Assembly (NCBI GenBank): GCA_964408435.1 | Contig: CAYOZL010000004.1 | Span: 1,839 to 65,838 of the forward strand | Direction: 5' to 3' | Source: an uncultured Bdellovibrionales bacterium | GTDB taxonomy: Bacteria; Bdellovibrionota_C; UBA2361; SZUA-149; CAYOZL01 | DNA: 64,000 nucleotides | Program-made: the position numbers and the translations under genes | Shown: positions 1 through 64,000 of the stretch, piece after piece | Layout of the letters: every line of letters begins with the position of its first letter | How positions within the stretch are numbered: the stretch's first letter is position 1 | Notes under the pieces: generated by a model | What the model was told of the DNA's origin: nothing | The model's database searches: none | The model's input: the letters and a program-made list of their open reading frames with translations, nothing else

Positions 1-1
1 A

Positions 2-1345
2 GCAGGAGCAACTTCTGGAACCACAGTTGATGCATCTAATTTACTTAAGCCAGTATTAACTGAAGATGGTTTCGCTTGTATTGGTAGCACTACTTTTGAA
101 GAGTACAAACGCATCTTTGAAAAAGACAGAGCGCTTGCAAGAAGATTTATGAAAGTAAATGTTAATCAACCAAGTATTGAAGAAACTATTGAAATACTAA
201 ATGGAATTAAGCCTAGCTTGGAAAATTTTCACAATGTTAAATACTCAAATGAATCTATAGAAAAAGCAGCAGAGCTCTCCGATAAATATATCCATGATAG
301 ATTCCTGCCAGATAAAGCAATTGATTTAGTAGATGAAGCAGGTGCAAATATTTCACTTAAAGGTGAAAAAAATACAGTAGATATCGAAGACATAGAAAAC
401 GCTATTGAAAGCACTACTAAAATTCCTAAACAAACTATTTCTAATGACCAAAAAGACTTACTGAATAATTTAGATTTTGAGCTAAAGCAAAATGTATTTG
501 GTCAAGACATAGCAATTGATAATTTATGTGCTGCTATTAAAAGAAGTAAAGCGGGCTTAGCTAGAGACGATAGACCAATTGGTTGTTTTCTTTTCTCTGG
601 ACCAACAGGAGTTGGTAAAACTGAAGTAGCTAAACAGTTATCTAGGGTCTTAGGAGTTGAATTAAGCAGATTCGACATGAGTGAATACATGGAGAAACAC
701 TCTGTAGCTAGACTAATTGGGGCACCTCCAGGATATGTAGGGCATGAACAAGGTGGATTACTAACAGATGAAGTCCTAAAAAATCCTAGCTCGGTTATTC
801 TTTTAGATGAAATAGAAAAAGCTCATCCAGATTTATTTAACATATTACTGCAAGTAATGGATAACGCTAGCCTAACTGACAGCACTGGTAAAAGAGCAGA
901 CTTTAGAAACACCATAATTATCATGACTTCAAACGTTGGCTCTGAGCAGCATTATAGTGACGCAATTGGATTCGGAAACAAATCTAAAATAACTACTTCA
1001 AAAGCAGTTGAGAAAAAATTCAGACCAGAATTTATTAATAGACTAGACTTAATTGTAAACTTTAATGCCCTAGATAAAGAAATGATGAAAAACATCGTTA
1101 ATAAATTCTTTACTGAAATTTCTAACAAACTTAAAGCAAAAAACATTTCTCTAAAATTTAATGATGAAGTTATAAACTATTTTGTTGAAAATGGATTTAG
1201 CTCGAAGTATGGAGCAAGGCAAGCTCATAGACTGATAGAAAAAGAACTAACTAATAAGATAGCAGATCACATTATTGACCAAAGCGTTAAGAGTCAGTTT
1301 GAGATTGTTTTACATGACGGGAAAGTTTCTTTAAAAGCTTCTTAA
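2..1345 (+). CDS. clpA: ATP-dependent Clp protease ATP-binding subunit ClpA, C-terminal ~447 aa (5' end lies outside the window)
   Basis: Frame 2 is open from nt 2 (AGATSGTTVDASNLLKPVL...FEKDRALARRF) into the listed ORF. D2 AAA+ module has Walker A GPTGVGKTE, Walker B ILLDEIEKAH and sensor region RPEFINRLD. Confidence 0.9.
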   Translation, partial: AGATSGTTVDASNLLKPVLTEDGFACIGSTTFEEYKRIFEKDRALARRFMKVNVNQPSIEETIEILNGIKPSLENFHNVKYSNESIEKAAELSDKYIHDRFLPDKAIDLVDEAGANISLKGEKNTVDIEDIENAIESTTKIPKQTISNDQKDLLNNLDFELKQNVFGQDIAIDNLCAAIKRSKAGLARDDRPIGCFLFSGPTGVGKTEVAKQLSRVLGVELSRFDMSEYMEKHSVARLIGAPPGYVGHEQGGLLTDEVLKNPSSVILLDEIEKAHPDLFNILLQVMDNASLTDSTGKRADFRNTIIIMTSNVGSEQHYSDAIGFGNKSKITTSKAVEKKFRPEFINRLDLIVNFNALDKEMMKNIVNKFFTEISNKLKAKNISLKFNDEVINYFVENGFSSKYGARQAHRLIEKELTNKIADHIIDQSVKSQFEIVLHDGKVSLKAS

Positions 1346-1952
1346 CAAAACCCCCTTGTTCACTATTACCTTCAGTATTCTTAGATGAATCTTCAGAAGA
1401 ACTACTACTAGCGTTTTTAGAGGATTCTATAGAAGCTTCTTTAGAAAAGGCTTCTTTATTAAGTTTACTAACATACTTTTCATAGAGTCTACTAAACTCT
1501 TTTTTCATTCTAGAGACTCCAGAAAAATTAAAGATAGATAAAATATTTAAATATTGATCTGACTGCTGAGATTGCTGTGACTGGCTATTCATCGTATCAA
1601 GCCTAACTGCCCTAGCAGCATTAACTTGTTCTAGTTGTTGTTGTACCTTATTTAAAGCAACTAAACCTTTAAGTCCCATTTTCATAGCAGTATTACTTGC
1701 GTTATTTAAAGACTTTTCAGCATTAGAAATTTGCCTAGATGACTGCTTTAGCCCATCGGATTGCTCAGTAGGAAATTTAAGCTCAGATATACTTTCAATC
1801 GGGCTTAAAGCAATATCCTTAATAGAGTCTAATCGAAACTCTTCTGTTTCAATAAGCTCATTCTCAATAACATTATCTTGAAGCTCGCTCTCTACTTCGA
1901 CTTGTTCTATCTCAGTTATATCTACTTCTAATTTTTGATCTTTTTGAATCAT
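1287..1952 (-). CDS. hypothetical protein with acidic N-terminus and Q/S-rich low-complexity and coiled-coil segments
   Basis: 221-aa ORF with no recognisable motif. Its 3' end overlaps the clpA 3' end by 59 nt (convergent), so its extent is uncertain. Confidence 0.35.
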   Translation of the reverse strand: MIQKDQKLEVDITEIEQVEVESELQDNVIENELIETEEFRLDSIKDIALSPIESISELKFPTEQSDGLKQSSRQISNAEKSLNNASNTAMKMGLKGLVALNKVQQQLEQVNAARAVRLDTMNSQSQQSQQSDQYLNILSIFNFSGVSRMKKEFSRLYEKYVSKLNKEAFSKEASIESSKNASSSSSEDSSKNTEGNSEQGGFVKKLLKKLSRHVKQSQTDS

Positions 1953-2016
1953 TACATATTAGTTATGCAATAATAGGCTTGCAAAGTGATATGCTGATAA
2001 ATATGGAAGAAAAGGC

Positions 2017-2298
2017 TTACTTCTTCCCTCTTTCCTCATTCTCCACTTCAAGACTCTCACCTTCAACTAAATTTAAAAAGATTTTCAGCTGCTCAATTAA
2101 CTTAGAGTAATCTTCTTCAACAGAAAGATTTAAACGATATTCATTAATAACTTTAATCATCATATCGTCTTTCCACATCTTCCATGCTTCTTCACAGACA
2201 TTCTCGAAAATTTCTTGGCCTAATTCTCCAGAAAAAGGAGCTTCTGTTAAACCTTTTTCTTCTCTTCCAAATTTTTTACAATTAACTTTTCTTTCCAT
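2017..2298 (-). CDS. yggX: Fe(2+)-trafficking / oxidative-damage protection protein YggX family
   Basis: About 90 aa. The pattern C-x-F...PFSGELGQEIFENVCEEAWKMW...INEYRLNL parallels E. coli YggX ([21 protein letters not shown]...INEKKLNM). Confidence 0.75.
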   Translation of the reverse strand: MERKVNCKKFGREEKGLTEAPFSGELGQEIFENVCEEAWKMWKDDMMIKVINEYRLNLSVEEDYSKLIEQLKIFLNLVEGESLEVENEERGKK

Positions 2299-2331
2299 AA
2301 TCTTTCTATTATTTTTCTCAGTTTTGTAATC

Positions 2332-3156
2332 TCAATTTTGCAATCTAAGGGATAAGCACTTTGCTGCCCCACCACCCTTTAAAAACTCTCCTAGCTCTAC
2401 AGGATAACTTTCAAAGCCTAGTTTTTCTAACTCTTTTTGAGTCTCAATACAACCAGCAGGCATTATAACGTTTTTACCCAGTACAACTGAATTACATACA
2501 AATCTTTCTGCATCTTTCCTGCCCACTGGTATCATCTCTATTTTTTTCTTCATCCTTTCAACACTTTCCTCACTTAAGCCCCAAGGATTGTATAGAGCAA
2601 CTGATTCATTTAAAGGACAAAAGCATATATCTAAATGATAGAATCTAGGATCTATTAACTCGCAGAGCACATAATCTTCTACACCTAATAACTCACAAAC
2701 CTCTTTATAAGCATCCGCATCACTCCTCAAACCATGTCCACAAAAAAGAGTTTCGCCTGCAAATAAGGCATCCCCCTCTCCTTCAAAGTGACCTGAACTT
2801 ATTTCATGAACATTGTATTTTCTACTCTCGAACCATTCTTTAAAAATAGACTCCTCACCTTGTCTTTGTGGGTGCCTAAATTTTGATATCACTACATCTC
2901 TACCCCTAACAAGGCCTGCATTCGCAGTAAAAACTAAATCTGGTTGCTCTTTTGATGGCTGAACATATTCCACAAAACCACCTAATCTAATTATAGTATG
3001 GTGCAGGACTTTCCATTGCTCAGATGCAACAGCACTTAAAGGAGTTTTCTCCATATTCATCCATGGATTTATTTCGTATTTAACATCAAAGTAATTAGGA
3101 GGGCATAAAAGCCACTTACCTTGATTAAATAATTCATCAATTTTCTTATGTCTCAT
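2332..3156 (-). CDS. guanidino-group-modifying enzyme superfamily protein (amidinotransferase / dimethylarginine dimethylaminohydrolase-like)
   Basis: C-terminal GGGAAKCLSLRL places the catalytic Cys in the context typical of DDAH, arginine deiminase and amidinotransferase folds. The internal HLD motif (FYHLDICF) is consistent. Confidence 0.6.
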   Translation of the reverse strand: MRHKKIDELFNQGKWLLCPPNYFDVKYEINPWMNMEKTPLSAVASEQWKVLHHTIIRLGGFVEYVQPSKEQPDLVFTANAGLVRGRDVVISKFRHPQRQGEESIFKEWFESRKYNVHEISSGHFEGEGDALFAGETLFCGHGLRSDADAYKEVCELLGVEDYVLCELIDPRFYHLDICFCPLNESVALYNPWGLSEESVERMKKKIEMIPVGRKDAERFVCNSVVLGKNVIMPAGCIETQKELEKLGFESYPVELGEFLKGGGAAKCLSLRLQN

Positions 3157-3199
3157 TTTTTAATTTCAATTTTATAAGGAAACAACTATAGTTCACATT

Positions 3200-4396
3200 A
3201 TGTTCAAATATATCTTACCTCTGTTAACTTTGATAGTGATTTTATTTGTTTGGAATAATACAGCTAAGAATAGAGCTGAGATTAAAACAAGTTCAGAATT
3301 ATCTAAAGATGAACAAGTCGCAAAAGAAAGAATTAAAATTGCTTTACTAGTGCCTTTAAGTGGAGAGGACAAAGCACTGGGAGACTCGGCCTTAAAAGGT
3401 GCTCAACTTGCCCTAAAAAAAATAAATAACGAAGAAACAAAAAACAATAGTATCAATTTAATAAAAATCGATACTAACTCTGAAGAGAATCTAACCTTAG
3501 ATAAAAACACAATAATCATAGGAGGGGTAAACGAAGAAGAAACTAAGCACATATTAAAAAAAGATATTCGAGATAACTTATTCTTATATCTTTCCGATGG
3601 CGAAGTTTTTACATGCTTAAATCAAAAAAATAAAAATAAAAAAATATGGGGAATAGGAATATCAAATGCAATGTTTATTGAGCCTATGCTAATAAGCCTT
3701 GCTAATAGATACAAAGCCCCCGATAAAAGTTTTGAAATATTTTTCTATAGTAATTTTTCTGAAAGTTCTCTTATTGAAGATATTCATCAAACAATTGATA
3801 GTTTTGATTTTGAAAGACTAAAAACGGAATACGTTGATATCAGAATTGAAAATTTATACGATAAAGTTAGAGCTATTTTTGAACATAATCCAGATCTTTT
3901 AATCTATAAAACTTTAAAAAATGGTAGAATAAATTTCTTAAAAGCCATAAGCAAACTTTCTCTTAGATCTGAAATGCAAATAGCTTCACTTGATATAATT
4001 AACCTCGAACAAGCAAACCAGGACACAGAAGCAATCTGGTCTGCACTAAGTTACTCTACTAACATAGAAAATAATAATAATTCAAAATTTATAAAAAGCT
4101 GGAATAAACTTTATCCAGAAACAAGACCTAGCTTAACAGCAGTTAAGGCGTATAATGCCATTAATCTTGTTCAAAAAGCACTAGAAAAAAACAAGCATGA
4201 AAATATAAAAGAAATTGAAAAATCATTTATAGATTTATCATTTCAAGCTCCTCAAGGAGAAATATTTTTCTCAAATGAAAACCAGTTATTAGTTCAGCCT
4301 CTACACATTGGTAAATATGAGAATAATGAATTTAGTAGCTTAGAAAATATCGGGAATGTCTCAAATCCAAAATATACTGGATGCTCAATGGAATAA
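3200..4396 (+). CDS. secreted type-1 periplasmic-binding-protein-like protein (LivK/LpoA-like fold)
   Basis: N-terminal signal/anchor, then IKIALLVPLSGEDKALGDSALKGAQLALKKIN, which is typical of the first beta-alpha unit of Leu/Ile/Val-binding-type PBPs. The rest is divergent. Confidence 0.45.
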   Translation: MFKYILPLLTLIVILFVWNNTAKNRAEIKTSSELSKDEQVAKERIKIALLVPLSGEDKALGDSALKGAQLALKKINNEETKNNSINLIKIDTNSEENLTLDKNTIIIGGVNEEETKHILKKDIRDNLFLYLSDGEVFTCLNQKNKNKKIWGIGISNAMFIEPMLISLANRYKAPDKSFEIFFYSNFSESSLIEDIHQTIDSFDFERLKTEYVDIRIENLYDKVRAIFEHNPDLLIYKTLKNGRINFLKAISKLSLRSEMQIASLDIINLEQANQDTEAIWSALSYSTNIENNNNSKFIKSWNKLYPETRPSLTAVKAYNAINLVQKALEKNKHENIKEIEKSFIDLSFQAPQGEIFFSNENQLLVQPLHIGKYENNEFSSLENIGNVSNPKYTGCSME

Positions 4397-4409
4397 TTGG
4401 CAAAATTAA

Positions 4410-6500
4410 TTAATTTAACTTCAAGAGTTTTGCCTCTAAATTACAATCCCATGAAAATTTAATATTAGATTCATTCCCTACTCTAGACTTATTTAGGTCA
4501 AATTTAATAATACTTCCATCTTCTAAAGAACCTGATAGTGATTTTATTTCTTCCTCTGTAAAATCAACATCTCTTTCAATAAAACTAACTTTACTCTTTG
4601 CTCCTTCAAAATAAAAAGGCATTAAACGATGCCTAATAAAAGAAGCCTTATAATCTAAAAGTAAATTCTTACTAAAGGATTTAGAATCTCTTTTTAAATT
4701 AAAAAATAAAACAAAGTTAGCTATTTTCCCATCAACACTAGACCAAATAGATTTTTTCTTTCTAAATATTTCTCTTTCTCTCTCTGTAATTTCTAAATCA
4801 AAAACTCCAACTGCAACATCTCCCTCACTAGGATAGTATAGTGCGACAGTATTGTTAGAATTAAACTTAGAATCTCCTGCGCTAATCTGACAATTATTAA
4901 TGTTCGCTTGGGCTTTTGCCGCTATTTGCTGATTTAAAGAAGAAAGATCGCTATCGACATCAAAGACAGACAAATCAAAATCTATATCCCATGAAACATC
5001 AAAATCTATTTTTGATATTACTTTTTTAGCATTATGCATTAATCTACCTTTTAATATTTCCCCCTCAGAAAGATATCCAGAGACTCCTTCTAACTGTTTA
5101 GTTTCCCCGACCTGAGGTATGTAATAAAAATCGATTCGATCTGATTCCCCAGGAAAACTAATTCTGTCGGATTTAATAAAGCTAAGTCCATATTTTTTTA
5201 TAGTAGCTAAATTTAAATTCCCTGACCCTTCTATAAGTTCGAAAGTTAATATTAAATCTAATTTATCATTAATTAAATTTTTAGACTTTCTAATTCCCAT
5301 AATTTCTTCTTCTAATAACTCTGTTGAATACTTACCAATTTCAACTTTACTTTTGGCTTTATCATATAGGGCAATAGAAGATTTAATTTCTGAATTCGAA
5401 TAACTAATTAAAGCTTTCTCTCTTCTTATTTGCAAAGGGGAAGAAATATCTAAATCCCAAGCTATTTGTTTTATTCTCTTCTTAAAAAAACCTGCTGTTA
5501 AATGAGAGTCTTTTAACAGCTCACATCTAAATTTTTTCAATTCAGCAGAAGAATTTTTAACTTTAATTTTTTTACCTAATACATGGTAAGTAATTTTACC
5601 GACAGATTCCTTTGAACATTTTAAACTATTTGCTTGTAGTTTAATTACGGCCTTAAATTCTGAAAAATTAGGGGGGTTTTTTTCATACTTATTTAACAGC
5701 TCGTCTTTTTGTTCTATTTTTATTTCACTAGAGCTAACATAAAGCTCAATTTGCTCTCTTAGAGGATCGTATATAGAAAAACTATCTTTTACTTTAATTA
5801 AATTATCAACTTTTTGTATATAGCCTTTTACAGGTAATATTTTCTCAACTGCTCTTTTAGGTTCGTATAGCTCTCTTTGAACTGGCTTAGGCTTAGGTAG
5901 TAAGAACCCAACACTAACAAATGCCGTTAGAGAAAGAATTAATACCAAAATTGAATATAAGCTAATAGTATTTACATCTTTCTTTTTTACACTAAGAACA
6001 ACTGACTTTGCTAAAATATCATGCAATGCTTGTTTTTTCTTATTTATAAAAAACAATAAAAACCCAAGACCAAAAACTGAAAGAGATAGAAACTTTGATA
6101 AAGACCTAATTAAAGACTTTGAAAAAGTTAATTGTTTTAAACGCTCATCTACAACAGTGAGTCCTAAGATGGACTTACCTATGCTCGCCTTAGCTTTTTT
6201 AGACTCTAAATATGCAGCAATTAGAGTATAGGGAATAAATAAAAATATCGTTAATAAAAAAGTAGTAGAAGCAAGATTAATATATCTATTTGTATGGCCT
6301 ACTCTTGAGCTAATAATTGAAAATATATTTTGATATGAAGTTAACTTAAGAATCAGAATATCAATAATAAAAAAAACAAAATAAATAATTAGCAAATCTA
6401 AAATCATTGCTAATGCTCGTTGAGCAAAGCTCGCTAATGAAGATGTATTTTTAGCACCTTCTGACTTTGTTTCTGATTTTACTTCTTCTTCTGATTCCAT
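4410..6500 (-). CDS. RDD-family membrane protein with a ~500-aa C-terminal domain of unknown function
   Basis: N-terminal ~170 aa has RDD-domain topology (FAQRALAMILDLLIIY...ALHDILAKSVV) followed by a further TM segment. The remainder has no recognisable motif. Confidence 0.55.
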   Translation of the reverse strand: MESEEEVKSETKSEGAKNTSSLASFAQRALAMILDLLIIYFVFFIIDILILKLTSYQNIFSIISSRVGHTNRYINLASTTFLLTIFLFIPYTLIAAYLESKKAKASIGKSILGLTVVDERLKQLTFSKSLIRSLSKFLSLSVFGLGFLLFFINKKKQALHDILAKSVVLSVKKKDVNTISLYSILVLILSLTAFVSVGFLLPKPKPVQRELYEPKRAVEKILPVKGYIQKVDNLIKVKDSFSIYDPLREQIELYVSSSEIKIEQKDELLNKYEKNPPNFSEFKAVIKLQANSLKCSKESVGKITYHVLGKKIKVKNSSAELKKFRCELLKDSHLTAGFFKKRIKQIAWDLDISSPLQIRREKALISYSNSEIKSSIALYDKAKSKVEIGKYSTELLEEEIMGIRKSKNLINDKLDLILTFELIEGSGNLNLATIKKYGLSFIKSDRISFPGESDRIDFYYIPQVGETKQLEGVSGYLSEGEILKGRLMHNAKKVISKIDFDVSWDIDFDLSVFDVDSDLSSLNQQIAAKAQANINNCQISAGDSKFNSNNTVALYYPSEGDVAVGVFDLEITEREREIFRKKKSIWSSVDGKIANFVLFFNLKRDSKSFSKNLLLDYKASFIRHRLMPFYFEGAKSKVSFIERDVDFTEEEIKSLSGSLEDGSIIKFDLNKSRVGNESNIKFSWDCNLEAKLLKLN

Positions 6501-6546
6501 ATGCTAATCAAAATTTAACTTCTAGCTTAAATTTGTGCAAAACAAA

Positions 6547-7254
6547 TTAGGTTTTGCTGGCATTTAATAAGTAGTTATTTAATTCTGAACTTGTCTTAAG
6601 CTCTATTTTTTGAGTTAAAGCATTATTTATAAGCTTTAGAAAAGTTTTTCTTGGTACTAGTCTAGCACCAAAACTTTCTAATAAAGGACTAATTTGCTGA
6701 CAATCTAAAAATTCTATTCCAATACTTTTTGAATATAGTATTAGTGCTAGCAATGATAACTTAGATGCACCAGATTCATGAAAAAACATGGATTCCCCAC
6801 TTAACATTGCTTTGATACTAACTCCGTATAATCCCCCTACTAGTTTTTCCCTATTAAAACATTCTATGCTGTATGCATATCCTAGCTTATTTAATTCTAT
6901 ATATGAATTTATAATCTCTTCATTTATCCATGTCCCATCTTGCTTTCTATTATTTGAATTTGCGCAATTTCTAATAACTTCTGAAAAACAAGTATTCATT
7001 TTAATTTTAAAATTAGACTTCTTGTATTCTTTAATAGTGCTTTTTGAAATTTTCAATTCATCAAAAAAAAGAACCGCTCTTTTTGGAGGACTAAACCAAG
7101 CTAGAATATTTTCTATTGGCCAAGGAAAAATTCCATTTGAATAAGCATGTAATAAATTCTCAGTTGTTAGCTCTCCTCCAACACAAAGCAAACCTTCTTT
7201 ATCTGCTTTTGAGTGTGGTGGAAATTTTAAAATAATATTTTTCTTATTCACCAT
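6547..7254 (-). CDS. aat: leucyl/phenylalanyl-tRNA--protein transferase
   Basis: GLLCVGGELTTENLLHAYSNGIFPWP...WFSPPKRAVL and GESMFF match conserved Aat blocks. It fits functionally with clpA (N-end rule). Confidence 0.85.
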   Translation of the reverse strand: MVNKKNIILKFPPHSKADKEGLLCVGGELTTENLLHAYSNGIFPWPIENILAWFSPPKRAVLFFDELKISKSTIKEYKKSNFKIKMNTCFSEVIRNCANSNNRKQDGTWINEEIINSYIELNKLGYAYSIECFNREKLVGGLYGVSIKAMLSGESMFFHESGASKLSLLALILYSKSIGIEFLDCQQISPLLESFGARLVPRKTFLKLINNALTQKIELKTSSELNNYLLNASKT

Positions 7255-7317
7255 AGTTTGATCAAAAAACTTTTTTTTAGCTAATACTTGATTAAAATTT
7301 AAACTATTAAGCCTATT

Positions 7318-7420
7318 ATATAGCTGAATCAGTTTAAATTTCAGTTAGCGAGCGACGCTCGGTAACATACTAGTCCTGATTTAAAATATAAAACTAAATC
7401 ACGACTAGTATATCTGAATT
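7318..7420. repeat. degenerate copy (A) of an intergenic hairpin element family (see 10711 and 38841)
   Basis: atatagctgaatcag+tttaaatttcagtta matches copy B (atatagttgacttag+tttaattttcagtta). It carries a GC-rich cgctcgg block and a separate perfect 9-bp IR, atactagtc (7367-7375) / gactagtat (7403-7411). Confidence 0.5.
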
Positions 7421-7480
7421 TTAACTACATGATAAAGAATATAAGTTTACATAAACCTAATACCCGATTAAAAAAAGAAC

Positions 7481-8893
7481 ATGAAGATAAGCTATAGCCT
7501 GTTATTTATATTTTCTATCTTAAACCTACTCTACCTTTGCATAGCACCAAGCTTAATTGCACACAACGACTTAGCATGGCATCTAGCAACTGGTGAATCC
7601 ATTTTAAAGAGTGGTGAAATATTATCAAAAAATCATTGGTCTTTCACTGCTACAGATTTTGAATACTTTAAACCTTCATGGGCATGGGACGTCTTATCTT
7701 TTAAACTGTTTAATTATGGAGGGTTTAAAAGTTTAGCAATCTACACTATCGTTACTGGCTTATCTATTTCTTTATTTATATTTCTTTCCTGCTTACAAAA
7801 TAAATCGTCATTCTTTTATTCTAAAATTCTAACCTTATTTGCATGTGTTACATACCCCTACTACGTTAAAGCTCCTGATATTTTTCTATCAGCTTCACCT
7901 CAAATAATAACTCTACTGTTCATTATTATTACTCATTTCATTTTACTAAGAGGAAGAAATCTATGGATTTTAATTCCTGTATTTATTTCCTGGCCAAACC
8001 TACACGGTGGATTCCTTGCAGGTTTTGTAGTTATTTCTTTCTTTGGATTAAACGCTTTCATTAATCACGAATATAAATATTTTAGAAAAATTTTCTCTAT
8101 TGCTTTACTATGCCTACTATCTACTCTTTTAAATCCTTATGGCTTGGAGCTTTATGAATACCTCTTTCTTCTTTCATTAAACTTCCATAGAATCTATGTT
8201 TCTGAGTGGCAATCATATCTATCAATAATAGATCAAAAAAACACTCTTTTCTCATCTTTATATATTGTAGTATTCTTATATTCTGAATTAAAAACTAAAA
8301 TATCAAAAAGCAATTTAAGTCTTCGTCTAATGAATTGGTTTTGGTTAGGCCTAGGTTTATATCAGATTCGATATCTTACTGTTTTCTTTATTTGCTCGTG
8401 TGCAAACATAGCAAAAAATCTAAGCACAAGGCATAAAAGTATAGAGTTCCCAAAAACTGTCTATCTCTTATGTAGTTTAATTATATTTGTTTATACTTTC
8501 ACTTACAAAAAAGATTTAAAATTCGAACTAAACAATAAACAACATGCTATTAGTGAAATTAATTTTATAAATAAAACGACACGAGAAACAAAAGTTCTTA
8601 ATCATTGGAACTATGGAAGTAGTATCATCTTTCATACAAGTGATAATATTAAATTATTCGTAGATGGTAGAGCCTCGACAGCCTACCCTGATAATGTATT
8701 AAAAGACTTTTTCAAAATCTCAAATAAAAAATTCTCTAAATTAGACTGGAGTAATATTTTAAATACATATGAGCCTGATTTAATTTTATGGCCTAAGATT
8801 GATTTAAATTTAAAAAATTTCTTAACACATGAAACAAATTGGGCAATCGTATACCAAGGAGAAGCAGCAAATATTTACAAGCAAGCTAAGTAG
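7481..8893 (+). CDS. polytopic integral membrane protein, possibly a GT-C-fold glycosyltransferase or polymerase
   Basis: 470 aa with many hydrophobic segments and a soluble C-terminal ~120 aa. No firm motif, so the function is a guess. Confidence 0.35.
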   Translation: MKISYSLLFIFSILNLLYLCIAPSLIAHNDLAWHLATGESILKSGEILSKNHWSFTATDFEYFKPSWAWDVLSFKLFNYGGFKSLAIYTIVTGLSISLFIFLSCLQNKSSFFYSKILTLFACVTYPYYVKAPDIFLSASPQIITLLFIIITHFILLRGRNLWILIPVFISWPNLHGGFLAGFVVISFFGLNAFINHEYKYFRKIFSIALLCLLSTLLNPYGLELYEYLFLLSLNFHRIYVSEWQSYLSIIDQKNTLFSSLYIVVFLYSELKTKISKSNLSLRLMNWFWLGLGLYQIRYLTVFFICSCANIAKNLSTRHKSIEFPKTVYLLCSLIIFVYTFTYKKDLKFELNNKQHAISEINFINKTTRETKVLNHWNYGSSIIFHTSDNIKLFVDGRASTAYPDNVLKDFFKISNKKFSKLDWSNILNTYEPDLILWPKIDLNLKNFLTHETNWAIVYQGEAANIYKQAK

Positions 8894-9026
8894 TTTCTTT
8901 TCTTAAAAAATAAACAAAATTCTACAAGCGCACCAATGTGTTAAGAGATAATATAGTAGAAATTTAAAAGGCATTAAGAAGTAAAATCAAATGACAAAAA
9001 TCGAGGTTAGAAGACTAAGAGCTTTC

Positions 9027-9055
9027 AGCACTTAGTGGACTCGCAGTGCTTTTTT
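9027..9055 (+). terminator. candidate intrinsic terminator
   Basis: agcact (9027-9032) pairs with agtgct (9045-9050) and is followed by ttttt (9051-9055). The stem is only 6 bp with a 12-nt loop, so it is weak. Confidence 0.3.
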
Positions 9056-9057
9056 AA

Positions 9058-9074
9058 GGTTCGAGTCCTCTCAC
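9058..9074 (+). repeat. 17-nt inverted partial copy of the tRNA-Pro T-arm/acceptor 3' strand
   Basis: ggttcgagtcctctcac at 9058-9074 is the exact reverse complement of 9107-9123 inside the tRNA gene. The spacer is 32 nt. Confidence 0.7.
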
Positions 9075-9101
9075 TCTAAGAATATACTTAAACAGTAAAA
9101 A

Positions 9102-9175
9102 TCGGGGTGAGAGGACTCGAACCTCCGACCCCTGGTTCCCAAAACCAGTGCGCTACCAGACTGCGCCACACCCCG
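9102..9175 (-). tRNA. tRNA-Pro (anticodon UGG)
   Basis: The reverse complement reads cggggtg tg gcgc agtctggta gcgc a ctggt tTTGGga accag gggtc ggagg ttcgagt cctct caccccg a. This gives a cloverleaf with a 7-bp acceptor stem, TGG anticodon and T-loop TTCGAGT. CCA is not encoded. Confidence 0.9.
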
Positions 9176-9241
9176 TTATTACTCTGCGTTATTCAGAGAG
9201 CGCATTAAGTCAAAATATCGTGATAGAATCAAGAGCTTAAT

Positions 9242-9943
9242 CTATTTTTTTTTAATTGCTTCTTTCTGAATCGCTAATATCTGCTCAATGCCTTTGCCAG
9301 CCAGCTCTAAATACTCATTTATTTGATTTAAAGGCACTGCTTTAGTCTCTGCTGTACCTTGAATCTCGATTAAATCCATATTGCTATTAAAAACTAAATT
9401 TAAATCAAATTCAGCACTGCTATCTTCCTCATAACATAAGTCGAGTAACTTTTCCCCATTAACGTTTCCTACAGAAACAGCAGCAATCTGATTAATTTTA
9501 GGCATCTCTGCTAATAAGCCTTCTTTAACACATTTATTAAGCGCTAAATATAGTGCAACCCATGCACCACTAATTGAAGCTGTTCTTGTGCCACCGTCTG
9601 CTACTATAACATCACAATCAACTCTAATAGATAGATTTGGAATTGAATCTAAATCAACTGCCATTCTAAGAGAGCGACCAATAAGTCTTTGTATTTCTTT
9701 TGCCCTTGCATTCTGCTCTCTTTTGATTCTCGTATGAGTAGACCTTGGAAGCATTGAATATTCTGCAGTGATCCAACCACTTTCATCAGATTTCCATTTT
9801 GGTAAATCTTGTGAGCAACTTGCAGTAACTAAAATTTTAGTATTTCCATAGCTGACCTCTACGCTACCCTCAGCATAAGGATTCCAACCTGTGCTTATTT
9901 GCACTTCACGTAATTCATCTAATTTTCTTTCGTTTATTCTCAT
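9242..9943 (-). CDS. rph: ribonuclease PH
   Basis: NPYAEGSVEVSYGNTKILVTAS, LPRSTHTR and DGGTRTASISGAWVAL are conserved RNase PH blocks. Confidence 0.9.
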   Translation of the reverse strand: MRINERKLDELREVQISTGWNPYAEGSVEVSYGNTKILVTASCSQDLPKWKSDESGWITAEYSMLPRSTHTRIKREQNARAKEIQRLIGRSLRMAVDLDSIPNLSIRVDCDVIVADGGTRTASISGAWVALYLALNKCVKEGLLAEMPKINQIAAVSVGNVNGEKLLDLCYEEDSSAEFDLNLVFNSNMDLIEIQGTAETKAVPLNQINEYLELAGKGIEQILAIQKEAIKKK

Positions 9944-10034
9944 AAATATATTTTATTTGTAATAGAGTATTCTATTTTTAAATATGCTTCCTCGATTAGC
10001 ATATTCTATAAATTTAGTATACTCTAATTAAACC

Positions 10035-10709
10035 ATGAAGAATCTTGGCACTCACTTAATCATTCTTTTAATACTTGGCAATTTAAACCTTTGCTTTGCT
10101 CAAAATTCCTACTCTTGGATAGAACCAGATGGAAACAAAGTATACGGAACCAACCCTCCTCAAAATGCTCGCAACATTAAGAATCTTAAGACTAGAGAAC
10201 TCTCTAAATACTCTTCCAAAAAGCTTTTAGATAAAATCTCAGCTAGAGCTTCTTTAAAAAGCTCCCCAGAACTAAAACTAAATGAAGATATTAGCTTTTT
10301 ACCTATATTAGAAGATCCTACTATTAAGTTAAATCCTAAAAACATACTAAGCAAAGAAAAATTCAAAAATAAAATTAAGAAGATAGAAAAAGTTACAAAT
10401 ATCAAATCTAGAGAACCAAGTCTTGAAAACAGTAAGTTAGTTGTCATTCTTGATGAAAAGAATTCAAAGATAATTAACAACTGTAAAGTAGATGTTACAA
10501 ATACTGGTGGTAAAATTGCAAATGAAATTACGATTGCTTTTGAATTTAGAGATGGAACATTAATTGCCGCAACAGGTCCTAGCAGACTAGAAGTAGGAGA
10601 AACTAGAACTTACAAGATGACATTAGATCTCCTTCCATTTAAACTCAACTTTGCACTATCTAGAAAAAAGCCAGAAAAAGATTTCAAGATTAGAGTTAGC
10701 TACAACTAA
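10035..10709 (+). CDS. secreted protein with DUF4124-like N-terminal motif
   Basis: Signal peptide (LGNLNLCFA), then YSWIEPDGNKVYGTNPP, which resembles the DUF4124 Y-x-W-x-D-x-x-G-x-x-x-Y-x-x-x-PP signature. Confidence 0.4.
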   Translation: MKNLGTHLIILLILGNLNLCFAQNSYSWIEPDGNKVYGTNPPQNARNIKNLKTRELSKYSSKKLLDKISARASLKSSPELKLNEDISFLPILEDPTIKLNPKNILSKEKFKNKIKKIEKVTNIKSREPSLENSKLVVILDEKNSKIINNCKVDVTNTGGKIANEITIAFEFRDGTLIAATGPSRLEVGETRTYKMTLDLLPFKLNFALSRKKPEKDFKIRVSYN

Positions 10710-10710
10710 A

Positions 10711-10845
10711 ATATAGTTGACTTAGTTTAATTTTCAGTTAAGCGGCTTCGCCTAATTTTTCTAAAAACCAATCTAAGTCAACTATATATTGTTTTCCCAC
10801 CTCTAGCCAAAGGCTAGTAGCTTCGCTAACGGTACACTCGGCAAT
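10711..10845. repeat. intergenic hairpin element, copy B
   Basis: Perfect 15-bp IR: atatagttgacttag (10711-10725) / ctaagtcaactatat (10773-10787), with a 47-nt spacer. It is followed by tgttttcc, a small hairpin ctagcc-aaa-ggctag (10803-10817) and a GC-rich ...cactcggc tail. Confidence 0.7.
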
Positions 10846-10848
10846 ATA

Positions 10849-12492
10849 CTAAACTTTTGCAAGATAAAACAAACCTTCATCTCCATCACATGCTCTTTTT
10901 AGCTTAGAGACTATACTTGGTTTTATCTTTAACTTTTCATAATTTATTTTTGATATTAGATAATAACCCTTATTTAATCTATTTAAATCTCCAGGTCTTA
11001 ATATTTTTACTGGCCTACTATAGTAAAAGAAAAAAACATCTAAAGATTCGTCTCTATCCTCTTTTATTACCTTGATTTCACTGTCTTTAGGCACCACAGA
11101 TAAAACCTTAGAAACAATCTTGTCATATGAATGAGTTTGATACTTTACTCTTTCTAGAAAAGGTAAAAAAACCAAATATATTTGAAAGACAAAACTTAAG
11201 AGCACTATTAAGAAATTTCTCAAATCTCTCTTATTGTTATAATTAGATATAAAAAAATTCGAAGCTATAGATAAGACTAAGCTTATAGATAAAAAATATG
11301 GATAGTAATCAGAAACTACCTTTTTATATTCTAATACTGTTAAAGAATATTTTGCCAGAAAATCTTTTTCATTTAAAAAATCTACTGTAGTTGGCAAAAA
11401 CAATAAAAGAATTAAAAAAACTGGAAGAAATGAATAGCTTTTTCTAATTTTAAAATAAAATCTATTAGCATTCTTCAACACAAGAAAAATACTTAATATT
11501 AGGAAAGGTAACGCTGTTAATAGATAAGATCTTCTTTTTCCTGCGCTAAAAGATAATAAGAAAATAATAGAAAAGAGTAGAGTTAAAATTATTTTTAGTC
11601 TTTTATCTTTTACAGAAAGAAAATTGACATTTAATATTAATATAAAAAATACCCATGGCAAGCCTTGAGTGAATAAATGTTGCAAGTAAAACCACCATGG
11701 CTTAACTGTAATCCCCTTTAGACCCAAAGCTCTATTAATATTTTCAAAGAAAATTTGTTTTTCAATGATCTGATAACCATAACTATCAGTGGCAAAGTAA
11801 TACCAAATAATAGGAATAATAATCGCTAGTAGCCAAGCTGGCCTAAGGATTTGAAATACTGCTTTAAAACCAAAAATCAAATAAGAACTAATAAGTATTA
11901 ATATTACTGGCAGAACAAAGCCTATAGGGCCTTTAGTTAAAACTGAGAGTCCAAGTAAGAGGCTAATAAGAAGATAATACTTTTTTTCAATATAACTAAT
12001 TTTTTCTTTAGCATCATAAGCTAAAAAAACTCTTTCTAACCAAATAAATACTGCTGAAAGAATTAAAAAATTAAATAACATATCAACTCTACCATCAACA
12101 CCAAGATTAAAAAAACCATACGTAGTAAATAAGAAGAGAGAACAAATACAAGCAAGCGCAGTAGGTAAAAACTTTTTTGAAAAAGAGTAGAAAGCTATTA
12201 GAAAGAAACAAGAAGATAAAATAGATGTGAGCCTAAGTGTATAAGAATTCAATGTGTTAAAAAATTTCGCGAATGAAAAGCTAAACCAATGAAACAGTGG
12301 TGGCTTAGACGGTAAAATTGAATCCAATCTCAGAGGGAATAAGATCTCTCCAGTCTCTAACATTGCCTTTATAACATGCCCTTCTCTTGCTTCTGAGACT
12401 TGATAAACAGGGATTATTATGGAGAACAGACTAAGAGTTATAAAACTCAAAAGAAATATTAAAACTATATTTTGACTATCTTGTTTGTTCAT
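10849..12492 (-). CDS. GT-C glycosyltransferase family 39 (ArnT / PMT-like) membrane protein
   Basis: N-terminal EAREGHVIKAMLETGEILFPLRLDSILPSKPPLFHWF matches the ArnT/PMT first-loop motif (acidic residue, E/D-x-R...KPPL-x-x-W). 547 aa, polytopic. Confidence 0.7.
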   Translation of the reverse strand: MNKQDSQNIVLIFLLSFITLSLFSIIIPVYQVSEAREGHVIKAMLETGEILFPLRLDSILPSKPPLFHWFSFSFAKFFNTLNSYTLRLTSILSSCFFLIAFYSFSKKFLPTALACICSLFLFTTYGFFNLGVDGRVDMLFNFLILSAVFIWLERVFLAYDAKEKISYIEKKYYLLISLLLGLSVLTKGPIGFVLPVILILISSYLIFGFKAVFQILRPAWLLAIIIPIIWYYFATDSYGYQIIEKQIFFENINRALGLKGITVKPWWFYLQHLFTQGLPWVFFILILNVNFLSVKDKRLKIILTLLFSIIFLLSFSAGKRRSYLLTALPFLILSIFLVLKNANRFYFKIRKSYSFLPVFLILLLFLPTTVDFLNEKDFLAKYSLTVLEYKKVVSDYYPYFLSISLVLSIASNFFISNYNNKRDLRNFLIVLLSFVFQIYLVFLPFLERVKYQTHSYDKIVSKVLSVVPKDSEIKVIKEDRDESLDVFFFYYSRPVKILRPGDLNRLNKGYYLISKINYEKLKIKPSIVSKLKRACDGDEGLFYLAKV

Positions 12493-12595
12493 TTAGAGTA
12501 TTTAGTTAATACAGAGCTAATCCAAGATAATCAATTAACTGCTTATGTAAAAGGTATAATTTGAGTATAGACTTCTTAACTGCTTAGAATGCAGA

Positions 12596-12621
12596 TTTGG
12601 GGCTGTTATTACAGCCCCAAA
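12596..12621 (-). terminator. GC-rich hairpin downstream of the sigma-factor gene
   Basis: Perfect 10-bp stem tttggggctg (12596-12605) / cagccccaaa (12612-12621) with a 6-nt loop, 9 nt past the stop at 12630. The flanking U-tract is weak. Confidence 0.5.
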
Positions 12622-12629
12622 TTAAGCTT

Positions 12630-13433
12630 TTATGAAGCTAGTCTCTTATCAGAAATTCTTCTAGCTCTTCTTTTATGCTTAGGCTTTTTATCTTTTGGGT
12701 CTTTACTAAGATTAGCTTTCATTTGACCTAGTGCCGACTTTTTCACTCTTGAGATATGACATCTGCTGTATCCTAATGATTTAGCAATATCAACTAGAGG
12801 TTGCTCTTTTTGATAAGAACGAATTAGAATCTGTTTCTCTAAATCATCTAATTTAGACAAAGCTTCTCTACATTCATTAATTTTTTCATTTCTCAAAATT
12901 TTCTTTTCAGGAGTTTCTACTTCTTTCTTTCCAAAAACTGATTGATCTGGAACATAGCCCCATAAGACTTCAGCATCTATATCATGCCACTCACTTGCTT
13001 CAATACCAGTGCCTGCTGCAAACGCCATGAAAATATTTCCTTGGTGTGCTGCTTTTGAAACAGTTCTAACAAGATGCCCTCTTAGATGATAAAAGAAGAA
13101 AGTCATAAACGCTGCTCCCTTATCAGGACAATATCTTTTAGCAGCCTCACATAGTGCTAAATCTACAACACTATCAATTTCATCACTTGGCATGCGAACT
13201 CTCCATTTACGAAGAATGCTTCTTCCAAGTTTGCGACCATTTTCTCTGTGCTCTAATACTAATTCATCAAAAGTTTTTTTAACTGCTTTTTTCTTAGTAG
13301 TCTTTTTGGCAACTTTTTTAACTACTTTCTTTGCTACAACCTTTTTAGTTGCCTTTTTAGTGCTCTTTTTTAATAGCACTTTTGGCTCCTTGCCCAATCC
13401 TTTGGCTTTACTCTTCAACATATCCTTCTCCAA
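12630..13433 (-). CDS. sigma-70 family RNA polymerase sigma factor (group 3/FliA-like size) with an N-terminal lysine-rich histone-H1-like tail
   Basis: Residues ~10-55 are KK/AKK repeats (KKSTKKATKKVVAKKVVKKVAKKTTKKKAVKK). Region 2 is DLALCEAAKRYCPDKGAAFMTFFFYHLRGHL. Region 4 HTH is LVDIAKSLGYSRCHISRVKKSAL. Confidence 0.75.
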   Translation of the reverse strand: MEKDMLKSKAKGLGKEPKVLLKKSTKKATKKVVAKKVVKKVAKKTTKKKAVKKTFDELVLEHRENGRKLGRSILRKWRVRMPSDEIDSVVDLALCEAAKRYCPDKGAAFMTFFFYHLRGHLVRTVSKAAHQGNIFMAFAAGTGIEASEWHDIDAEVLWGYVPDQSVFGKKEVETPEKKILRNEKINECREALSKLDDLEKQILIRSYQKEQPLVDIAKSLGYSRCHISRVKKSALGQMKANLSKDPKDKKPKHKRRARRISDKRLAS

Positions 13434-13602
13434 AACCTGCTAGCTAAGTCATTTAGCTAGGACACTCACTAATCAAAAATCATGCCAATACACTTCATTT
13501 CTATGCTAAGTAGCTATAAATCCTATGGAATTTCTAAGGAGTTTTATGTATTTAAGCTATTTTTAGCTTATGTCGTAGACATATATAAGGTAAGGTCTAA
13601 AT

Positions 13603-14460
13603 ATGAATGAAAGTACAAATAATGAAGAATTTGCTCCTGGCTCAGAAGAGTACATAGCAAAACTAACCGAAGAGAATATGGGTTGGGCAACTAGTATTGC
13701 TAAATCTGTAGCACGAGCATGGAATATGGATTGGCAGCTAGATGGGCTTGATGGTGGAGCTTTTGAGGGCTTGTTATTCTGCGCACGTAGATATGACCCA
13801 GCTAGAGGAGTGCCATTTAGAGGTTACGCAAGAAGAAGAATCCATGAAGCATGCACAGAAGAAGCGAGAAAATCTAAAGCTTGGCAACGAGGCACAGGCT
13901 CACAAAGTAACGAAGAACAAGAAGCTAGAGAACTATCAGTTAAGTTAATGACTGTATTCCCTGAGTTAAGAATGGGACAAATTCCTTGGGATGATAAATC
14001 AGGAGACTTTAGTGTTACACTTCGAAGCTCAGTTAGACAATTATTAGCAGGAGCCAATTTATTAGCGGCATTTCAAGAGTCAATCTCTGAGAATCCAGAA
14101 TTAACAGTAGAATATAAGCAACTGGTAGAAATGCTTGCAGAGCTTGAGCCTGTTCATCAGGAAATAATCTGGTCAGTTTACTATAAAGGTCAGTCTATGC
14201 GTTCGCTTGCTGAAGAATGGAAAGTGGATGATCTCTCTGTAATTAGAGAACATAAAGATTTATTAAAATTCTTATCTAAAAAATTTGAATTTGGTAAAGA
14301 TAGGAATGCAGTAAAAATTAAAATTAGAAGAGGGCTAAGAACAGTTGCTCAAGAAATGAAGAGAACTAACAAAGTAGGATCATTTTCATCAATAGTTAGG
14401 TCTTTTATTTATGTACTTCTTTTTAATATAAGTAATTTCAATATAGGTAACTTGTTATGA
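13603..14460 (+). CDS. sigma-70 family RNA polymerase sigma factor (divergent, FliA/group-3-like)
   Basis: Region 2 is GLLFCARRYDPARGVPFRGYARRRIHEA. Region 4-like segment is EIIWSVYYKGQSMRSLAEEWKVDDLSVIREHK. It is divergently transcribed from the other sigma gene, and the hydrophobic C-terminal ~25 aa is unusual. Confidence 0.65.
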   Translation: MNESTNNEEFAPGSEEYIAKLTEENMGWATSIAKSVARAWNMDWQLDGLDGGAFEGLLFCARRYDPARGVPFRGYARRRIHEACTEEARKSKAWQRGTGSQSNEEQEARELSVKLMTVFPELRMGQIPWDDKSGDFSVTLRSSVRQLLAGANLLAAFQESISENPELTVEYKQLVEMLAELEPVHQEIIWSVYYKGQSMRSLAEEWKVDDLSVIREHKDLLKFLSKKFEFGKDRNAVKIKIRRGLRTVAQEMKRTNKVGSFSSIVRSFIYVLLFNISNFNIGNLL

Positions 14461-14753
14461 TAAAAAAAATAGATGGTGCAAATAAAACTAAAAAGACTTC
14501 ATCAGTTGAATCTTCAACTGAGGTAAGTTCAGTTAACAAAACATCTGGAGTTAGCAAGACTAACAAAACTGAATTCAGGGCTCCAACTAGAGAGATTACT
14601 CCTGAATTAAAGAAACAGTTATTTCAAATCCTAGAGGACGAAGCAGATAAACTTCTATCTGATGAAGGAATTTCAGATAAGAGAAAGTCTAGAGTAAAAA
14701 ATGCGTTAAAAATGGCAATTGATGCTGGGAACGTAGAAGAGAACAAAGAATAA
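14457..14753 (+). CDS. small S/T-rich protein, possible FlgM-like anti-sigma factor
   Basis: Its start overlaps the sigma-gene stop (ATGA). 98 aa with a disordered S/T/K-rich N-half. The C-terminal SRVKNALKMAIDAGNV resembles the FlgM motif (ERVEALKLAIRNGELK in enterobacterial FlgM). This is pattern-level similarity only. Confidence 0.3.
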   Translation: MIKKIDGANKTKKTSSVESSTEVSSVNKTSGVSKTNKTEFRAPTREITPELKKQLFQILEDEADKLLSDEGISDKRKSRVKNALKMAIDAGNVEENKE

Positions 14754-14755
14754 AC

Positions 14756-15160
14756 TTACTTCAAAAGTTCTCTTGTTCTAATTAAAAGAGCTTCTAACAA
14801 TTTAAGCTCTTCTTTACCCAGTGTTTTCTTAGAGCTTTCTATTACCTCAACAAGCAAGCTTTGAGCTCTCTTATACTCTCTAGTTGCGATAAAACAAACA
14901 GCAAGGCCAATTTTTGCAGAACTACTATATATCCCTTTTTCTATACATACTCTAAAGTGAGCACTAGCATCACTATAAAAACCTAGCTCTAATCTTACTA
15001 GGGCTAATCCTATCTTTGAAGGAGTAGAATTATTATCAACACAAGACAAGCCAGAGAATATTCTCTCTGCAGGAGCGAATATTCCTGTTTCATAGTACAT
15101 CCTGCCTAGTTCATATATAGAGTAGAATAAATCTACAGGATACTTCCCATTTTGATCCAT
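14756..15160 (-). CDS. TPR-type type III secretion chaperone-like protein
   Basis: 134 aa, all-helical, with three TPR-like units (YELGRMYYETGIFAPAERIF, GLALVRLELGFYSDASAHF, GLAVCFIATREYKRAQSLL). It is the last gene of the sct operon. Size and architecture resemble LcrH/SycD or YscG class chaperones. Confidence 0.5.
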   Translation of the reverse strand: MDQNGKYPVDLFYSIYELGRMYYETGIFAPAERIFSGLSCVDNNSTPSKIGLALVRLELGFYSDASAHFRVCIEKGIYSSSAKIGLAVCFIATREYKRAQSLLVEVIESSKKTLGKEELKLLEALLIRTRELLK

Positions 15161-15447
15161 GAAATCACCTGTTGTAACATTGATATTTCTTTTAAAGAGC
15201 TTTCCTGACTTGTTTCTGAATCAATAAGTTGCTCTAGGCGTTGCTCTAAAAACTCAAGAGAACCAGAAAGACTATTTAAATCTCCATGCTCTTTGAGTAA
15301 AACTGAAAAAGGAATAATAGATAACCTGCTTTTAAAATGAGAAAGCTCTTGTTCTTTAAGTCCCTTAACAACTGGTAGTTGCTTAGTCATGAATTGGTCT
15401 TTATTCTCGACCTCATTCTCTATCTTGTTATCGACCGTATCATCCAT
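15133..15447 (-). CDS. hypothetical 104-aa acidic protein in the sct operon
   Basis: Its start overlaps the sctU stop (ATGGATGA) and its 3' end overlaps the chaperone gene by 28 nt. No motif was recognised and NPTH is absent. Confidence 0.4.
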   Translation of the reverse strand: MDDTVDNKIENEVENKDQFMTKQLPVVKGLKEQELSHFKSRLSIIPFSVLLKEHGDLNSLSGSLEFLEQRLEQLIDSETSQESSLKEISMLQQVISWIKMGSIL

Positions 15448-16075
15448 ATCTTCTTGCCTGCTGCTCTCTCACTTCTGCCTGGTACTCTTCCTCTGTCATC
15501 ATATGATCAAATCTAAAACATAGCCAATTAATAAAATACGAACAAACTCCAAAAGATAAAAAGATAGTTGAAATTTTTAAAGAAAAACTCGCTAACATCT
15601 TTAACAAAACTTTATACTGAGAGATAAAATATGTTTTTCTGAAACTCAATAATATAAACTCTTCAAAAGAATTCTCAGCAATCCTAAATAGTATTAAAAC
15701 TAAAAGGATTAAACAGATTAAATGCAAGAAAGTATTTAAAGAAAGAATCTTTTTCGGCGAATAAAACCTAGAGAATCTAGGTACAACTAATCCAAGATTA
15801 AAATAAAATTTACTAAAAACTAAATTAACTAAATTCAATAAAAGCATTATGCTAAAAAACAAAAACAAAACTTTTATTAAAATATTATAATTTACAAATT
15901 GAATGTCTTCCTTGAAAAATAAATATTTAGAATAATCAAAATTACATATTAAATTTAAAAATAAACAAAATAAAAAAAACTTAATCGAGTTTAAAAAATA
16001 ATTACTTTTAACGAATATACCTTTGGCTTTTAAAGTTTTTAATTTACTTTCCGAAGCAGGGTATTTTTTATTCAT
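15440..16075 (-). CDS. sctU: type III secretion export apparatus protein SctU/FlhB, transmembrane domain only
   Basis: N-terminal SESKLKTLKAKGIFVKSNYF parallels the FlhB/SctU motif (E-x-PT-x-x-(R/K)-L-x-(K/R)-A-R-x-x-G-x-(V/I)-x-(K/R)-S). Four hydrophobic segments follow. It ends MMTEEEYQAEVREQQARRYG, just after the (M/L)(S/T)xxExKxExK linker. At 211 aa there is no NPTH autocleavage domain. Confidence 0.7.
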   Translation of the reverse strand: MNKKYPASESKLKTLKAKGIFVKSNYFLNSIKFFLFCLFLNLICNFDYSKYLFFKEDIQFVNYNILIKVLFLFFSIMLLLNLVNLVFSKFYFNLGLVVPRFSRFYSPKKILSLNTFLHLICLILLVLILFRIAENSFEEFILLSFRKTYFISQYKVLLKMLASFSLKISTIFLSFGVCSYFINWLCFRFDHMMTEEEYQAEVREQQARRYG

Positions 16076-16695
16076 TTTTTACTCTTAACATCTAATATTA
16101 ATTTTTGAGAATCAACGATTTCTTTAAAAATAGAGTTATAACTATCAAAAGATTGAACAAACACGAATAGAACTATAACTAGAGAAGATATTTTAAAAAA
16201 TGAATTGTTAATACTCTTATTTGAAATAAGAACAAGGCAAGTAAAAACTATGGCAGTAAACAAGGATAAAAATAGCAACTGCACTAAAGGTTGAAAAGAC
16301 ATGTCAAAAGATAAAGCACTCATCTTATCTAAACTAAAAGAACCTCCATTAAAGAAGTCTGTATAGCTATAAATATAAGAAAAATAATCTAATTTTAACA
16401 ACTGCACTAATAAATCTAGAGAAAAAAAGATTTGCACAGATTTCAATTTTGGAAAAAATAATCGGCTTGCTGTTTTACTATATAAATCAATAAATAGAAT
16501 CGGCATTGAAAAAAGTAAGCCTAAGGAAAAACCATGTAACAAATCAACTAACAAGTTTTGTTCGTAAAAAGACTTAGAAAAAATAAAGAAAAGCATTAGA
16601 AATGTTACTGAAATAAATAATTTATTTAAAAATAACCTTAAAATAAAAAAAGTTACAGTTAGAAATACCGTTAAAGATACGATCTCAACTTCCAT
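16072..16695 (-). CDS. sctT: type III secretion export apparatus protein SctT/FliR-like (very divergent)
   Basis: 207-aa polytopic protein lying exactly between sctS and sctU, with overlapping start/stop codons on both sides. The assignment rests on synteny and topology rather than motifs. Confidence 0.55.
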   Translation of the reverse strand: MEVEIVSLTVFLTVTFFILRLFLNKLFISVTFLMLFFIFSKSFYEQNLLVDLLHGFSLGLLFSMPILFIDLYSKTASRLFFPKLKSVQIFFSLDLLVQLLKLDYFSYIYSYTDFFNGGSFSLDKMSALSFDMSFQPLVQLLFLSLFTAIVFTCLVLISNKSINNSFFKISSLVIVLFVFVQSFDSYNSIFKEIVDSQKLILDVKSKK

Positions 16696-16936
16696 AGTAC
16701 TTCAAGCTACCCCACATATCTTTTGTAAAGTTTACAATTTGTTTCATCCAAGAATCTTTAAGAAAATAGACCAGGATAAATACAGAACTAAATTTAAAAA
16801 CAAACCCTAAGGATCTATCCTGTACTTGCGTGGCTACTTTAATAAGAGCAACTATGAAGCCAAGAATTCCAAGAAGTATAAAAACTGGCAACATTGAATT
16901 AAAAAATAATCTAAATGTATTTATTATTTCAGCCAT
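16685..16936 (-). CDS. sctS: type III secretion export apparatus protein SctS/FliQ
   Basis: 83 aa with a two-TM hairpin. VATQVQDRSLGFVFKF corresponds to the FliQ/SctS Q-(I/V)-Q-(E/D)-x-(T/S)-L-x-F-x-P-K block. It sits between sctR and sctT. Confidence 0.75.
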   Translation of the reverse strand: MAEIINTFRLFFNSMLPVFILLGILGFIVALIKVATQVQDRSLGFVFKFSSVFILVYFLKDSWMKQIVNFTKDMWGSLKYYGS

Positions 16937-16938
16937 TT

Positions 16939-17565
16939 CTATACGATATAAGACTTTATAAGATTAGTAGAAATAATAGCCCAGCCATCTACCGTTACAA
17001 ACAAAAGCAATTTCAGTGGGAGTGAGACTAAAAAGAAATCGATATTAACAATATCTAAGGCTGTTAATACCGTACTCACTATCAAGTCAATTAAGAGTAA
17101 GGGTAAAAATAAGGTTAATCCTAATTTAAACGCTTTTGTTATTTCAGAGATTACAAAAGCTGGCAGTAAAGTCCTTGAACTTGGATTATCCTCTGAATTT
17201 ATCTGCATAATTCTTTCAAGATGCTTTCTTTCTGTATTTTTCTCTAAAAATTCAGACCATTTAGAAGAAATTGAACTATATACTTCTTTTTTTTGGCTCT
17301 GATTTAAATCTTTGATACTGGTTGATTGATTAAGCTCTAAGTTTATATTTTCTATTGTAGGGTACATTACATAGAGTGCCAATGAGAAGGACAAAGAAGA
17401 AAGCACCAAGATAGATGGAATCCCTCTAAAACCTAAACCTAAGCTTAAAATATAAAGAACAACTGATATTTTAATAAAAGCACTAAAAAAAACTATTAGT
17501 GCAAATACCAAAAGTGCAGGCTCTAGATTTGAATACTGTGCTAAAAATTGAATAATAATATCCAT
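16939..17565 (-). CDS. sctR: type III secretion export apparatus protein SctR/FliP
   Basis: FIKISVVLYILSLGLG and LPAFVISEITKAFKLGLTLFLPLLLIDLIVSTVLTALDIV...LPLKLLLFVTVDGW match the two conserved FliP/SctR blocks. Confidence 0.85.
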   Translation of the reverse strand: MDIIIQFLAQYSNLEPALLVFALIVFFSAFIKISVVLYILSLGLGFRGIPSILVLSSLSFSLALYVMYPTIENINLELNQSTSIKDLNQSQKKEVYSSISSKWSEFLEKNTERKHLERIMQINSEDNPSSRTLLPAFVISEITKAFKLGLTLFLPLLLIDLIVSTVLTALDIVNIDFFLVSLPLKLLLFVTVDGWAIISTNLIKSYIV

Positions 17566-25400: not shown

Positions 25401-27573
25401 TTAAGTTTAACGTCCCAATAATCTCTGGCTTAAACTTATTCCCCACTTCTTCATACGCAACTGCCCTAACGACCCTTATTCCTCCAATTATCTCTGATAT
25501 GTAGTTTTGCACTGAAGATCTTATACCAGAGCTACACATTACTACTATTGGAGTAGAGCCTCTTTCAAGAACTGGTTTTATTACTCTTAAAAAACTTTCC
25601 CTAATCCCTGCTTCCTGACTTAATGATACTGTTTTAATTAGCTTATCATCATCACAGAGACTAATTGCACTTTCAAATGCTTCTTCTATATCACTAGAAA
25701 GTAAAATTACTCTAAGTTTATCACCATATGATAGACAATCTTTAACTATTTCTCTTGATATACTTTTTCTAATAAAATTATACATTTTATTTAGATAAAA
25801 CTTCCTATCATCATCATACTCATTCAGCGCCATAAACTCTATTGCAGATTCAGAAATTAATTTAAAATTCTTAACGCTAACACCTTCTTTAACCAATGCT
25901 TTAATTATTTCATTATATTCAGCCAGGCTTAACTTGTTATCTTTAAACAACTCCTCTCTAACATCCTTAGATAAAGCATTAATTAATTTTTTAGACTCTC
26001 CTATGCCAAAAGTTTTCTCAATCTCCGTGATAACCCCTGATAGTATTTTATTCGCTAAAACCTGATATGGTCTAAGAACAGGGATATTTATCTTATTTAA
26101 AGATTCATAGTTACTAGCACTGATGTCATTACTATACTTAATATAAGATACTTGATTTTTACTAAGTTCATTATCAGCAGTTTGAATAACTTCATAACCT
26201 AAAGAAGTTGCAATAGAATTTGAACAATTAAGACTAACCATATCCGTATAAATAAGACCTCTATCAATCTCATTTCCAGCCATTAAAATTTTAAATTCCT
26301 TAGCTTCGATATTTTCTGACATTAAAAATCTTACATTAGGTAACTTAACTCCTGAATTACTAAAATAATCTGACTTTACTGTCTCAATATAAGACTTAAT
26401 TTTGCTATAGTTATTTTCATTTTTAGAATCTTTAGACTCAAGATAACTAGCTAAATCTTTTCCTAACTCAATTATCACACCATCATGACCAAGTTGCTTT
26501 ATTGAATCTGACACATTCTCAACTTTTAATAACGCTGGGTTAGAACCTCCATTGAAAATATTACCAGTAAAAATATCTCTGTTAAAAATACTCTTATTGG
26601 GTTTCTTAAAATATAATAACAACGATAGTAGTGAAAAAATTAAAAAAGGAAGAAAAGGCATATTCAAAATGCCAAGCAAAGAGAACAAAAACAAAGCTGT
26701 AGTTAAAATACAAATTAACAGTAAGGCTTTTTTATCAAAAAATATTTGAGTGATAATTTGATCAAAAGAATCTGAACCCTCTTCAGAACCACCTACACCA
26801 TAGTCTACGCTACGAACTTTGCTTACTAAAAGTCCAGAGGAAACTGAAACAAACAAAGAAGGTATTATATTTACTAAACCAGCACCAATACTTAAAACTC
26901 CAAATGTATTTAATGAATCTTGAAAAATTAGCCCTCTGTAATAGCCAAGACCTACTCCTAATACAAGGCACATAAATGCTACAACGAATGTAAACAAAGC
27001 ATCTCCATGCACCCATTTCATTGCTCCATCAATAGAAGCATAAAATTGAGACTCTTGATTTAACTCCTTTCTTCTTTTACTCGCTTCATCTGCTGAAATT
27101 AAGTTTGCTCTTAAATCTGAATCAATTGCCATCTGCTTTCCTGGAATCGCATCTAAGGTAAACCGTGCAGAGACCTCTGCTACCCTAAGAGCCCCTTTTG
27201 AAATAACTAACAAATTAACCAGCCCTATAATGAGAAAAATTACTATTCCCACTATTGGGTCTGCCCCTGAAGCATAAACACCAAAAGCTTCTACAATTTT
27301 TCCAGCAACATCTGTTCCCTGATCCCCATAAGACAAAAGTAATTTTGAGATTGCTACAATAAGACAAAGTCTAAACAATGATGCTAAAACAATCATTGAT
27401 GGAAAAGAAAAAATTTCCGCTATTTTATTAGAAAGTAAAGATTTAATTAATATTACAATTGAAAATATAATATTTGCTAAAACAAAAAAATCTATTAAGG
27501 CTTTTGGCAGTTCAAATAAAAGCAAAGAAAAAAGTAATAATATAAAAACTGATAGTATTTTTATATTTGTCAT
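25396..27573 (-). CDS. sctV: type III secretion export gate protein SctV/FlhA
   Basis: FHIPEP-family N-terminal membrane domain (FSFPSMIVLASLFRLCLIVAISKLLL, DAIPGKQMAIDSDL, EASKRRKELNQESQFYASIDGAMKWVHGDA) and a large soluble C-terminal domain. 725 aa. Confidence 0.9.
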   Translation of the reverse strand: MTNIKILSVFILLLFSLLLFELPKALIDFFVLANIIFSIVILIKSLLSNKIAEIFSFPSMIVLASLFRLCLIVAISKLLLSYGDQGTDVAGKIVEAFGVYASGADPIVGIVIFLIIGLVNLLVISKGALRVAEVSARFTLDAIPGKQMAIDSDLRANLISADEASKRRKELNQESQFYASIDGAMKWVHGDALFTFVVAFMCLVLGVGLGYYRGLIFQDSLNTFGVLSIGAGLVNIIPSLFVSVSSGLLVSKVRSVDYGVGGSEEGSDSFDQIITQIFFDKKALLLICILTTALFLFSLLGILNMPFLPFLIFSLLSLLLYFKKPNKSIFNRDIFTGNIFNGGSNPALLKVENVSDSIKQLGHDGVIIELGKDLASYLESKDSKNENNYSKIKSYIETVKSDYFSNSGVKLPNVRFLMSENIEAKEFKILMAGNEIDRGLIYTDMVSLNCSNSIATSLGYEVIQTADNELSKNQVSYIKYSNDISASNYESLNKINIPVLRPYQVLANKILSGVITEIEKTFGIGESKKLINALSKDVREELFKDNKLSLAEYNEIIKALVKEGVSVKNFKLISESAIEFMALNEYDDDRKFYLNKMYNFIRKSISREIVKDCLSYGDKLRVILLSSDIEEAFESAISLCDDDKLIKTVSLSQEAGIRESFLRVIKPVLERGSTPIVVMCSSGIRSSVQNYISEIIGGIRVVRAVAYEEVGNKFKPEIIGTLNLT

Positions 27574-27618
27574 AATCTTACTCTAATAAAATAAAAACAC
27601 AAAAGTGTGTGATATTAA

Positions 27619-27654
27619 AAACTACATCTAACAAACTACAACAAAAAAACTACA
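27619..27654 (-). promoter_or_regulatory. three direct repeats AAACTACA (minus strand TGTAGTTT) at 14-bp spacing upstream of sctV
   Basis: Exact 8-mers at 27619-27626, 27633-27640 and 27647-27654, in the 153-bp tadC-sctV gap, 46-81 nt upstream of the sctV ATG (27573). Confidence 0.5.
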
Positions 27655-27726
27655 CTGAAATAACAAGACTAATAAGTAAAACTAAACAATGATACTGAAA
27701 ATAAAGAGAATATTTTATCTAAAGAG

Positions 27727-28629
27727 TTAACTAAATGCATTCATTATTCTTATCGCAATCCCAGCGAACAATAAAGCGAAAAAACCCATAAAGACCATCG
27801 CAAGTGGTCCAGTAGCTTTAACTGGCAATTGTGTGATTTTTGCCTCTACCTGAACTTGTCTTTGCATCATTACAGAATCAGCTAACTCTTGTAGCTGCTT
27901 AGAAACTTCTCCACCATGTCTAGAACACTGAGCTAAGAACATAAAAGCATGCTTTACTTCAACAGAACCATTTGCATCACCTACCTCAACTAAAGCATCT
28001 TCAAGACTTAAACCTGAACGCATTAACTTCGTGGCATGAGAAATCATTTCAGTTACTGCATTATGAGCATCTCTTTCATCTGCCATTTCAATGATATTTG
28101 AAAGACAAGGCCCAACATCAAGAGAACTACTTACACCAATAGAAACCTGCTCAATTACTAATGGAAGAAAATACATTACATCTTCATCTCTTCTTTTGAT
28201 TTCTCTATCCAACCAAAAACTAGGAATTACAAAACCACCAAGCCCACCGATTGCGATACACAATACTGCTAGCTTCGCATTACTTGTTAGATAGTAAGCA
28301 GCTAAAGGAATTCCAATTACACTAATTATAAAAGATTTAATTCTAAATCTTAAAAACCAAGCTCTATCTGCAGCAGTAAAATATCCCGCTTTAAATAGTC
28401 TAACGCTTAAATCATCACCCTTTTTTTTCTTTTTATTTTTATGATTTTTCTTACTTATTTTCTTAACGTCATTAAGAGTTTCCTCATTTGCAATTTTTGA
28501 TGAGGACATCAGTTCTCTTAATTCTGTAGTTTGTCCTTTTGAGCCACCTAAAAAGGCATATGCCATAACAGCAAATCCTAGAACTCCTAAGAAGCTAGCA
28601 ACTACTATAAAAATTTGAAATAAATCCAT
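27727..28629 (-). CDS. tadC: Flp pilus assembly inner-membrane platform protein TadC (GspF-like domain)
   Basis: N-terminal TM, a cytoplasmic helical T2SF-type domain (YFLPLVIEQVSIGVSSSLDVGPCL...) and C-terminal TMs. It is the second of two paralogous platform genes after cpaF. Confidence 0.75.
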   Translation of the reverse strand: MDLFQIFIVVASFLGVLGFAVMAYAFLGGSKGQTTELRELMSSSKIANEETLNDVKKISKKNHKNKKKKKGDDLSVRLFKAGYFTAADRAWFLRFRIKSFIISVIGIPLAAYYLTSNAKLAVLCIAIGGLGGFVIPSFWLDREIKRRDEDVMYFLPLVIEQVSIGVSSSLDVGPCLSNIIEMADERDAHNAVTEMISHATKLMRSGLSLEDALVEVGDANGSVEVKHAFMFLAQCSRHGGEVSKQLQELADSVMMQRQVQVEAKITQLPVKATGPLAMVFMGFFALLFAGIAIRIMNAFS

Positions 28630-28630
28630 T

Positions 28631-28656
28631 ACACAAACCCTACAAAATAAACCTAC
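28631..28656. repeat. two tandem 13-bp units with a GTAGG core immediately upstream of the tadC ATG
   Basis: Plus strand reads acacaaaccctac (28631-28643) and aaaataaacctac (28644-28656). Minus strand reads GTAGGTTTATTTT GTAGGGTTTGTGT, followed directly by A and the ATG (start at 28629). Confidence 0.6.
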
Positions 28657-28682
28657 GTGTTAAATAAACACAAAAAAAACTT

Positions 28683-29690
28683 TTAAACCTTAATATTAGC
28701 AACCTTATTAGACCAATGAAAACCAATAAAAATACACATTATTCCATATTGAAATATCTTTAAACCTAATGGGTTGGAAAAAGCTGGAAATACTAACTGT
28801 GGAGCAGTCCAAGCCATGTAACATAAAAGTAAAGCCATAACTAAAGCGATCAGTTTAAGAGAAGATTTCTCTAATCCAATAGCTGCTACTGCTTTTTTTC
28901 TAAATTCTTGTCTTTTTCTTACTTGCTTAGCTAACCTTTCTAAAGTGTTACTTAAAGTTCCACCGACTCTTTTACTTAGTATTAAACTTTGTACGAATAA
29001 TTCTAATTCAGGATGAGCAACATCTTCACCAAATGCACTTATTGCTTGCTCTTCAGTCATTCCAAGCCTTAGTCTTTCAACTAACAACTCAACTTCCTCT
29101 CTTACTAAGCAGTCCTCATCTAAACCCTTTGCTGCTGCATCAAGACCTTGAATCGGGCTCATTCCTGTTTTTAATAAACTTACAAACGACATTAATAACA
29201 CTGGATAATCTTTATCAAATGCCATAAAACGCTTTTTAATCGCTTTATCTAAAATCGATGTTGGAATAACAATACCCATAAATATAGCAAGTAAAACAAT
29301 AAATACAGTTGCTAAATTATAGGCAGGAATTGCTAAAAAGACCGCAAGGAATACTTGAATAGCTCTAAATTGCATTTCAGTTAATGGCCATTTAGCGTAC
29401 TTAAGTTTTTTCGCTAAATCTATTTGAGAACTATTAGAACCTCTCTTATCAACATCACCTTCAGAGGCTGCAGCAATTGCTAAATTATTTGCAGTAGTTT
29501 TTTGAAACTTCTCTCCTGTTAATCTTGCTTCTGCTCTTGCATCCCTTTGAGCTGTAACCATATTTCTAAGATTAGTACTTACGGCTTTAGTGGTATTTTT
29601 ACTCTTATTATCTGATAATGATAATGCGAATACAATTAGGCCAACAATTAGAATAACCAGAACAATGATGCCAAGAACAATTAGGTTCAC
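28683..29690 (-). CDS. tadB: Flp pilus assembly inner-membrane platform protein TadB (GspF-like domain)
   Basis: Topology and T2SF-type helical domain (PVLLMSFVSLLKTGMSPIQGL...). Its start overlaps the cpaF stop by 4 nt. Confidence 0.75.
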   Translation of the reverse strand: MNLIVLGIIVLVILIVGLIVFALSLSDNKSKNTTKAVSTNLRNMVTAQRDARAEARLTGEKFQKTTANNLAIAAASEGDVDKRGSNSSQIDLAKKLKYAKWPLTEMQFRAIQVFLAVFLAIPAYNLATVFIVLLAIFMGIVIPTSILDKAIKKRFMAFDKDYPVLLMSFVSLLKTGMSPIQGLDAAAKGLDEDCLVREEVELLVERLRLGMTEEQAISAFGEDVAHPELELFVQSLILSKRVGGTLSNTLERLAKQVRKRQEFRKKAVAAIGLEKSSLKLIALVMALLLCYMAWTAPQLVFPAFSNPLGLKIFQYGIMCIFIGFHWSNKVANIKV

Positions 29691-31111
29691 TTCTTTTCTC
29701 CATCCACAGTTGGAACCTGACTTGCTCCTCCAAAACCTAGAAACTTAGGAGCATCTCCAAGATAAATTCCATTTCTTTCTAATACCTCTTCATAAAAACT
29801 TGAATAAGAAAGAACTTCCCACATTGGATTCTCACCTTCTTGAACAAGCTTAAACATTGGTCTAATTTGGATATTTCCTTCAACGAAATTACCCACTTCT
29901 ACAACTTCTGCCATTCTTACACGTCCAGTTGCTCTTTCTCGGTATTGCCAAATAACGACATCAACTGCTTGTGCAATCTGTTGTCGAATAATGTCCATTC
30001 CAACTCCTCTTTGAGCTCGACCGAGTAAACTTTCTAATCTTGTTAGAGTTTCTCTTGCATTTCTTGCATGCACTGTAGACATTCCACTGTGACCAGTTTG
30101 TGCAGCTTCTAAAAATGCTTCTGCTGCCTCTGGTGTTCTCATCTCTCCAAGAATCACTCTCGTAGGACAAAGTCTAAGAGTAGTTCTAATATGGTCTGAT
30201 AAACTAACCGCACCTGCTCCCTCTGAGTTTGGAGACCTTGATACTAAGCTTCTAAAATATGGGTGCCCATAATTTAATTCAGGAGTATCTTCTACAGCAA
30301 TTACAGCCTCATCTGCTCTAAACTGCGTTCCAAGAGATCTCATCAATGTCGTTTTTCCAGTTCCAGTCTCTCCAGAAACCATAAAAGTATGTTCAACTGT
30401 TCTAGTTAATGCAGCTAGATAGTTAACCATTAAAGGAGGAGCAACTTGATAAGAAACTAAACTTTCTAGTGTTGCTTCTGAAACTCTTGGAACACGCATT
30501 GTAAACAATGGTCCTCTAGCTCCACAAACACTTTTATGCACAGCACATAATCTTTTACCATCAGGGAAAGATGCATCAACGGTATGCTGTTGCGTAGATA
30601 AAGACTTACCTAGCCTAAATAAAATTCTATCGATAAAAGTTGCATATGCCTCAGGACTTGGCCAACGAATACTTGTTGCTTCACTCATTTTACCCCTTTG
30701 TAAAATAACTGATTGATAATCATAACAATGAATATCAGTAACTTCAGGGTTATCTACTAAAGGCTGCAATACTCCCCAACCCAATAAATCTTGTTTCAGA
30801 TGAACAATAATATCTGCTCTAGCAATATCATCTATTTGTAAAGAATTCTCGGCACAAACTTTATCAACTGCATTCGCTATTTGATCTTCAGATACCTCAC
30901 CATCTTTAATCTCCACACCTTCATCACTATTTCCAAGCTCTCTTCTAGCTTCTTTTAAAACCTTGTTTGCTATTGGTGTAAGAGAGGTCTCTGCTGGGCT
31001 ACTAGTAGCAGGTAGTGATAATTCACTATTACTTGGTTTTACAACCTTTTTTCTTTCATCGCTTGCCCTCGTAGAGAACAAACCCATTAAAGCATCATCT
31101 TCTTTTGACAT
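29687..31111 (-). CDS. cpaF: Tad/Flp pilus secretion ATPase CpaF/TadA
   Basis: VVDNPEVTDI, Walker A SGETGTGKTT, Asp/Walker B blocks IAVEDTPEL and RVILGEMR, and His box GHSGMSTVHA match the CpaF/VirB11-like traffic ATPase family. Confidence 0.9.
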   Translation of the reverse strand: MSKEDDALMGLFSTRASDERKKVVKPSNSELSLPATSSPAETSLTPIANKVLKEARRELGNSDEGVEIKDGEVSEDQIANAVDKVCAENSLQIDDIARADIIVHLKQDLLGWGVLQPLVDNPEVTDIHCYDYQSVILQRGKMSEATSIRWPSPEAYATFIDRILFRLGKSLSTQQHTVDASFPDGKRLCAVHKSVCGARGPLFTMRVPRVSEATLESLVSYQVAPPLMVNYLAALTRTVEHTFMVSGETGTGKTTLMRSLGTQFRADEAVIAVEDTPELNYGHPYFRSLVSRSPNSEGAGAVSLSDHIRTTLRLCPTRVILGEMRTPEAAEAFLEAAQTGHSGMSTVHARNARETLTRLESLLGRAQRGVGMDIIRQQIAQAVDVVIWQYRERATGRVRMAEVVEVGNFVEGNIQIRPMFKLVQEGENPMWEVLSYSSFYEEVLERNGIYLGDAPKFLGFGGASQVPTVDGEKK

Positions 31112-31156
31112 AACCCTTACCTACCTCAATATTAACCTATGTAAGCTTCCTATATA

Positions 31157-32092
31157 CTACTCTGCACCTGCAAAACTTCTATCTAATGTCCACTTACCAC
31201 TTTTAAGAATATACCTAAGCTGCCTGCCACTTCTTGGGTCAGATGTATACATTACGCCATCATTAGCAACTTCTGCTTTTGGTCCTTCTGCTTGCTTACC
31301 TATGATATGTGCCATAGTAACAACATCAGCTTCGCCGTTAGATATATTTGTCTCAGAATCACCAACTAGTGATAAACTAATTTCACCATTAGACCTTGCT
31401 AACTCAATTTTCTTCGCATCTCTTTCAGTAACAAGTAAAGTTATATTAGTTCCTTTTTTAATAGCTACTTTTTGACCAACTACATTTGTATATCCACCAA
31501 CAGAAAGAATTTTGATAAATCTTGCAATAGTAGCAATCTTAGTCTCACCACGTTGTTTATAAGTTAAAAGCACATCAACTCTACTATTAGGTTTAGCAAA
31601 ACCTTCTACCCCTTTTCTATCATCAACTGTAATAGATACAGCTCTATAGCCTGGAGGAATTGTAATTGCATTTAATGGAGGATTATCAGAAATATCATCT
31701 AAAACTAATGGCATATTTGAATTGATTAATCTTGAAGAAAATTTACCAACTATTAGTTCTAAATCCTTAGCCCTAATTACAGCCATTGGAGTTTTATCCG
31801 GGTCCATCGCCTGTGGAGAGAATAATTCTGGACTGATTTGAGTCCCTTCTTCAATTCTAGTGTTCGCAATTAAAACATCAATCACGCCTGTATTAAGCTT
31901 TGGAGCTTCAGGAGCTGTTGCTACTACTTCAGTTTCATTCTGTGTAGCATCTGTTTTTTGAGCAATCACTATTACCGCGATAACTAAAACTGCGATAACT
32001 GCTGCGAGACAACCTATTACCCACTTAACTTTTGTAGCGTACTGCTGAGCCTGTGAACTCACGCCTCCAAATTTATTATTATTCCTTCTCAT
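31157..32092 (-). CDS. cpaB: Flp pilus assembly protein CpaB/RcpC
   Basis: N-terminal TM anchor, a SAF-like domain (VIDVLIANTRIEEGTQISPELF), then beta-rich repeats (RAVSITVDDRKGVEGFAKPNSRVDVLLTY). It lies between flp and cpaF. Confidence 0.75.
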   Translation of the reverse strand: MRRNNNKFGGVSSQAQQYATKVKWVIGCLAAVIAVLVIAVIVIAQKTDATQNETEVVATAPEAPKLNTGVIDVLIANTRIEEGTQISPELFSPQAMDPDKTPMAVIRAKDLELIVGKFSSRLINSNMPLVLDDISDNPPLNAITIPPGYRAVSITVDDRKGVEGFAKPNSRVDVLLTYKQRGETKIATIARFIKILSVGGYTNVVGQKVAIKKGTNITLLVTERDAKKIELARSNGEISLSLVGDSETNISNGEADVVTMAHIIGKQAEGPKAEVANDGVMYTSDPRSGRQLRYILKSGKWTLDRSFAGAE

Positions 32093-32275
32093 TTTACTTA
32101 GCCTTAATTATAAAAAAAATTATAAACCTGTTCTATAGATGCTAAATCGGTAAGAAACGGCTCAAAACTTTAATTATAAGAGAGCTTTTCAAAAAAAAAG
32201 GCCTACTAAAATAGTAAGCCTTTGATATCTATGTATATTAAAATATTAAATATACGAGAAATATTTAAATATTTC

Positions 32276-32461
32276 TTAGTTAGTAGTTGCGTCTAATGTA
32301 TTACCAATTGAATCAAACTTCTCACTAACCTCTTCCCCTAAAAATGTTACAGCAGCAATCGCTACAACTGCGATTAATGCTACCATTAATGCGTATTCTA
32401 CCATTGTAGCACCTTTTTCTTCAGTAACTACTGTTTGCTTGATAACTTTTTGATTATCCAT
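32276..32461 (-). CDS. flp: Flp family type IVb/c pilin
   Basis: 61 aa. EEKGATMVEYALMVALIAVVAIAAV is the Flp motif (G/xTxxEY plus a hydrophobic helix). A strong RBS aagaggag lies upstream. Confidence 0.9.
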   Translation of the reverse strand: MDNQKVIKQTVVTEEKGATMVEYALMVALIAVVAIAAVTFLGEEVSEKFDSIGNTLDATTN

Positions 32462-32501
32462 GCCTTTATAACTCCTCTTTTAATTAAGCTTAAATTTATA
32501 A

Positions 32502-32512
32502 GCGCTTAGCGC
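32502..32512. promoter_or_regulatory. GC-rich 11-bp palindrome in the flp leader/promoter region
   Basis: gcgcttagcgc is a perfect palindrome around a central T. It lies ~40 nt upstream of the flp ATG and is the only GC-rich block in an otherwise AT-rich 180-bp gap. Confidence 0.3.
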
Positions 32513-32640
32513 CATAAATACTACTATAAATAAACAACTTTATTTGCAAGAAATAAAATCTCCGTATTTATGACGATTATAATATCAAAAAGGATTCTTT
32601 AAATACTAAACTTATTTTAAAAAGCAACAAATTTAGCTAC

Positions 32641-33885
32641 TTACTCATTTGATTCTGGGGTGCTCGCTGGTAATAGTCTTTCCCACCAATTTGAATTAGA
32701 TTTCATATTATCTATTTCCTCACCTTTTTCAATCAAATTAAGCTCTGATGCTATCTGTTCTAATGTTGCTTTAGTGGAGCGTTGTCCTAGCTTATAAAGA
32801 GTAGCTCCACTACCAGGCCATAAGCTTGCTTTAGCATCTGTTGCTAAAGGAGGTAATCTCCATGGGCGTGAGCCCAACTTGTGCACAAGTTCTAATTCAG
32901 CTTCAATTTGTGGCAAAGCAGAGAGCGCACCAGTATAACCATTTACTAAAAATGTTATTCTTTCAGTTCCAACTACCAATGCTTTTACATAAGTTAAATA
33001 TAAATCTAATGCTGTGAGACCTAAAACAGAATCATCTATAACTACCAGAACTTCGTCTGCTGCTCTCATTAGAGCACCTGTTGCAGGGCCAATTCTACCA
33101 CCTACATCAATGATGATAACATCATGCATTACTCTAGCTAATTCTAAAATTCTCTGGCAAATATTTATACCATCTGTATGACAGACTAAATCCATAGCTT
33201 CTGCCATTCCATCAGGTGGCATTAAAACAGATACGTCTTCACTAACAGGAATTAATGCATCACAAATACTATCTCTAGATATTTCTCTTGAACCATTTAC
33301 CCAGCTAGAAACTGTCTTCGCCTCAGTTCCATTAACTGTTAATGCTCTACATAAATCTCTAGTTTCTACGTCTAAATCCCAAATCAATGTTCTTTGTTTA
33401 AAAACACTACAAACCTCAGCTAAAGCTGCACATACTGAAGTTGCACCTGTCCCACCTTTTGCATGAGTTACAACAATAATTTTAGCTTCTCTTACTCTAC
33501 CTTCTTTTCTAAATTCAGCATAAATCGCTACTAATTCTTGTAATAAATCTAGTGGAGATGAATCATCAGGTAATACTTTTCTAACACCTGCGGCATGAGC
33601 AGATCTAAAAGCTCCTCCTGAATAAGCCTCTTCAGTTACAAACATAACAATATGTAACCAAGGCATATGAGATAAAGCTGTTCTTGCTATTTGAGAAGCA
33701 GTATCTCCTAATCCAGAGCCAAGAATTAAAACATCAGCATCTTGCATCTGAGACATAAAATCCCTGTCATTTACAAGCTTAACTCTTAAATCCAACATCT
33801 CGACATCACTGTGAGAAAACGAATCTATCCTTCTAGCACACAGTGCTTGCCCTTCAGCTGAATTATCTACAATTAATACTCTCAT
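32641..33885 (-). CDS. tadZ: Tad pilus localisation/assembly ATPase TadZ/CpaE (receiver-like N-domain plus MinD/ParA-type ATPase)
   Basis: N-terminal MRVLIVDNSAEG...DVLILGSGLGD is a CheY-like fold. The deviant Walker A is VVTHAKGGTGATSVCAALA, with DLD...IIIDVGG blocks. Confidence 0.8.
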   Translation of the reverse strand: MRVLIVDNSAEGQALCARRIDSFSHSDVEMLDLRVKLVNDRDFMSQMQDADVLILGSGLGDTASQIARTALSHMPWLHIVMFVTEEAYSGGAFRSAHAAGVRKVLPDDSSPLDLLQELVAIYAEFRKEGRVREAKIIVVTHAKGGTGATSVCAALAEVCSVFKQRTLIWDLDVETRDLCRALTVNGTEAKTVSSWVNGSREISRDSICDALIPVSEDVSVLMPPDGMAEAMDLVCHTDGINICQRILELARVMHDVIIIDVGGRIGPATGALMRAADEVLVVIDDSVLGLTALDLYLTYVKALVVGTERITFLVNGYTGALSALPQIEAELELVHKLGSRPWRLPPLATDAKASLWPGSGATLYKLGQRSTKATLEQIASELNLIEKGEEIDNMKSNSNWWERLLPASTPESNE

Positions 33886-33998
33886 CTAATTACACCCAAT
33901 CATTGTCTCTATTAACTGATATCGACTTCTCATTATAATTTCTTGAAAACTTATTTAGGGTTGTTGAGCAACAACAAAAATGCAGTAATTTTAGGTAC

Positions 33999-35180
33999 TT
34001 ACAAAGAGTCGAAGAATCCAGGTCGATAGTGATTAACTAGAGAAAGCGCTAGACCTAGCCATATAAAAAAAACAAAAATCCAAAGTAAAACAGTGCCAAA
34101 GCTAATTTTCTTTTTAACCTTATTACCTTTAATAGATTTCACCCTACTAAGTAATAATTCATTTGTTTTTAACTGCACTTCTGATGAAATCGATTTAACT
34201 ATCTCCGCAGTAGACTTACCTCTAGATACTTTTTCTATAAAATCTCTTAATTGGGTTTTACCTTTCTTTGCTATTTCAATAAGGCTAAACTCTTCTTCTT
34301 TAATAGAACTTTCTTCAATAGAACTCGGTAGCTCAATAGACATTTGCTTAGATAAAGATTTAAGATCTTCTAATATCAAATTAGCATTCTGATATCTTTT
34401 CTCTGGATCCTTTTCTAAACATTTAAAAACTATTTTTTCTAATTCGGCTGGGCAGTCTTCTCTATACGTTAGCAAACTTTCTGGATCTTGCTTAAGTTTT
34501 TTCTGCATTATTTCAATTAATGTTTCGCCATCAAAAGGCGAATGCAGACTAATCATTTCATAAGCAAGAACACCAAAAGAAAAAATATCGGATCTCCGAT
34601 CAACTTGATTATTAGCTAAATACTCAGGAGAAACATACTCGATTGTTCCAATTACACCACCATGGTCTGTTAATCTAGGGCCTGTAAGATTTCTTACTAT
34701 TCCAAAATCTGCAATTTTTACATCTGATTCTGACGTTAAAAGAATATTCTCAGGCTTTAAATCTCTATGAACCAATCCAGCTTCATGAATCGCTTCAAGA
34801 CCTGAAATAATTTGAGCAAAAATTTTAAAAATTTCCTTATATGTTAAGTGCCTATTCTTCTCTAATAAATCGGCTAAATCCCCACCATCAACAAACTCCA
34901 TTGAAAAAGCAATAAAATCTTCTTCTTCTACAAATTCATATGCTTTAACTACATTTGGATGACTAATTCCGTATGAGGCATAAATCTCATTTTTAAATCT
35001 AGCTGAAAGAACACTATCATTTGCAATTTCATTAAATAACACTTTTAAGGCAACAATATGATCTGGTATTTCTTTATGAGTACAAGCATAAACCATCCCC
35101 ATACTACCAGCTCCTAAGCTTCTAATAACTTCGTACTTATTTGCAACTATTGAGCCTACTTGAAGATTTACAAATGACAT
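33999..35180 (-). CDS. Hanks-type serine/threonine protein kinase, C-terminal TM anchor
   Basis: The complete motif set is present: LGAGSMGMVY, VALKVL, HRDLKPENILL, ADFGIV, EYVSPEY, DIFSFGVLAYEM. C-terminal TM is VLLWIFVFFIWLGLALSLV. Confidence 0.9.
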   Translation of the reverse strand: MSFVNLQVGSIVANKYEVIRSLGAGSMGMVYACTHKEIPDHIVALKVLFNEIANDSVLSARFKNEIYASYGISHPNVVKAYEFVEEEDFIAFSMEFVDGGDLADLLEKNRHLTYKEIFKIFAQIISGLEAIHEAGLVHRDLKPENILLTSESDVKIADFGIVRNLTGPRLTDHGGVIGTIEYVSPEYLANNQVDRRSDIFSFGVLAYEMISLHSPFDGETLIEIMQKKLKQDPESLLTYREDCPAELEKIVFKCLEKDPEKRYQNANLILEDLKSLSKQMSIELPSSIEESSIKEEEFSLIEIAKKGKTQLRDFIEKVSRGKSTAEIVKSISSEVQLKTNELLLSRVKSIKGNKVKKKISFGTVLLWIFVFFIWLGLALSLVNHYRPGFFDSL

Positions 35181-35277
35181 TTTTTAGTAATACCGTATTA
35201 AGTTGGCTAATGAAATAAATTTGTGAGGTAAGTTTAAGAAATGATGACTCAATAAAGCCAAACTAGAGAATAAAAAG

Positions 35278-36345
35278 CTATATCTTTGGTAATAAGAAAA
35301 CAAAAAATTCTCTTTCTCCAATACGTAATATGTCTCCATTTCCTACAGTTTCAAGTCCTCCAGCCACTTGTATCTCTTCATTAGTTCCAGATCTAATGAT
35401 TGCAGTTCCATACTCAGAAAGTTGGTCCATAATTTGTATTTTATTATCTTTAGTTGTTCTAAGAATAGCATGTAAAGGAGATACACTTTCATGTTCTATG
35501 AGCATATATTCACCATGGTCTGTTGGTCTTGAGGTGATTAGTTTTCTACCTTTTCTGATTTGAAAAACCTCTCCATTTCTATCATCATCATAACTAATTA
35601 AAAAACCTATTATTAAAGACTGACCTTTCATAGGAGCAGAACTATTAGGAGCATGAACTATATTTTTTTGAACAGTATAATTTTGATCTGTGCTTACTTG
35701 CTGAGAGCTAGCCTGCACTTTCATATTATTTTGCATACTAGGTGTGTTACTATTCAGTATAGAATCCTGTCTTGTAGGCTTTCTAGTTCTAGGTTTTCTA
35801 GCAATCGGGTTTTGAGGTTTTTGACTTCTAGGAGCAGAACTCAGACCTTGATTCTGCGGAGCTAGTGAAGTTAAAGGATCAAAGGTTTTTGGCACATTTG
35901 GTTGTGGCAAATTAAAACCATCAACAGACTCAACTGGCTTAGGGGCATTGGGTTTTAATACATCCTCAAGCTCTTCTCTTGTTATTTTTGTTGTTCTTGA
36001 CCTATTAACACTTTTTCCAAATTTAAGACCTGTTGATTGTTGCTCTAGTTTTGCTTTGGTTATTGCTTTTTGATTCTCTAACTTCTTATCAGTTATCTCT
36101 TCTTTAGCTTGATCTAATAAGCCGTGCTTTACTATTCCCTGCTTTATTCTACTCTGTCCAGGTTTTACATAATCATCTTTCTCTATCTTTTTTTCTTCTT
36201 TTGCTAAAGCATCCCTAACTTCTCCAGTAATATCAGCTGAGAACATTACGGTTCTATTTCTAGCTCTAGATACTTTACTAATTTTCAATTCTTCTTTTTT
36301 AGTATCTATTTCTTTACTCTCTATTTCTATATTTTCATTATCCAT
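35278..36345 (-). CDS. disordered N-terminal region plus C-terminal FHA-domain protein
   Basis: The C-terminal domain (GFLISYDDDRNGEVFQIRKGRKLI...SPLHAIL...YGTAI...GDILRIGEREFFVFLLP) aligns block by block with the C-terminus of 20422-21519. Confidence 0.7.
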   Translation of the reverse strand: MDNENIEIESKEIDTKKEELKISKVSRARNRTVMFSADITGEVRDALAKEEKKIEKDDYVKPGQSRIKQGIVKHGLLDQAKEEITDKKLENQKAITKAKLEQQSTGLKFGKSVNRSRTTKITREELEDVLKPNAPKPVESVDGFNLPQPNVPKTFDPLTSLAPQNQGLSSAPRSQKPQNPIARKPRTRKPTRQDSILNSNTPSMQNNMKVQASSQQVSTDQNYTVQKNIVHAPNSSAPMKGQSLIIGFLISYDDDRNGEVFQIRKGRKLITSRPTDHGEYMLIEHESVSPLHAILRTTKDNKIQIMDQLSEYGTAIIRSGTNEEIQVAGGLETVGNGDILRIGEREFFVFLLPKI

Positions 36346-36368
36346 CTGTTTGAATCCTTTTCATACTT

Positions 36369-37352
36369 CTATAAGAGCTTTAAAACTAAGAATACCAAAG
36401 CAGCTAATAAAATTAATCCAGCTGCAATAACAAATAATATTTTTTTCTTTTTGCTTTTATCTAAATTTGAATCTGGATCAACTACAGGGTTTTTAGTTGT
36501 AAGAGTAGAAGATGTAGTAAAAACACCTTTTTTCTTTGGAGGTTCTATACTAGCTTTAGTCTCATCTCTTTCAGTCTTTAACTCACCAGAAATCGGTAAA
36601 ACAGTTAGTGTAATATTATCAAATCCACCTCTGTTTCTTGCTAGCTCAACTAAATTAACACAAGCTTTTTGTGGAGAAAAATTGTTAATTTGATATGCTA
36701 TTTCAGGATCTGTAACTAAACTATACAGACCATCCGTGCATAACAATAAATAGTCTTTAGCATCAGCATTATCCCAAATCCAAAAACTACTAGTTTCTAA
36801 TCCTAATCTTGGCTGTGCGCCCAGACACTTTGTTAATACATGAGATTGAGGATGAGAAAGAGCTTCTTCTGCACTGATATTACCTCTATCAACTAAGTCT
36901 TGAACATAAGTATGGTCTTTTGTTAGTTGTCGAATTTCACCTTCTCTAACTAAATATGCTCTAGAATCCCCAGCGTGAGTTATCACAATTTGATCATTGT
37001 TAATTATTGCACCAACAACAGTAGTTCCCATTGAACTAAACGCTGGATTTTGTCTTCTAAGCAAGATTATTCTATTTGCTTCATCAATTGAAGACTTCAG
37101 AGCTTGCACAGAATTTGCGAACTCCCCTGTTTCAAAAACTCTTCTAATGGCATCAATTGCTAACTGTGCTGCTAGTTCACCTCCAAGTGCCCCCCCCATT
37201 CCATCACAACAAATCCAAGCCCTTCCATTAACGGAATCTATTACGGCATAGCGATCTTCATTGATCTCTCTTTCACAGCCAATATCAGTAATAGCAGCTG
37301 GAATCTTCTCGTTTTCTTCTTCGTTTGTAACCAATGGTTCTTGTGTTTCCAT
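36369..37352 (-). CDS. PP2C-family Ser/Thr protein phosphatase, C-terminal TM anchor
   Basis: NEDRY, CDGMGG, MGTTVV, GDSRAY, LLCTDGL and GGFDNITL are the PPM motifs. TM is ILFVIAAGLILLAALVFLVL. Confidence 0.9.
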   Translation of the reverse strand: METQEPLVTNEEENEKIPAAITDIGCEREINEDRYAVIDSVNGRAWICCDGMGGALGGELAAQLAIDAIRRVFETGEFANSVQALKSSIDEANRIILLRRQNPAFSSMGTTVVGAIINNDQIVITHAGDSRAYLVREGEIRQLTKDHTYVQDLVDRGNISAEEALSHPQSHVLTKCLGAQPRLGLETSSFWIWDNADAKDYLLLCTDGLYSLVTDPEIAYQINNFSPQKACVNLVELARNRGGFDNITLTVLPISGELKTERDETKASIEPPKKKGVFTTSSTLTTKNPVVDPDSNLDKSKKKKILFVIAAGLILLAALVFLVLKLL

Positions 37353-37497
37353 TTATTATACTCTTTAAAATCAATCCTTACTTACTAATACACGTCATTA
37401 GAGCTAAAAAACTTTACTTTATTATGTTTTTCAACAATTTTGACTCCTCACGTATTTAAAAAATAAAGTATTTACAGCCACTTAATATTAAGTTGAT

Positions 37498-38841
37498 ATG
37501 TCATTAACTATGAACCAAGTAGAAGAAAAGAATACTGTTACAACAGAGGAGAACAACCTTCTTTTATTTAAAGTACTTTGGTGCATTAGTATTTGTTGGT
37601 TTGTTCTAACCGGAAATGCTTGGCTCAATGAATTAAGTCACCTAACTCTTAACAAACTTCCAACTGCGCTACTTTTTACATTTTCAATAATTTTCTTATT
37701 CAGTAAAAATAATAAAATTTTCTACCTAGTTTTACTCTTGGTTTTTATTGAATGGGCTAGCCTACTGCCCAAAAGCCCTAATCATCGTTGGATTTTTTTT
37801 ATTGCTTCTATTTTAGTTTTCAAAGACTTAGGCACTAAAAAATTATCAGACTCTTTAATATATTTAGCATCAATAATTTATTTTTTCGCCTTCTTAGCAA
37901 AAGTTAATTCAGATTTTTTATTTTCAAATCATTCTTGTTCAGTTGTATTTTTTGAGCATATTAAAAATTTCATTTGGCTACCTAAAATTACATACACACC
38001 AATCCTATCATTTTCGATCGCACTATCTGAATTATTAATAAGCATTTTATTATTGTCTTCAAAAACAAGGAAAATAGCCATCTTTATTGGCTTAAGTCTG
38101 CACCTAGGTTTAGCTTTAGATATTATTAAACACTTTCTTGATTTCTCTTCTGTTATGAGTATTTTTTTAATCTCAGAAATAGTACTAAACAATTCAAAGG
38201 GAATAAAAAAGAAAAGTATTTATTTAATCTCTAATTTCTTTGCCATATTTTTTACTTATTTGTTTTTTCATACATTAGTAATTAAACCTCATTACCCAGA
38301 ATACATATTAAAATTAACTATTTTTTGGTTATTTTATTACTCCATAATTATTTATATTTTCTTTGATTTAAAGAACAACTTAAGTATAGGCAATTATAAT
38401 AAAAAAAGTATTTTCACTTATATAGTATTTACTATTACTATTCTTAATGGCTTATCACCTTACTTAGGCATTAAAACTAGAACAAGTTTTTCCATGTATA
38501 GTAATTTATGGATTACAAATAATGAAAGTAATCATCTAATTTTCAGTAAAAGTTTAGATGTTTTTGGCTTTCTTAAAGATGAAGCTGAGATTTTAAGCTC
38601 AGAGAATCAAAACTTAAGAGATGTTAATAATCAAAACTTAAAACTTCCATTTTTTGAATTATTAAAAGAAATTAAATCTAAACCTTTCTTAAATGTGAAA
38701 TTTAAATATAAAGAAAGCACATACGAACACCCTAAAGATGAGCGACCTAAAGACTACAACAAAATAGACTTCTTAATTCCGAGAAAACTATTAATATTTC
38801 AACCCTCTAATAAGGAAGTTGCCAAAGAGTGTATTTGGTAA
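37498..38841 (+). CDS. polytopic integral membrane protein of unknown function
   Basis: 447 aa with about 9-10 hydrophobic segments followed by a soluble ~110-aa C-terminus. No motif was recognised. Confidence 0.4.
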   Translation: MSLTMNQVEEKNTVTTEENNLLLFKVLWCISICWFVLTGNAWLNELSHLTLNKLPTALLFTFSIIFLFSKNNKIFYLVLLLVFIEWASLLPKSPNHRWIFFIASILVFKDLGTKKLSDSLIYLASIIYFFAFLAKVNSDFLFSNHSCSVVFFEHIKNFIWLPKITYTPILSFSIALSELLISILLLSSKTRKIAIFIGLSLHLGLALDIIKHFLDFSSVMSIFLISEIVLNNSKGIKKKSIYLISNFFAIFFTYLFFHTLVIKPHYPEYILKLTIFWLFYYSIIIYIFFDLKNNLSIGNYNKKSIFTYIVFTITILNGLSPYLGIKTRTSFSMYSNLWITNNESNHLIFSKSLDVFGFLKDEAEILSSENQNLRDVNNQNLKLPFFELLKEIKSKPFLNVKFKYKESTYEHPKDERPKDYNKIDFLIPRKLLIFQPSNKEVAKECIW

Positions 38842-38940
38842 TTTTATTGACAGTTCTTAATTTTTAGTTTGAAAGCTCCTACGTAATTTTACCAAAAATT
38901 AATAACTGTCAATAAAATTCTGTTTTCCGCTGCGCTCGGC
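38841..38940. repeat. intergenic hairpin element, copy C
   Basis: Perfect 15-bp IR: attttattgacagtt (38841-38855) / aactgtcaataaaat (38904-38918), with a 48-nt spacer. It is followed by tgttttcc and the GC-rich gctgcgctcggc. The layout matches copy B, but the arm sequence differs. Confidence 0.7.
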
Positions 38941-38956
38941 TATGAAGCCTTAAATA

Positions 38957-40018
38957 TTATAACTTAGCTTTTAGAGCAGAAATTAATTGATGATATGATT
39001 CTTCAAATTTCTCAACTCCTTGATTCTGAAGACCTAAAAGTTGCTTTTCAATATCAATATCCATACTTTCAATTTTTGCTTTAAGTTCCAAAGCCTCTTC
39101 TAAGCCTGAGCTAAGGCCATCTTTAGGCTTACCATGATCAACAAAAGCTTCTAAAGTTTTATGAGGAACAGTATTAACGGTATCAGTTCCCATTAATTCT
39201 TCAACATATAAAACATCTCTATATTCTGGGTTCTTAACACTAGTGCTTGCCCAAAGTGGCCTTTGCACTTTAGCACCAGTAGCTTTGAAAGCATCGGACT
39301 CAAAGATTTCTTTAAATTTAGCATAAGCAAGCTTAGAATTAGCAATCCCAAATTTACCTTGAATTTCTAGAGGTAATTGAGAGTCAAATAAGGCATCAAC
39401 TCTACTTACAAAAAAACTAGCTACAGATGCTAACTTATCAACTGCTAAACCTTTTTCTTTTCTAGAATTAACAGCATCACAATAAGCTTTTGCAACTTCT
39501 ATGTAGTTTTCTACTGAAAAAATAAGAGTAACATTCACATTTATCCCTTCTTCTAAACAACTTCGAATTGCTGGAATACATTCAGGGGTAGCAGGTATTT
39601 TAATCATTATATTTTCTCTATTAATTTTAGAGAAAAGCTCCTTAGCTTCTTTTACTGTTCCCTCTGCGTCTCTAGCTAGCAAAGGAGAAACTTCTATACT
39701 GACGTAACCATCCACAGAATTACTCTGCTCATATATTGGTTTTAATAAATCCGCTGCTCTGGAAATATCATCTATGGCTAGTTCATTAAAAATCTTATCA
39801 GGATTATCTAAACTAGACTTAAGTTCTTCTATTTGCTCATCATAGGTATTGCTACCTCTAATAGCATTATCAAATATACTAGGATTAGAAGTTAAGCCCC
39901 TGATCCCCCAAGCGCTTACTATCTTTTCTAGCTCACCGCTATTAAGTAAATCTCTGCTAATATTATCGTACCAAATACTTTGGCCGAATTCGATTGCTTT
40001 TTGTGATGGATTCTTCAT
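38957..40018 (-). CDS. tal: transaldolase
   Basis: SIWYDNISRDLL, GLTSNPSIF, and IMIKIPAT (Schiff-base Lys) are conserved blocks. 353 aa. Confidence 0.9.
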   Translation of the reverse strand: MKNPSQKAIEFGQSIWYDNISRDLLNSGELEKIVSAWGIRGLTSNPSIFDNAIRGSNTYDEQIEELKSSLDNPDKIFNELAIDDISRAADLLKPIYEQSNSVDGYVSIEVSPLLARDAEGTVKEAKELFSKINRENIMIKIPATPECIPAIRSCLEEGINVNVTLIFSVENYIEVAKAYCDAVNSRKEKGLAVDKLASVASFFVSRVDALFDSQLPLEIQGKFGIANSKLAYAKFKEIFESDAFKATGAKVQRPLWASTSVKNPEYRDVLYVEELMGTDTVNTVPHKTLEAFVDHGKPKDGLSSGLEEALELKAKIESMDIDIEKQLLGLQNQGVEKFEESYHQLISALKAKL

Positions 40019-40424
40019 GGGAAAGAAAATATCTTTTTTAATTTAAAAAGTCACTATTCTCTTTTCTACTGTGTCTCTACTTATTTTTCAGGATTTGGCG
40101 AATTGTTGATGCTTTTAATCAATTCTCTTTGAACTTCTAATGCCATTCTTACTAAACTAATTTCTAAGGCTATAGATTTAGATTTAAATCTTGGATTTAG
40201 CGTTGGTTTTCTTTTTCTTGGTCTTCTCACTTCCTTCAATTCCTCAACTCCTAAGCTATAAGGTTTATTTATTTGAAAAAACCTATGCTTTAGAAAACCC
40301 CTTTAAGCAGCGCATTGCTATAAAAGAATTATGATAGATATGTTCAAATCTGTAACATTTAGTTACAAGTAGTTGATTTAATGATTAAGAAAGCAAAATA
40401 AACATACAAATTTAGTAGGCTACT

Positions 40425-42203
40425 ATGCAAGAAACACCTAATAGGAAATCAGTAAAGACTCCTGATACTTGGAATTTAGATAATATTTATAACAGTCTAG
40501 AGAAATGGCAAAAAGACTATGATTATATCAATAGCAATATAGAAGAAGTTTCGAAGCTAAAAGGCAAGCTTTCTAAAAGCTCTACACATATTAAAGATAC
40601 AATATCTTCATTTTACGGACTATTTAGAAAAGCGGAAAAACTATATACCTACGCACATCTTCTTAGCGACCAGGATCTTTCTAATCAAGAAAACCTCGCG
40701 CTTAAAGAACAAGCCATGGGAGTATATGCTAGGCTTTCTCAAGAAAGTAGTTTTATAAGACCTGAGCTTCTTGAAATTGATGAAAGCAAAATAGATTTCG
40801 AAGTTCTTAAAGATTATAAAAGAGCAATTAAAGAAATACTTAGGTACAAAGCTCATACCCTTAGTCTAGAGGAAGAAAGCTTACTTGCTTTAGGCACAGA
40901 GTATTTCAGTTCTACTTCCAATATATTTTCTCAACTAAATAATACTGAACTAAACTTTGAAAACTTAGATAACAATACTCCTCTAACTCACGCTAGCTAT
41001 GCTGTCTTACTAAGAGAACATGACAGAGCGAAAAGAGAAAAAGCCTATACACACTATTACAAAGAATTCGATCAACACAAAAATACTTTAACTTCTATTT
41101 ATGCAAGTTCTATTAAGAAAAATATTTTCCTATCTAAAGCTAGAAACTACTCCTCTGCATTACAAAGCTCGTTATTTAACGACAATGTGCCAAAAGAAGT
41201 ATATTTATCATTAATAAATAGCGTTAGAGATAATCTTGGAAACCTACATGATTATTATAAATTCAGAGCTAAAAAACTAGACGTTAAACCACTTAAAATC
41301 TATGACACCTACGTATCCCTAGTGCCTGAAAACAATGTGGCCTTTACATACGATGAAGCAAAAGAAAATATTACAAATGCTCTACTTCCTTTAGGGCAAG
41401 AGTATCAAGATATTATTTCAGAAGGCCTAGGTAATGCTAGATGGGTAGATAAATTTGAGAACACTGGAAAAAGAAGCGGGGCTTATTGTAGTGGGTGCTA
41501 TGACTCAAACCCTTTTATGTTAATGAATTATAAAGAAAAAGGTTTTGATGGAATTTTTACGCTAGCCCATGAGGCTGGACATGCAATGCATAGTTATTTT
41601 TCAAACAAGCATCAAAACTACCAAGACCATCAATACACTATTTTTGTTGCTGAGGTCGCATCTACAGTAAACGAACTTTTATTGCTTAATTATCTTCAGC
41701 AAAAAAATAAAGATGATAAAAAAATGCAATCAGTTCTAAGTAATCACTTATTAGATGATATAAAATCTACTTTTTATAGACAGACTATGTTTGCAGAATT
41801 TGAATTAAAAGCACATGAGCAAGCTGAAAATGCAATGCCGTTAAGCTTAGATTTCTTTAGAAACACATACAAACAATTGCTAATTGATTATTTTGGCCCA
41901 GCAGTTGAAATTACTGATTTAGATTCATTAGAATTTTCTAGAATCCCTCATTTTTATAGCGCTTTTTATGTATATAAATATGCAACTGGAATCTCTGCTG
42001 CAATTGACATCAGTCAGAGAATACTCTCTGGAGATAAGAAAAGTTTAGAAAATTATCTAGAATTTCTTAAATCTGGTTGCTCTAAGCATCCAATTGAACT
42101 TCTAAAAGATACTGGTGTAGACCTCAGTAATAAAGAATCTGTAGAAACTACATCGAAAGTTTTTAAAGATGAGCTTGATAATTTAAAATCTCTGCTAGCT
42201 TAA
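40425..42203 (+). CDS. pepF: oligoendopeptidase F (M3B metallopeptidase)
   Basis: HEAGHAMH zinc motif with a downstream E (FVAEVASTVNE). The length and N-terminal helical domain are typical of PepF. Confidence 0.85.
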   Translation: MQETPNRKSVKTPDTWNLDNIYNSLEKWQKDYDYINSNIEEVSKLKGKLSKSSTHIKDTISSFYGLFRKAEKLYTYAHLLSDQDLSNQENLALKEQAMGVYARLSQESSFIRPELLEIDESKIDFEVLKDYKRAIKEILRYKAHTLSLEEESLLALGTEYFSSTSNIFSQLNNTELNFENLDNNTPLTHASYAVLLREHDRAKREKAYTHYYKEFDQHKNTLTSIYASSIKKNIFLSKARNYSSALQSSLFNDNVPKEVYLSLINSVRDNLGNLHDYYKFRAKKLDVKPLKIYDTYVSLVPENNVAFTYDEAKENITNALLPLGQEYQDIISEGLGNARWVDKFENTGKRSGAYCSGCYDSNPFMLMNYKEKGFDGIFTLAHEAGHAMHSYFSNKHQNYQDHQYTIFVAEVASTVNELLLLNYLQQKNKDDKKMQSVLSNHLLDDIKSTFYRQTMFAEFELKAHEQAENAMPLSLDFFRNTYKQLLIDYFGPAVEITDLDSLEFSRIPHFYSAFYVYKYATGISAAIDISQRILSGDKKSLENYLEFLKSGCSKHPIELLKDTGVDLSNKESVETTSKVFKDELDNLKSLLA

Positions 42204-42257
42204 TCTTTTTATTGCTTAAACTATAGATATTTCCCCTGTTTTTGATAGTTTATTGCT

Positions 42258-43532
42258 ATGAAAACGATAATCGAACCAGACACTAATTCATGGTTACAGC
42301 TCTGCACTAGGCCGGTGATAGATTCTGTCGACCTAAATTCTAAGGTTAATGAGATTATAGACAAGGTTAAATCAAAAAAAGACCAAGCTTTAATAGAATT
42401 TACTGAAAAATTTGATTCGGTAAAAATAGAAAGAATTGAAGTTTCAACAGAAGAAATCAATACAGCTACAGTAAGCAATGAACTCAAAAAAGCTATAGAT
42501 ATAGCAATTGGAAATGTAGAAAAATTTCATTCTTCACAGTTAGAAAAAACAATAAATATTGAAACTACAAAAGGTGTGAACTGCTGGAGAGAATCTAGAG
42601 CAATTCAATCTGTTGGATTTTATATTCCAGGTGGAACAGCTCCGCTATTCTCAAGTATAATAATGCTAGGAGTTCCTGCAAAAATTGCTGGATGCGAAAA
42701 TACTTGCCTCTGCTCTCCTCCTAATAAAGAAGGAAAACTAGATCCTGCTATATTATATACTGCTAAAAAAGTTGGTATTAAAAAAGTTTTTAAAGTAGGT
42801 GGCGCACAAGCAATTGCTGCAATGGCATTTGGAACTGAATCTGTTCCAAAGTGTTACAAAATATTTGGACCAGGGAATCAATATGTAACTGCGACTAAAC
42901 AAATAGTTAGCACAACAGGAACTGCAATTGACTTGCCAGCAGGCCCAAGTGAAGTTGCAATTTATGCAGATAAAACAGCTAATGCAAAATTTGTTGCTGC
43001 CGATTTACTTTCCCAAGCAGAGCACGGAATAGATAGTCAAGTTATACTAGTAGCTAGCTCCCAAGAAATTGCCGAATCAATAGAGCAAGAGATAGAAGAA
43101 CAAATAGAAAATCTATCTAGAAAGGAAATCGCCAAAAAAGCCCTAGAAAATAGCTTAATAGTAGTATTATCTGATTCTAGTAAAGCTTTTGATTTCCTTA
43201 ATAGCTATGCGACTGAACACTTAATCATTGCTAGCGATCAAGCAAAAAATCTAGCTCAAAAAGTAATCAATGCAGGCTCTGTGTTTATAGGTAACTACAC
43301 TCCTGAATCAGCAGGAGATTATTGCTCTGGCACTAATCATGTTCTACCTACTAATAAAGCAGCATTAGCATATAGTGGAGTTTCATTAGATAGCTTTATT
43401 AAAAAGATTACTTTTCAAGAAATTAGCAAGGAAGGCTTAGATATTCTTGGACCAAGCATAGAAGTAATGGCAGAGGCTGAGGGTTTAGATGCTCACGCGA
43501 ATGCTTCCAGAATTAGAAGGCAGAACTCATGA
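42258..43532 (+). CDS. hisD: histidinol dehydrogenase
   Basis: [36 protein letters not shown] and EHLII blocks. Confidence 0.9.
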
Positions 43533-44626
43533 AAGAGAAAATACTTTTTATAGATAGAGATGGTTGCATTATAGTTGAACCTGAAAGCGACAAACAAGTG
43601 GACTCTCTAGAAAAATTAGAATTCCTACCAGGGGTAATCTCTGCTCTTTCAGAAATTAAAAAGAAAACAGATTATAAGTTCGTAATGGTTACAAACCAAG
43701 ATGGACTTGGAACAAATTCTTTTCCTGAAAACACTTTTTGGCCTGCTCAAAATAAAATGCTTAAAACATTAGAGAGTGAGAATATAAGCTTTGATGATAT
43801 TTTCATTGATAAGAGTAGACCTGAAGATAAATCTCCTAACAGGAAACCTGGAACAGGAATGCTTGGTAAATATATTAATGGCAATTATGACCTTCTAAAC
43901 TCAATTGTTATTGGGGATAGAGACTCTGATGTTGAACTTGCTATGAATCTAGGTGCTAAAGCAATTCAAGTTAGTAGTAAAAAGAATAAGAATGCTATTT
44001 TAAATAGTACTAACTGGAATGAGATTGCTGAATTTATAATAAACGGATTTAGGAAAGCTGAGATTAAAAGAAAAACCAAAGAAACTGATATAAATATCAA
44101 GCTTAACTTAGATGGGAGTGGAAAATCTTCTATCTCAACTGGCTTAGAGTTTTTTAATCACATGTTAGAGCAAATTTCTAAACACGGCTTAATTGATTTA
44201 GATATTAAAGTTGATGGTGACTTAAAAGTAGATGAACACCACACTATTGAAGATACAGGTATTGCACTAGGCCAAGCTGTAAAAGAAGCACTTGGTAGTA
44301 AAAAAGGCATACAGCGTTATGGCTTTCTACTCCCAATGGATGACTGCCTTGCACAAGTTGCAATTGATTTCTCTGGAAGAAACGAGCTTGTTTGGAATGC
44401 TGATTTTAAAAGAGAAAAAGTAGGGGATATGCCTACTGAAATGTTTAAGCATTTCTTTAAGTCTTTTACTGATAGTGCGCTATGTAACTTGAACATAAAA
44501 GCAGAAGGCGAGAATGAGCATCATAAAATAGAAGCTATCTTTAAAGCTTTTGCTAAATCTGTTAGGTTCGCAACCGAAAGAGACGCTAGGAACAATGCTG
44601 TGCCTAGCACTAAGGGGATACTGTAA
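43529..44626 (+). CDS. hisB: bifunctional histidinol-phosphatase / imidazoleglycerol-phosphate dehydratase
   Basis: N-terminal HAD motif [10 protein letters not shown]...VTNQDG. The C-terminal IGPD has [12 protein letters not shown] and [12 protein letters not shown]. Its start overlaps the hisD stop. Confidence 0.9.
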
Positions 44627-44636
44627 AAGGAATATT

Positions 44637-45500
44637 ATGAGTTCTGAGACTATTAAGTTAGGTCTTCCAAAAGGAAGAATGAATAAAGGTGTTCTAGACC
44701 TATTAGACACTGCTGGAATTAAAGTAAGAGTAAGCTCTAGAGCTTACAGACCTAGTATTTCTTTACCAGCTTACGACACTAAGATCCTAAAGCCTCAAGA
44801 CATCGTAGAAATGTTAAACATTGGTTCTAGAGACTTAGGCTTTGCAGGGGCAGATTGGGTAGATGAGCTTAAAGCGGATATCGTAGAGATAGTAGATACA
44901 AAGATGGATCCTGTAAGACTAGTAGCAGCGGCTCCGAAGGATTTACTAGAAAACGGCAAGCTTCCTAAAAAGCACATAGTAGTAGCTTCTGAGTATCAAA
45001 GAATTACAAAAGATTGGATTGAAAAAACTAAACTAGATGCAAGCTTTGTTAGATGCTACGGAGCTACAGAAGTTTTTCCACCAGAAGACGCAGATTGCAT
45101 CATCGATAATACTTCTACTGGTAGCACTCTAAGAGCTAACGGATTAGAAATTACAGATGAAATTATGACTTCTTCAACTAGGCTTTATGCTAGCAAACAA
45201 GCAATGGCAAACCCTGTTAAGAAAAAAGAGATTGAAAGATTTGCTCTTTTAGTTCGCTCAGTAATTGATGCTAGGTCTCGTGTAATGGTCCTAGTAAATG
45301 TTGAGAGCGAAGACTTAGAAAAAGTTGTGAGCTTACTACCTGCGATGAGACAACCAACGGTTAATCAATTACACTCAGGTGCTGGTTACGTAGTAAAAGC
45401 AGCAATTCCTAGAGAAGATTTACCTGAAATTATTCCTGCAATTAAAAAAGCTGGCGGGACTGATATTGTTGTAAATAAAATCTGCCAACTAATTGCTTAA
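44637..45500 (+). CDS. hisG: ATP phosphoribosyltransferase, long form with C-terminal regulatory domain
   Basis: I place the start at ATG 44637 (MSSETIKLGLPKGRM, RBS aagg 7 nt upstream) rather than the listed 44550, which would overlap hisB. GADWV and DNTSTGSTLRANGL are conserved, and at 287 aa it is the long form. Confidence 0.85.
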   Translation: MSSETIKLGLPKGRMNKGVLDLLDTAGIKVRVSSRAYRPSISLPAYDTKILKPQDIVEMLNIGSRDLGFAGADWVDELKADIVEIVDTKMDPVRLVAAAPKDLLENGKLPKKHIVVASEYQRITKDWIEKTKLDASFVRCYGATEVFPPEDADCIIDNTSTGSTLRANGLEITDEIMTSSTRLYASKQAMANPVKKKEIERFALLVRSVIDARSRVMVLVNVESEDLEKVVSLLPAMRQPTVNQLHSGAGYVVKAAIPREDLPEIIPAIKKAGGTDIVVNKICQLIA

Positions 45501-45529
45501 GTAGTGTCGTATCGATAGAGGTTATGTAG

Positions 45530-46123
45530 TTGAAAAAAGTAACAATTATAAAAACTGGAGTAGCAAATTTAGCCTCCGTAGTCGCAGGACTTAAAAGAGC
45601 AGAAGTCGAAATTGATATAAGCTCAGAACCTGAAAAAATTAGAAAAGCTACTCACGTATTACTACCAGGAGTTGGACATTTTAAAGCAGGCGTTAATGCT
45701 TTAAGAGAAGCTGGCCTAGATGAAGCGCTTAAAGAAAGATTTGAACAACAACTTCCAACTATGGCAATTTGCCTTGGTTTACAAATGCTTTTTGAATCAA
45801 GCGAGGAGGCACTAAACACAAAAGGACTTGGCTTAATTCAAGGAAAAGTAGAAAAGTTTACTGGAGATATTCGTATTCCACAACTTGGCTGGAATCATGT
45901 AGAACCTAAAGGGGAACATAAATTCATTAAACCAGGTCATGCCTACTTTGCAAATTCATTTAAACTTACGAATGTGCCCGATGACTGGCAATGTGCAAAA
46001 ACAAATTATGGTGGTGATTTCATAGCTGCTATAGAAAAAGGAAATTTGCTAGCTGCTCAATTCCACCCAGAACTAAGTGGAAAATGGGGATTAGATTTAA
46101 TTAAGAGGTGGGTAACATGCTAA
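45530..46123 (+). CDS. hisH: imidazole glycerol phosphate synthase, glutamine amidotransferase subunit
   Basis: TTG start. LPGVGHF, catalytic Cys in ICLGLQML, and QFHPELS. Confidence 0.9.
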   Translation: MKKVTIIKTGVANLASVVAGLKRAEVEIDISSEPEKIRKATHVLLPGVGHFKAGVNALREAGLDEALKERFEQQLPTMAICLGLQMLFESSEEALNTKGLGLIQGKVEKFTGDIRIPQLGWNHVEPKGEHKFIKPGHAYFANSFKLTNVPDDWQCAKTNYGGDFIAAIEKGNLLAAQFHPELSGKWGLDLIKRWVTC

Positions 46124-46875
46124 CAGTAAGAATCATACCCTGCCTTGATGTTAGAGATGGAAGAGTAGTAAAAGGTATTAAATTCCAAAATTTACGTGAT
46201 GCTGGAGATCCTGTTGAACTAGCTGCTAAATACGAAGAACAAGGCGCTGATGAATTGGTTTTTCTAGATGTATCCGCCACAGACGAAGGTAGAAAAACAC
46301 ACGTAAAAACAATTAGTGCAATTAGAGAAGTTCTTTCAATTCCTATGACTACTGGTGGCGGTGTAAGAGAAGTAAAAGACGCTGCTAGATTGCTAGAGGC
46401 TGGTGCAGATAAAGTTTCTGTAAACACAGCAGCGGTTGAAAATCCTGAGTTACTAGAAGAACTTGCTATTAACTTTGGGCAACAATGCACAATAATAGCA
46501 ATAGATGCTGCCCTTAAAGAAGATCTAAGCGGCTGGGAAGTAGTTACAAAAGCTGGGAAAAATAGAACTGGCATAGATGTAATTGATTGGGCAAAGCAAG
46601 CATGTGATTTAGGCGCTGGAGAAATACTGCTTACAAGCTGGGATAAAGACGGAACAAGAAGCGGATATGACTGCCCTTTGCTAACTGCAATCTCTAAAGC
46701 AGTTAAAGTTCCAATTATTGCTTCTGGAGGAGCAAACTCACCAGAGCATTTCACTGAAGCACTAAGAGCCGGTGCAGATGCATTACTAGCAGCTTCGATA
46801 TTCCATGATGGGGATTATACAGTTGGAGATATTAAGAAGTATCTGAAGAAATACGGTGTTAGTATCCGGCTGTAG
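46117..46875 (+). CDS. hisF: imidazole glycerol phosphate synthase, cyclase subunit
   Basis: MLTVRIIPCLDV from ATG 46117 (RBS aagagg), preferred over the listed GTG at 46108. DELVFLDV, GGGVR, ADKVSVNTAA and IIASGG are conserved. Confidence 0.9.
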   Translation: MLTVRIIPCLDVRDGRVVKGIKFQNLRDAGDPVELAAKYEEQGADELVFLDVSATDEGRKTHVKTISAIREVLSIPMTTGGGVREVKDAARLLEAGADKVSVNTAAVENPELLEELAINFGQQCTIIAIDAALKEDLSGWEVVTKAGKNRTGIDVIDWAKQACDLGAGEILLTSWDKDGTRSGYDCPLLTAISKAVKVPIIASGGANSPEHFTEALRAGADALLAASIFHDGDYTVGDIKKYLKKYGVSIRL

Positions 46876-46990
46876 AGAGCACAGAGGAAGATCTCTCACA
46901 GAGCTCGCTGAGAGCACAGAGATTCACAGAGGGATATTTTAAATTTATTTTCTTCTCTGCGTATCTCTGCGTCTCTGTGAGAGATCTTGT
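46876..46990. repeat. ~115-bp imperfect palindromic, relatively GC-rich element between hisF and hisA
   Basis: Perfect 16-bp IR aagatctctcacagag (46888-46903) / ctctgtgagagatctt (46973-46988). Internal repeats are gagcacagag x2 on the left and ctctgcgt x2 on the right. A half-site-like copy, agatctcgcacaga, lies at ~50680-50693. Confidence 0.7.
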
Positions 46991-47021
46991 TTTTCTCCCT
47001 TACTGAAGTTATAAAACCCCC

Positions 47022-48182
47022 ATGATCATACCATCCATAGACATTCAAAATGGCAATGCTGTTCAACTAGTTGGCGGAAAAGAAAAGAAGATAGATGCCG
47101 GCTGTCCTTTAAAAAAGCTTGAAGAGTTCAAACTTGCAGGTGAAGTTGCTGTAATCGACCTAGACGCTGCAATGAGTAAAGGTAGCAACAAAGAAATTAT
47201 CAAAAAAATGTGTCAGATTGCCCCATGTCGAGTTGGTGGAGGAATTAGAGATTTAGATACTGCCATTGAATGGCTAGATGCCGGAGCCGCAAAAATTATA
47301 ATTGGAACAAAAGCAGAACCTGAACTTTTATCTCAGCTTCCTAAAGAAAGGTTAATAGCTGCACTCGATGCAGAAAATGGTGAAATAGTCGTTGAAGGTT
47401 GGCAGCAAAAAACTGGTCTTAAAGTGCTAGATAGAATTAACGAGCTTAAAGAATATGTAGGTGGCTTTTTAGTAACCTTTGTTGAGCTTGAAGGTAGAAT
47501 GCAAGGTACGAACCTAGAAGCAGTAGCTGAGCTAAAAAAAGCCGCTGATGATTGTGAGTTAACAATTGCAGGTGGAATTACTAAAAAAGAGGAAATTGCA
47601 GAGCTAGATAAACTTGATTGTGATTCACAAGTTGGAATGGCGATTTATTCCGGTAACCTCAAACTTTCAGATTGCATTGATTGCGTCATCCCTTTTAAAA
47701 TTTTCCCTAGTATTATTTTAAATAAAAACTACTCTCCATTAGAGTTTAAATATTTAAAAGATTTGGAAGAAATCGTTAACACTAAGAAACTAGACAAAGT
47801 CAGTGTTAAGAGGATACTTCCGAACAAACAAAGAACTTGTTTTTATATTGTTACAAATAGCAGTGAATCTATTAGGGAACTTACGAATCCAATTGATTCT
47901 CTAGAAAAAACTTTAACTTCTAGAAAAAAAAATTCTGTTAAAGGGTCTTATACTAATAGGCTTTTTAATGATTCTGATTTACTTTCTTCAAAGTTACTAG
48001 AAGAAGCTAATGAACTAATCGAATCTAAAGATAGCAATGAAGCCTCTTTTGAAATGGCAGATGTTATATATTTTGGTATGACAGCACTTATTGGAAAAGA
48101 TGGAAGTCTTGATAAAGTTAAAAATGAGCTTAAAAAGAGAAGTTTAAAATTAAGCAGAAGAACTGGTAACAAAAAAACTTAA
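47022..48182 (+). CDS. hisA: fusion protein: ProFAR isomerase (HisA-like) / degenerate middle segment / phosphoribosyl-ATP pyrophosphatase (HisE)
   Basis: N-terminal MIIPSIDIQNGNAVQLVGG...VIDLDAA...GGGIR...GGITKKEEI is a HisA (beta-alpha)8 barrel. C-terminal SYTNRLFND...LLEEANELIES...EMADVIYFGM is HisE. About 70 aa between them retain only traces of HisI. Confidence 0.7.
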   Translation: MIIPSIDIQNGNAVQLVGGKEKKIDAGCPLKKLEEFKLAGEVAVIDLDAAMSKGSNKEIIKKMCQIAPCRVGGGIRDLDTAIEWLDAGAAKIIIGTKAEPELLSQLPKERLIAALDAENGEIVVEGWQQKTGLKVLDRINELKEYVGGFLVTFVELEGRMQGTNLEAVAELKKAADDCELTIAGGITKKEEIAELDKLDCDSQVGMAIYSGNLKLSDCIDCVIPFKIFPSIILNKNYSPLEFKYLKDLEEIVNTKKLDKVSVKRILPNKQRTCFYIVTNSSESIRELTNPIDSLEKTLTSRKKNSVKGSYTNRLFNDSDLLSSKLLEEANELIESKDSNEASFEMADVIYFGMTALIGKDGSLDKVKNELKKRSLKLSRRTGNKKT

Positions 48183-48272
48183 TTACATAAGTATTCGCAC
48201 GAAATTGGGTATAACTTTGAAAGTCAGAAGATTACAAGGTTAAACCCGAAGTTGGAGCTACCTGCTGTCTCA

Positions 48273-49067
48273 CTAACAGAAAAGAAAAACACTATTCAAT
48301 TTGGATTCTTCAAATAACAACTCAGAAGGATTTTCCTCAGGCTCTGGCTCAGGAAGAATTTCTTCAAGTTGCTCATCATCTTCTGGTTCATTTTTTTTTG
48401 TCTCAAGAAGAATTTTATTCCAGAATTTCTTTCCATCTACTGGCTTGGCCTCTTGGCTTAAAAAAATCTGGTTATAAGAGAGCATCATTCTGAGGTAGCC
48501 TTCTATAGTTTCAAGACCAACGCGCTCATCTTCTGACAAAATGCCTTTTTTGAATTTATCTCTTAAACTTAAAGTTAAACTTTGAATGTCGACTTCACCT
48601 TTCTTGTAAACAAAAGCAATTTTTGCATCCCTATCATAATACAAGGAAAAAGCCTTAGAGACTTCAATTTTTGCTAGGTCTTTTTTACCTTCGAGCAACA
48701 GTGAATAGGCTTTGATTTCATACCCAATCGGATCTTTTTCATCGATCTTGATTAACTCATCAGCAACTTCAGCAATCGATTTTCCATCCAAAGACATCAA
48801 TGAAAGCAACATTTCTCTATAAACAGCGTCCTGTTCTTTTTTCTTCCCACTAAAAAAATTTCTTTGAATACACGAACGAAAAAGACGCTGAGCTAATTTC
48901 TCAAGATTAACTTTAAGTTGCTCATGTTCAGTTAACTCATATTGCTCCTCCTGAGGAACATGGGTTATTGTTGAAGTTTCGTTTGAGTCATTTTGTAATG
49001 CAAAAAGTTGCGTAGAAAACAAAAATGAAACAAAGAAAAACGACACAAGAAGTCTAGAAAACGACAT
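48273..49067 (-). CDS. hypothetical secreted protein with acidic C-terminus
   Basis: The likely start is the internal Met at 49067 (MSFSRLLVSFFFVSFLFSTQLFA signal peptide). No motif was recognised. Confidence 0.4.
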   Translation of the reverse strand: MSFSRLLVSFFFVSFLFSTQLFALQNDSNETSTITHVPQEEQYELTEHEQLKVNLEKLAQRLFRSCIQRNFFSGKKKEQDAVYREMLLSLMSLDGKSIAEVADELIKIDEKDPIGYEIKAYSLLLEGKKDLAKIEVSKAFSLYYDRDAKIAFVYKKGEVDIQSLTLSLRDKFKKGILSEDERVGLETIEGYLRMMLSYNQIFLSQEAKPVDGKKFWNKILLETKKNEPEDDEQLEEILPEPEPEENPSELLFEESKLNSVFLFC

Positions 49068-49280
49068 AACAGCACTCCATTCAGAACTTTGAGGCAAACC
49101 TATGAAAAAACATTTTCCCATTTCGTGCCTCTATCTTTCAAAACTATTTTCCGAATTAAAATTTCGTATTTATCGAAATGAGAAATAAAGGCAGAGAGAC
49201 ATCTTCACATATTCTAGTTTAATAATTATTATAATAACTCACACCAAAAAGCTACCATGTTAGTGTTTAAAAAATAGCTA

Positions 49281-49694
49281 CTACTTTAAGGTCTGAATAT
49301 ATTTTTCAATCTCGTCTCTAACCCTTCTAAAGCAATTAAGAGTATCCTCTTCACTTGCAATATCATTAACCAGAGCAGGTGGATCGTCAAAAGGGGCATG
49401 TATAACTTTAACGCCCTCTTTATCAAAACTAGGGCAAGAACTCGCAGCATTATCGCAAACCGTAACTACCGTATCTAAATCAAGATCCTTATATTTATTA
49501 ATATGATCAGAACTATGAGTAGAAATATCGATACCAACCTCTTTCATCACTTTTTGTGCATACTGATTAATACCATGCGGAGAAGTTCCAGCGGAAAAAG
49601 CTTCATGAGTTTCTGAAAGCAGATTTTTTGCAAAGCCTTCTGCCATTTGACTTCTACATGAATTACCTGTGCATAAGAATAATATTTTTTTCAT
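49281..49694 (-). CDS. arsC: arsenate reductase, LMW-PTPase (thioredoxin-coupled) family
   Basis: MKKILFLCTGNSCRSQMAEGF carries the CX5R P-loop. Downstream Cys residues (VTVCDNAASSCP) match the Trx-coupled ArsC pattern. I place the start at 49694. Confidence 0.85.
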   Translation of the reverse strand: MKKILFLCTGNSCRSQMAEGFAKNLLSETHEAFSAGTSPHGINQYAQKVMKEVGIDISTHSSDHINKYKDLDLDTVVTVCDNAASSCPSFDKEGVKVIHAPFDDPPALVNDIASEEDTLNCFRRVRDEIEKYIQTLK

Positions 49695-49747
49695 TCGTCT
49701 AACTTTAGCTATTTGCAAGAATTTAACAAGAAATATAGTATAAAACG

Positions 49748-50677
49748 ATGAATAAACAAAAATTTTCCGACCTAAAAATTACAGCTGATGGCGATACAAG
49801 AGCCTCAGTAGCATTAAAATCACTAGATACTCTATGGTTAAATACTGGGACAATTTGCAACCTAACTTGTGCTAATTGCTACATAGAATCATCTCCTACT
49901 AATGACGCATTAGTATATTTAAATCATCAGGAAGTTATAACCCTATTAGACGAGATAAAAGAAAAAGAAATCCCAACTAAAGAAATTGGTATTACAGGTG
50001 GAGAACCTTTTATTAATCCAGATATAATTAAGATTATTACTGAGTGCCTCACTCGTGGTTTTGATTTGCTAGTTTTAACAAACGCAATGAAACCGATGAT
50101 GAAAAAAGAAAAAGAGCTCTTAGCACTAAAGGAAAAATATCCTGATAAGCTAACCCTAAGAGTCTCAGTTGATCATTTCAAACCAGAGATGCACGAAGAA
50201 GAAAGAGGCGAGAAAACTTGGGAGCCAATGCTAAAAGGTCTTAAGTGGCTATCAGATAATCAGTTCAACATTAACATCGGTGCTAGAACTAGATGGGGTG
50301 AAAGACAAGAAGATTTAAGAAATGGCTACGCAGAACTTTTTAAAGAAAATAACATCAAGCTTGATGCTTATGACAAAAGAGAATTATTACTTTTTCCTGA
50401 AATGGACGATAAAGAAGAAGTTCCTGAAATTACAACTAAGTGCTGGGATTTAGTTGGTTCAAAACCAGAGGAAATGATGTGCTCATCATCTAGAATGGTA
50501 GTTAAGCGTAAAGGCGATGAAAAACCATCTGTTATGGCTTGTACATTACTTGCTTATGACCAGCAGTTTAATCTAGGCGACACGCTTGAAGAGGCTTCAC
50601 AGGATGTATACTTGAATCATCCCCATTGCTCTAAGTTTTGTGTCTTAGGTGGTGGTAGTTGTAGTATTAATGAATAA
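49748..50677 (+). CDS. arsS: radical SAM / Cys-rich-domain protein, arsenosugar biosynthesis ArsS family
   Basis: CNLTCANCY is a CxxxCxxC cluster motif. The C-terminal Cys-rich tail is HPHCSKFCVLGGGSCS. The context includes arsM and arsC. It corresponds to the rSAM/selenodomain family as I recall TIGRFAMs/NCBI naming. Confidence 0.7.
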   Translation: MNKQKFSDLKITADGDTRASVALKSLDTLWLNTGTICNLTCANCYIESSPTNDALVYLNHQEVITLLDEIKEKEIPTKEIGITGGEPFINPDIIKIITECLTRGFDLLVLTNAMKPMMKKEKELLALKEKYPDKLTLRVSVDHFKPEMHEEERGEKTWEPMLKGLKWLSDNQFNINIGARTRWGERQEDLRNGYAELFKENNIKLDAYDKRELLLFPEMDDKEEVPEITTKCWDLVGSKPEEMMCSSSRMVVKRKGDEKPSVMACTLLAYDQQFNLGDTLEEASQDVYLNHPHCSKFCVLGGGSCSINE

Positions 50678-50716
50678 AGATCTCGCACAGAATTCTCTAT
50701 TTCCCAATACTCCTTC

Positions 50717-51328
50717 TTAAACTTTCTTCAATAACAACTTACACATCTGCACTTGTCTTAAACAAGTTAACTTTAACCAACCTTCTTTTTTATATTTTCT
50801 AGCACTAGTAAAAAGTTTTGAAGAAATTCTATTAAGCTTTATGCCTTTACTTTTTGCTATTCTGACAAACAACATATCTTCACCAAAAGAAGCATCTTCT
50901 GGAAAATTTCCTATTTTTTGAAATGTTTTTTTAGAAACAAAAAGCCCTTGGTCTCCATACGGCAAGCCAAAAATAAAGCTTCTAATATTTGCAAAAAAAG
51001 CATTAAACCTTGTTAATCCAGGTTCAGTATAAGCTAAATCAAAATAACTTAGAGTCTTATCTTCTTCTTCATTACTGTCTTTATTATTCTTTATAAGATT
51101 TTCTAACTTAGAAAAATTCTCAGTTCTTAGATCCGTATCCGCATGTAAAAACCATAGATAATCTCTACTAGCTTTATTAGCTCCTATATTTAAGCTAACT
51201 GCTCTAGAGCCTTCAATAGAAACAATAATTTCAGCCTCTAGTTTTTCTTTTTCAAAATCTTCTAGTATTTTTTTAAGCGCAGGCTCACCCTTTATTGCAG
51301 GGATAATTATACTTACTTCCTTAAGCAC
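50717..51328 (-). CDS. family-2 glycosyltransferase-like protein (rSAM/selenodomain-associated transferase type)
   Basis: N-terminal VSIIIPAIKGEP, plus LWFLHADT and GDQGLF blocks typical of small GT2-like transferases. Its start overlaps the upstream MTAP-like gene by 8 nt. Confidence 0.55.
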   Translation of the reverse strand: MLKEVSIIIPAIKGEPALKKILEDFEKEKLEAEIIVSIEGSRAVSLNIGANKASRDYLWFLHADTDLRTENFSKLENLIKNNKDSNEEEDKTLSYFDLAYTEPGLTRFNAFFANIRSFIFGLPYGDQGLFVSKKTFQKIGNFPEDASFGEDMLFVRIAKSKGIKLNRISSKLFTSARKYKKEGWLKLTCLRQVQMCKLLLKKV

Positions 51329-52169
51329 GAAGAACTTCTAACCACTGTTTTTGTTCTTCTGAAACATTTTTATCAGCAGTCATAATTGAGAATTTAAGTG
51401 AATTAGAAATGTCTTCTGGTGTTTCACTTAGCTTAGAGCTTGCTAATGCTAGGATTACTTTTTTAGCTTTTTCAACTGTTTGTGAATAAACTTCAAAAAA
51501 CTTCTCTACTGTTACATGCTGTGCAGGATCGTCCATCCAACAATCGTAATCTGTAGCTAAACAAAGTGTGCAATAAGCAAGTTGAGCTTCTCTTGCTAGA
51601 AAAACTTCTGGAATGTTTGTCATTCCAACCACATCACATTTCGCACTATCTTTTAGAAAAAAACTTTCAGCTCTAGTTCCAAGTCTTGGCCCTTCTACGC
51701 ATCCATATGTGGCATTAGTGTGTAATAGGATTTCAGATTTTTTTGCAGCATTAATAATATCTTTACTTAATTCAGGACATGCTGGGTTTGCTGTAGAAAC
51801 ATGCGCAGCAATACCTTTTCCAAAAAATGAATACTCTCTTTTACCTCTTGTATGATCAAAATACTGCTCTACTAAAGCCAGATCGCCTGGTTTAATTTCT
51901 TTTTTCAAACTTCCACAAGCTGAAACACTTAAAACCCTACTTGCTCCTAATTTCTTAAGTGCAAATATATTAGCTCTATAATTTACCTCATGTGGTAAAA
52001 GCTTATGTCCTTTTCCATGTCTGGAGAGAAATAGAATCTTCTCCCCTTCAAGCACACCTTCCATAATTTTATCAGAAGGCTGACCAAATGGAGTGTCTAG
52101 AACATGTTCTTTCTCAATCTTTAATTGCTGTAATGAGTAGAGGCCTGATCCACCAATAATCGCTAGCAC
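51321..52169 (-). CDS. S-methyl-5'-thioadenosine phosphorylase-like purine nucleoside phosphorylase
   Basis: IIGGSGLY, SRHGKGH, and GMTNIPEVFLAREAQLAYCTLCLATDYDCW match MTAP (PNP/UDP_1 family) blocks. Confidence 0.8.
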   Translation of the reverse strand: MLAIIGGSGLYSLQQLKIEKEHVLDTPFGQPSDKIMEGVLEGEKILFLSRHGKGHKLLPHEVNYRANIFALKKLGASRVLSVSACGSLKKEIKPGDLALVEQYFDHTRGKREYSFFGKGIAAHVSTANPACPELSKDIINAAKKSEILLHTNATYGCVEGPRLGTRAESFFLKDSAKCDVVGMTNIPEVFLAREAQLAYCTLCLATDYDCWMDDPAQHVTVEKFFEVYSQTVEKAKKVILALASSKLSETPEDISNSLKFSIMTADKNVSEEQKQWLEVLRA

Positions 52170-53225
52170 TTAGCAACAAGCCCCAGAATCCACACCAGAG
52201 TTATTAGCTGTTGGCTCACAATCAAAAGGACCATAGTGCACTGAAAAATCCCCTTGCAGCTTAAAGTGTTCCTTAAATCTTGTTTGAGCAATCATATTAT
52301 AAGTATTGCCACATACTGCTACTGGCATTCCAGTCTTGAATTCATGATGGTCATCTAAATGAAAAGCATGAGGATGCTCAGGGATAGTACCATTGTAATA
52401 AACAACATGCCCATAATTCTCACAAATGTCTTCTAGCTCAACTTTAAATGCTCTAACCGTCTTAGAGTAAAAATCAATCATCCCTGCTTTTTCTTGGATT
52501 TCTTTATCTTCAATCTCAAGTACTCTACTAGAAATCTCTCTGTAATCCGGAATTCCGATTGCGCTAAGCATTCTTCTAAAATCTTCAGTATACATAGCTC
52601 CTCCTAAACATTCTCCAAGAATAATTTTATCTTCTTGAATAGGTTTTGGAATTCTTCTTCCAGAAAAAACATCTGAGAAATATAGCTCTCCGCCAGGCTT
52701 TAAAACTCTATATATTTCACTAAAAACTTTTTCTTTATCAGGAGATAAATTGATTACGCAGTTAGATATAACAACATCAATACTATTATCTTCAATACCT
52801 GCTGTTTTTAAATCTTCGATATAACCTTTTACAAATTTAGTATTTGCTTTTTTATATCCAAATTTTTCTTTATGCCAATCTACATATTCATTAGCTACAG
52901 CTAACTGCTCATCAGTCATATCTAGACCAATTACTTGACCAGACTCACCTACAATCTGACTTAATAAATATGCATCCCTACCCGTTCCACAACCTAGGTC
53001 TAAAACTGTTGCTCCTTTTGCTGCAACCGGTAAAGGTGAACCACAACCATAGAATTTACTCTGAACAGTATCGTGAACATTTTTTAGTAAAGTTTGTACA
53101 TGCTCAGGAGGAGCATCAAGAGGGCAACACGCAGATGTTTTTAAATCCTCATTCGTCTCTAGTGTATGACCGTAATATTCTTTAACTTTTGCTATTGTAT
53201 TATCGGGAGAAGTATTTTCTTGCAT
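52170..53225 (-). CDS. arsM: arsenite S-adenosylmethionine methyltransferase
   Basis: KTSACCP Cys pair, YGCGSP, SAM motif I VLDLGCGTGRD, and further conserved Cys (SNCVINL). The stop abuts the start of the MTAP-like gene. Confidence 0.8.
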   Translation of the reverse strand: MQENTSPDNTIAKVKEYYGHTLETNEDLKTSACCPLDAPPEHVQTLLKNVHDTVQSKFYGCGSPLPVAAKGATVLDLGCGTGRDAYLLSQIVGESGQVIGLDMTDEQLAVANEYVDWHKEKFGYKKANTKFVKGYIEDLKTAGIEDNSIDVVISNCVINLSPDKEKVFSEIYRVLKPGGELYFSDVFSGRRIPKPIQEDKIILGECLGGAMYTEDFRRMLSAIGIPDYREISSRVLEIEDKEIQEKAGMIDFYSKTVRAFKVELEDICENYGHVVYYNGTIPEHPHAFHLDDHHEFKTGMPVAVCGNTYNMIAQTRFKEHFKLQGDFSVHYGPFDCEPTANNSGVDSGACC

Positions 53226-53283
53226 AATTGCCTATATTATTAATAACTTAGAATAAATATCCATAATTAATATCTTAATAAAT

Positions 53284-54120
53284 ATGAAAATAAAAGAGTT
53301 TGGACTAAAGATTACAATGAAAAATTCAATATTTTTTTTAATTATCCTATTTTCCTGCATATTTTTACTGCCTGGCTCTAGCTATGCAGATGGGAGCGCC
53401 CCAAACAAGAGCCTTGAAAACATTACTTATAAAAGTGTCGATAATAGAAGTAACTATCAACAATTCTTAGCTAAATATGATGAACTCTTAAAAGATTACA
53501 CTAAACCTACATCTAAAAATGGCATATCCTTCGTTGGTGTTAACTATGATTCATGGTCTAAAGATCAAAGACACTCTGAGGCATTAAAACTTTTTAAATC
53601 AATTAATATTAGTAAAATCAAAGATAAAAAAGCATTCTGGATTAACGCTTATAATTTTCTAACTATAGAACTAATTATCAAAGAAGACGAGAAAAAGAGT
53701 ATAAAAAATTTAGCAACAGTATTAAAAAGCCCTTGGAAAAGATTTTCATGGGAATTAAATGGTGAAAACTACACCCTAGATAAAATAGAACATGAGATTT
53801 TAAGACCATTAGGAGACCCTAGTATTCACTTTGCGATTAACTGTGCATCTGTTTCTTGTCCTGATGTTAGAAGTGACAGTTATCGTTCAGAGACTTTAGA
53901 CCAACAACTAACAGAACAAGTTCAGCTAGCTCTTAAAGATAAAAATAGAGGACTTAGAATAGATGGCTCTAAAATATATGTTCATAAGCTATTTAAGTGG
54001 TTTGATAAAGATTTTGATAATGGTGATGTTAAAGGCTGGATATCTAAATATACTGATATTAAGAGTGATGCTAAAATAAAGTATCTAGACTATGATTGGT
54101 CACTCAATAAAGTCTATTAA
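53284..54120 (+). CDS. DUF547-family secreted protein
   Basis: Signal peptide, then FWINAYNFLTIELII...HFAINCASVSCP, the DUF547 signature (FWIN-x-YN...C-x-x-x-S-C-P). The start could be the internal Met at 53317. Confidence 0.6.
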   Translation: MKIKEFGLKITMKNSIFFLIILFSCIFLLPGSSYADGSAPNKSLENITYKSVDNRSNYQQFLAKYDELLKDYTKPTSKNGISFVGVNYDSWSKDQRHSEALKLFKSINISKIKDKKAFWINAYNFLTIELIIKEDEKKSIKNLATVLKSPWKRFSWELNGENYTLDKIEHEILRPLGDPSIHFAINCASVSCPDVRSDSYRSETLDQQLTEQVQLALKDKNRGLRIDGSKIYVHKLFKWFDKDFDNGDVKGWISKYTDIKSDAKIKYLDYDWSLNKVY

Positions 54121-54136
54121 TAAAGTTTTTAGCGAT

Positions 54137-54808
54137 ATGATTAAAATTTTACTCTTAATTTTATTTCTACAGTCTAAATGTTTTGCAATAGATGAGAATT
54201 TTCTATCCTTAGATAATTGGAAAGAACATACCTTCCCCAAAATAAAGCAACATTCTAAGTATAAGATCGTAGAGAACGGAATACTAGAAGCAAAAACTAA
54301 CAATTCAGCATCTGGTTTACTTCATAAAGAAAAATTTAATGTTTACGATAAGAAAAACTTAGAATTTAAATGGAAGGCTACGAATGTATTTACAAAAGGG
54401 GATTACAGCAAAAAAAGCGGGGATGATTACCCAATTAGGGTTTATATAATATTTGAATACAATGCTGATGAGGCTCGCTTTTCAAAAAGAATGAAATATA
54501 AAGCAGCAAAGACTCTCTATGGTGAATATCCTCCAGATTCTAGCTTAAACTATATATGGTCTAATAAGGACGGCAGTAAAGACAAGATAGTAAATAGTCC
54601 CTACACTGAGCAAACTAAGCTTATAGTTTTACAGTCTGGAAAATTAAATCTTAATACATGGCAGACTGAAAAAATAAATATAGTAGAAGACTATAAAAGA
54701 GCATTCGGTAAAAACCCTCCAAAAATAGCATCAGTGGCTATAATGGCGGATTCAGATAACACAAAAGAGAGTGCTACTAGCTATCTAGACTGGATTAAAA
54801 TTTATTAA
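54137..54808 (+). CDS. DUF3047-like secreted protein
   Basis: Preferred start is 54137 (MIKILLLILFLQSKCFA signal peptide). The W...F...Y...L-x-A...SASGL...L-x-F-x-W...GDDYPIRVYIIF pattern is recalled from DUF3047. Confidence 0.45.
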   Translation: MIKILLLILFLQSKCFAIDENFLSLDNWKEHTFPKIKQHSKYKIVENGILEAKTNNSASGLLHKEKFNVYDKKNLEFKWKATNVFTKGDYSKKSGDDYPIRVYIIFEYNADEARFSKRMKYKAAKTLYGEYPPDSSLNYIWSNKDGSKDKIVNSPYTEQTKLIVLQSGKLNLNTWQTEKINIVEDYKRAFGKNPPKIASVAIMADSDNTKESATSYLDWIKIY

Positions 54809-54837
54809 GGCTATATATCTATTTTTTACGGCTATCT

Positions 54838-55404
54838 CTACTGAGAGAAAGAAATGTTGGCCTTAGATAAAAGCTCTTTAGCTTCAGCGTTATTAAAATC
54901 TACCGATAAAGCTTTATCAGCATAATATTTAGCTTTTAAGTAATTTCCCTGTTCAAGATATTCACTTCCTAACCAAACCATTAAACTTGGATCTGAAGGA
55001 CAACGAGCAGATAAAGATGAGAAAAGCTCGATTCTTTTAGCTGTTTCTGTTTCAATTAAAGCCTGATTAACTTCTTTTTCTATACTAGGACATTTTTTAT
55101 ATAGCTTGTCTAAACTAGATTCTTCAGTTTCGCCTGAACGTATTTGCTCTAATCTTTCTTTATTTAATCTATATTGACGCTCAATAATCTTTGAAGCTAA
55201 CCCTGTACCGTGATTATTATCAAAACTGCCTTGAGCTATCCCAATTCTTAATTTGTTTTGCTTTGCCCAACCAGGCAAACCATTTGGAAACGCCCCTCTA
55301 TTAATTAAACCTTGAGTTGCTGGACCCGTTGCAGAAGAAAAAGAACATGATGTACATAGAACTAAGGCTAAAAATATTGATACTAATAAAGATTTTGATC
55401 TCAT
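54838..55404 (-). CDS. lipoprotein with C-terminal TPR-like repeats
   Basis: Signal/lipobox (LALVLCTSC). C-terminal LGSEYLEQGNYLKAKYYADKALSVDFNNAEAK is a TPR unit. Its start overlaps the upstream EpsG-like stop. Confidence 0.45.
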   Translation of the reverse strand: MRSKSLLVSIFLALVLCTSCSFSSATGPATQGLINRGAFPNGLPGWAKQNKLRIGIAQGSFDNNHGTGLASKIIERQYRLNKERLEQIRSGETEESSLDKLYKKCPSIEKEVNQALIETETAKRIELFSSLSARCPSDPSLMVWLGSEYLEQGNYLKAKYYADKALSVDFNNAEAKELLSKANISFSQ

Positions 55405-56276
55405 GATTTATTTAAAAGCCTTTTTAAAAATCCCTGTTTCTTTTCTTGGTTTCTACTAAACTGAGATTTATCTACTCCGTAGTAACTGTAATATCCGTAT
55501 TGATGAATAACGTCTTCACATTCATTTAAAACCACACCACCAATTTTATCAGAACCTATCAAATTAATTGCTTCTTTAACTAGCTTCTTTTCTGTATTCC
55601 AAGACCTTGCTACTAAGATAGTACAAGTTGATAACCTTGAAAGAGAAACTGGCTCAGCACAAAATAGAGCAGGAGGACAATCAAGAATAATTGTATTATA
55701 TTCTTTTTGAAACTCATCAAGTAGTATTTTAGTGTTTGGCTGTTCAATAGTTCTAGTAGAATCTACTACTGGGCTACCAGCAGTTAAAACATCTAAACCT
55801 GGCTCTACATTGTTTAACAAGCTCTTATATGGCTTACCAGCAAGCAAAACATCACTTAGGCCTGGTCCTTGCTCTAATCCAAAAAACTTATGCACATTTG
55901 GCTTTCTTAAATCACAATCTACTAGCAGTATTTTACCACGAGGATCGTTACCAAGAGCTCTAGATAAATTTATCGAAACTAAGCTTTTCCCTTCACTAGG
56001 CAAGGCACTTGTTATCGAAAAAATTCTCTTATTATCAAAATTAGATCTAATTGCTAATTGTTCAAGCTGACTTTTAAGAATTCTAAATCTTTCAGCTGCT
56101 CTTAAATCAGTATAGCAATCTCTAGATAGCAGTATATGTCCATCGCTAATACTTTGTTTAGTTTTAGTTCCAGGATTTAATACCGGAGAAATATTTGCTT
56201 TTTTAACAGCTTTACCTTTCTTTTTATTACTATCTTTGTTTTTTTCTTTATCTTTATTTTTTCTTTTTAAAAACAC
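55401..56276 (-). CDS. BY-kinase-type polysaccharide co-polymerase ATPase (EpsG/CpsD-like tyrosine kinase)
   Basis: Walker A is ITSALPSEGKSLVSINL, Walker A' is LLVDCDLRKP, and Walker B is IILDCPP. The Y-rich C-terminus is HQYGYYSYYG. Confidence 0.8.
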   Translation of the reverse strand: MFLKRKNKDKEKNKDSNKKKGKAVKKANISPVLNPGTKTKQSISDGHILLSRDCYTDLRAAERFRILKSQLEQLAIRSNFDNKRIFSITSALPSEGKSLVSINLSRALGNDPRGKILLVDCDLRKPNVHKFFGLEQGPGLSDVLLAGKPYKSLLNNVEPGLDVLTAGSPVVDSTRTIEQPNTKILLDEFQKEYNTIILDCPPALFCAEPVSLSRLSTCTILVARSWNTEKKLVKEAINLIGSDKIGGVVLNECEDVIHQYGYYSYYGVDKSQFSRNQEKKQGFLKRLLNKS

Positions 56277-56285
56277 TTCTATCCC

Positions 56286-57839
56286 CTAGAAAACTAAAAT
56301 AATTAGCAACACACCTAAGACCAAACTAACCATAGAAGCAAAAACGCTTAACCTTCTAGTTCTAGTCTTTTGACTCACAACTTCACTTGTTAATAACGGC
56401 GGGATAATACCTATTACAGGCAATCCTAACTCAGACTCTGCTTCTTCTCTCGACTTAAGAGAGCCATTTAAATAATAAAACAATATTGGCAAACCAAACA
56501 TAATTGCTAAGCCAGTGACTAAACCACCTAATGCAATCACCCACCTAGTAGGCCCAGAAGGAACAAGAGGAATACTTGCAGGGTCAACTATTTTAAACTG
56601 AGTTCCCTTTTGACTCTTAACTAAACTACTTTGTAAAGATGCGTTTTCTTTAGCTTCTAAAAGTCTTTGATAGCTCTCTTTTAGATTAACATAATCTCTT
56701 TCAATTTCTGAAAGTTCAGTCTCTCTAATAGGCATTAGCTTAATATTTTCTTTCAACTCATCAATTTCTAACTTTAGTTTTTCATTTTCAGACTTTAATC
56801 CACCAGTTTGCACTTCTAGCTCATTTAACTCTCTAGCGACAAGTCTAGTTTGAGGATTTGAATTAACAACAGTTGAACTTACAGAAATTGATTTCCTTCC
56901 ACTTGAACCAGCCTGACCTTCAAGGCTATCTATTCTTCTTTGAGCTGCTACTACATCAGGATGCCTATCTGAATATTTAGATTTTAGAATTTTAATAGAC
57001 TGCTTTAACTTTGCTATCGCAATTCTTGGGTCAGAGCTTGAAACGCTATTATTAACTGAATTTTGCGCAACACTTTTTTGCACAACTCTTAACTCATCTC
57101 TTAAAAATTGAATTCTTGAAAGATTAGATTTTAAAAGTTGAGTGTTATAAGAGAATTGTTTTTGAGAACTATTAAGCCTAGCAAGTGCCTCTACTCTATA
57201 CTCAGGAAGCTGATTAGAATACTTCCTTGCAAATACTTTTCTTTTCTCTTCAATTTTTGTCAGCTTCGTTCTTTGCTCTCTTAAATTAGCGTCAATAAAC
57301 TCTTCTGTTCCTCTTGTTTTAGACATCTCACTTAACGTGCTCTCATTAATAAATAATTGAGAAAGAGAGTCAGCTACGTTGTATGCAGTTTTTGCATCAT
57401 TGTGAACAAAATTTAATTTAAAAGTTTGTGTTAAGACTTTTCCTGAAGGAGAAATTACTGGTGCAATATCTATTGCTCCTCTCATTTTAATTAAAGCTTT
57501 TTCCTTACCCTTTAAACCTTTAAAACTTGGATACAATTTAAATTTATCAATAATCGATAGTAAGCGAGGTCTTGAGATCATTTCTTGAATTAAGGCTTCG
57601 AACTGCTCTTCTTGTTCTTTTTTCTCAGTACTGTTTTGTAGCATTTTAACTTTAACTTTCTGAGGCTGAATGAAAATCACAGCACTCGAACTAAAATAGT
57701 CAGGAATCTTAGCGGAAATTAGTAACATCAATATAGAAATAGCAATTGCAGGAGCCCAGAATAAATAAAAATACTTAGCAATAGCCGTCTTTATCGGTAT
57801 TAAAATTTCTGAAAATGTTTTTTTAGTCTCAAATTCCAT
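56286..57839 (-). CDS. polysaccharide chain-length determinant (Wzz/EpsF-like, PCP family)
   Basis: N-terminal TM plus a Wzz-like segment (YFSSSAVIFIQPQK), a long coiled coil, then a C-terminal TM pair (WVIALGGLVTGLAIMFGLPILFYYL). It is adjacent to the BY-kinase gene. Confidence 0.7.
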   Translation of the reverse strand: MEFETKKTFSEILIPIKTAIAKYFYLFWAPAIAISILMLLISAKIPDYFSSSAVIFIQPQKVKVKMLQNSTEKKEQEEQFEALIQEMISRPRLLSIIDKFKLYPSFKGLKGKEKALIKMRGAIDIAPVISPSGKVLTQTFKLNFVHNDAKTAYNVADSLSQLFINESTLSEMSKTRGTEEFIDANLREQRTKLTKIEEKRKVFARKYSNQLPEYRVEALARLNSSQKQFSYNTQLLKSNLSRIQFLRDELRVVQKSVAQNSVNNSVSSSDPRIAIAKLKQSIKILKSKYSDRHPDVVAAQRRIDSLEGQAGSSGRKSISVSSTVVNSNPQTRLVARELNELEVQTGGLKSENEKLKLEIDELKENIKLMPIRETELSEIERDYVNLKESYQRLLEAKENASLQSSLVKSQKGTQFKIVDPASIPLVPSGPTRWVIALGGLVTGLAIMFGLPILFYYLNGSLKSREEAESELGLPVIGIIPPLLTSEVVSQKTRTRRLSVFASMVSLVLGVLLIILVF

Positions 57840-57997
57840 ATTTTAGTTTTCTAACCTTGCATACAAAAGTAATATAGATTAAACGAATTCATAATGTATT
57901 TTAAAGAATTGTTTACCCTTTCTATATGAATTACATTTTTAATTGTGTTTATTTACCAAATTACTCAGCCAATATCTAGTCGGCTAAAGTTAAAGGA

Positions 57998-60250
57998 ATG
58001 ATTCAAAAAACTATGAATACTGTCAAAAATACATATAAATCAGATCTAAGAATAGCTTATCTTATTGTAATAATTGCATTTTTTGCTTTTTCTTGTAAGA
58101 AGGAGGATCCTCAAGCTAAGTATAATAAACATATCGAATCTGCAGATAATTATATAAATAACGATAAAGTCGATGAAGCTAGGATAGAACTTCAAAATGC
58201 TCTTGATATTAATCCTAACGATTCTGATACTAATTATAAGATTGCCGATGTCTTTTTAAAGCAAGGAAAATTGCCTCAGGCTGTTGAAAGCCTTAATTCT
58301 GCAATTAATTTTAATCCAGATAACTTTGAAGCTAGAAAAGTTTTAGCTTCTATATATTTGGCTGCAAAAGAGTACGAACAAGCCGAAAATCAAATTAATT
58401 ACATGAGCGACAAAAACGCTGAAGATACTGAGACTCTAACTCTTAAAGCAAACTTAATTGGAATGGGGCCTCAAAAAAATAATGTTGAGGCAATTAAAAT
58501 ATTAAAAAAATTACAACAAAAAGAACCAGAGAACGTAGTAGTCTTAGCTAGTAGAGCTACCTACGAATTAGCTAATGACAACGTTGAGGAAGCAGAAAGA
58601 CTATACAAACGCTCTTTAGAACTTAAGCCAGATAATAACGTAATAAAAATGTCTTTAGCTGAGCTATATAATAGACAAGCTAGATTTGATGAAGCAGAAA
58701 ATTTAATTAAATCTGTTGTAGAAACTAATCCTGAAATGTCTGGGCTACGTTATGTGTTTGGAGAATTTTTACTTAGAAGAGGGTTAGCAGATAAAGCCCT
58801 GGAACAATATAAGTCAATTATAGAGCAAGAGCCTAAAAATGTTGCTGCTAGAGATAGGCTTTACGATATTTATATCACTAGAAAGAAAAATGACGAGGCA
58901 AAAGCTTTACTGGATGACTTAAAAAACAAAGCACCAGATGATCCTTCTGTTAAATACTTTACTGCGAGAAACTTAGAACTTGAAGGTAAAAAAGTAGAAG
59001 CTTTAGAGTTATACAATGAGGCACTTAGTATTATGAATAATTTTCCAGCTTTATTTAGAAAAGTTGGAATATTAGAACTAGCAACAGGAAAGACTAATCA
59101 ATCTATAGAGCACTTAAATCAGGCTTTAAGTCTTGATGAAAATGACATCGCAGCAAGATATTCACTTGCAAGAGCCTTATTTTTTAAAAGAAATTACTCT
59201 GAAGCAAAAAGTAACTTAGATAAAGTTCTAAAAGTTTCTCCTAGTCATCTAGCTGCAAAAGTTCTACGTGCAGATCTATCTGTAATTGAGAAAGACCCTA
59301 CAAAAGCTGAAGAAGTATACACCGAACTAATAAAAGTAGCTCCTAATAACCAAATGGGATATTTCAAGATGGCAGTTCTTGAAGAGACTAAAGGAAATTT
59401 TGAAAAAGCAGCCCAGTGGCACAAAAAAACAATTGGTTTTGACAGCAACATACTTCCTTCTCTAAAAAGATTAATCTCTTTAAGAAGAAAGAAACAAAAA
59501 AAGCCTATGAATGAGCTAACTCAAGAATTAAAAGCATTAAAGGCTGAAAGTAAAAACTCTCTTGCCGAATTTGATTTAATGATTGGAACTTTAACATTAG
59601 CAGATAAGAGCGAACCAGAGAGATTAAAAAAAGGAAGAGAATCTTTAAATAGTGCTATTAAAAATAACCCTAATTTAATTGGTGCATACTTTGCCCTCGC
59701 TGCAATTGATTCTGCTGGAGGGGACCTAGAAGGAGCACAAAAAAATTATGAAAGACTTTTGGAAAAAAATCCAAAGCACACTCCAACATTAATGATGTTA
59801 GCGATGTCTCAAGAAAGTCAGAAGAAATATACAGATGCGTCTGAAACTTATAATAGAATATTAGACTTTGCGCCTAACTTTGCGCCTGCTGCTAATAACC
59901 TAGCATGGTTAATGGCTGAAGAACTAAAAGGTGATGTAGATAAGGCTCTTAAATTAGCACAAATTGCTAAAGAGCAGATGCCTAATGAAAGTAGTGTTAC
60001 TGATACCCTAGGCTGGATTCACGTATTAAAAGGGAATACTAAATTAGGTGTTGAATTCATTAAAGAAGCTATTGAGCAAGACAAAGAAAACAATAAAAGA
60101 GTTAACCCTGAAATCTTGTATCACTTAGCAAAGGCAAACTTAATTCTAGAAGATAAGACTTCTGCTTTAGAGAACATTAACAAAGCTCTTGAGGTTAAGA
60201 ATCATCCTAAATACGATAAATTCATAGAATTAAAAAATTCTATCAAATAG
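57998..60250 (+). CDS. TPR-repeat lipoprotein, PEP-CTERM-system PrsT-like
   Basis: Lipobox FAFSC, then TPR units along the whole 750 aa. It is divergent from the EpsF/EpsG genes and upstream of a Wza-like gene, the typical arrangement for PrsT. Confidence 0.6.
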   Translation: MIQKTMNTVKNTYKSDLRIAYLIVIIAFFAFSCKKEDPQAKYNKHIESADNYINNDKVDEARIELQNALDINPNDSDTNYKIADVFLKQGKLPQAVESLNSAINFNPDNFEARKVLASIYLAAKEYEQAENQINYMSDKNAEDTETLTLKANLIGMGPQKNNVEAIKILKKLQQKEPENVVVLASRATYELANDNVEEAERLYKRSLELKPDNNVIKMSLAELYNRQARFDEAENLIKSVVETNPEMSGLRYVFGEFLLRRGLADKALEQYKSIIEQEPKNVAARDRLYDIYITRKKNDEAKALLDDLKNKAPDDPSVKYFTARNLELEGKKVEALELYNEALSIMNNFPALFRKVGILELATGKTNQSIEHLNQALSLDENDIAARYSLARALFFKRNYSEAKSNLDKVLKVSPSHLAAKVLRADLSVIEKDPTKAEEVYTELIKVAPNNQMGYFKMAVLEETKGNFEKAAQWHKKTIGFDSNILPSLKRLISLRRKKQKKPMNELTQELKALKAESKNSLAEFDLMIGTLTLADKSEPERLKKGRESLNSAIKNNPNLIGAYFALAAIDSAGGDLEGAQKNYERLLEKNPKHTPTLMMLAMSQESQKKYTDASETYNRILDFAPNFAPAANNLAWLMAEELKGDVDKALKLAQIAKEQMPNESSVTDTLGWIHVLKGNTKLGVEFIKEAIEQDKENNKRVNPEILYHLAKANLILEDKTSALENINKALEVKNHPKYDKFIELKNSIK

Positions 60251-60308
60251 TATATTTATAAAGAATCATGTAGTAAAGCTATGCTAGATGATTAAAGAGG
60301 GGATTATT

Positions 60309-60881
60309 ATGTTTAGATTATTAATATTAGTTATATTTTTAACATCATGTGGTGCTAAAAATATAAGACCAAACGATGAGCTAGTAGAAGATAGCTTAGC
60401 AGAAACTGAATACTACATTAAGATTGGTGACTTACTTAGAATTAATGTTTGGGGAGAACCTAAATTATCTGGAGATGTAGTGGTAAGAAGCGATGGCAAG
60501 ATTACTGTAGCACTTGCTGATGATATTCAAGCTGAAGGTAAAACTTTAATTCAATTAAAAGATGATGTTGAGTCTAAGCTTAATGAATTTATTCCTGGAG
60601 TCTCTGTTAGTCCTTCAATGGTTCAGTCTGCACCAATAAGATATTTCCTAGCAGGACAATTTCTAAGACCAGGAGAATTTAGAAGTGACCAAGGTATTAC
60701 ACTACTTCAAGCAGTTGCAAAGGCTGGTGGCTTTGCTCCTTTTGCAGATGAAGGCTCAATTATTTTAATTAGAAAAAACTCTGCTAATGAGCTGAGATAC
60801 CAATTAAACTATAATAAAGTAGTCAGCGGCAAACAGCCTAATCCTCAATTAAGAGACGGAGACTTTATTTCAGTTGAGTAA
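60309..60881 (+). CDS. polysaccharide export outer-membrane lipoprotein (Wza/EpsE-like Poly_export domain)
   Basis: Preferred start is 60309 (MFRLLILVIFLTSCG lipobox). YYIKIGDLLRINVWGEPKLSGDVVVRSDGKITVALADDIQAEGKT is the Poly_export motif, followed by an SLBB-like region (GITLLQAVAKAGG). Confidence 0.75.
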   Translation: MFRLLILVIFLTSCGAKNIRPNDELVEDSLAETEYYIKIGDLLRINVWGEPKLSGDVVVRSDGKITVALADDIQAEGKTLIQLKDDVESKLNEFIPGVSVSPSMVQSAPIRYFLAGQFLRPGEFRSDQGITLLQAVAKAGGFAPFADEGSIILIRKNSANELRYQLNYNKVVSGKQPNPQLRDGDFISVE

Positions 60882-62499
60882 AACTACAGCTTATTTAGGG
60901 CCACAGGGATCTTATTCTGAGCTAGCTTTAAGACATTTCTTAAAAGATGCTCAAGGAGTTCCCTGCCTTTCGATAGCTGAAGTATTTTCACAACTTTCAA
61001 AAGGCTTAGTTGAACAAGCCTTTGTTCCAATAGAAAATATAATTGAAGGGCCAGTAACTGAAACTCTTGATCAGTTATTTGAAAATAGAAATAAGCTATA
61101 TATACAAAATAGCTTTAACTACTTAATTCAACATTGCTTAGGAGCGATAAACGAAAAACACGAAGAAATAACTCATATATATTCTAAAGACCAAGCTTTA
61201 AGACAGTGCTCTAAATTCATAAACGAGAAGTTTACTAATTCTAGACTATGCACTTCAAATAGCACAGGTGCAGCTGTTGAAATGATCGCTAGCAATAAAC
61301 TAAAAAATTGCGCTGCTGTTGCAGCTGAGCAAACAATTAAATCTTTTGGTCTAAAAGTTATCGCTGAAAATATATCTGATATTCCTAATAACCAAACTAG
61401 ATTCATACTTCTAGGGACAGAAAAAAAATCTCCTAAGTCAAATTCGGTAACTACAGTTTTAGTCAATCCAGGAAGAGACCGCCAAGGACTTCTTTTTGAA
61501 ATCCTAGAAGTAATAAGCGTTAAACATAAGAGCAACTTAAAATCTATTCACTCCAGACCAGATAGTAAGGGTGGTTTTATTTTTCACTTAGACCTAGAAG
61601 GTTCAGAAGACTCTTTAACTAATTGCATAGAAGAACTTAGAAATTACTGCTCAAGTATAACAGCTACGATAGATATTCTTGGTAGTTATCAACAAACTCC
61701 TTTCAACTCTAAAATAGCCTCACCTATAGGAATACTAGGTGGTGCAGGTAAAATGGGTTTATGGTTTAAAAAGTTTTTTAATTCTATTGGTGTTGAAGTA
61801 CTTATCAACGATCCAAATAGTGATGACTCAATTAAATTAAAAAAGCTTTGTGAAAGCTGTAAAATAATTATCTTAAGTGTACCAATTAATTCAGCAGAGT
61901 CTGTAATTAAAGAGCTACTAAAACATGTAAAAGCAGGTAGCCTAATTGTTGAAAACTTTTCAATTAAACACGCTTGTCTAAATAAATTAATTGAGCAAAC
62001 AAGTAAGGATGTTGAAGTTTTAGGAATTCACACAATGTTTGGCTCTGATGTAGAAACACTTAGAAAACAAAATATTATAATTTCAAAAAATTCAAAGTCT
62101 AAAGAATTATCTAATAATTTTATAGACTTACTACACAAGCACGGAGCAAACATCTCTGAACTTGATGCTAGCGAGCACGATAATCACGCAGCATACCTAC
62201 AATCTCTAATTCAATTTTTACTATTAGGTTATGGAAAATCGCTAAGTGAAGCTTTTGACTCTAAAAAAGACATAGAGTCTATGAATACACCTAATTCAAA
62301 AAATTTCGTTTCTACTCTTAAAAGAGTATTAAACTTAAGCAATGACTTATTAGCTGATATGCAAATTATAAATCCCGAGAACAAAAAAGCTAGAGAGAAT
62401 TTAATAAAAAATTTAAAAAATATTGATTCTTTAATTGATAACGAAGAAAGAAATAAGATAGTTGATTTAAAAAAAGAAATTAAAAGCTTTATAGACTAA
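60874..62499 (+). CDS. fusion protein: prephenate dehydratase (with ACT) - prephenate/arogenate dehydrogenase
   Basis: TTG start. The N-terminal half has AYLGPQGSYSELA, NQTRFILLG and an ACT-like GLLFEILEVIS...IHSRP. The C-terminal half has the NAD-binding IGILGGAGKMGLWF and the TyrA block GIHTMFG. Confidence 0.75.
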   Translation: MSKTTAYLGPQGSYSELALRHFLKDAQGVPCLSIAEVFSQLSKGLVEQAFVPIENIIEGPVTETLDQLFENRNKLYIQNSFNYLIQHCLGAINEKHEEITHIYSKDQALRQCSKFINEKFTNSRLCTSNSTGAAVEMIASNKLKNCAAVAAEQTIKSFGLKVIAENISDIPNNQTRFILLGTEKKSPKSNSVTTVLVNPGRDRQGLLFEILEVISVKHKSNLKSIHSRPDSKGGFIFHLDLEGSEDSLTNCIEELRNYCSSITATIDILGSYQQTPFNSKIASPIGILGGAGKMGLWFKKFFNSIGVEVLINDPNSDDSIKLKKLCESCKIIILSVPINSAESVIKELLKHVKAGSLIVENFSIKHACLNKLIEQTSKDVEVLGIHTMFGSDVETLRKQNIIISKNSKSKELSNNFIDLLHKHGANISELDASEHDNHAAYLQSLIQFLLLGYGKSLSEAFDSKKDIESMNTPNSKNFVSTLKRVLNLSNDLLADMQIINPENKKARENLIKNLKNIDSLIDNEERNKIVDLKKEIKSFID

Positions 62500-64000
62500 A
62501 TTCAAGAGCTTTCAATGCTCTTAATTCATCAATATCTATTCCATTTTGCTCTGATTGATTCTTTAATTTTTCACTAACATCACTTATGTTTGTTTTTATT
62601 TTTTTATAAGAATCTTCTATTTTTTTATTAGAATATTTTCTAGAAATATCAATTTGTTTTTGTATCATTAATAATTTCAATTTAGCTTTTTCTAATAAAA
62701 ATAAATTTTTATATAGATCTAAAGCTTCTCTTTTTAGATCATTTTTCATACTTAGAGAATAAATGTAATTAGAAAATCCTTTAACATCCATACTCAAAGA
62801 GCGATGCTCTTTTTGAAGTTTAATTCTTCTAGATACTGTATTCTTATTAGATAAAACGTTTAATTTGGCATTCAATTCTACTTTCTTAATAACTAAATCA
62901 ACTAAATCACTAGAATTATCTTTAGCTATTAGCTTTATTTCTTTGTTTTTTATCTTAGCCGATTCTCTATTTAACCAATTATTTTTAAACTTATAGCCAA
63001 TATTAAATTTTTTCTGATTGACTTTTTTTGTGTCTCTCTCTTTTTCTCCTGTGGCACTCTGCTTTAACTCAATCATTTCTATATTTTGAAGTAAGTTACT
63101 GACTTTTTCAAAGGTATGCTTTTTTTCCTTCTCTATAAAAGGCTCTTTTAAAGATGGTACTAGTTTTACAAAATCCGTATTTAAATATTTTTTTGTATGC
63201 TTTTTAACATTGAGCCTAAAATCTTTAGCAGTCTTTATAGTTAAACCCTGATTAAAATAGATAAAAATGGATAAACCAATTAAAGAAATAAGGTAGAAAA
63301 AACTTTTATAGCTAATTCTTTTCTTTGGCTTAACTTTTGCTTTAGATACAAATGTATTCTTACTTGCTAACTCTTCTTGCTGTTTAATTATTTCAGAAGT
63401 ACTCGCTAGACTTTGTAAGATAACGCTCTGCTTAACAATATCATTTTTAGCGCTATTATCTTTTGAAATCTTAGACTTACTTAAAACTATACTATTAGTA
63501 TTATTCTTTACACTGTCTTTTTGACCTACACTCTCTTTAATTATTTCAGGTATAACTATTTCAGGTTCTATATTCTCAGTTCCACTCACCTCACTACTTA
63601 CAGTTCTGATCTTACTTTTATTAATAGACCTATGTCTTAAATATCTATAAATTTCTTTGCTAGATTCTGGTCGATTCTTTGCTTCTTTTGATAACATTCT
63701 TAAAACTAAAGAATTAATCCACTGAGGAATATCATTCCTGATTTCCTTAGGCTCTACAGGCTCTTTTTTTAGATGCATCCACATAATTGTAGCTGGAAGC
63801 TCATGCTGAAATGGAGGAGCTCCTGTTAACAGCTCATAAAAAATCGTGCCTAAACTATAAAAATCTGCTTGATAGGATGAGTTTGAACCAGTCCAAATCT
63901 CTGGAGCAATATATGGAGTAGAGCCAATAATTTCTTTATGTTGAGTAAGCTCTGAGCGCGAACTTCTTGCAACTCCAAAGTCTGCAATTTTTATTTTTCC
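62489..64000 (-). CDS. Hanks-type Ser/Thr protein kinase, C-terminal part (N-terminus beyond the window end)
   Basis: The reading frame stays open upstream of the listed Met to nt 64000 (GKIKIADFGVARSS...GSTPYIAPEIW...DFYSLGTIFYELLTG). One TM (FFYLISLIGLSIFIYF) is followed by a K-rich coiled-coil C-terminal region. Confidence 0.85.
   Translation of the reverse strand, partial: GKIKIADFGVARSSRSELTQHKEIIGSTPYIAPEIWTGSNSSYQADFYSLGTIFYELLTGAPPFQHELPATIMWMHLKKEPVEPKEIRNDIPQWINSLVLRMLSKEAKNRPESSKEIYRYLRHRSINKSKIRTVSSEVSGTENIEPEIVIPEIIKESVGQKDSVKNNTNSIVLSKSKISKDNSAKNDIVKQSVILQSLASTSEIIKQQEELASKNTFVSKAKVKPKKRISYKSFFYLISLIGLSIFIYFNQGLTIKTAKDFRLNVKKHTKKYLNTDFVKLVPSLKEPFIEKEKKHTFEKVSNLLQNIEMIELKQSATGEKERDTKKVNQKKFNIGYKFKNNWLNRESAKIKNKEIKLIAKDNSSDLVDLVIKKVELNAKLNVLSNKNTVSRRIKLQKEHRSLSMDVKGFSNYIYSLSMKNDLKREALDLYKNLFLLEKAKLKLLMIQKQIDISRKYSNKKIEDSYKKIKTNISDVSEKLKNQSEQNGIDIDELRALKALEFSL

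Follow-up and report, generated by a model that had tools for sequence, protein, structure and literature searches.

In the window, the whole 64,000-nucleotide stretch of DNA that was analysed, one conserved block encodes the motor of a Tad pilus, a pared-down type III export gate and a signalling set of kinase, phosphatase and FHA proteins. The host is probably a diderm of an uncultured marine, 'deltaproteobacterial' or Bdellovibrionota-like lineage. Protein identities were assigned by Pfam and NCBIfam profile searches of the window ORFs, and the gene-by-gene annotation of an earlier sequence-only reading proved correct with some corrections. As that reading had reported, all 23 ORFs listed between 14756 and 37352 lie on the minus strand, in the overall order PP2C-FHA-STK-TadZ-Flp-CpaB-CpaF-TadB-TadC-SctV-pseudokinase-FHA-FHA-SctJ-75aa-SctO-like-SctQ-SctRSTU. 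Gaps between neighbouring ORFs ranged from -28 to +183 nt, with seven overlapping pairs, and every ORF of the block was intact. The content of this interval was as described, but its limits were drawn too narrowly: the conserved block continues past 14756 down to 10849, and in this extension lie two sigma factors of the FliA type, an ORF of 98 aa and a glycosyltransferase resembling ArnT.

The Tad/Flp half comprises six genes:

32641..33885, minus strand: TadZ/CpaE-like ParA/MinD ATPase with a receiver-like N-terminal domain (AAA_31, E 5e-12; CpaE_hom_Actino, E 1.6e-12)
32276..32461, minus strand: Flp prepilin, 61 aa (Flp_Fap, E 7e-13)
31157..32092, minus strand: CpaB/RcpC periplasmic pilus assembly protein (TIGR03177, 118 bits, cutoff 71; RcpC, E 3.9e-21)
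29687..31111, minus strand: CpaF/TadA pilus motor ATPase (T2SSE, E 1e-33; TadA family, 212 bits)
28683..29690, minus strand: TadB platform protein (T2SSF, E 3.3e-14)
27727..28629, minus strand: TadC platform protein (T2SSF, E 4.2e-9)

The prepilin sequence carries the processing motif G/ATMVEY. In a promoter/terminator scan, the best promoter-like site (32603-32576) flanked flp and the strongest terminator-like hairpin (32223-32197) lay on its other flank, so the block may be split into several transcription units. The junction between the Tad and type III genes is a 153-nt gap from tadC to sctV.

Beyond this junction, the following export gate components were found:

25396..27573, minus strand: SctV/FlhA-family export gate, 725 aa (FHIPEP, E 9e-127)
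19427..20266, minus strand: SctJ-type inner-membrane ring lipoprotein (TIGR02544, 94.5 bits versus 26.7 for FliF; YscJ_FliF, E 1.8e-12)
18718..19188, minus strand: candidate SctO/FliJ-like two-helix coiled-coil stalk, 156 aa (AF2 hairpin, H3-67 + H71-155)
17726..18721, minus strand: SctQ/FliN-like SPOA-domain protein, 331 aa (orthologue-profile match to YscQ-C and FliN)
16939..17565, minus strand: SctR/FliP (FliP, E 3.7e-43)
16685..16936, minus strand: SctS/FliQ (Bac_export_3, E 3.9e-10)
16072..16695, minus strand: SctT/FliR (position and orthology)
15440..16075, minus strand: SctU/FlhB, transmembrane part only (Bac_export_2; residues 2-206 matching profile positions 2-223 of 335)

SctV scored 386 bits against hrcV versus 376 bits against FlhA, both far under their cutoffs, and retains the core RVAEVxARFTLDxxPGKQxAID. 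SctJ has an LISC lipobox, a C-terminal transmembrane segment (234-252) and a short cytoplasmic tail. The SctQ-like call was supported by a profile of five orthologues, which matched the YscQ-C/FliN SPOA domains over residues 196-263 (E 0.01-0.02), and by FliMN_C matches in the orthologues. The ORF directly upstream of sctQ, previously noted simply as a coiled coil, was modelled as a hairpin of two helices; matches to the Pfam FliJ family came from three orthologues, weak in L007 and L096 and faint in L095. For SctT, the window copy matched no Pfam or NCBIfam model, but three of the five positional orthologues matched Bac_export_1 (best E 2.7e-8). SctU stops just past the MTxEE linker, so the domain for NPTH autocleavage and switching is missing. 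When the window copy and three clade orthologues were aligned with Burkholderia SctU, the C-domain was missing from all four clade copies, with an identical end point.

No similarity to SctN or SctC was detected at E<=1 in the window and 11 related loci, nor in Pfam scans of the window ORFs, which covered nearly all ORFs of at least 90 aa. The block and the other 41 kb of the window likewise had no genes for needle/rod, gatekeeper or translocator proteins, RcpA or TadV and no periplasmic domain of SctD, which extends the absences first listed for the block. The reduction of the locus is a conserved state rather than decay, because the ORFs are intact, the SctV core is kept, and the SctU end point and the motif losses of the pseudokinase described below are common to the orthologues.

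The kinase, phosphatase and FHA genes of the block were:

36369..37352, minus strand: PP2C Ser/Thr phosphatase (Pfam PP2C, E 2.6e-16)
35278..36345, minus strand: 355-aa FHA protein (Pfam FHA, E 0.0048, weak)
33999..35180, minus strand: active-type Hanks Ser/Thr kinase (Pkinase, E 8e-60)
22853..25327, minus strand: pseudokinase-TM-HEAT protein, 824 aa (Pkinase C-lobe, E 8e-11; HEAT_2)
21546..22850, minus strand: tail-anchored multi-FHA protein, 434 aa (FHA, E 1.2e-28 over two stretches; Yop-YscD_cpl, E 4.6e-16)
20422..21519, minus strand: Zn-ribbon and C-terminal FHA protein, 365 aa (UPF0547, E 4e-6; FHA, E 5e-8; Yop-YscD_cpl, E 1.5e-7)

The Hanks kinase has its G-loop, VALK, HRDLKPEN and DFG motifs all intact. 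Based on the TM scan, both this kinase (364-382) and the phosphatase (305-323) have a C-terminal membrane anchor; orthologues of the phosphatase were found in L007 and L097 at 57% identity. The pseudokinase gene always directly followed sctV, and its product had lost the catalytic motifs in seven of seven aligned orthologues. A single TM segment (326-344, TM scan) precedes its HEAT-repeat domain of ~470 aa, which is probably periplasmic. The multi-FHA protein has its TM segment at 408-426 of 434 residues (TM scan), and consequently no periplasmic domain; it resembles the cytoplasmic part of SctD but, unlike SctD, has no periplasmic part. Of the three FHA domains once attributed to it, two were clear in Pfam and the N-terminal third is a candidate. 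The Zn-ribbon-FHA protein has a low-complexity linker between its two domains. The 355-aa protein is disordered in its N-terminal part and carries its FHA domain at the C-terminus; tblastn cross-matches to the Zn-FHA genes of relatives mark it as a paralogue of the Zn-ribbon-FHA protein.

The arrangement of Tad and sct genes is not due to chance, since 11 independent contigs from other samples, with GC contents of 32-60%, keep the same gene order over the portion that each covers. Adjacency of the two halves in relatives had been proposed as a test, and the tadC/T2SSF-sctV junction was present in eight related contigs, with SctV identity down to ~31%, and in L099 of the sister branch. The tadC-sctV gap was 14-227 nt across L002, L004, L007, L095, L096, L097 and L099; the shortest, 14 and 33 nt, separated same-strand genes in L007 and L095.

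SctV belonged to a separate, deep and monophyletic clade of ~40 representatives with 100/100 bootstrap support, apart from FlhA and injectisome SctV. Grouping of this clade with the NF sequences received 0/100 bootstrap support, so SctV does not by itself support the non-flagellar lineage to which the system had been assigned. The only features suggesting a non-flagellar affinity are the lipoprotein of SctJ type, the FHA domain similar to YscD and the chaperone similar to LcrH.

The remaining genes of the block were:

19200..19427, minus strand: 75-aa helical protein (44-77% identity across the clade)
15133..15447, minus strand: 104-aa TPR-chaperone partner ORF (fusion in L094)
14756..15160, minus strand: LcrH/SycD-like class II T3SS chaperone (TPR), 134 aa (TIGR02552, E 3.8e-12)
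14457..14753, plus strand: 98-aa conserved ORF (tblastn matches in L093 and L094)
13603..14460, plus strand: FliA/WhiG-like sigma-70 family protein, 285 aa (sigma70-ECF, E 1.5e-11; FliA_WhiG, E 1.9e-8)
12630..13433, minus strand: second FliA/WhiG-like sigma factor, 267 aa (sigma70-ECF, E 1.2e-14; FliA_WhiG, E 7e-13)
10849..12492, minus strand: ArnT/PMT_2-like GT-C membrane glycosyltransferase, 547 aa (ArnT model, E 3e-15)

The chaperone further matched CdsG (E 1.5e-5) and SctY (E 6e-4). The 104-aa ORF matched no Pfam or NCBIfam family; in L094 it is fused with the TPR protein into one 231-aa ORF, and it is a candidate co-chaperone or substrate. The highly conserved 75-aa protein (AF2 pLDDT 86.7) had no significant match in Pfam, among PDB sequences or by fold, and serves as a marker of the system. 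The 98-aa ORF runs convergently to the block and is coupled to the gene of the 285-aa sigma-like protein; L098 has a 107-aa ORF in its position, aligning at 33%. A PDB profile search showed no FlgM-like character for the 98-aa ORF. In L093, L094 and L098, the 285-aa protein was 62-88% identical, the 267-aa sigma factor was 52-83% identical at the same position, and the orthologues of the glycosyltransferase, the final conserved gene of the block, matched PMT_2.

Read from the genes alone, the odds are about even that this is a chromosomal, vertically inherited locus whose two envelope machines work as one coupled apparatus, probably under phospho-regulation. Adjacency and co-orientation are not proof of physical or functional coupling. 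Other observations also count against this reading: flp has a promoter-like site and a terminator-like hairpin of its own; the two halves evolve at very different rates, TadZ (72-90%) and CpaF (70-88%) being far closer to their relatives, at 70-90% identity together, than SctV, SctJ and SctQ (20-69%); and a secretin, prepilin peptidase, minor pilins and gate ATPase were not seen within the window. In favour, export competence is suggested by the LcrH-like chaperone, the chaperone-partner fusion in L094, the SPOA domain and the FliJ-like hairpin. Among the three readings offered previously (an inner-membrane-only gate, two machines under one phospho-regulatory regime, and a composite apparatus), the evidence favours a mix of the first and third.

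In the coupled apparatus, TadZ, CpaF, TadB, TadC, CpaB and Flp would form the inner-membrane pilus motor. The minimal gate would consist of SctRST, SctU without its C-domain, SctV and the SctJ ring, with the tail-anchored FHA protein replacing SctD, together with the SctQ-like protein and the SctO/FliJ-like stalk; it would be supplied by the LcrH-like chaperone and its small partner protein. The membrane-anchored kinase and phosphatase may control threonine phosphorylation of targets, a state that the four FHA-bearing proteins would sense, and the FHA proteins and pseudokinase-HEAT protein could nucleate the gate beside the Tad platform. Itself lacking an ATPase, needle, secretin and substrate-switch domain, the gate would use proton-motive force to move a single class of chaperoned substrate through the inner membrane, SctV cooperating with the SctO-like stalk. 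Flagellar export is reportedly able to run on proton-motive force without FliH/FliI, via FliJ-FlhA (work of Minamino and Namba in 2008 and of Paul et al. in 2008). The CpaF-driven Flp pilus would traverse an outer-membrane secretin encoded elsewhere, giving a contact or exit route, and the two dedicated FliA-like sigma factors would drive expression.

The arrangement had not been recognised as a described system, which overlooked two published ones. Myxococcus xanthus encodes Kil (Tad-like) and needle-less T3SS* predation machinery at separate loci and uses them jointly for prey killing (PMC8460266, PMC12075869, PMC10433427). The two co-localise, Kil is required for T3SS* recruitment, and it has been hypothesised that they form a joint complex (PMC12075869, PMC10433427); the FHA enrichment of kil clusters was interpreted as contact signalling (PMC8460266). 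Abby and Rocha described a 'Myxo' NF-T3SS group without secretin (PMC3459982). Both fit better than the chlamydial CdsD/pkn5 loci suggested as a partial precedent. KilF is marked by an N-terminal FHA domain, whereas none was found in CpaF here by the Pfam and NCBIfam searches. Compared by description, Kil + T3SS* appears to be the closest described system, and no precedent is known outside Myxococcus; its loci are separate, whereas here the Tad and gate genes share a single, further reduced locus. Going by the published account of the Myxococcus side, the block would represent a new form of the Kil + T3SS* pairing, physically fused and reduced still further, in which the logic suggested for the Kil pilus and needle-less T3SS* would be hard-wired in one locus.

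The ORF listing contained exactly the 23 minus-strand ORFs that the sequence-only reading had placed at 14756−37352, and its gene labels were nearly all confirmed by Pfam and NCBIfam scans. Spacing between neighbours ranged from −28 to +183 nt, with seven pairs overlapping, and the GC content of the window was ~32%. The assignments that depended on a particular match or motif are given below; all are for genes on the minus strand within 14756−37352.

TadZ, minus strand: ATPase of the ParA/MinD kind.
Flp, minus strand: cleavage motif G/ATMVEY (canonical pattern G/XXXXEY).
SctV/FHIPEP, minus strand: 725 aa, FHIPEP match at E = 9e-127.
Pseudokinase-HEAT protein, minus strand: matches to a kinase-like C-lobe and to HEAT.
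Multi-FHA/YscD-cytoplasmic-domain protein, minus strand: sole TM helix at residues 408−426 of 434.
20422−21519, minus strand: Zn-ribbon-FHA protein, one intact 365-aa ORF.
SctJ, minus strand: YscJ-type lipoprotein with lipobox and C-terminal TM; TIGR02544 at 94.5 bits (equivalog cutoff 161.95) against 26.7 for FliF.
156-aa ORF, minus strand: predicted two-helix hairpin; FliJ matches of the orthologues weak or faint.
SctQ, minus strand: profile match to the SPOA domains of YscQ-C and FliN.
SctR, minus strand: FliP match at E = 3.7e-43.
SctS, minus strand: Bac_export_3 match at E = 3.9e-10.
SctT, minus strand: assigned from matches of its orthologues.
SctU, minus strand: match to the N-terminal half of FlhB.
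15133−15447, minus strand: 104-aa ORF.
14756−15160, minus strand: TPR protein matching the LcrH/SycD, CdsG and SctY chaperones.

All four proteins of the injectisome core export apparatus (SctR, SctS, SctT and SctV) were present in the block. The components by which a Tad system is recognised were also found, namely Flp with the G/XXXXEY motif, CpaF/TadA, TadB, TadC, TadZ/CpaE and CpaB/RcpC. With three FHA-domain proteins and a weak fourth, the cluster was FHA-rich, as in the Kil subclass of Tad-like pili; the motor fusion of the Kil type was not seen, as no FHA domain was matched in the 474-aa CpaF at E ≤ 0.01. For the 156-aa hairpin, a fold search returned unspecific coiled-coil matches only and added nothing beyond topology. 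The 75-aa ORF was considered as an analogue of the FliG N-domain binding the SctJ tail and set aside as unsupported, with no Pfam or PDB sequence match and FliG at rank 32 (E 7.9) in the fold search; both AF2 models, of the 75-aa and 156-aa proteins, were single-sequence predictions. The Zn-ribbon-FHA gene differed between two public versions of the assembly: the JGI copy (L001, 16055−17057) carries 95 additional nt in the low-complexity linker and is read as two ORFs of 216 and 103 aa.

To establish which parts were missing, tblastn was run with Shigella and Pantoea fragments (two SctN sequences, MxiD and SctC) over the window and 11 related loci, ~250 kb in all, and nothing was returned for SctN or SctC at E ≤ 1. 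The scanned window ORFs gave no Pfam match to ATP-synt_ab or Secretin, the remainder of the window held no F1-type ATPase, secretin or A24 peptidase, and the 10 kb downstream of sctU in three related contigs (L093, L094 and L098) held no ATPase, secretin or peptidase. Neither the SctN/SctL ATPase complex nor the RcpA/CpaC secretin and TadV/CpaA prepilin peptidase was found in the window or the related loci. Two extra genes in the related contig L004 were ruled out as prepilin peptidases by their sequences. Flagellar parts (the FliF/FliG/FliM switch, rod, hook and filament, FliI, full FlhB) were likewise absent from the block and the window, and the SctJ of the block was not of the FliF type.

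Two of the genes that were present had lost domains. The NPTH autocleavage/substrate-switch domain was missing from SctU in 4/4 proteins examined from the clade, all of which ended after TM4 and an MTxEE linker, so that its absence is a clade character. No periplasmic ring-building domains of SctD were found, the sole YscD_cpl-bearing membrane protein having its TM helix at 408−426 of 434. Together these truncations make a needle-building, secretin-docking injectisome unlikely, even with an ATPase.

The closest described counterpart of the block lies in Myxococcus, and Thiery 2022 is reportedly among the papers on its Kil system and needle-less T3SS*. Prey killing by Myxococcus xanthus involves the Tad-like Kil system and the ‘needle-less’ T3SS*, which co-localise at prey contacts with T3SS* recruitment depending on Kil; according to the authors, both may belong to a single larger complex, with pilus tips in place of the needle (Seef 2021, PMC8460266; Herrou 2025, PMC12075869; PMC10433427). 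The kil clusters are FHA-rich, and the FHA proteins are thought to relay contact signals (PMC8460266). A 2025 review described the co-occurrence of Kil and T3SS* as apparently restricted to Cystobacterineae (PMC12428579), and Bradymonabacteria have been reported to encode both (PMC11509652). Compared with the published descriptions, the block has in common a Tad-type motor, a type III export apparatus without secretin, needle or translocon, abundant FHA proteins, LcrH-like chaperones, SctJ, SctQ and SctRSTUV. The features by which T3SS* is defined (PMC10433427) were all found, with the export apparatus, SctJ, SctQ and an LcrH-like chaperone present and the secretin, needle and translocon missing from the locus.

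There are also differences. The genes occupy three separate loci in Myxococcus and one co-directional locus here. The T3SS* locus has SctN, SctL, SctI and SctD, whereas the block is without an ATPase, the SctU C-domain and a periplasmic SctD. KilF carries an N-terminal FHA domain and the CpaF of the block does not; Kil cluster 1 encodes the secretin KilC and the peptidase KilA, neither of which was seen in the block. Conversely, the block goes beyond Kil and T3SS* in having TadZ, two sigma factors, a Hanks kinase, PP2C and a pseudokinase whose extracytoplasmic HEAT domain is large. Compared with the canonical Tad/Flp pilus (type IVc; Caulobacter, Aggregatibacter), the Flp motif, TadZ/CpaE, CpaF/TadA, TadB, TadC and CpaB/RcpC are the same and in the usual order, but the locus lacks RcpA/CpaC, TadV/CpaA, the TadD pilotin and the TadE/F/G minor pilins, and directly adjoins sctV. 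For Cystobacterineae, which are ‘deltaproteobacterial’ predators, Abby and Rocha (2012) reported a basal NF-T3SS without a secretin, termed ‘Myxo’; it has been kept over long evolutionary times and was read as a translocation device predating contact-dependent injection (PMC3459982). That system is secretin-less like the block, but its loci keep the ATPase, its short locus keeps the inner rod, and it has been reported only from Cystobacterineae. The statement in the sequence-only reading that the arrangement matched no described system therefore needs qualifying: Kil with T3SS* and the Myxo NF-T3SS are known, while a limited literature search found no paper describing Tad and type III genes in a single locus. 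More generally, what that reading had observed was confirmed, and its interpretation was only partly supported.

Eleven related contigs, all originating from other samples, were read, and each had an identical gene order over the part it covered. In full, the genes run PP2C, FHA protein, kinase, TadZ, Flp, CpaB, CpaF, TadB, TadC, SctV, pseudokinase-HEAT, multi-FHA, FHA, followed by SctJ, the ~75-aa ORF, the ~157-aa ORF, SctQ-like, SctR, SctS, SctT and SctU. The contig representing the sister branch (L099) keeps the same order, and the GC content of the related loci spans 32−60%. Adjacency of the Tad and sct halves was thus conserved in relatives; its absence there had been put forward beforehand as a reason to abandon the proposal. 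Beyond the TPR chaperone, the window and three relatives also have in common a 285-aa FliA/WhiG-like sigma-family protein and a ~100-aa ORF (a convergent pair), a second FliA-like sigma factor and an ArnT/PMT_2-like GT-C glycosyltransferase. One relative, L098, goes on into DUF4124 and RNase PH neighbours as in the window. These shared downstream genes and neighbours point to a conserved, vertically inherited unit at ~10849−37352. On another relative (L006, contig k141_3484606), the ClpA orthologue (69% identity; P0132) is on the same 32-kb contig as the Tad/T3SS block, which together with the L098 neighbours indicates that the wider chromosomal context is conserved and again points to vertical inheritance. 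On the other side, the plus-strand gene at 37498−38841 is divergent from PP2C; its 447-aa product is a polytopic membrane protein that matches MauE weakly. None of the related loci yielded a relative of it, and the conserved block probably has its upstream edge here.

The sct half lacks many canonical parts and its proteins are fast-evolving, the SctT and SctU of the window being barely recognisable, as might be expected of a locus that once encoded a flagellum or injectisome and is now a decaying, non-functional relic. Such decay is highly improbable. Despite deep divergence, no gene is disrupted and the gene order is unchanged on all related contigs examined, and the domain losses are identical between members and non-random. 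SctV retains its invariant core, RVAEVxARFTLDxxPGKQxAID, and the 75-aa partner is strongly conserved (44−77% identical across the clade). Clean losses common to the clade, in genes otherwise intact and with these two proteins conserved, argue against decay.

Some local variation was seen. The 160-nt gap between sctQ and sctR (17565−17726) was a recurrent insertion point, with two unrelated insertions in relatives: a Glucosamine_iso (6-phosphogluconolactonase-like) gene in L004 (19687−20430) and L006 (9949−10695), and Peptidase_U32 and methyltransferase genes in L098 (6665−9857). On L097, apparently a single T2SSF (TadB/TadC) gene rather than two lies between cpaF and sctV (8937−9938). A promoter and terminator scan gave total counts not above those of shuffled controls, and only the sites flanking flp stood out: the best sigma-70-like promoter match (32576−32603) and a terminator-like hairpin with a 12-bp stem (32197−32223) bracket the gene, a layout typical for highly expressed pilin genes reading through into assembly genes.

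Identities to relatives were 31−69% for SctV, 26−75% for SctJ and 20−51% for SctQ, compared with 72−90% for TadZ and 70−88% for CpaF. The sct proteins are therefore far faster-evolving than the Tad proteins of the same genomes, which is unusual for SctV; the sigma factors (52−88%) were also far above the type III proteins. Such different rates would be consistent with two independent machines, an ordinary Flp pilus and an inner-membrane type III-like exporter, sharing their neighbourhood and their regulation by the kinase/phosphatase/FHA set and the sigma factors, with no physical or mechanistic coupling. The promoter-like and terminator-like sites of flp, the tolerance of insertions within the sct half (L004, L006 and L098) and the ability of Myxococcus Kil to kill without T3SS* (PMC12075869) point the same way. 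However, the tadC-sctV junction is kept throughout the SctV clade including the sister branch, despite GC contents of 32−60%, the sct half alone was seen in no member, and a gate by itself would have no way across the outer membrane. Independence of the two machines is accordingly viewed as possible but unlikely.

This type of SctV was rare. A word-index search of 5.8 billion clusters gave ~10 close relatives followed by ordinary FlhA at ~28% identity, and an HMM search run exhaustively over 1.84 billion representatives gave ~35−40 at 600−1055 bits, with the FlhA/SctV plateau at ~585 bits. A scan of genome contigs with the SctV-clade alignment, using patterns general to FlhA, gave no matches other than ordinary FlhA/SctV, none above 31% identity. 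Neighbour joining of 182 SctV/FlhA sequences, with YscV, MxiA, rhizobial SctV, Hrp2 SctV and one Chlamydiales SctV among the references, placed 40 sequences in one clade with bootstrap 100/100. The injectisome group was separate (64/100), and a grouping of the clade with the injectisome (NF) sequences was recovered in 0/100 replicates of this tree, built by neighbour joining on SctV only; in this the clade is unlike the Myxo group, which was placed in NF-T3SS. A Myxococcota SctV/FlhA (L050) fell among FlhA. With ~40 representatives at 50% identity, the clade is a third, deep branch of the SctV/FlhA family. The block is a physically fused, further-reduced variant of the pairing of Tad with a needle-less T3SS, rare but diverse and conserved, and the pairing was previously not known in this lineage.

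The chlamydial precedent offered in the sequence-only reading was a poorer fit than Kil with T3SS* and the Myxo NF-T3SS. CdsD, an inner-ring protein with FHA domains, and a kinase gene (Pkn5) near sct genes are indeed alike, but the Chlamydiales SctV (L045) lay within the NF group and outside the clade, and the chlamydial T3SS is a complete injectisome with SctN, SctC, needle and full-length SctU, which the block is without. An ordinary injectisome and an ordinary Tad pilus could nonetheless each be spread over several loci, in the manner of Chlamydia or of kil with its two clusters, with SctN, SctL, SctC, needle, TadV and RcpA encoded elsewhere. The view covered 64 kb and ~10 kb on each side in relatives, and split NF-T3SS and split Kil are documented (PMC3459982, PMC8460266). 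The SctO-like stalk usually partners an ATPase, and the presence of CpaB and of the Flp G/XXXXEY motif implies the existence of a secretin and a prepilin peptidase. The SctU and SctD truncations count against this explanation, though not as regards the ATPase, as do the lack of sctN and sctC in ~250 kb of clade sequence and the position of SctV outside the injectisome group; overall it is improbable.

The kinase and FHA genes suggest how the locus might be controlled. The 393-aa Hanks kinase has the canonical motifs, placing a kinase, a PP2C and an FHA reader in one locus, and phosphotransfer is predicted from these motifs. The label of pseudokinase was borne out for the HEAT protein, as DFG is degenerate and the glycine loop, VAIK lysine and two catalytic-loop residues (Lys and Asn) are lost in 7/7 orthologues. 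A membrane Hanks kinase, PP2C and FHA scaffold inside a secretion locus are also found in the Pseudomonas H1-T6SS (PpkA/PppA/Fha1), and by analogy this set suggests post-translational assembly triggered by contact or at the envelope. The likeness is at gene level; the machine is different, and the block has four FHA proteins and the extra pseudokinase with its extracytoplasmic HEAT domain.

On the related contig L094 (12608−13303), one 231-aa protein joins the 104-aa ORF family to the LcrH-like TPR chaperone. By Rosetta-stone reasoning, the 104-aa protein and the TPR chaperone of the window interact, and the former may be a co-chaperone or cargo of the latter. The 104-aa ORF was also considered as a detached SctU C-domain, which was ruled out by sequence and alignment.

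The conserved genes next to the gate raise another possibility, that it serves the pilus or regulation, exporting pilus-associated or tip proteins, or an anti-sigma factor in the manner of the FlgM checkpoint, rather than delivering effectors. The conserved neighbours in question are two FliA/WhiG-like sigma genes and a small ORF of 98 aa; a gate without the switch fits a single substrate class, and the pilus tips of Myxococcus are T3SS*-dependent (PMC12075869). On inspection, including a PDB profile search, the 98-aa ORF showed no FlgM similarity and gained no support as a FlgM-like anti-sigma factor. With minor pilin and tip genes absent from the block, and with an LcrH-type chaperone pointing to hydrophobic, translocator-like cargo, a role of this kind is quite improbable.

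The remaining window is housekeeping in character, with ClpA, aat, RNase PH, tRNA-Pro, transaldolase, oligopeptidase F, a histidine operon, pheA/tyrA and polysaccharide chain-length genes, which indicates that the block is chromosomal and forms no obvious island. The histidine genes form a compact plus-strand operon (hisD, hisB, hisG, hisH, hisF, hisA/hisE; 42258−48182) at a local GC-skew reversal, and together with pheA/tyrA (60874−62499) they point to a biosynthetically competent organism, not strongly reduced. At 55401−60250, minus-strand genes for a GNVR chain-length protein and a ParA-like tyrosine-kinase-type ATPase adjoin a plus-strand gene for a 750-aa multi-TPR protein, suggesting an exopolysaccharide export locus ~18 kb from the block. 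The source of the contig is a marine metagenome (BBAY). The best named relative of ClpA was from a ‘Bdellovibrionales bacterium’ MAG (57%), followed by assorted ‘Deltaproteobacteria’; on this weak taxonomy the host is probably a deep, diderm, Bdellovibrionota-like lineage.

The most likely reading of the block is a coupled apparatus. In the working proposed for it, the kinase and phosphatase, both tail-anchored, would set phosphothreonine marks to be read by the FHA proteins, which together with the pseudokinase-HEAT protein would build the gate alongside the Tad platform. Flagellar export without FliH/FliI on the proton-motive force is an established mode. The gate, being without an ATPase or switch, would similarly use the proton-motive force, via SctV and the SctO-like stalk, to export a single class of LcrH-chaperoned cargo. 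The CpaF-driven Flp pilus, its secretin and peptidase encoded elsewhere, would supply the contact and the outer-membrane route. A chimeric nanomachine of an unrecognised class can tentatively be envisaged, although it is doubtful, in which a type III gate stripped of ATPase, needle, secretin-docking ring and substrate switch is structurally integrated with the Tad motor, the pilus and secretin form the periplasmic and outer-membrane conduit for cargo, CpaF and the proton-motive force are the sole sources of energy, and threonine phosphorylation provides the gating. If true, it would be a living example of a secretin-less ancestral NF-T3SS reaching the cell surface via a borrowed type IV filament system.

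For secretion-system and predation specialists, the block bears on two open questions in predation and injectisome evolution: whether the Kil pilus and T3SS* are one machine, and how cargo leaves a gate with no needle or secretin. A separate, diverse, uncultured lineage keeps both gene sets joined at the same junction, and such conserved fusion or adjacency is a classic genomic signature of functional coupling, giving independent support to the joint-machine idea. Candidate coupling and signalling parts are the pseudokinase-HEAT protein, the tail-anchored multi-FHA protein, the 75-aa protein, the kinase/phosphatase pair and the two sigma factors. As the system is smaller than that of Myxococcus, with a locus that lacks the ATPase, switch domain and periplasmic SctD, it helps to define the minimal parts list.

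Follow-up and report, generated by a model that had tools for sequence, protein, structure and literature searches.

The window, a stretch of 64,000 nucleotides of contig C4, belongs to a 2.3 Mb assembly that is 84% complete, and its minus strand carries a type III secretion-like gene cluster at about 14.7–27.6 kb (Table 1). SctU/FlhB is a universal core protein of type III secretion, and in this cluster sctU takes its place straight after sctR-sctS-sctT in the export-apparatus operon, in a short form. A gene for a kinase/HEAT protein is listed between SctV and the pair of FHA proteins. Among the NCBIfam models, SctV scores 385.7 bits with hrcV against 375.5 bits with FlhA, and SctJ matches the YscJ model TIGR02544 at E 6.4e-27 against 2.6e-6 for FliF.

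Table 1. Genes of the type III secretion-like cluster and their positions in the window.
Feature	Size (aa)	Coordinates	Strand	Evidence
SctV/FlhA	725	25396..27573	(-)	PF00771 (FHIPEP) E 9e-127
Two FHA proteins, SctD/YscD cytoplasmic-domain family	365 + 434	20422..22850	(-)	PF00498, PF16697
SctJ inner-membrane ring lipoprotein	279	19427..20266	(-)	PF01514 E 1.8e-12
Conserved protein coupled to sctJ	75	19200..19427	(-)	Position kept in relatives
Coiled-coil protein at SctO/FliJ position	156	18718..19188	(-)	Kept in relatives
SctQ-like sorting-platform protein	331	17726..18721	(-)	Weak FliMN_C match E 0.0067; position kept in relatives
SctR/FliP	208	16939..17565	(-)	PF00813 E 3.7e-43; NCBIfam match too
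SctS/FliQ	83	16685..16936	(-)	PF01313 E 3.9e-10; TIGR01403
SctT/FliR, highly diverged	207	16072..16695	(-)	Via positional orthologues
Short SctU/FlhB	211	15440..16075	(-)	PF01312; N-terminal motif, four TM helices, FlhB_L-like loop, ~20 linker residues
Acidic protein (orf104)	104	15133..15447	(-)	Family alignment, AF2 model; no Pfam match
TPR protein, class II T3SS chaperone-like	134	14756..15160	(-)	Pfam TPR; LcrH_SycD

Two members of the cluster are placed by their neighbours. SctT is matched directly by neither Pfam nor NCBIfam, and a PDB sequence search with it is also empty; PF01311 (Bac_export_1) matches 7 of its 15 positional orthologues, with a best E of 4.1e-13. The coiled-coil ORF has no family match in the Pfam scan, and its position suggests that it is the SctO/FliJ counterpart. 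In injectisome operons the ruler is encoded between the coiled-coil (SctO) gene and sctQ; here the coiled-coil ORF is followed directly by sctQ, with no ruler-like gene between them.

Directly upstream of sctV lies a Tad-like set (27727–33885) consisting of two TadB/C-like proteins, CpaF, CpaB and a TadZ-like ATPase, followed by a Ser/Thr kinase, an FHA protein and a PP2C phosphatase. Across the assembly there are two SctV/FlhA, two SctJ and two sets of gate genes, as well as two SctN genes, each preceded by a FliH/SctL-like gene; an SctL-SctN pair is encoded outside the cluster. Secretins are found on other contigs and not on the one carrying sctU, and the flagellar FlhB present in most relatives is missing from this genome. 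It seems to have no flagellum and two type III-like systems that are non-flagellar. The Pfam models for flagellin, Flg_bb_rod, Flg_hook/T3S4 (PF02120) and T3SS_needle_F (SctF, PF09392) have no match in the 84%-complete genome, a result to be read with the rapid divergence of such small needle, rod and ruler proteins in mind: they are easily missed, and PF09392 matched one of 14 control genomes, below its cut-off. The preliminary description had proposed that loss of the switch domain would suit an apparatus with no needle or hook to be measured; the missing flagellin, rod, FliK/T3S4 and SctF matches in this 84%-complete genome are consistent with that suggestion.

Extent and conservation of the short SctU

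The Pfam family PF01312 (Bac_export_2) aligns SctU residues 2–206 to profile positions 2–223 of 335 (E 1.4e-10; 41.4 bits against a cut-off of 24.4), and the NCBIfam flhB and SctU models likewise end at about 224–229 of their 341–348 positions. A profile built from 18 short homologues covers residues 13–247 of 383 (36hu_K1) and 14–248 (6s3l_K) of solved FlhB (E 2.5e-21), and residues 18–235 of 342 of SpaS (E 9.4e-11). When the protein is aligned to the full-length FlhB of its relatives, the linker ('HMMTEEEYQAEV...') stops some 40–50 residues short of 'VVVTNPTH'. Both the NPTH autocleavage motif and the globular C-terminal cytoplasmic domain (profile positions ~224–335) are absent. The preliminary description, made from the letters of this DNA, had taken the gene for an SctU reduced to its membrane domain, without the NPTH switch domain and stopping inside the charged linker; the HMM alignments it proposed, in which Pfam and NCBIfam homology both end in the linker, bear this out, and the solved-FlhB profile and the relatives' FlhB agree with them.

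What remains is the N-terminal motif, an FlhB_L-like 'PRFSRF..PKKILS' stretch and the 'HxMSRxExEaExRE' linker; in the alignment, the columns of the FlhB_L loop (TM2–TM3) hold 'FSKFYFNLGLVVPRFSRFYSPKKILS', where the family consensus is 'QTxFLF....FGR'. The AF2 model (pLDDT 75) has helices at 25–45, 61–87, 113–142 and 150–190, a low-confidence loop at 88–112 in the position of FlhB_L, and a last short helix at 195–210. Searched with Foldseek, this model finds 6s3l_K at rank 2 (TM 0.41–0.45, E 7), the monomer being a poor probe for a protein that spreads out around FliPQR in the assembled complex (PMC7064499). The N-terminal tail, the four TM helices, the FlhB_L loop and the start of the linker are shared with canonical FlhB/SctU proteins (flagellar FlhB; YscU, SpaS, EscU and HrcU; 6S3L), whereas the cytoplasmic domain of about 130 residues that these possess, comprising the CN strand, the NPTH loop and CC, is lacking altogether. 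Unlike them, the short SctU would, to judge from its sequence, have no autocleavage, no known docking site for early substrates and no ruler-responsive switch.

A pseudogene, a frameshift or an assembly error that cut a normal sctU short would also leave a short ORF whose stop codon is overlapped by the next ORF, an overlap that the coordinates confirm. Against this, a six-frame search of the whole assembly finds no C-domain remnant in any frame of the sctU contig, the downstream gene belongs to a conserved and unrelated family, and the nearest orthologue, from an NCBI MAG, has 212 residues and identical gene order. The other 17 sequences in the alignment all stop where the short SctU stops. 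At 16 loci in further genomes of this order, the orthologues are 212–275 residues long and the gene order is kept, namely FHA-FHA-sctJ-75aa-coiled coil-sctQ-R-S-T-short sctU-orf104-TPR, followed by two sigma genes, the first of them with a small ORF coupled to it; the short ORFs end about 10–30 residues past a conserved 'H.MSR.E.EaE.RE.E' motif. By Pfam scan the short type occurs in at least 25 of the 31 genomes of the order, and other families of the class have ORFs of 217–252 residues that match the membrane part alone.

The public data agree with this picture. A search of 1.84 billion cluster representatives yields 114 clusters (50% identity) at E<=1e-30. Each of these is 210–300 residues long and matched to the C-terminal end, and full-length proteins of FlhB size enter only from E~1e-28. 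Members of the short type carry the NCBI pipeline label 'EscU/YscU/HrcU family ... switch protein' without comment. The preliminary description had thought a simple frameshift pseudogene unlikely and had suggested comparing orthologous loci; since length and synteny are kept across the 16 loci and length across the 114 clusters, we exclude a frameshift pseudogene, and any origin of the short ORF in gene decay or assembly error is highly improbable. Judged from these sequences, the conservation of the short form over so many genomes is far beyond chance.

In a tree of the membrane domain, the short family forms a single bipartition (support 100/99), separate from full-length FlhB (100/100) and split FlhB, with support of 89/61 for the third type. 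Branch lengths in the short family are roughly five times those of the flagellar paralogue, a rate of evolution that counts against reading the protein as a switchless gate subunit, as we do below. Because the family diverges so fast, a single-protein search of the order returned three relatives only, and profile and Pfam searches reached more; a protein homologue search gave one homologue besides the window's own SctU. Compared with the closest orthologue (locus L028), dN/dS is about 0.20 for the short SctU, 0.24 for SctT and 0.20 for SctQ, within a range of 0.04–0.26 over the genes of the cluster. The value for the short SctU is a rough sign only, as dS is near saturation (1.9), and it points to purifying selection like that on the operon neighbours.

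FlhB paralogues and the 104-residue neighbour

The whole assembly contains three PF01312 matches. Besides the short SctU, contig C9 encodes a 270-residue FlhB covering profile positions 2–256 and ending '...RSKVVIIGNDNS', and, 2.7 kb downstream on the same strand, a 90-residue ORF covering positions 262–332. Between them sits an ORF of 852 residues, by size and sequence a putative PAS/GAF-type sensor histidine kinase. The alignment shows this second paralogue to be split at the autocleavage site, the N-terminal part ending after 'KVV(I/V)V' and the CC beginning 'xA(V/I)ALxYD', with NPTH in neither half. The same pair, 2.7–4 kb apart on one strand, recurs in no fewer than 19 of the order's genomes. 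Full-length NPTH-bearing, split and short FlhB/SctU can be aligned side by side within one lineage.

The split paralogue resembles the short SctU in sharing its genome and superfamily and in likewise being without NPTH chemistry. It differs in keeping CN and a dedicated CC gene, so that two chains can still come together as a folded C-domain; both are missing from the short SctU. Most relatives also encode a full-length FlhB with NPTH and a second stand-alone CC gene, and the four genomes without a full-length flagellar FlhB (the present one, G000, and G004, G007 and G019) have a single CC gene, beside the split gene. The number of CC genes among the relatives equals that of full-length plus split FlhB genes, so no CC gene is left over for the short SctU, and the 90-residue CC most probably belongs to the split paralogue. 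A genome search for a stand-alone C-domain, as the preliminary description had advised, thus does recover a C-subdomain of 90 residues, but one that has no NPTH and is syntenic with the split paralogue.

That a stand-alone CC is encoded in the genome at all raises the question of whether the C-domain is supplied in trans, with the 90-residue FlhB_CC or an unrecognised protein docking on the short SctU and restoring the switch. In Xanthomonas, HrcU_C is active in trans, and a like case is reported for Helicobacter pylori (PMC3040844); YlqH of Bacillus and HP1575 of H. pylori are separate C-subdomain proteins that act in trans, as PMC3040844 relates in citing Wand et al. (2006). In the published trans-complementation, however, the membrane part keeps the CN segment (PMC3040844), which ends in a strand immediately ahead of NPTH, whereas the short SctU ends 40–50 residues earlier and has no CN; YlqH and HP1575 likewise accompany an FlhB that keeps CN, and the short SctU has no associated CC partner. 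In those 19 or more genomes, the CC gene lies downstream of the split paralogue, and it is never near the short sctU. Together with the matching gene numbers, these points make supply in trans quite unlikely.

The ORF that overlaps the sctU stop codon belongs to a family of 76–181 residues with a variable, disordered N-terminus and the core motifs 'P(L/F)xVLLP' and 'E.sML.QV..W'. Its AF2 model contains helices only, with a hairpin (64–76 / 82–103) at pLDDT >80. Compared by hhalign with the genome's stand-alone FlhB C-subdomain it reaches a probability of 0.08%; none of the 15 family members matches PF01312 or any T3SS family, a PDB sequence search returns no solved relative, and Foldseek with the model gives chance-level helical matches only, with no SctU_C chain among them. 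We therefore reject orf104 as a detached C-domain of SctU, in keeping with the earlier impression that it does not resemble the FlhB C-domain. A programmed frameshift joining sctU and orf104 was also rejected, because among relatives the two genes may overlap by 1 nt or lie as much as 1.2 kb apart, and the frame varies too.

In relatives, short sctU, orf104 and the TPR gene are invariably adjacent, the TPR gene always comes next after orf104, and in one locus (L014) the two are fused. The TPR protein, whose position is conserved and which is matched by Pfam TPR families, hits the NCBIfam models LcrH_SycD (E 3.8e-12), CdsG (1.5e-5) and SctY (6e-4), all below the cut-offs. SctY binds the export gate in Ysc systems. 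The fixed adjacency, the fusion and the likeness to T3SS chaperones, gate-binding SctY included, would all be expected if orf104 and its TPR partner, as a non-homologous replacement, now did the docking that the lost C-domain used to do. Sequence and fold are nevertheless unlike SctU_C, and a pair of chaperone and partner or substrate accounts more simply for the adjacency; the 'hydrophobic-x-V-L-L-P' core of orf104, which we take to resemble the peptide motif bound by class II chaperones, also speaks against replacement. We consider such a replacement unlikely; orf104 is likely the TPR chaperone's partner or substrate, and this is the simplest reading of the pair.

The short SctU as a proposed gate subunit

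In flagella and injectisomes, the globular domain of FlhB/SctU docks the early substrates (rod, hook, needle), and NPTH autocleavage flips the specificity. The autocleaving C-domain has been treated as essential in the flagella and injectisomes studied (PMC7064499; PMC3040844). Structurally, the membrane domain of FlhB is an integral gate subunit whose essential loop wraps the pore entrance (Kuhlen et al., PMC7064499); directly beneath the pore are its N-terminus and the start of CN, and the globular domain hangs lower down on a flexible tether and encounters substrates there (PMC7064499). The short SctU appears to keep exactly the gate-bound parts, namely the N-terminal tail, the two helical hairpins around SctRST, the FlhB_L loop and the first stretch of linker, and it has dropped the tethered globular domain entirely, which is why we read it as a functional but switchless gate subunit.

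The machine would be a non-flagellar type III-like exporter made of SctV, SctJ, the FHA/SctD-like proteins, SctQ and SctRSTU, with SctL-SctN encoded elsewhere. With nothing of fixed length built first, there would be one substrate class and a switch would be unneeded; substrates would be chosen by SctV, by the sorting platform and by the LcrH-like TPR chaperone together with its 104-residue partner. Built on the observed truncation point, its conservation and the sign of purifying selection, as well as on the gene context with no dedicated C-domain gene, our preferred reading is that of a gate subunit without a switch, in a needleless type III exporter with a single substrate class beside a Tad/Kil-like pilus, to which we assign a probability of about 0.6. 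That the machine secretes, and that its substrates form a single class, we infer.

We know of no experimental precedent for a gate functioning without the SctU C-domain. Deletion of residues 265–357 of HrcU abolishes type III secretion and pathogenicity in Xanthomonas, and the C-domain is required for secretion wherever it has been studied (PMC3040844), which counts against a switchless gate. In one alternative, the system would no longer secrete effectors and would be a relic, a scaffold or the exporter of a regulator only, the C-domain having decayed as the secretion hierarchy ceased to matter. SctR, S, T and U diverge fast, SctT to below Pfam detection, and the cluster has conserved neighbours in two sigma factor genes and a small coupled ORF; an FlgM-like ORF of 98 residues, a candidate for such a regulator, adjoins a sigma gene. 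Yet the core genes keep open frames and order across the whole class, and dN/dS over the cluster is low throughout; like conservation was taken as a sign of function for the Myxo loci by Abby and Rocha (PMC3459982), and T3SS* is experimentally tied to prey lysis in M. xanthus (PMC12075869). We give the relic or regulator-only alternative some weight, while judging it improbable.

A known parallel to the exporter comes from the myxobacteria. Needleless 'Myxo' systems form an early-branching non-flagellar T3SS (Abby and Rocha 2012, PMC3459982), and M. xanthus has a needleless T3SS* that, with a Kil pilus, is required for prey lysis (Herrou et al. 2025, PMC12075869). Our system resembles T3SS* in its non-flagellar core (SctV, J, Q, R, S, T, U and N/L), in its FHA/SctD-like and SctJ ring proteins, and in that no rod, hook or filament genes were found in the genome and no needle, translocon or secretin genes were detected in the cluster. 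The two T3SS-like sets per genome recall the 'short' and 'long' Myxo loci. A Tad/Kil-like pilus is linked to the exporter as in M. xanthus, here by physical adjacency of the genes, and by analogy the exporter may work with this neighbouring pilus as T3SS* does. The phylum differs, the related MAGs being labelled Bdellovibrionota, Bdellovibrionales or Oligoflexia. One review restricts the co-occurrence of T3SS* and Tad to Cystobacterineae (PMC10849154), and the present locus would extend it beyond that group.

Full-text literature searches returned no account of a naturally occurring SctU that lacks the C-domain, nor of a split one. In the broadest terms, a type III gate might work with an SctU that consists of the membrane part, the C-domain being an add-on for the ordered assembly of length-controlled filaments and not part of the translocation engine; the three FlhB/SctU types would then be a natural three-step series, and the switchless machine would work for a predation apparatus of the Tad/Kil type in bacteria other than Myxococcota. 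We put this forward tentatively, at slightly less than even odds. If it is true, the lineage combines FlhB that cleaves itself, FlhB divided at the cleavage site and SctU lacking the C-domain, and comparing the three could separate the contribution of cleavage from that of the domain. Predatory myxobacteria, in which a Tad pilus has so far been known to accompany a needleless type III system, would also be joined in this pairing by Bdellovibrionota-like bacteria. A large, conserved and selected family without the domain would mean either that the domain is unneeded for translocation or that these machines do something different, and either way the purpose of the switch domain becomes a comparative and testable question, for which a loss common to so many relatives may provide a natural test of the role of a supposedly essential domain.

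Type III gene complement of the source genome

The source genome (G000), which is 84% complete, carries two SctV genes, two SctN–SctL pairs, two SctJ genes and two sets of gate genes, while the flagellin, rod/hook and FliK families found no match anywhere in it. Because the core genes are doubled and the flagellar families were not found, the gene content of this incomplete genome points to a pair of type III-like systems, both non-flagellar, and to the lack of a flagellum. Most relatives, in contrast, also have a full-length flagellar FlhB.

The second, split FlhB paralogue

The second FlhB paralogue of the same genome is genetically split, by alignment at the NPTH autocleavage site, into an N-part and a separate gene for CC, the C-subdomain that follows this site; the NPTH motif itself is absent from both halves. 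Between them lies an 852-aa ORF, judged by its size and sequence to be a putative PAS/GAF-type histidine kinase. Within the order, 19 genomes or more have this pair of N-part and CC. In one small relative (G008, 1.7 Mb), a split-type and a short-type FlhB gene share a contig (C23), about 5 kb apart.

Features of the type III loci. L numbers are extracted loci, with coordinates counted within each; L007 is contig C9:46000–55715 of G000.
Feature	Location	Strand	Remark
Split FlhB N-part, 270 aa	L007 7636–8448	−	C-terminal end “...KVVIIGNDNS”
852-aa ORF	L007 5001–7559	−	
CC gene, 90 aa	L007 4722–4994	−	starts at “...IRAIALEYD”
Split-type and short-type FlhB genes	L023 2482–3312 and 8015–8719	+, +	G008
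Sigma-70-family genes and 98-aa ORF	window 12630–14753		
Gate genes	window 15440–17565	−	
orf104–TPR fusion, 241 aa	L014 6655–7380	+	one relative
Gap, short sctU to orf104 homologue	L015 5119–6300		one relative
Tad/Kil-like set with kinase, FHA and PP2C genes	window 27727–37352	−	directly upstream of sctV

Gate genes and their neighbors

The gate genes of the window and their orthologues evolve very fast: the window's SctT falls below Pfam detection, and in the tree the branch length of short SctU is about 5 times that of flagellar FlhB, a ratio that holds even for a pair of genomes from a single genus (L012 and L013). In one relative, an orf104-family protein is naturally fused to the LcrH-like TPR protein, which argues that the two interact. 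Short sctU and the orf104 homologue lie about 1.2 kb apart in another locus; their spacing is tight in the others. Adjoining the cluster, and kept in most relatives, are two sigma-70-family genes, one of them coupled to a 98-aa ORF, a putative FlgM-like protein, for which a Pfam search gave no match.

The Tad/Kil-like gene set

This set is composed of two TadB/C-like genes, CpaF, CpaB/RcpC and a TadZ-like ATPase, accompanied by Ser/Thr kinase, FHA and PP2C genes; no secretin was found on the window's contig. Co-occurrence of Tad with T3SS*, the needleless type III system of Myxococcus xanthus, is limited to Cystobacterineae according to a review (PMC10849154), and the set found here beside sctV would widen it beyond that group.
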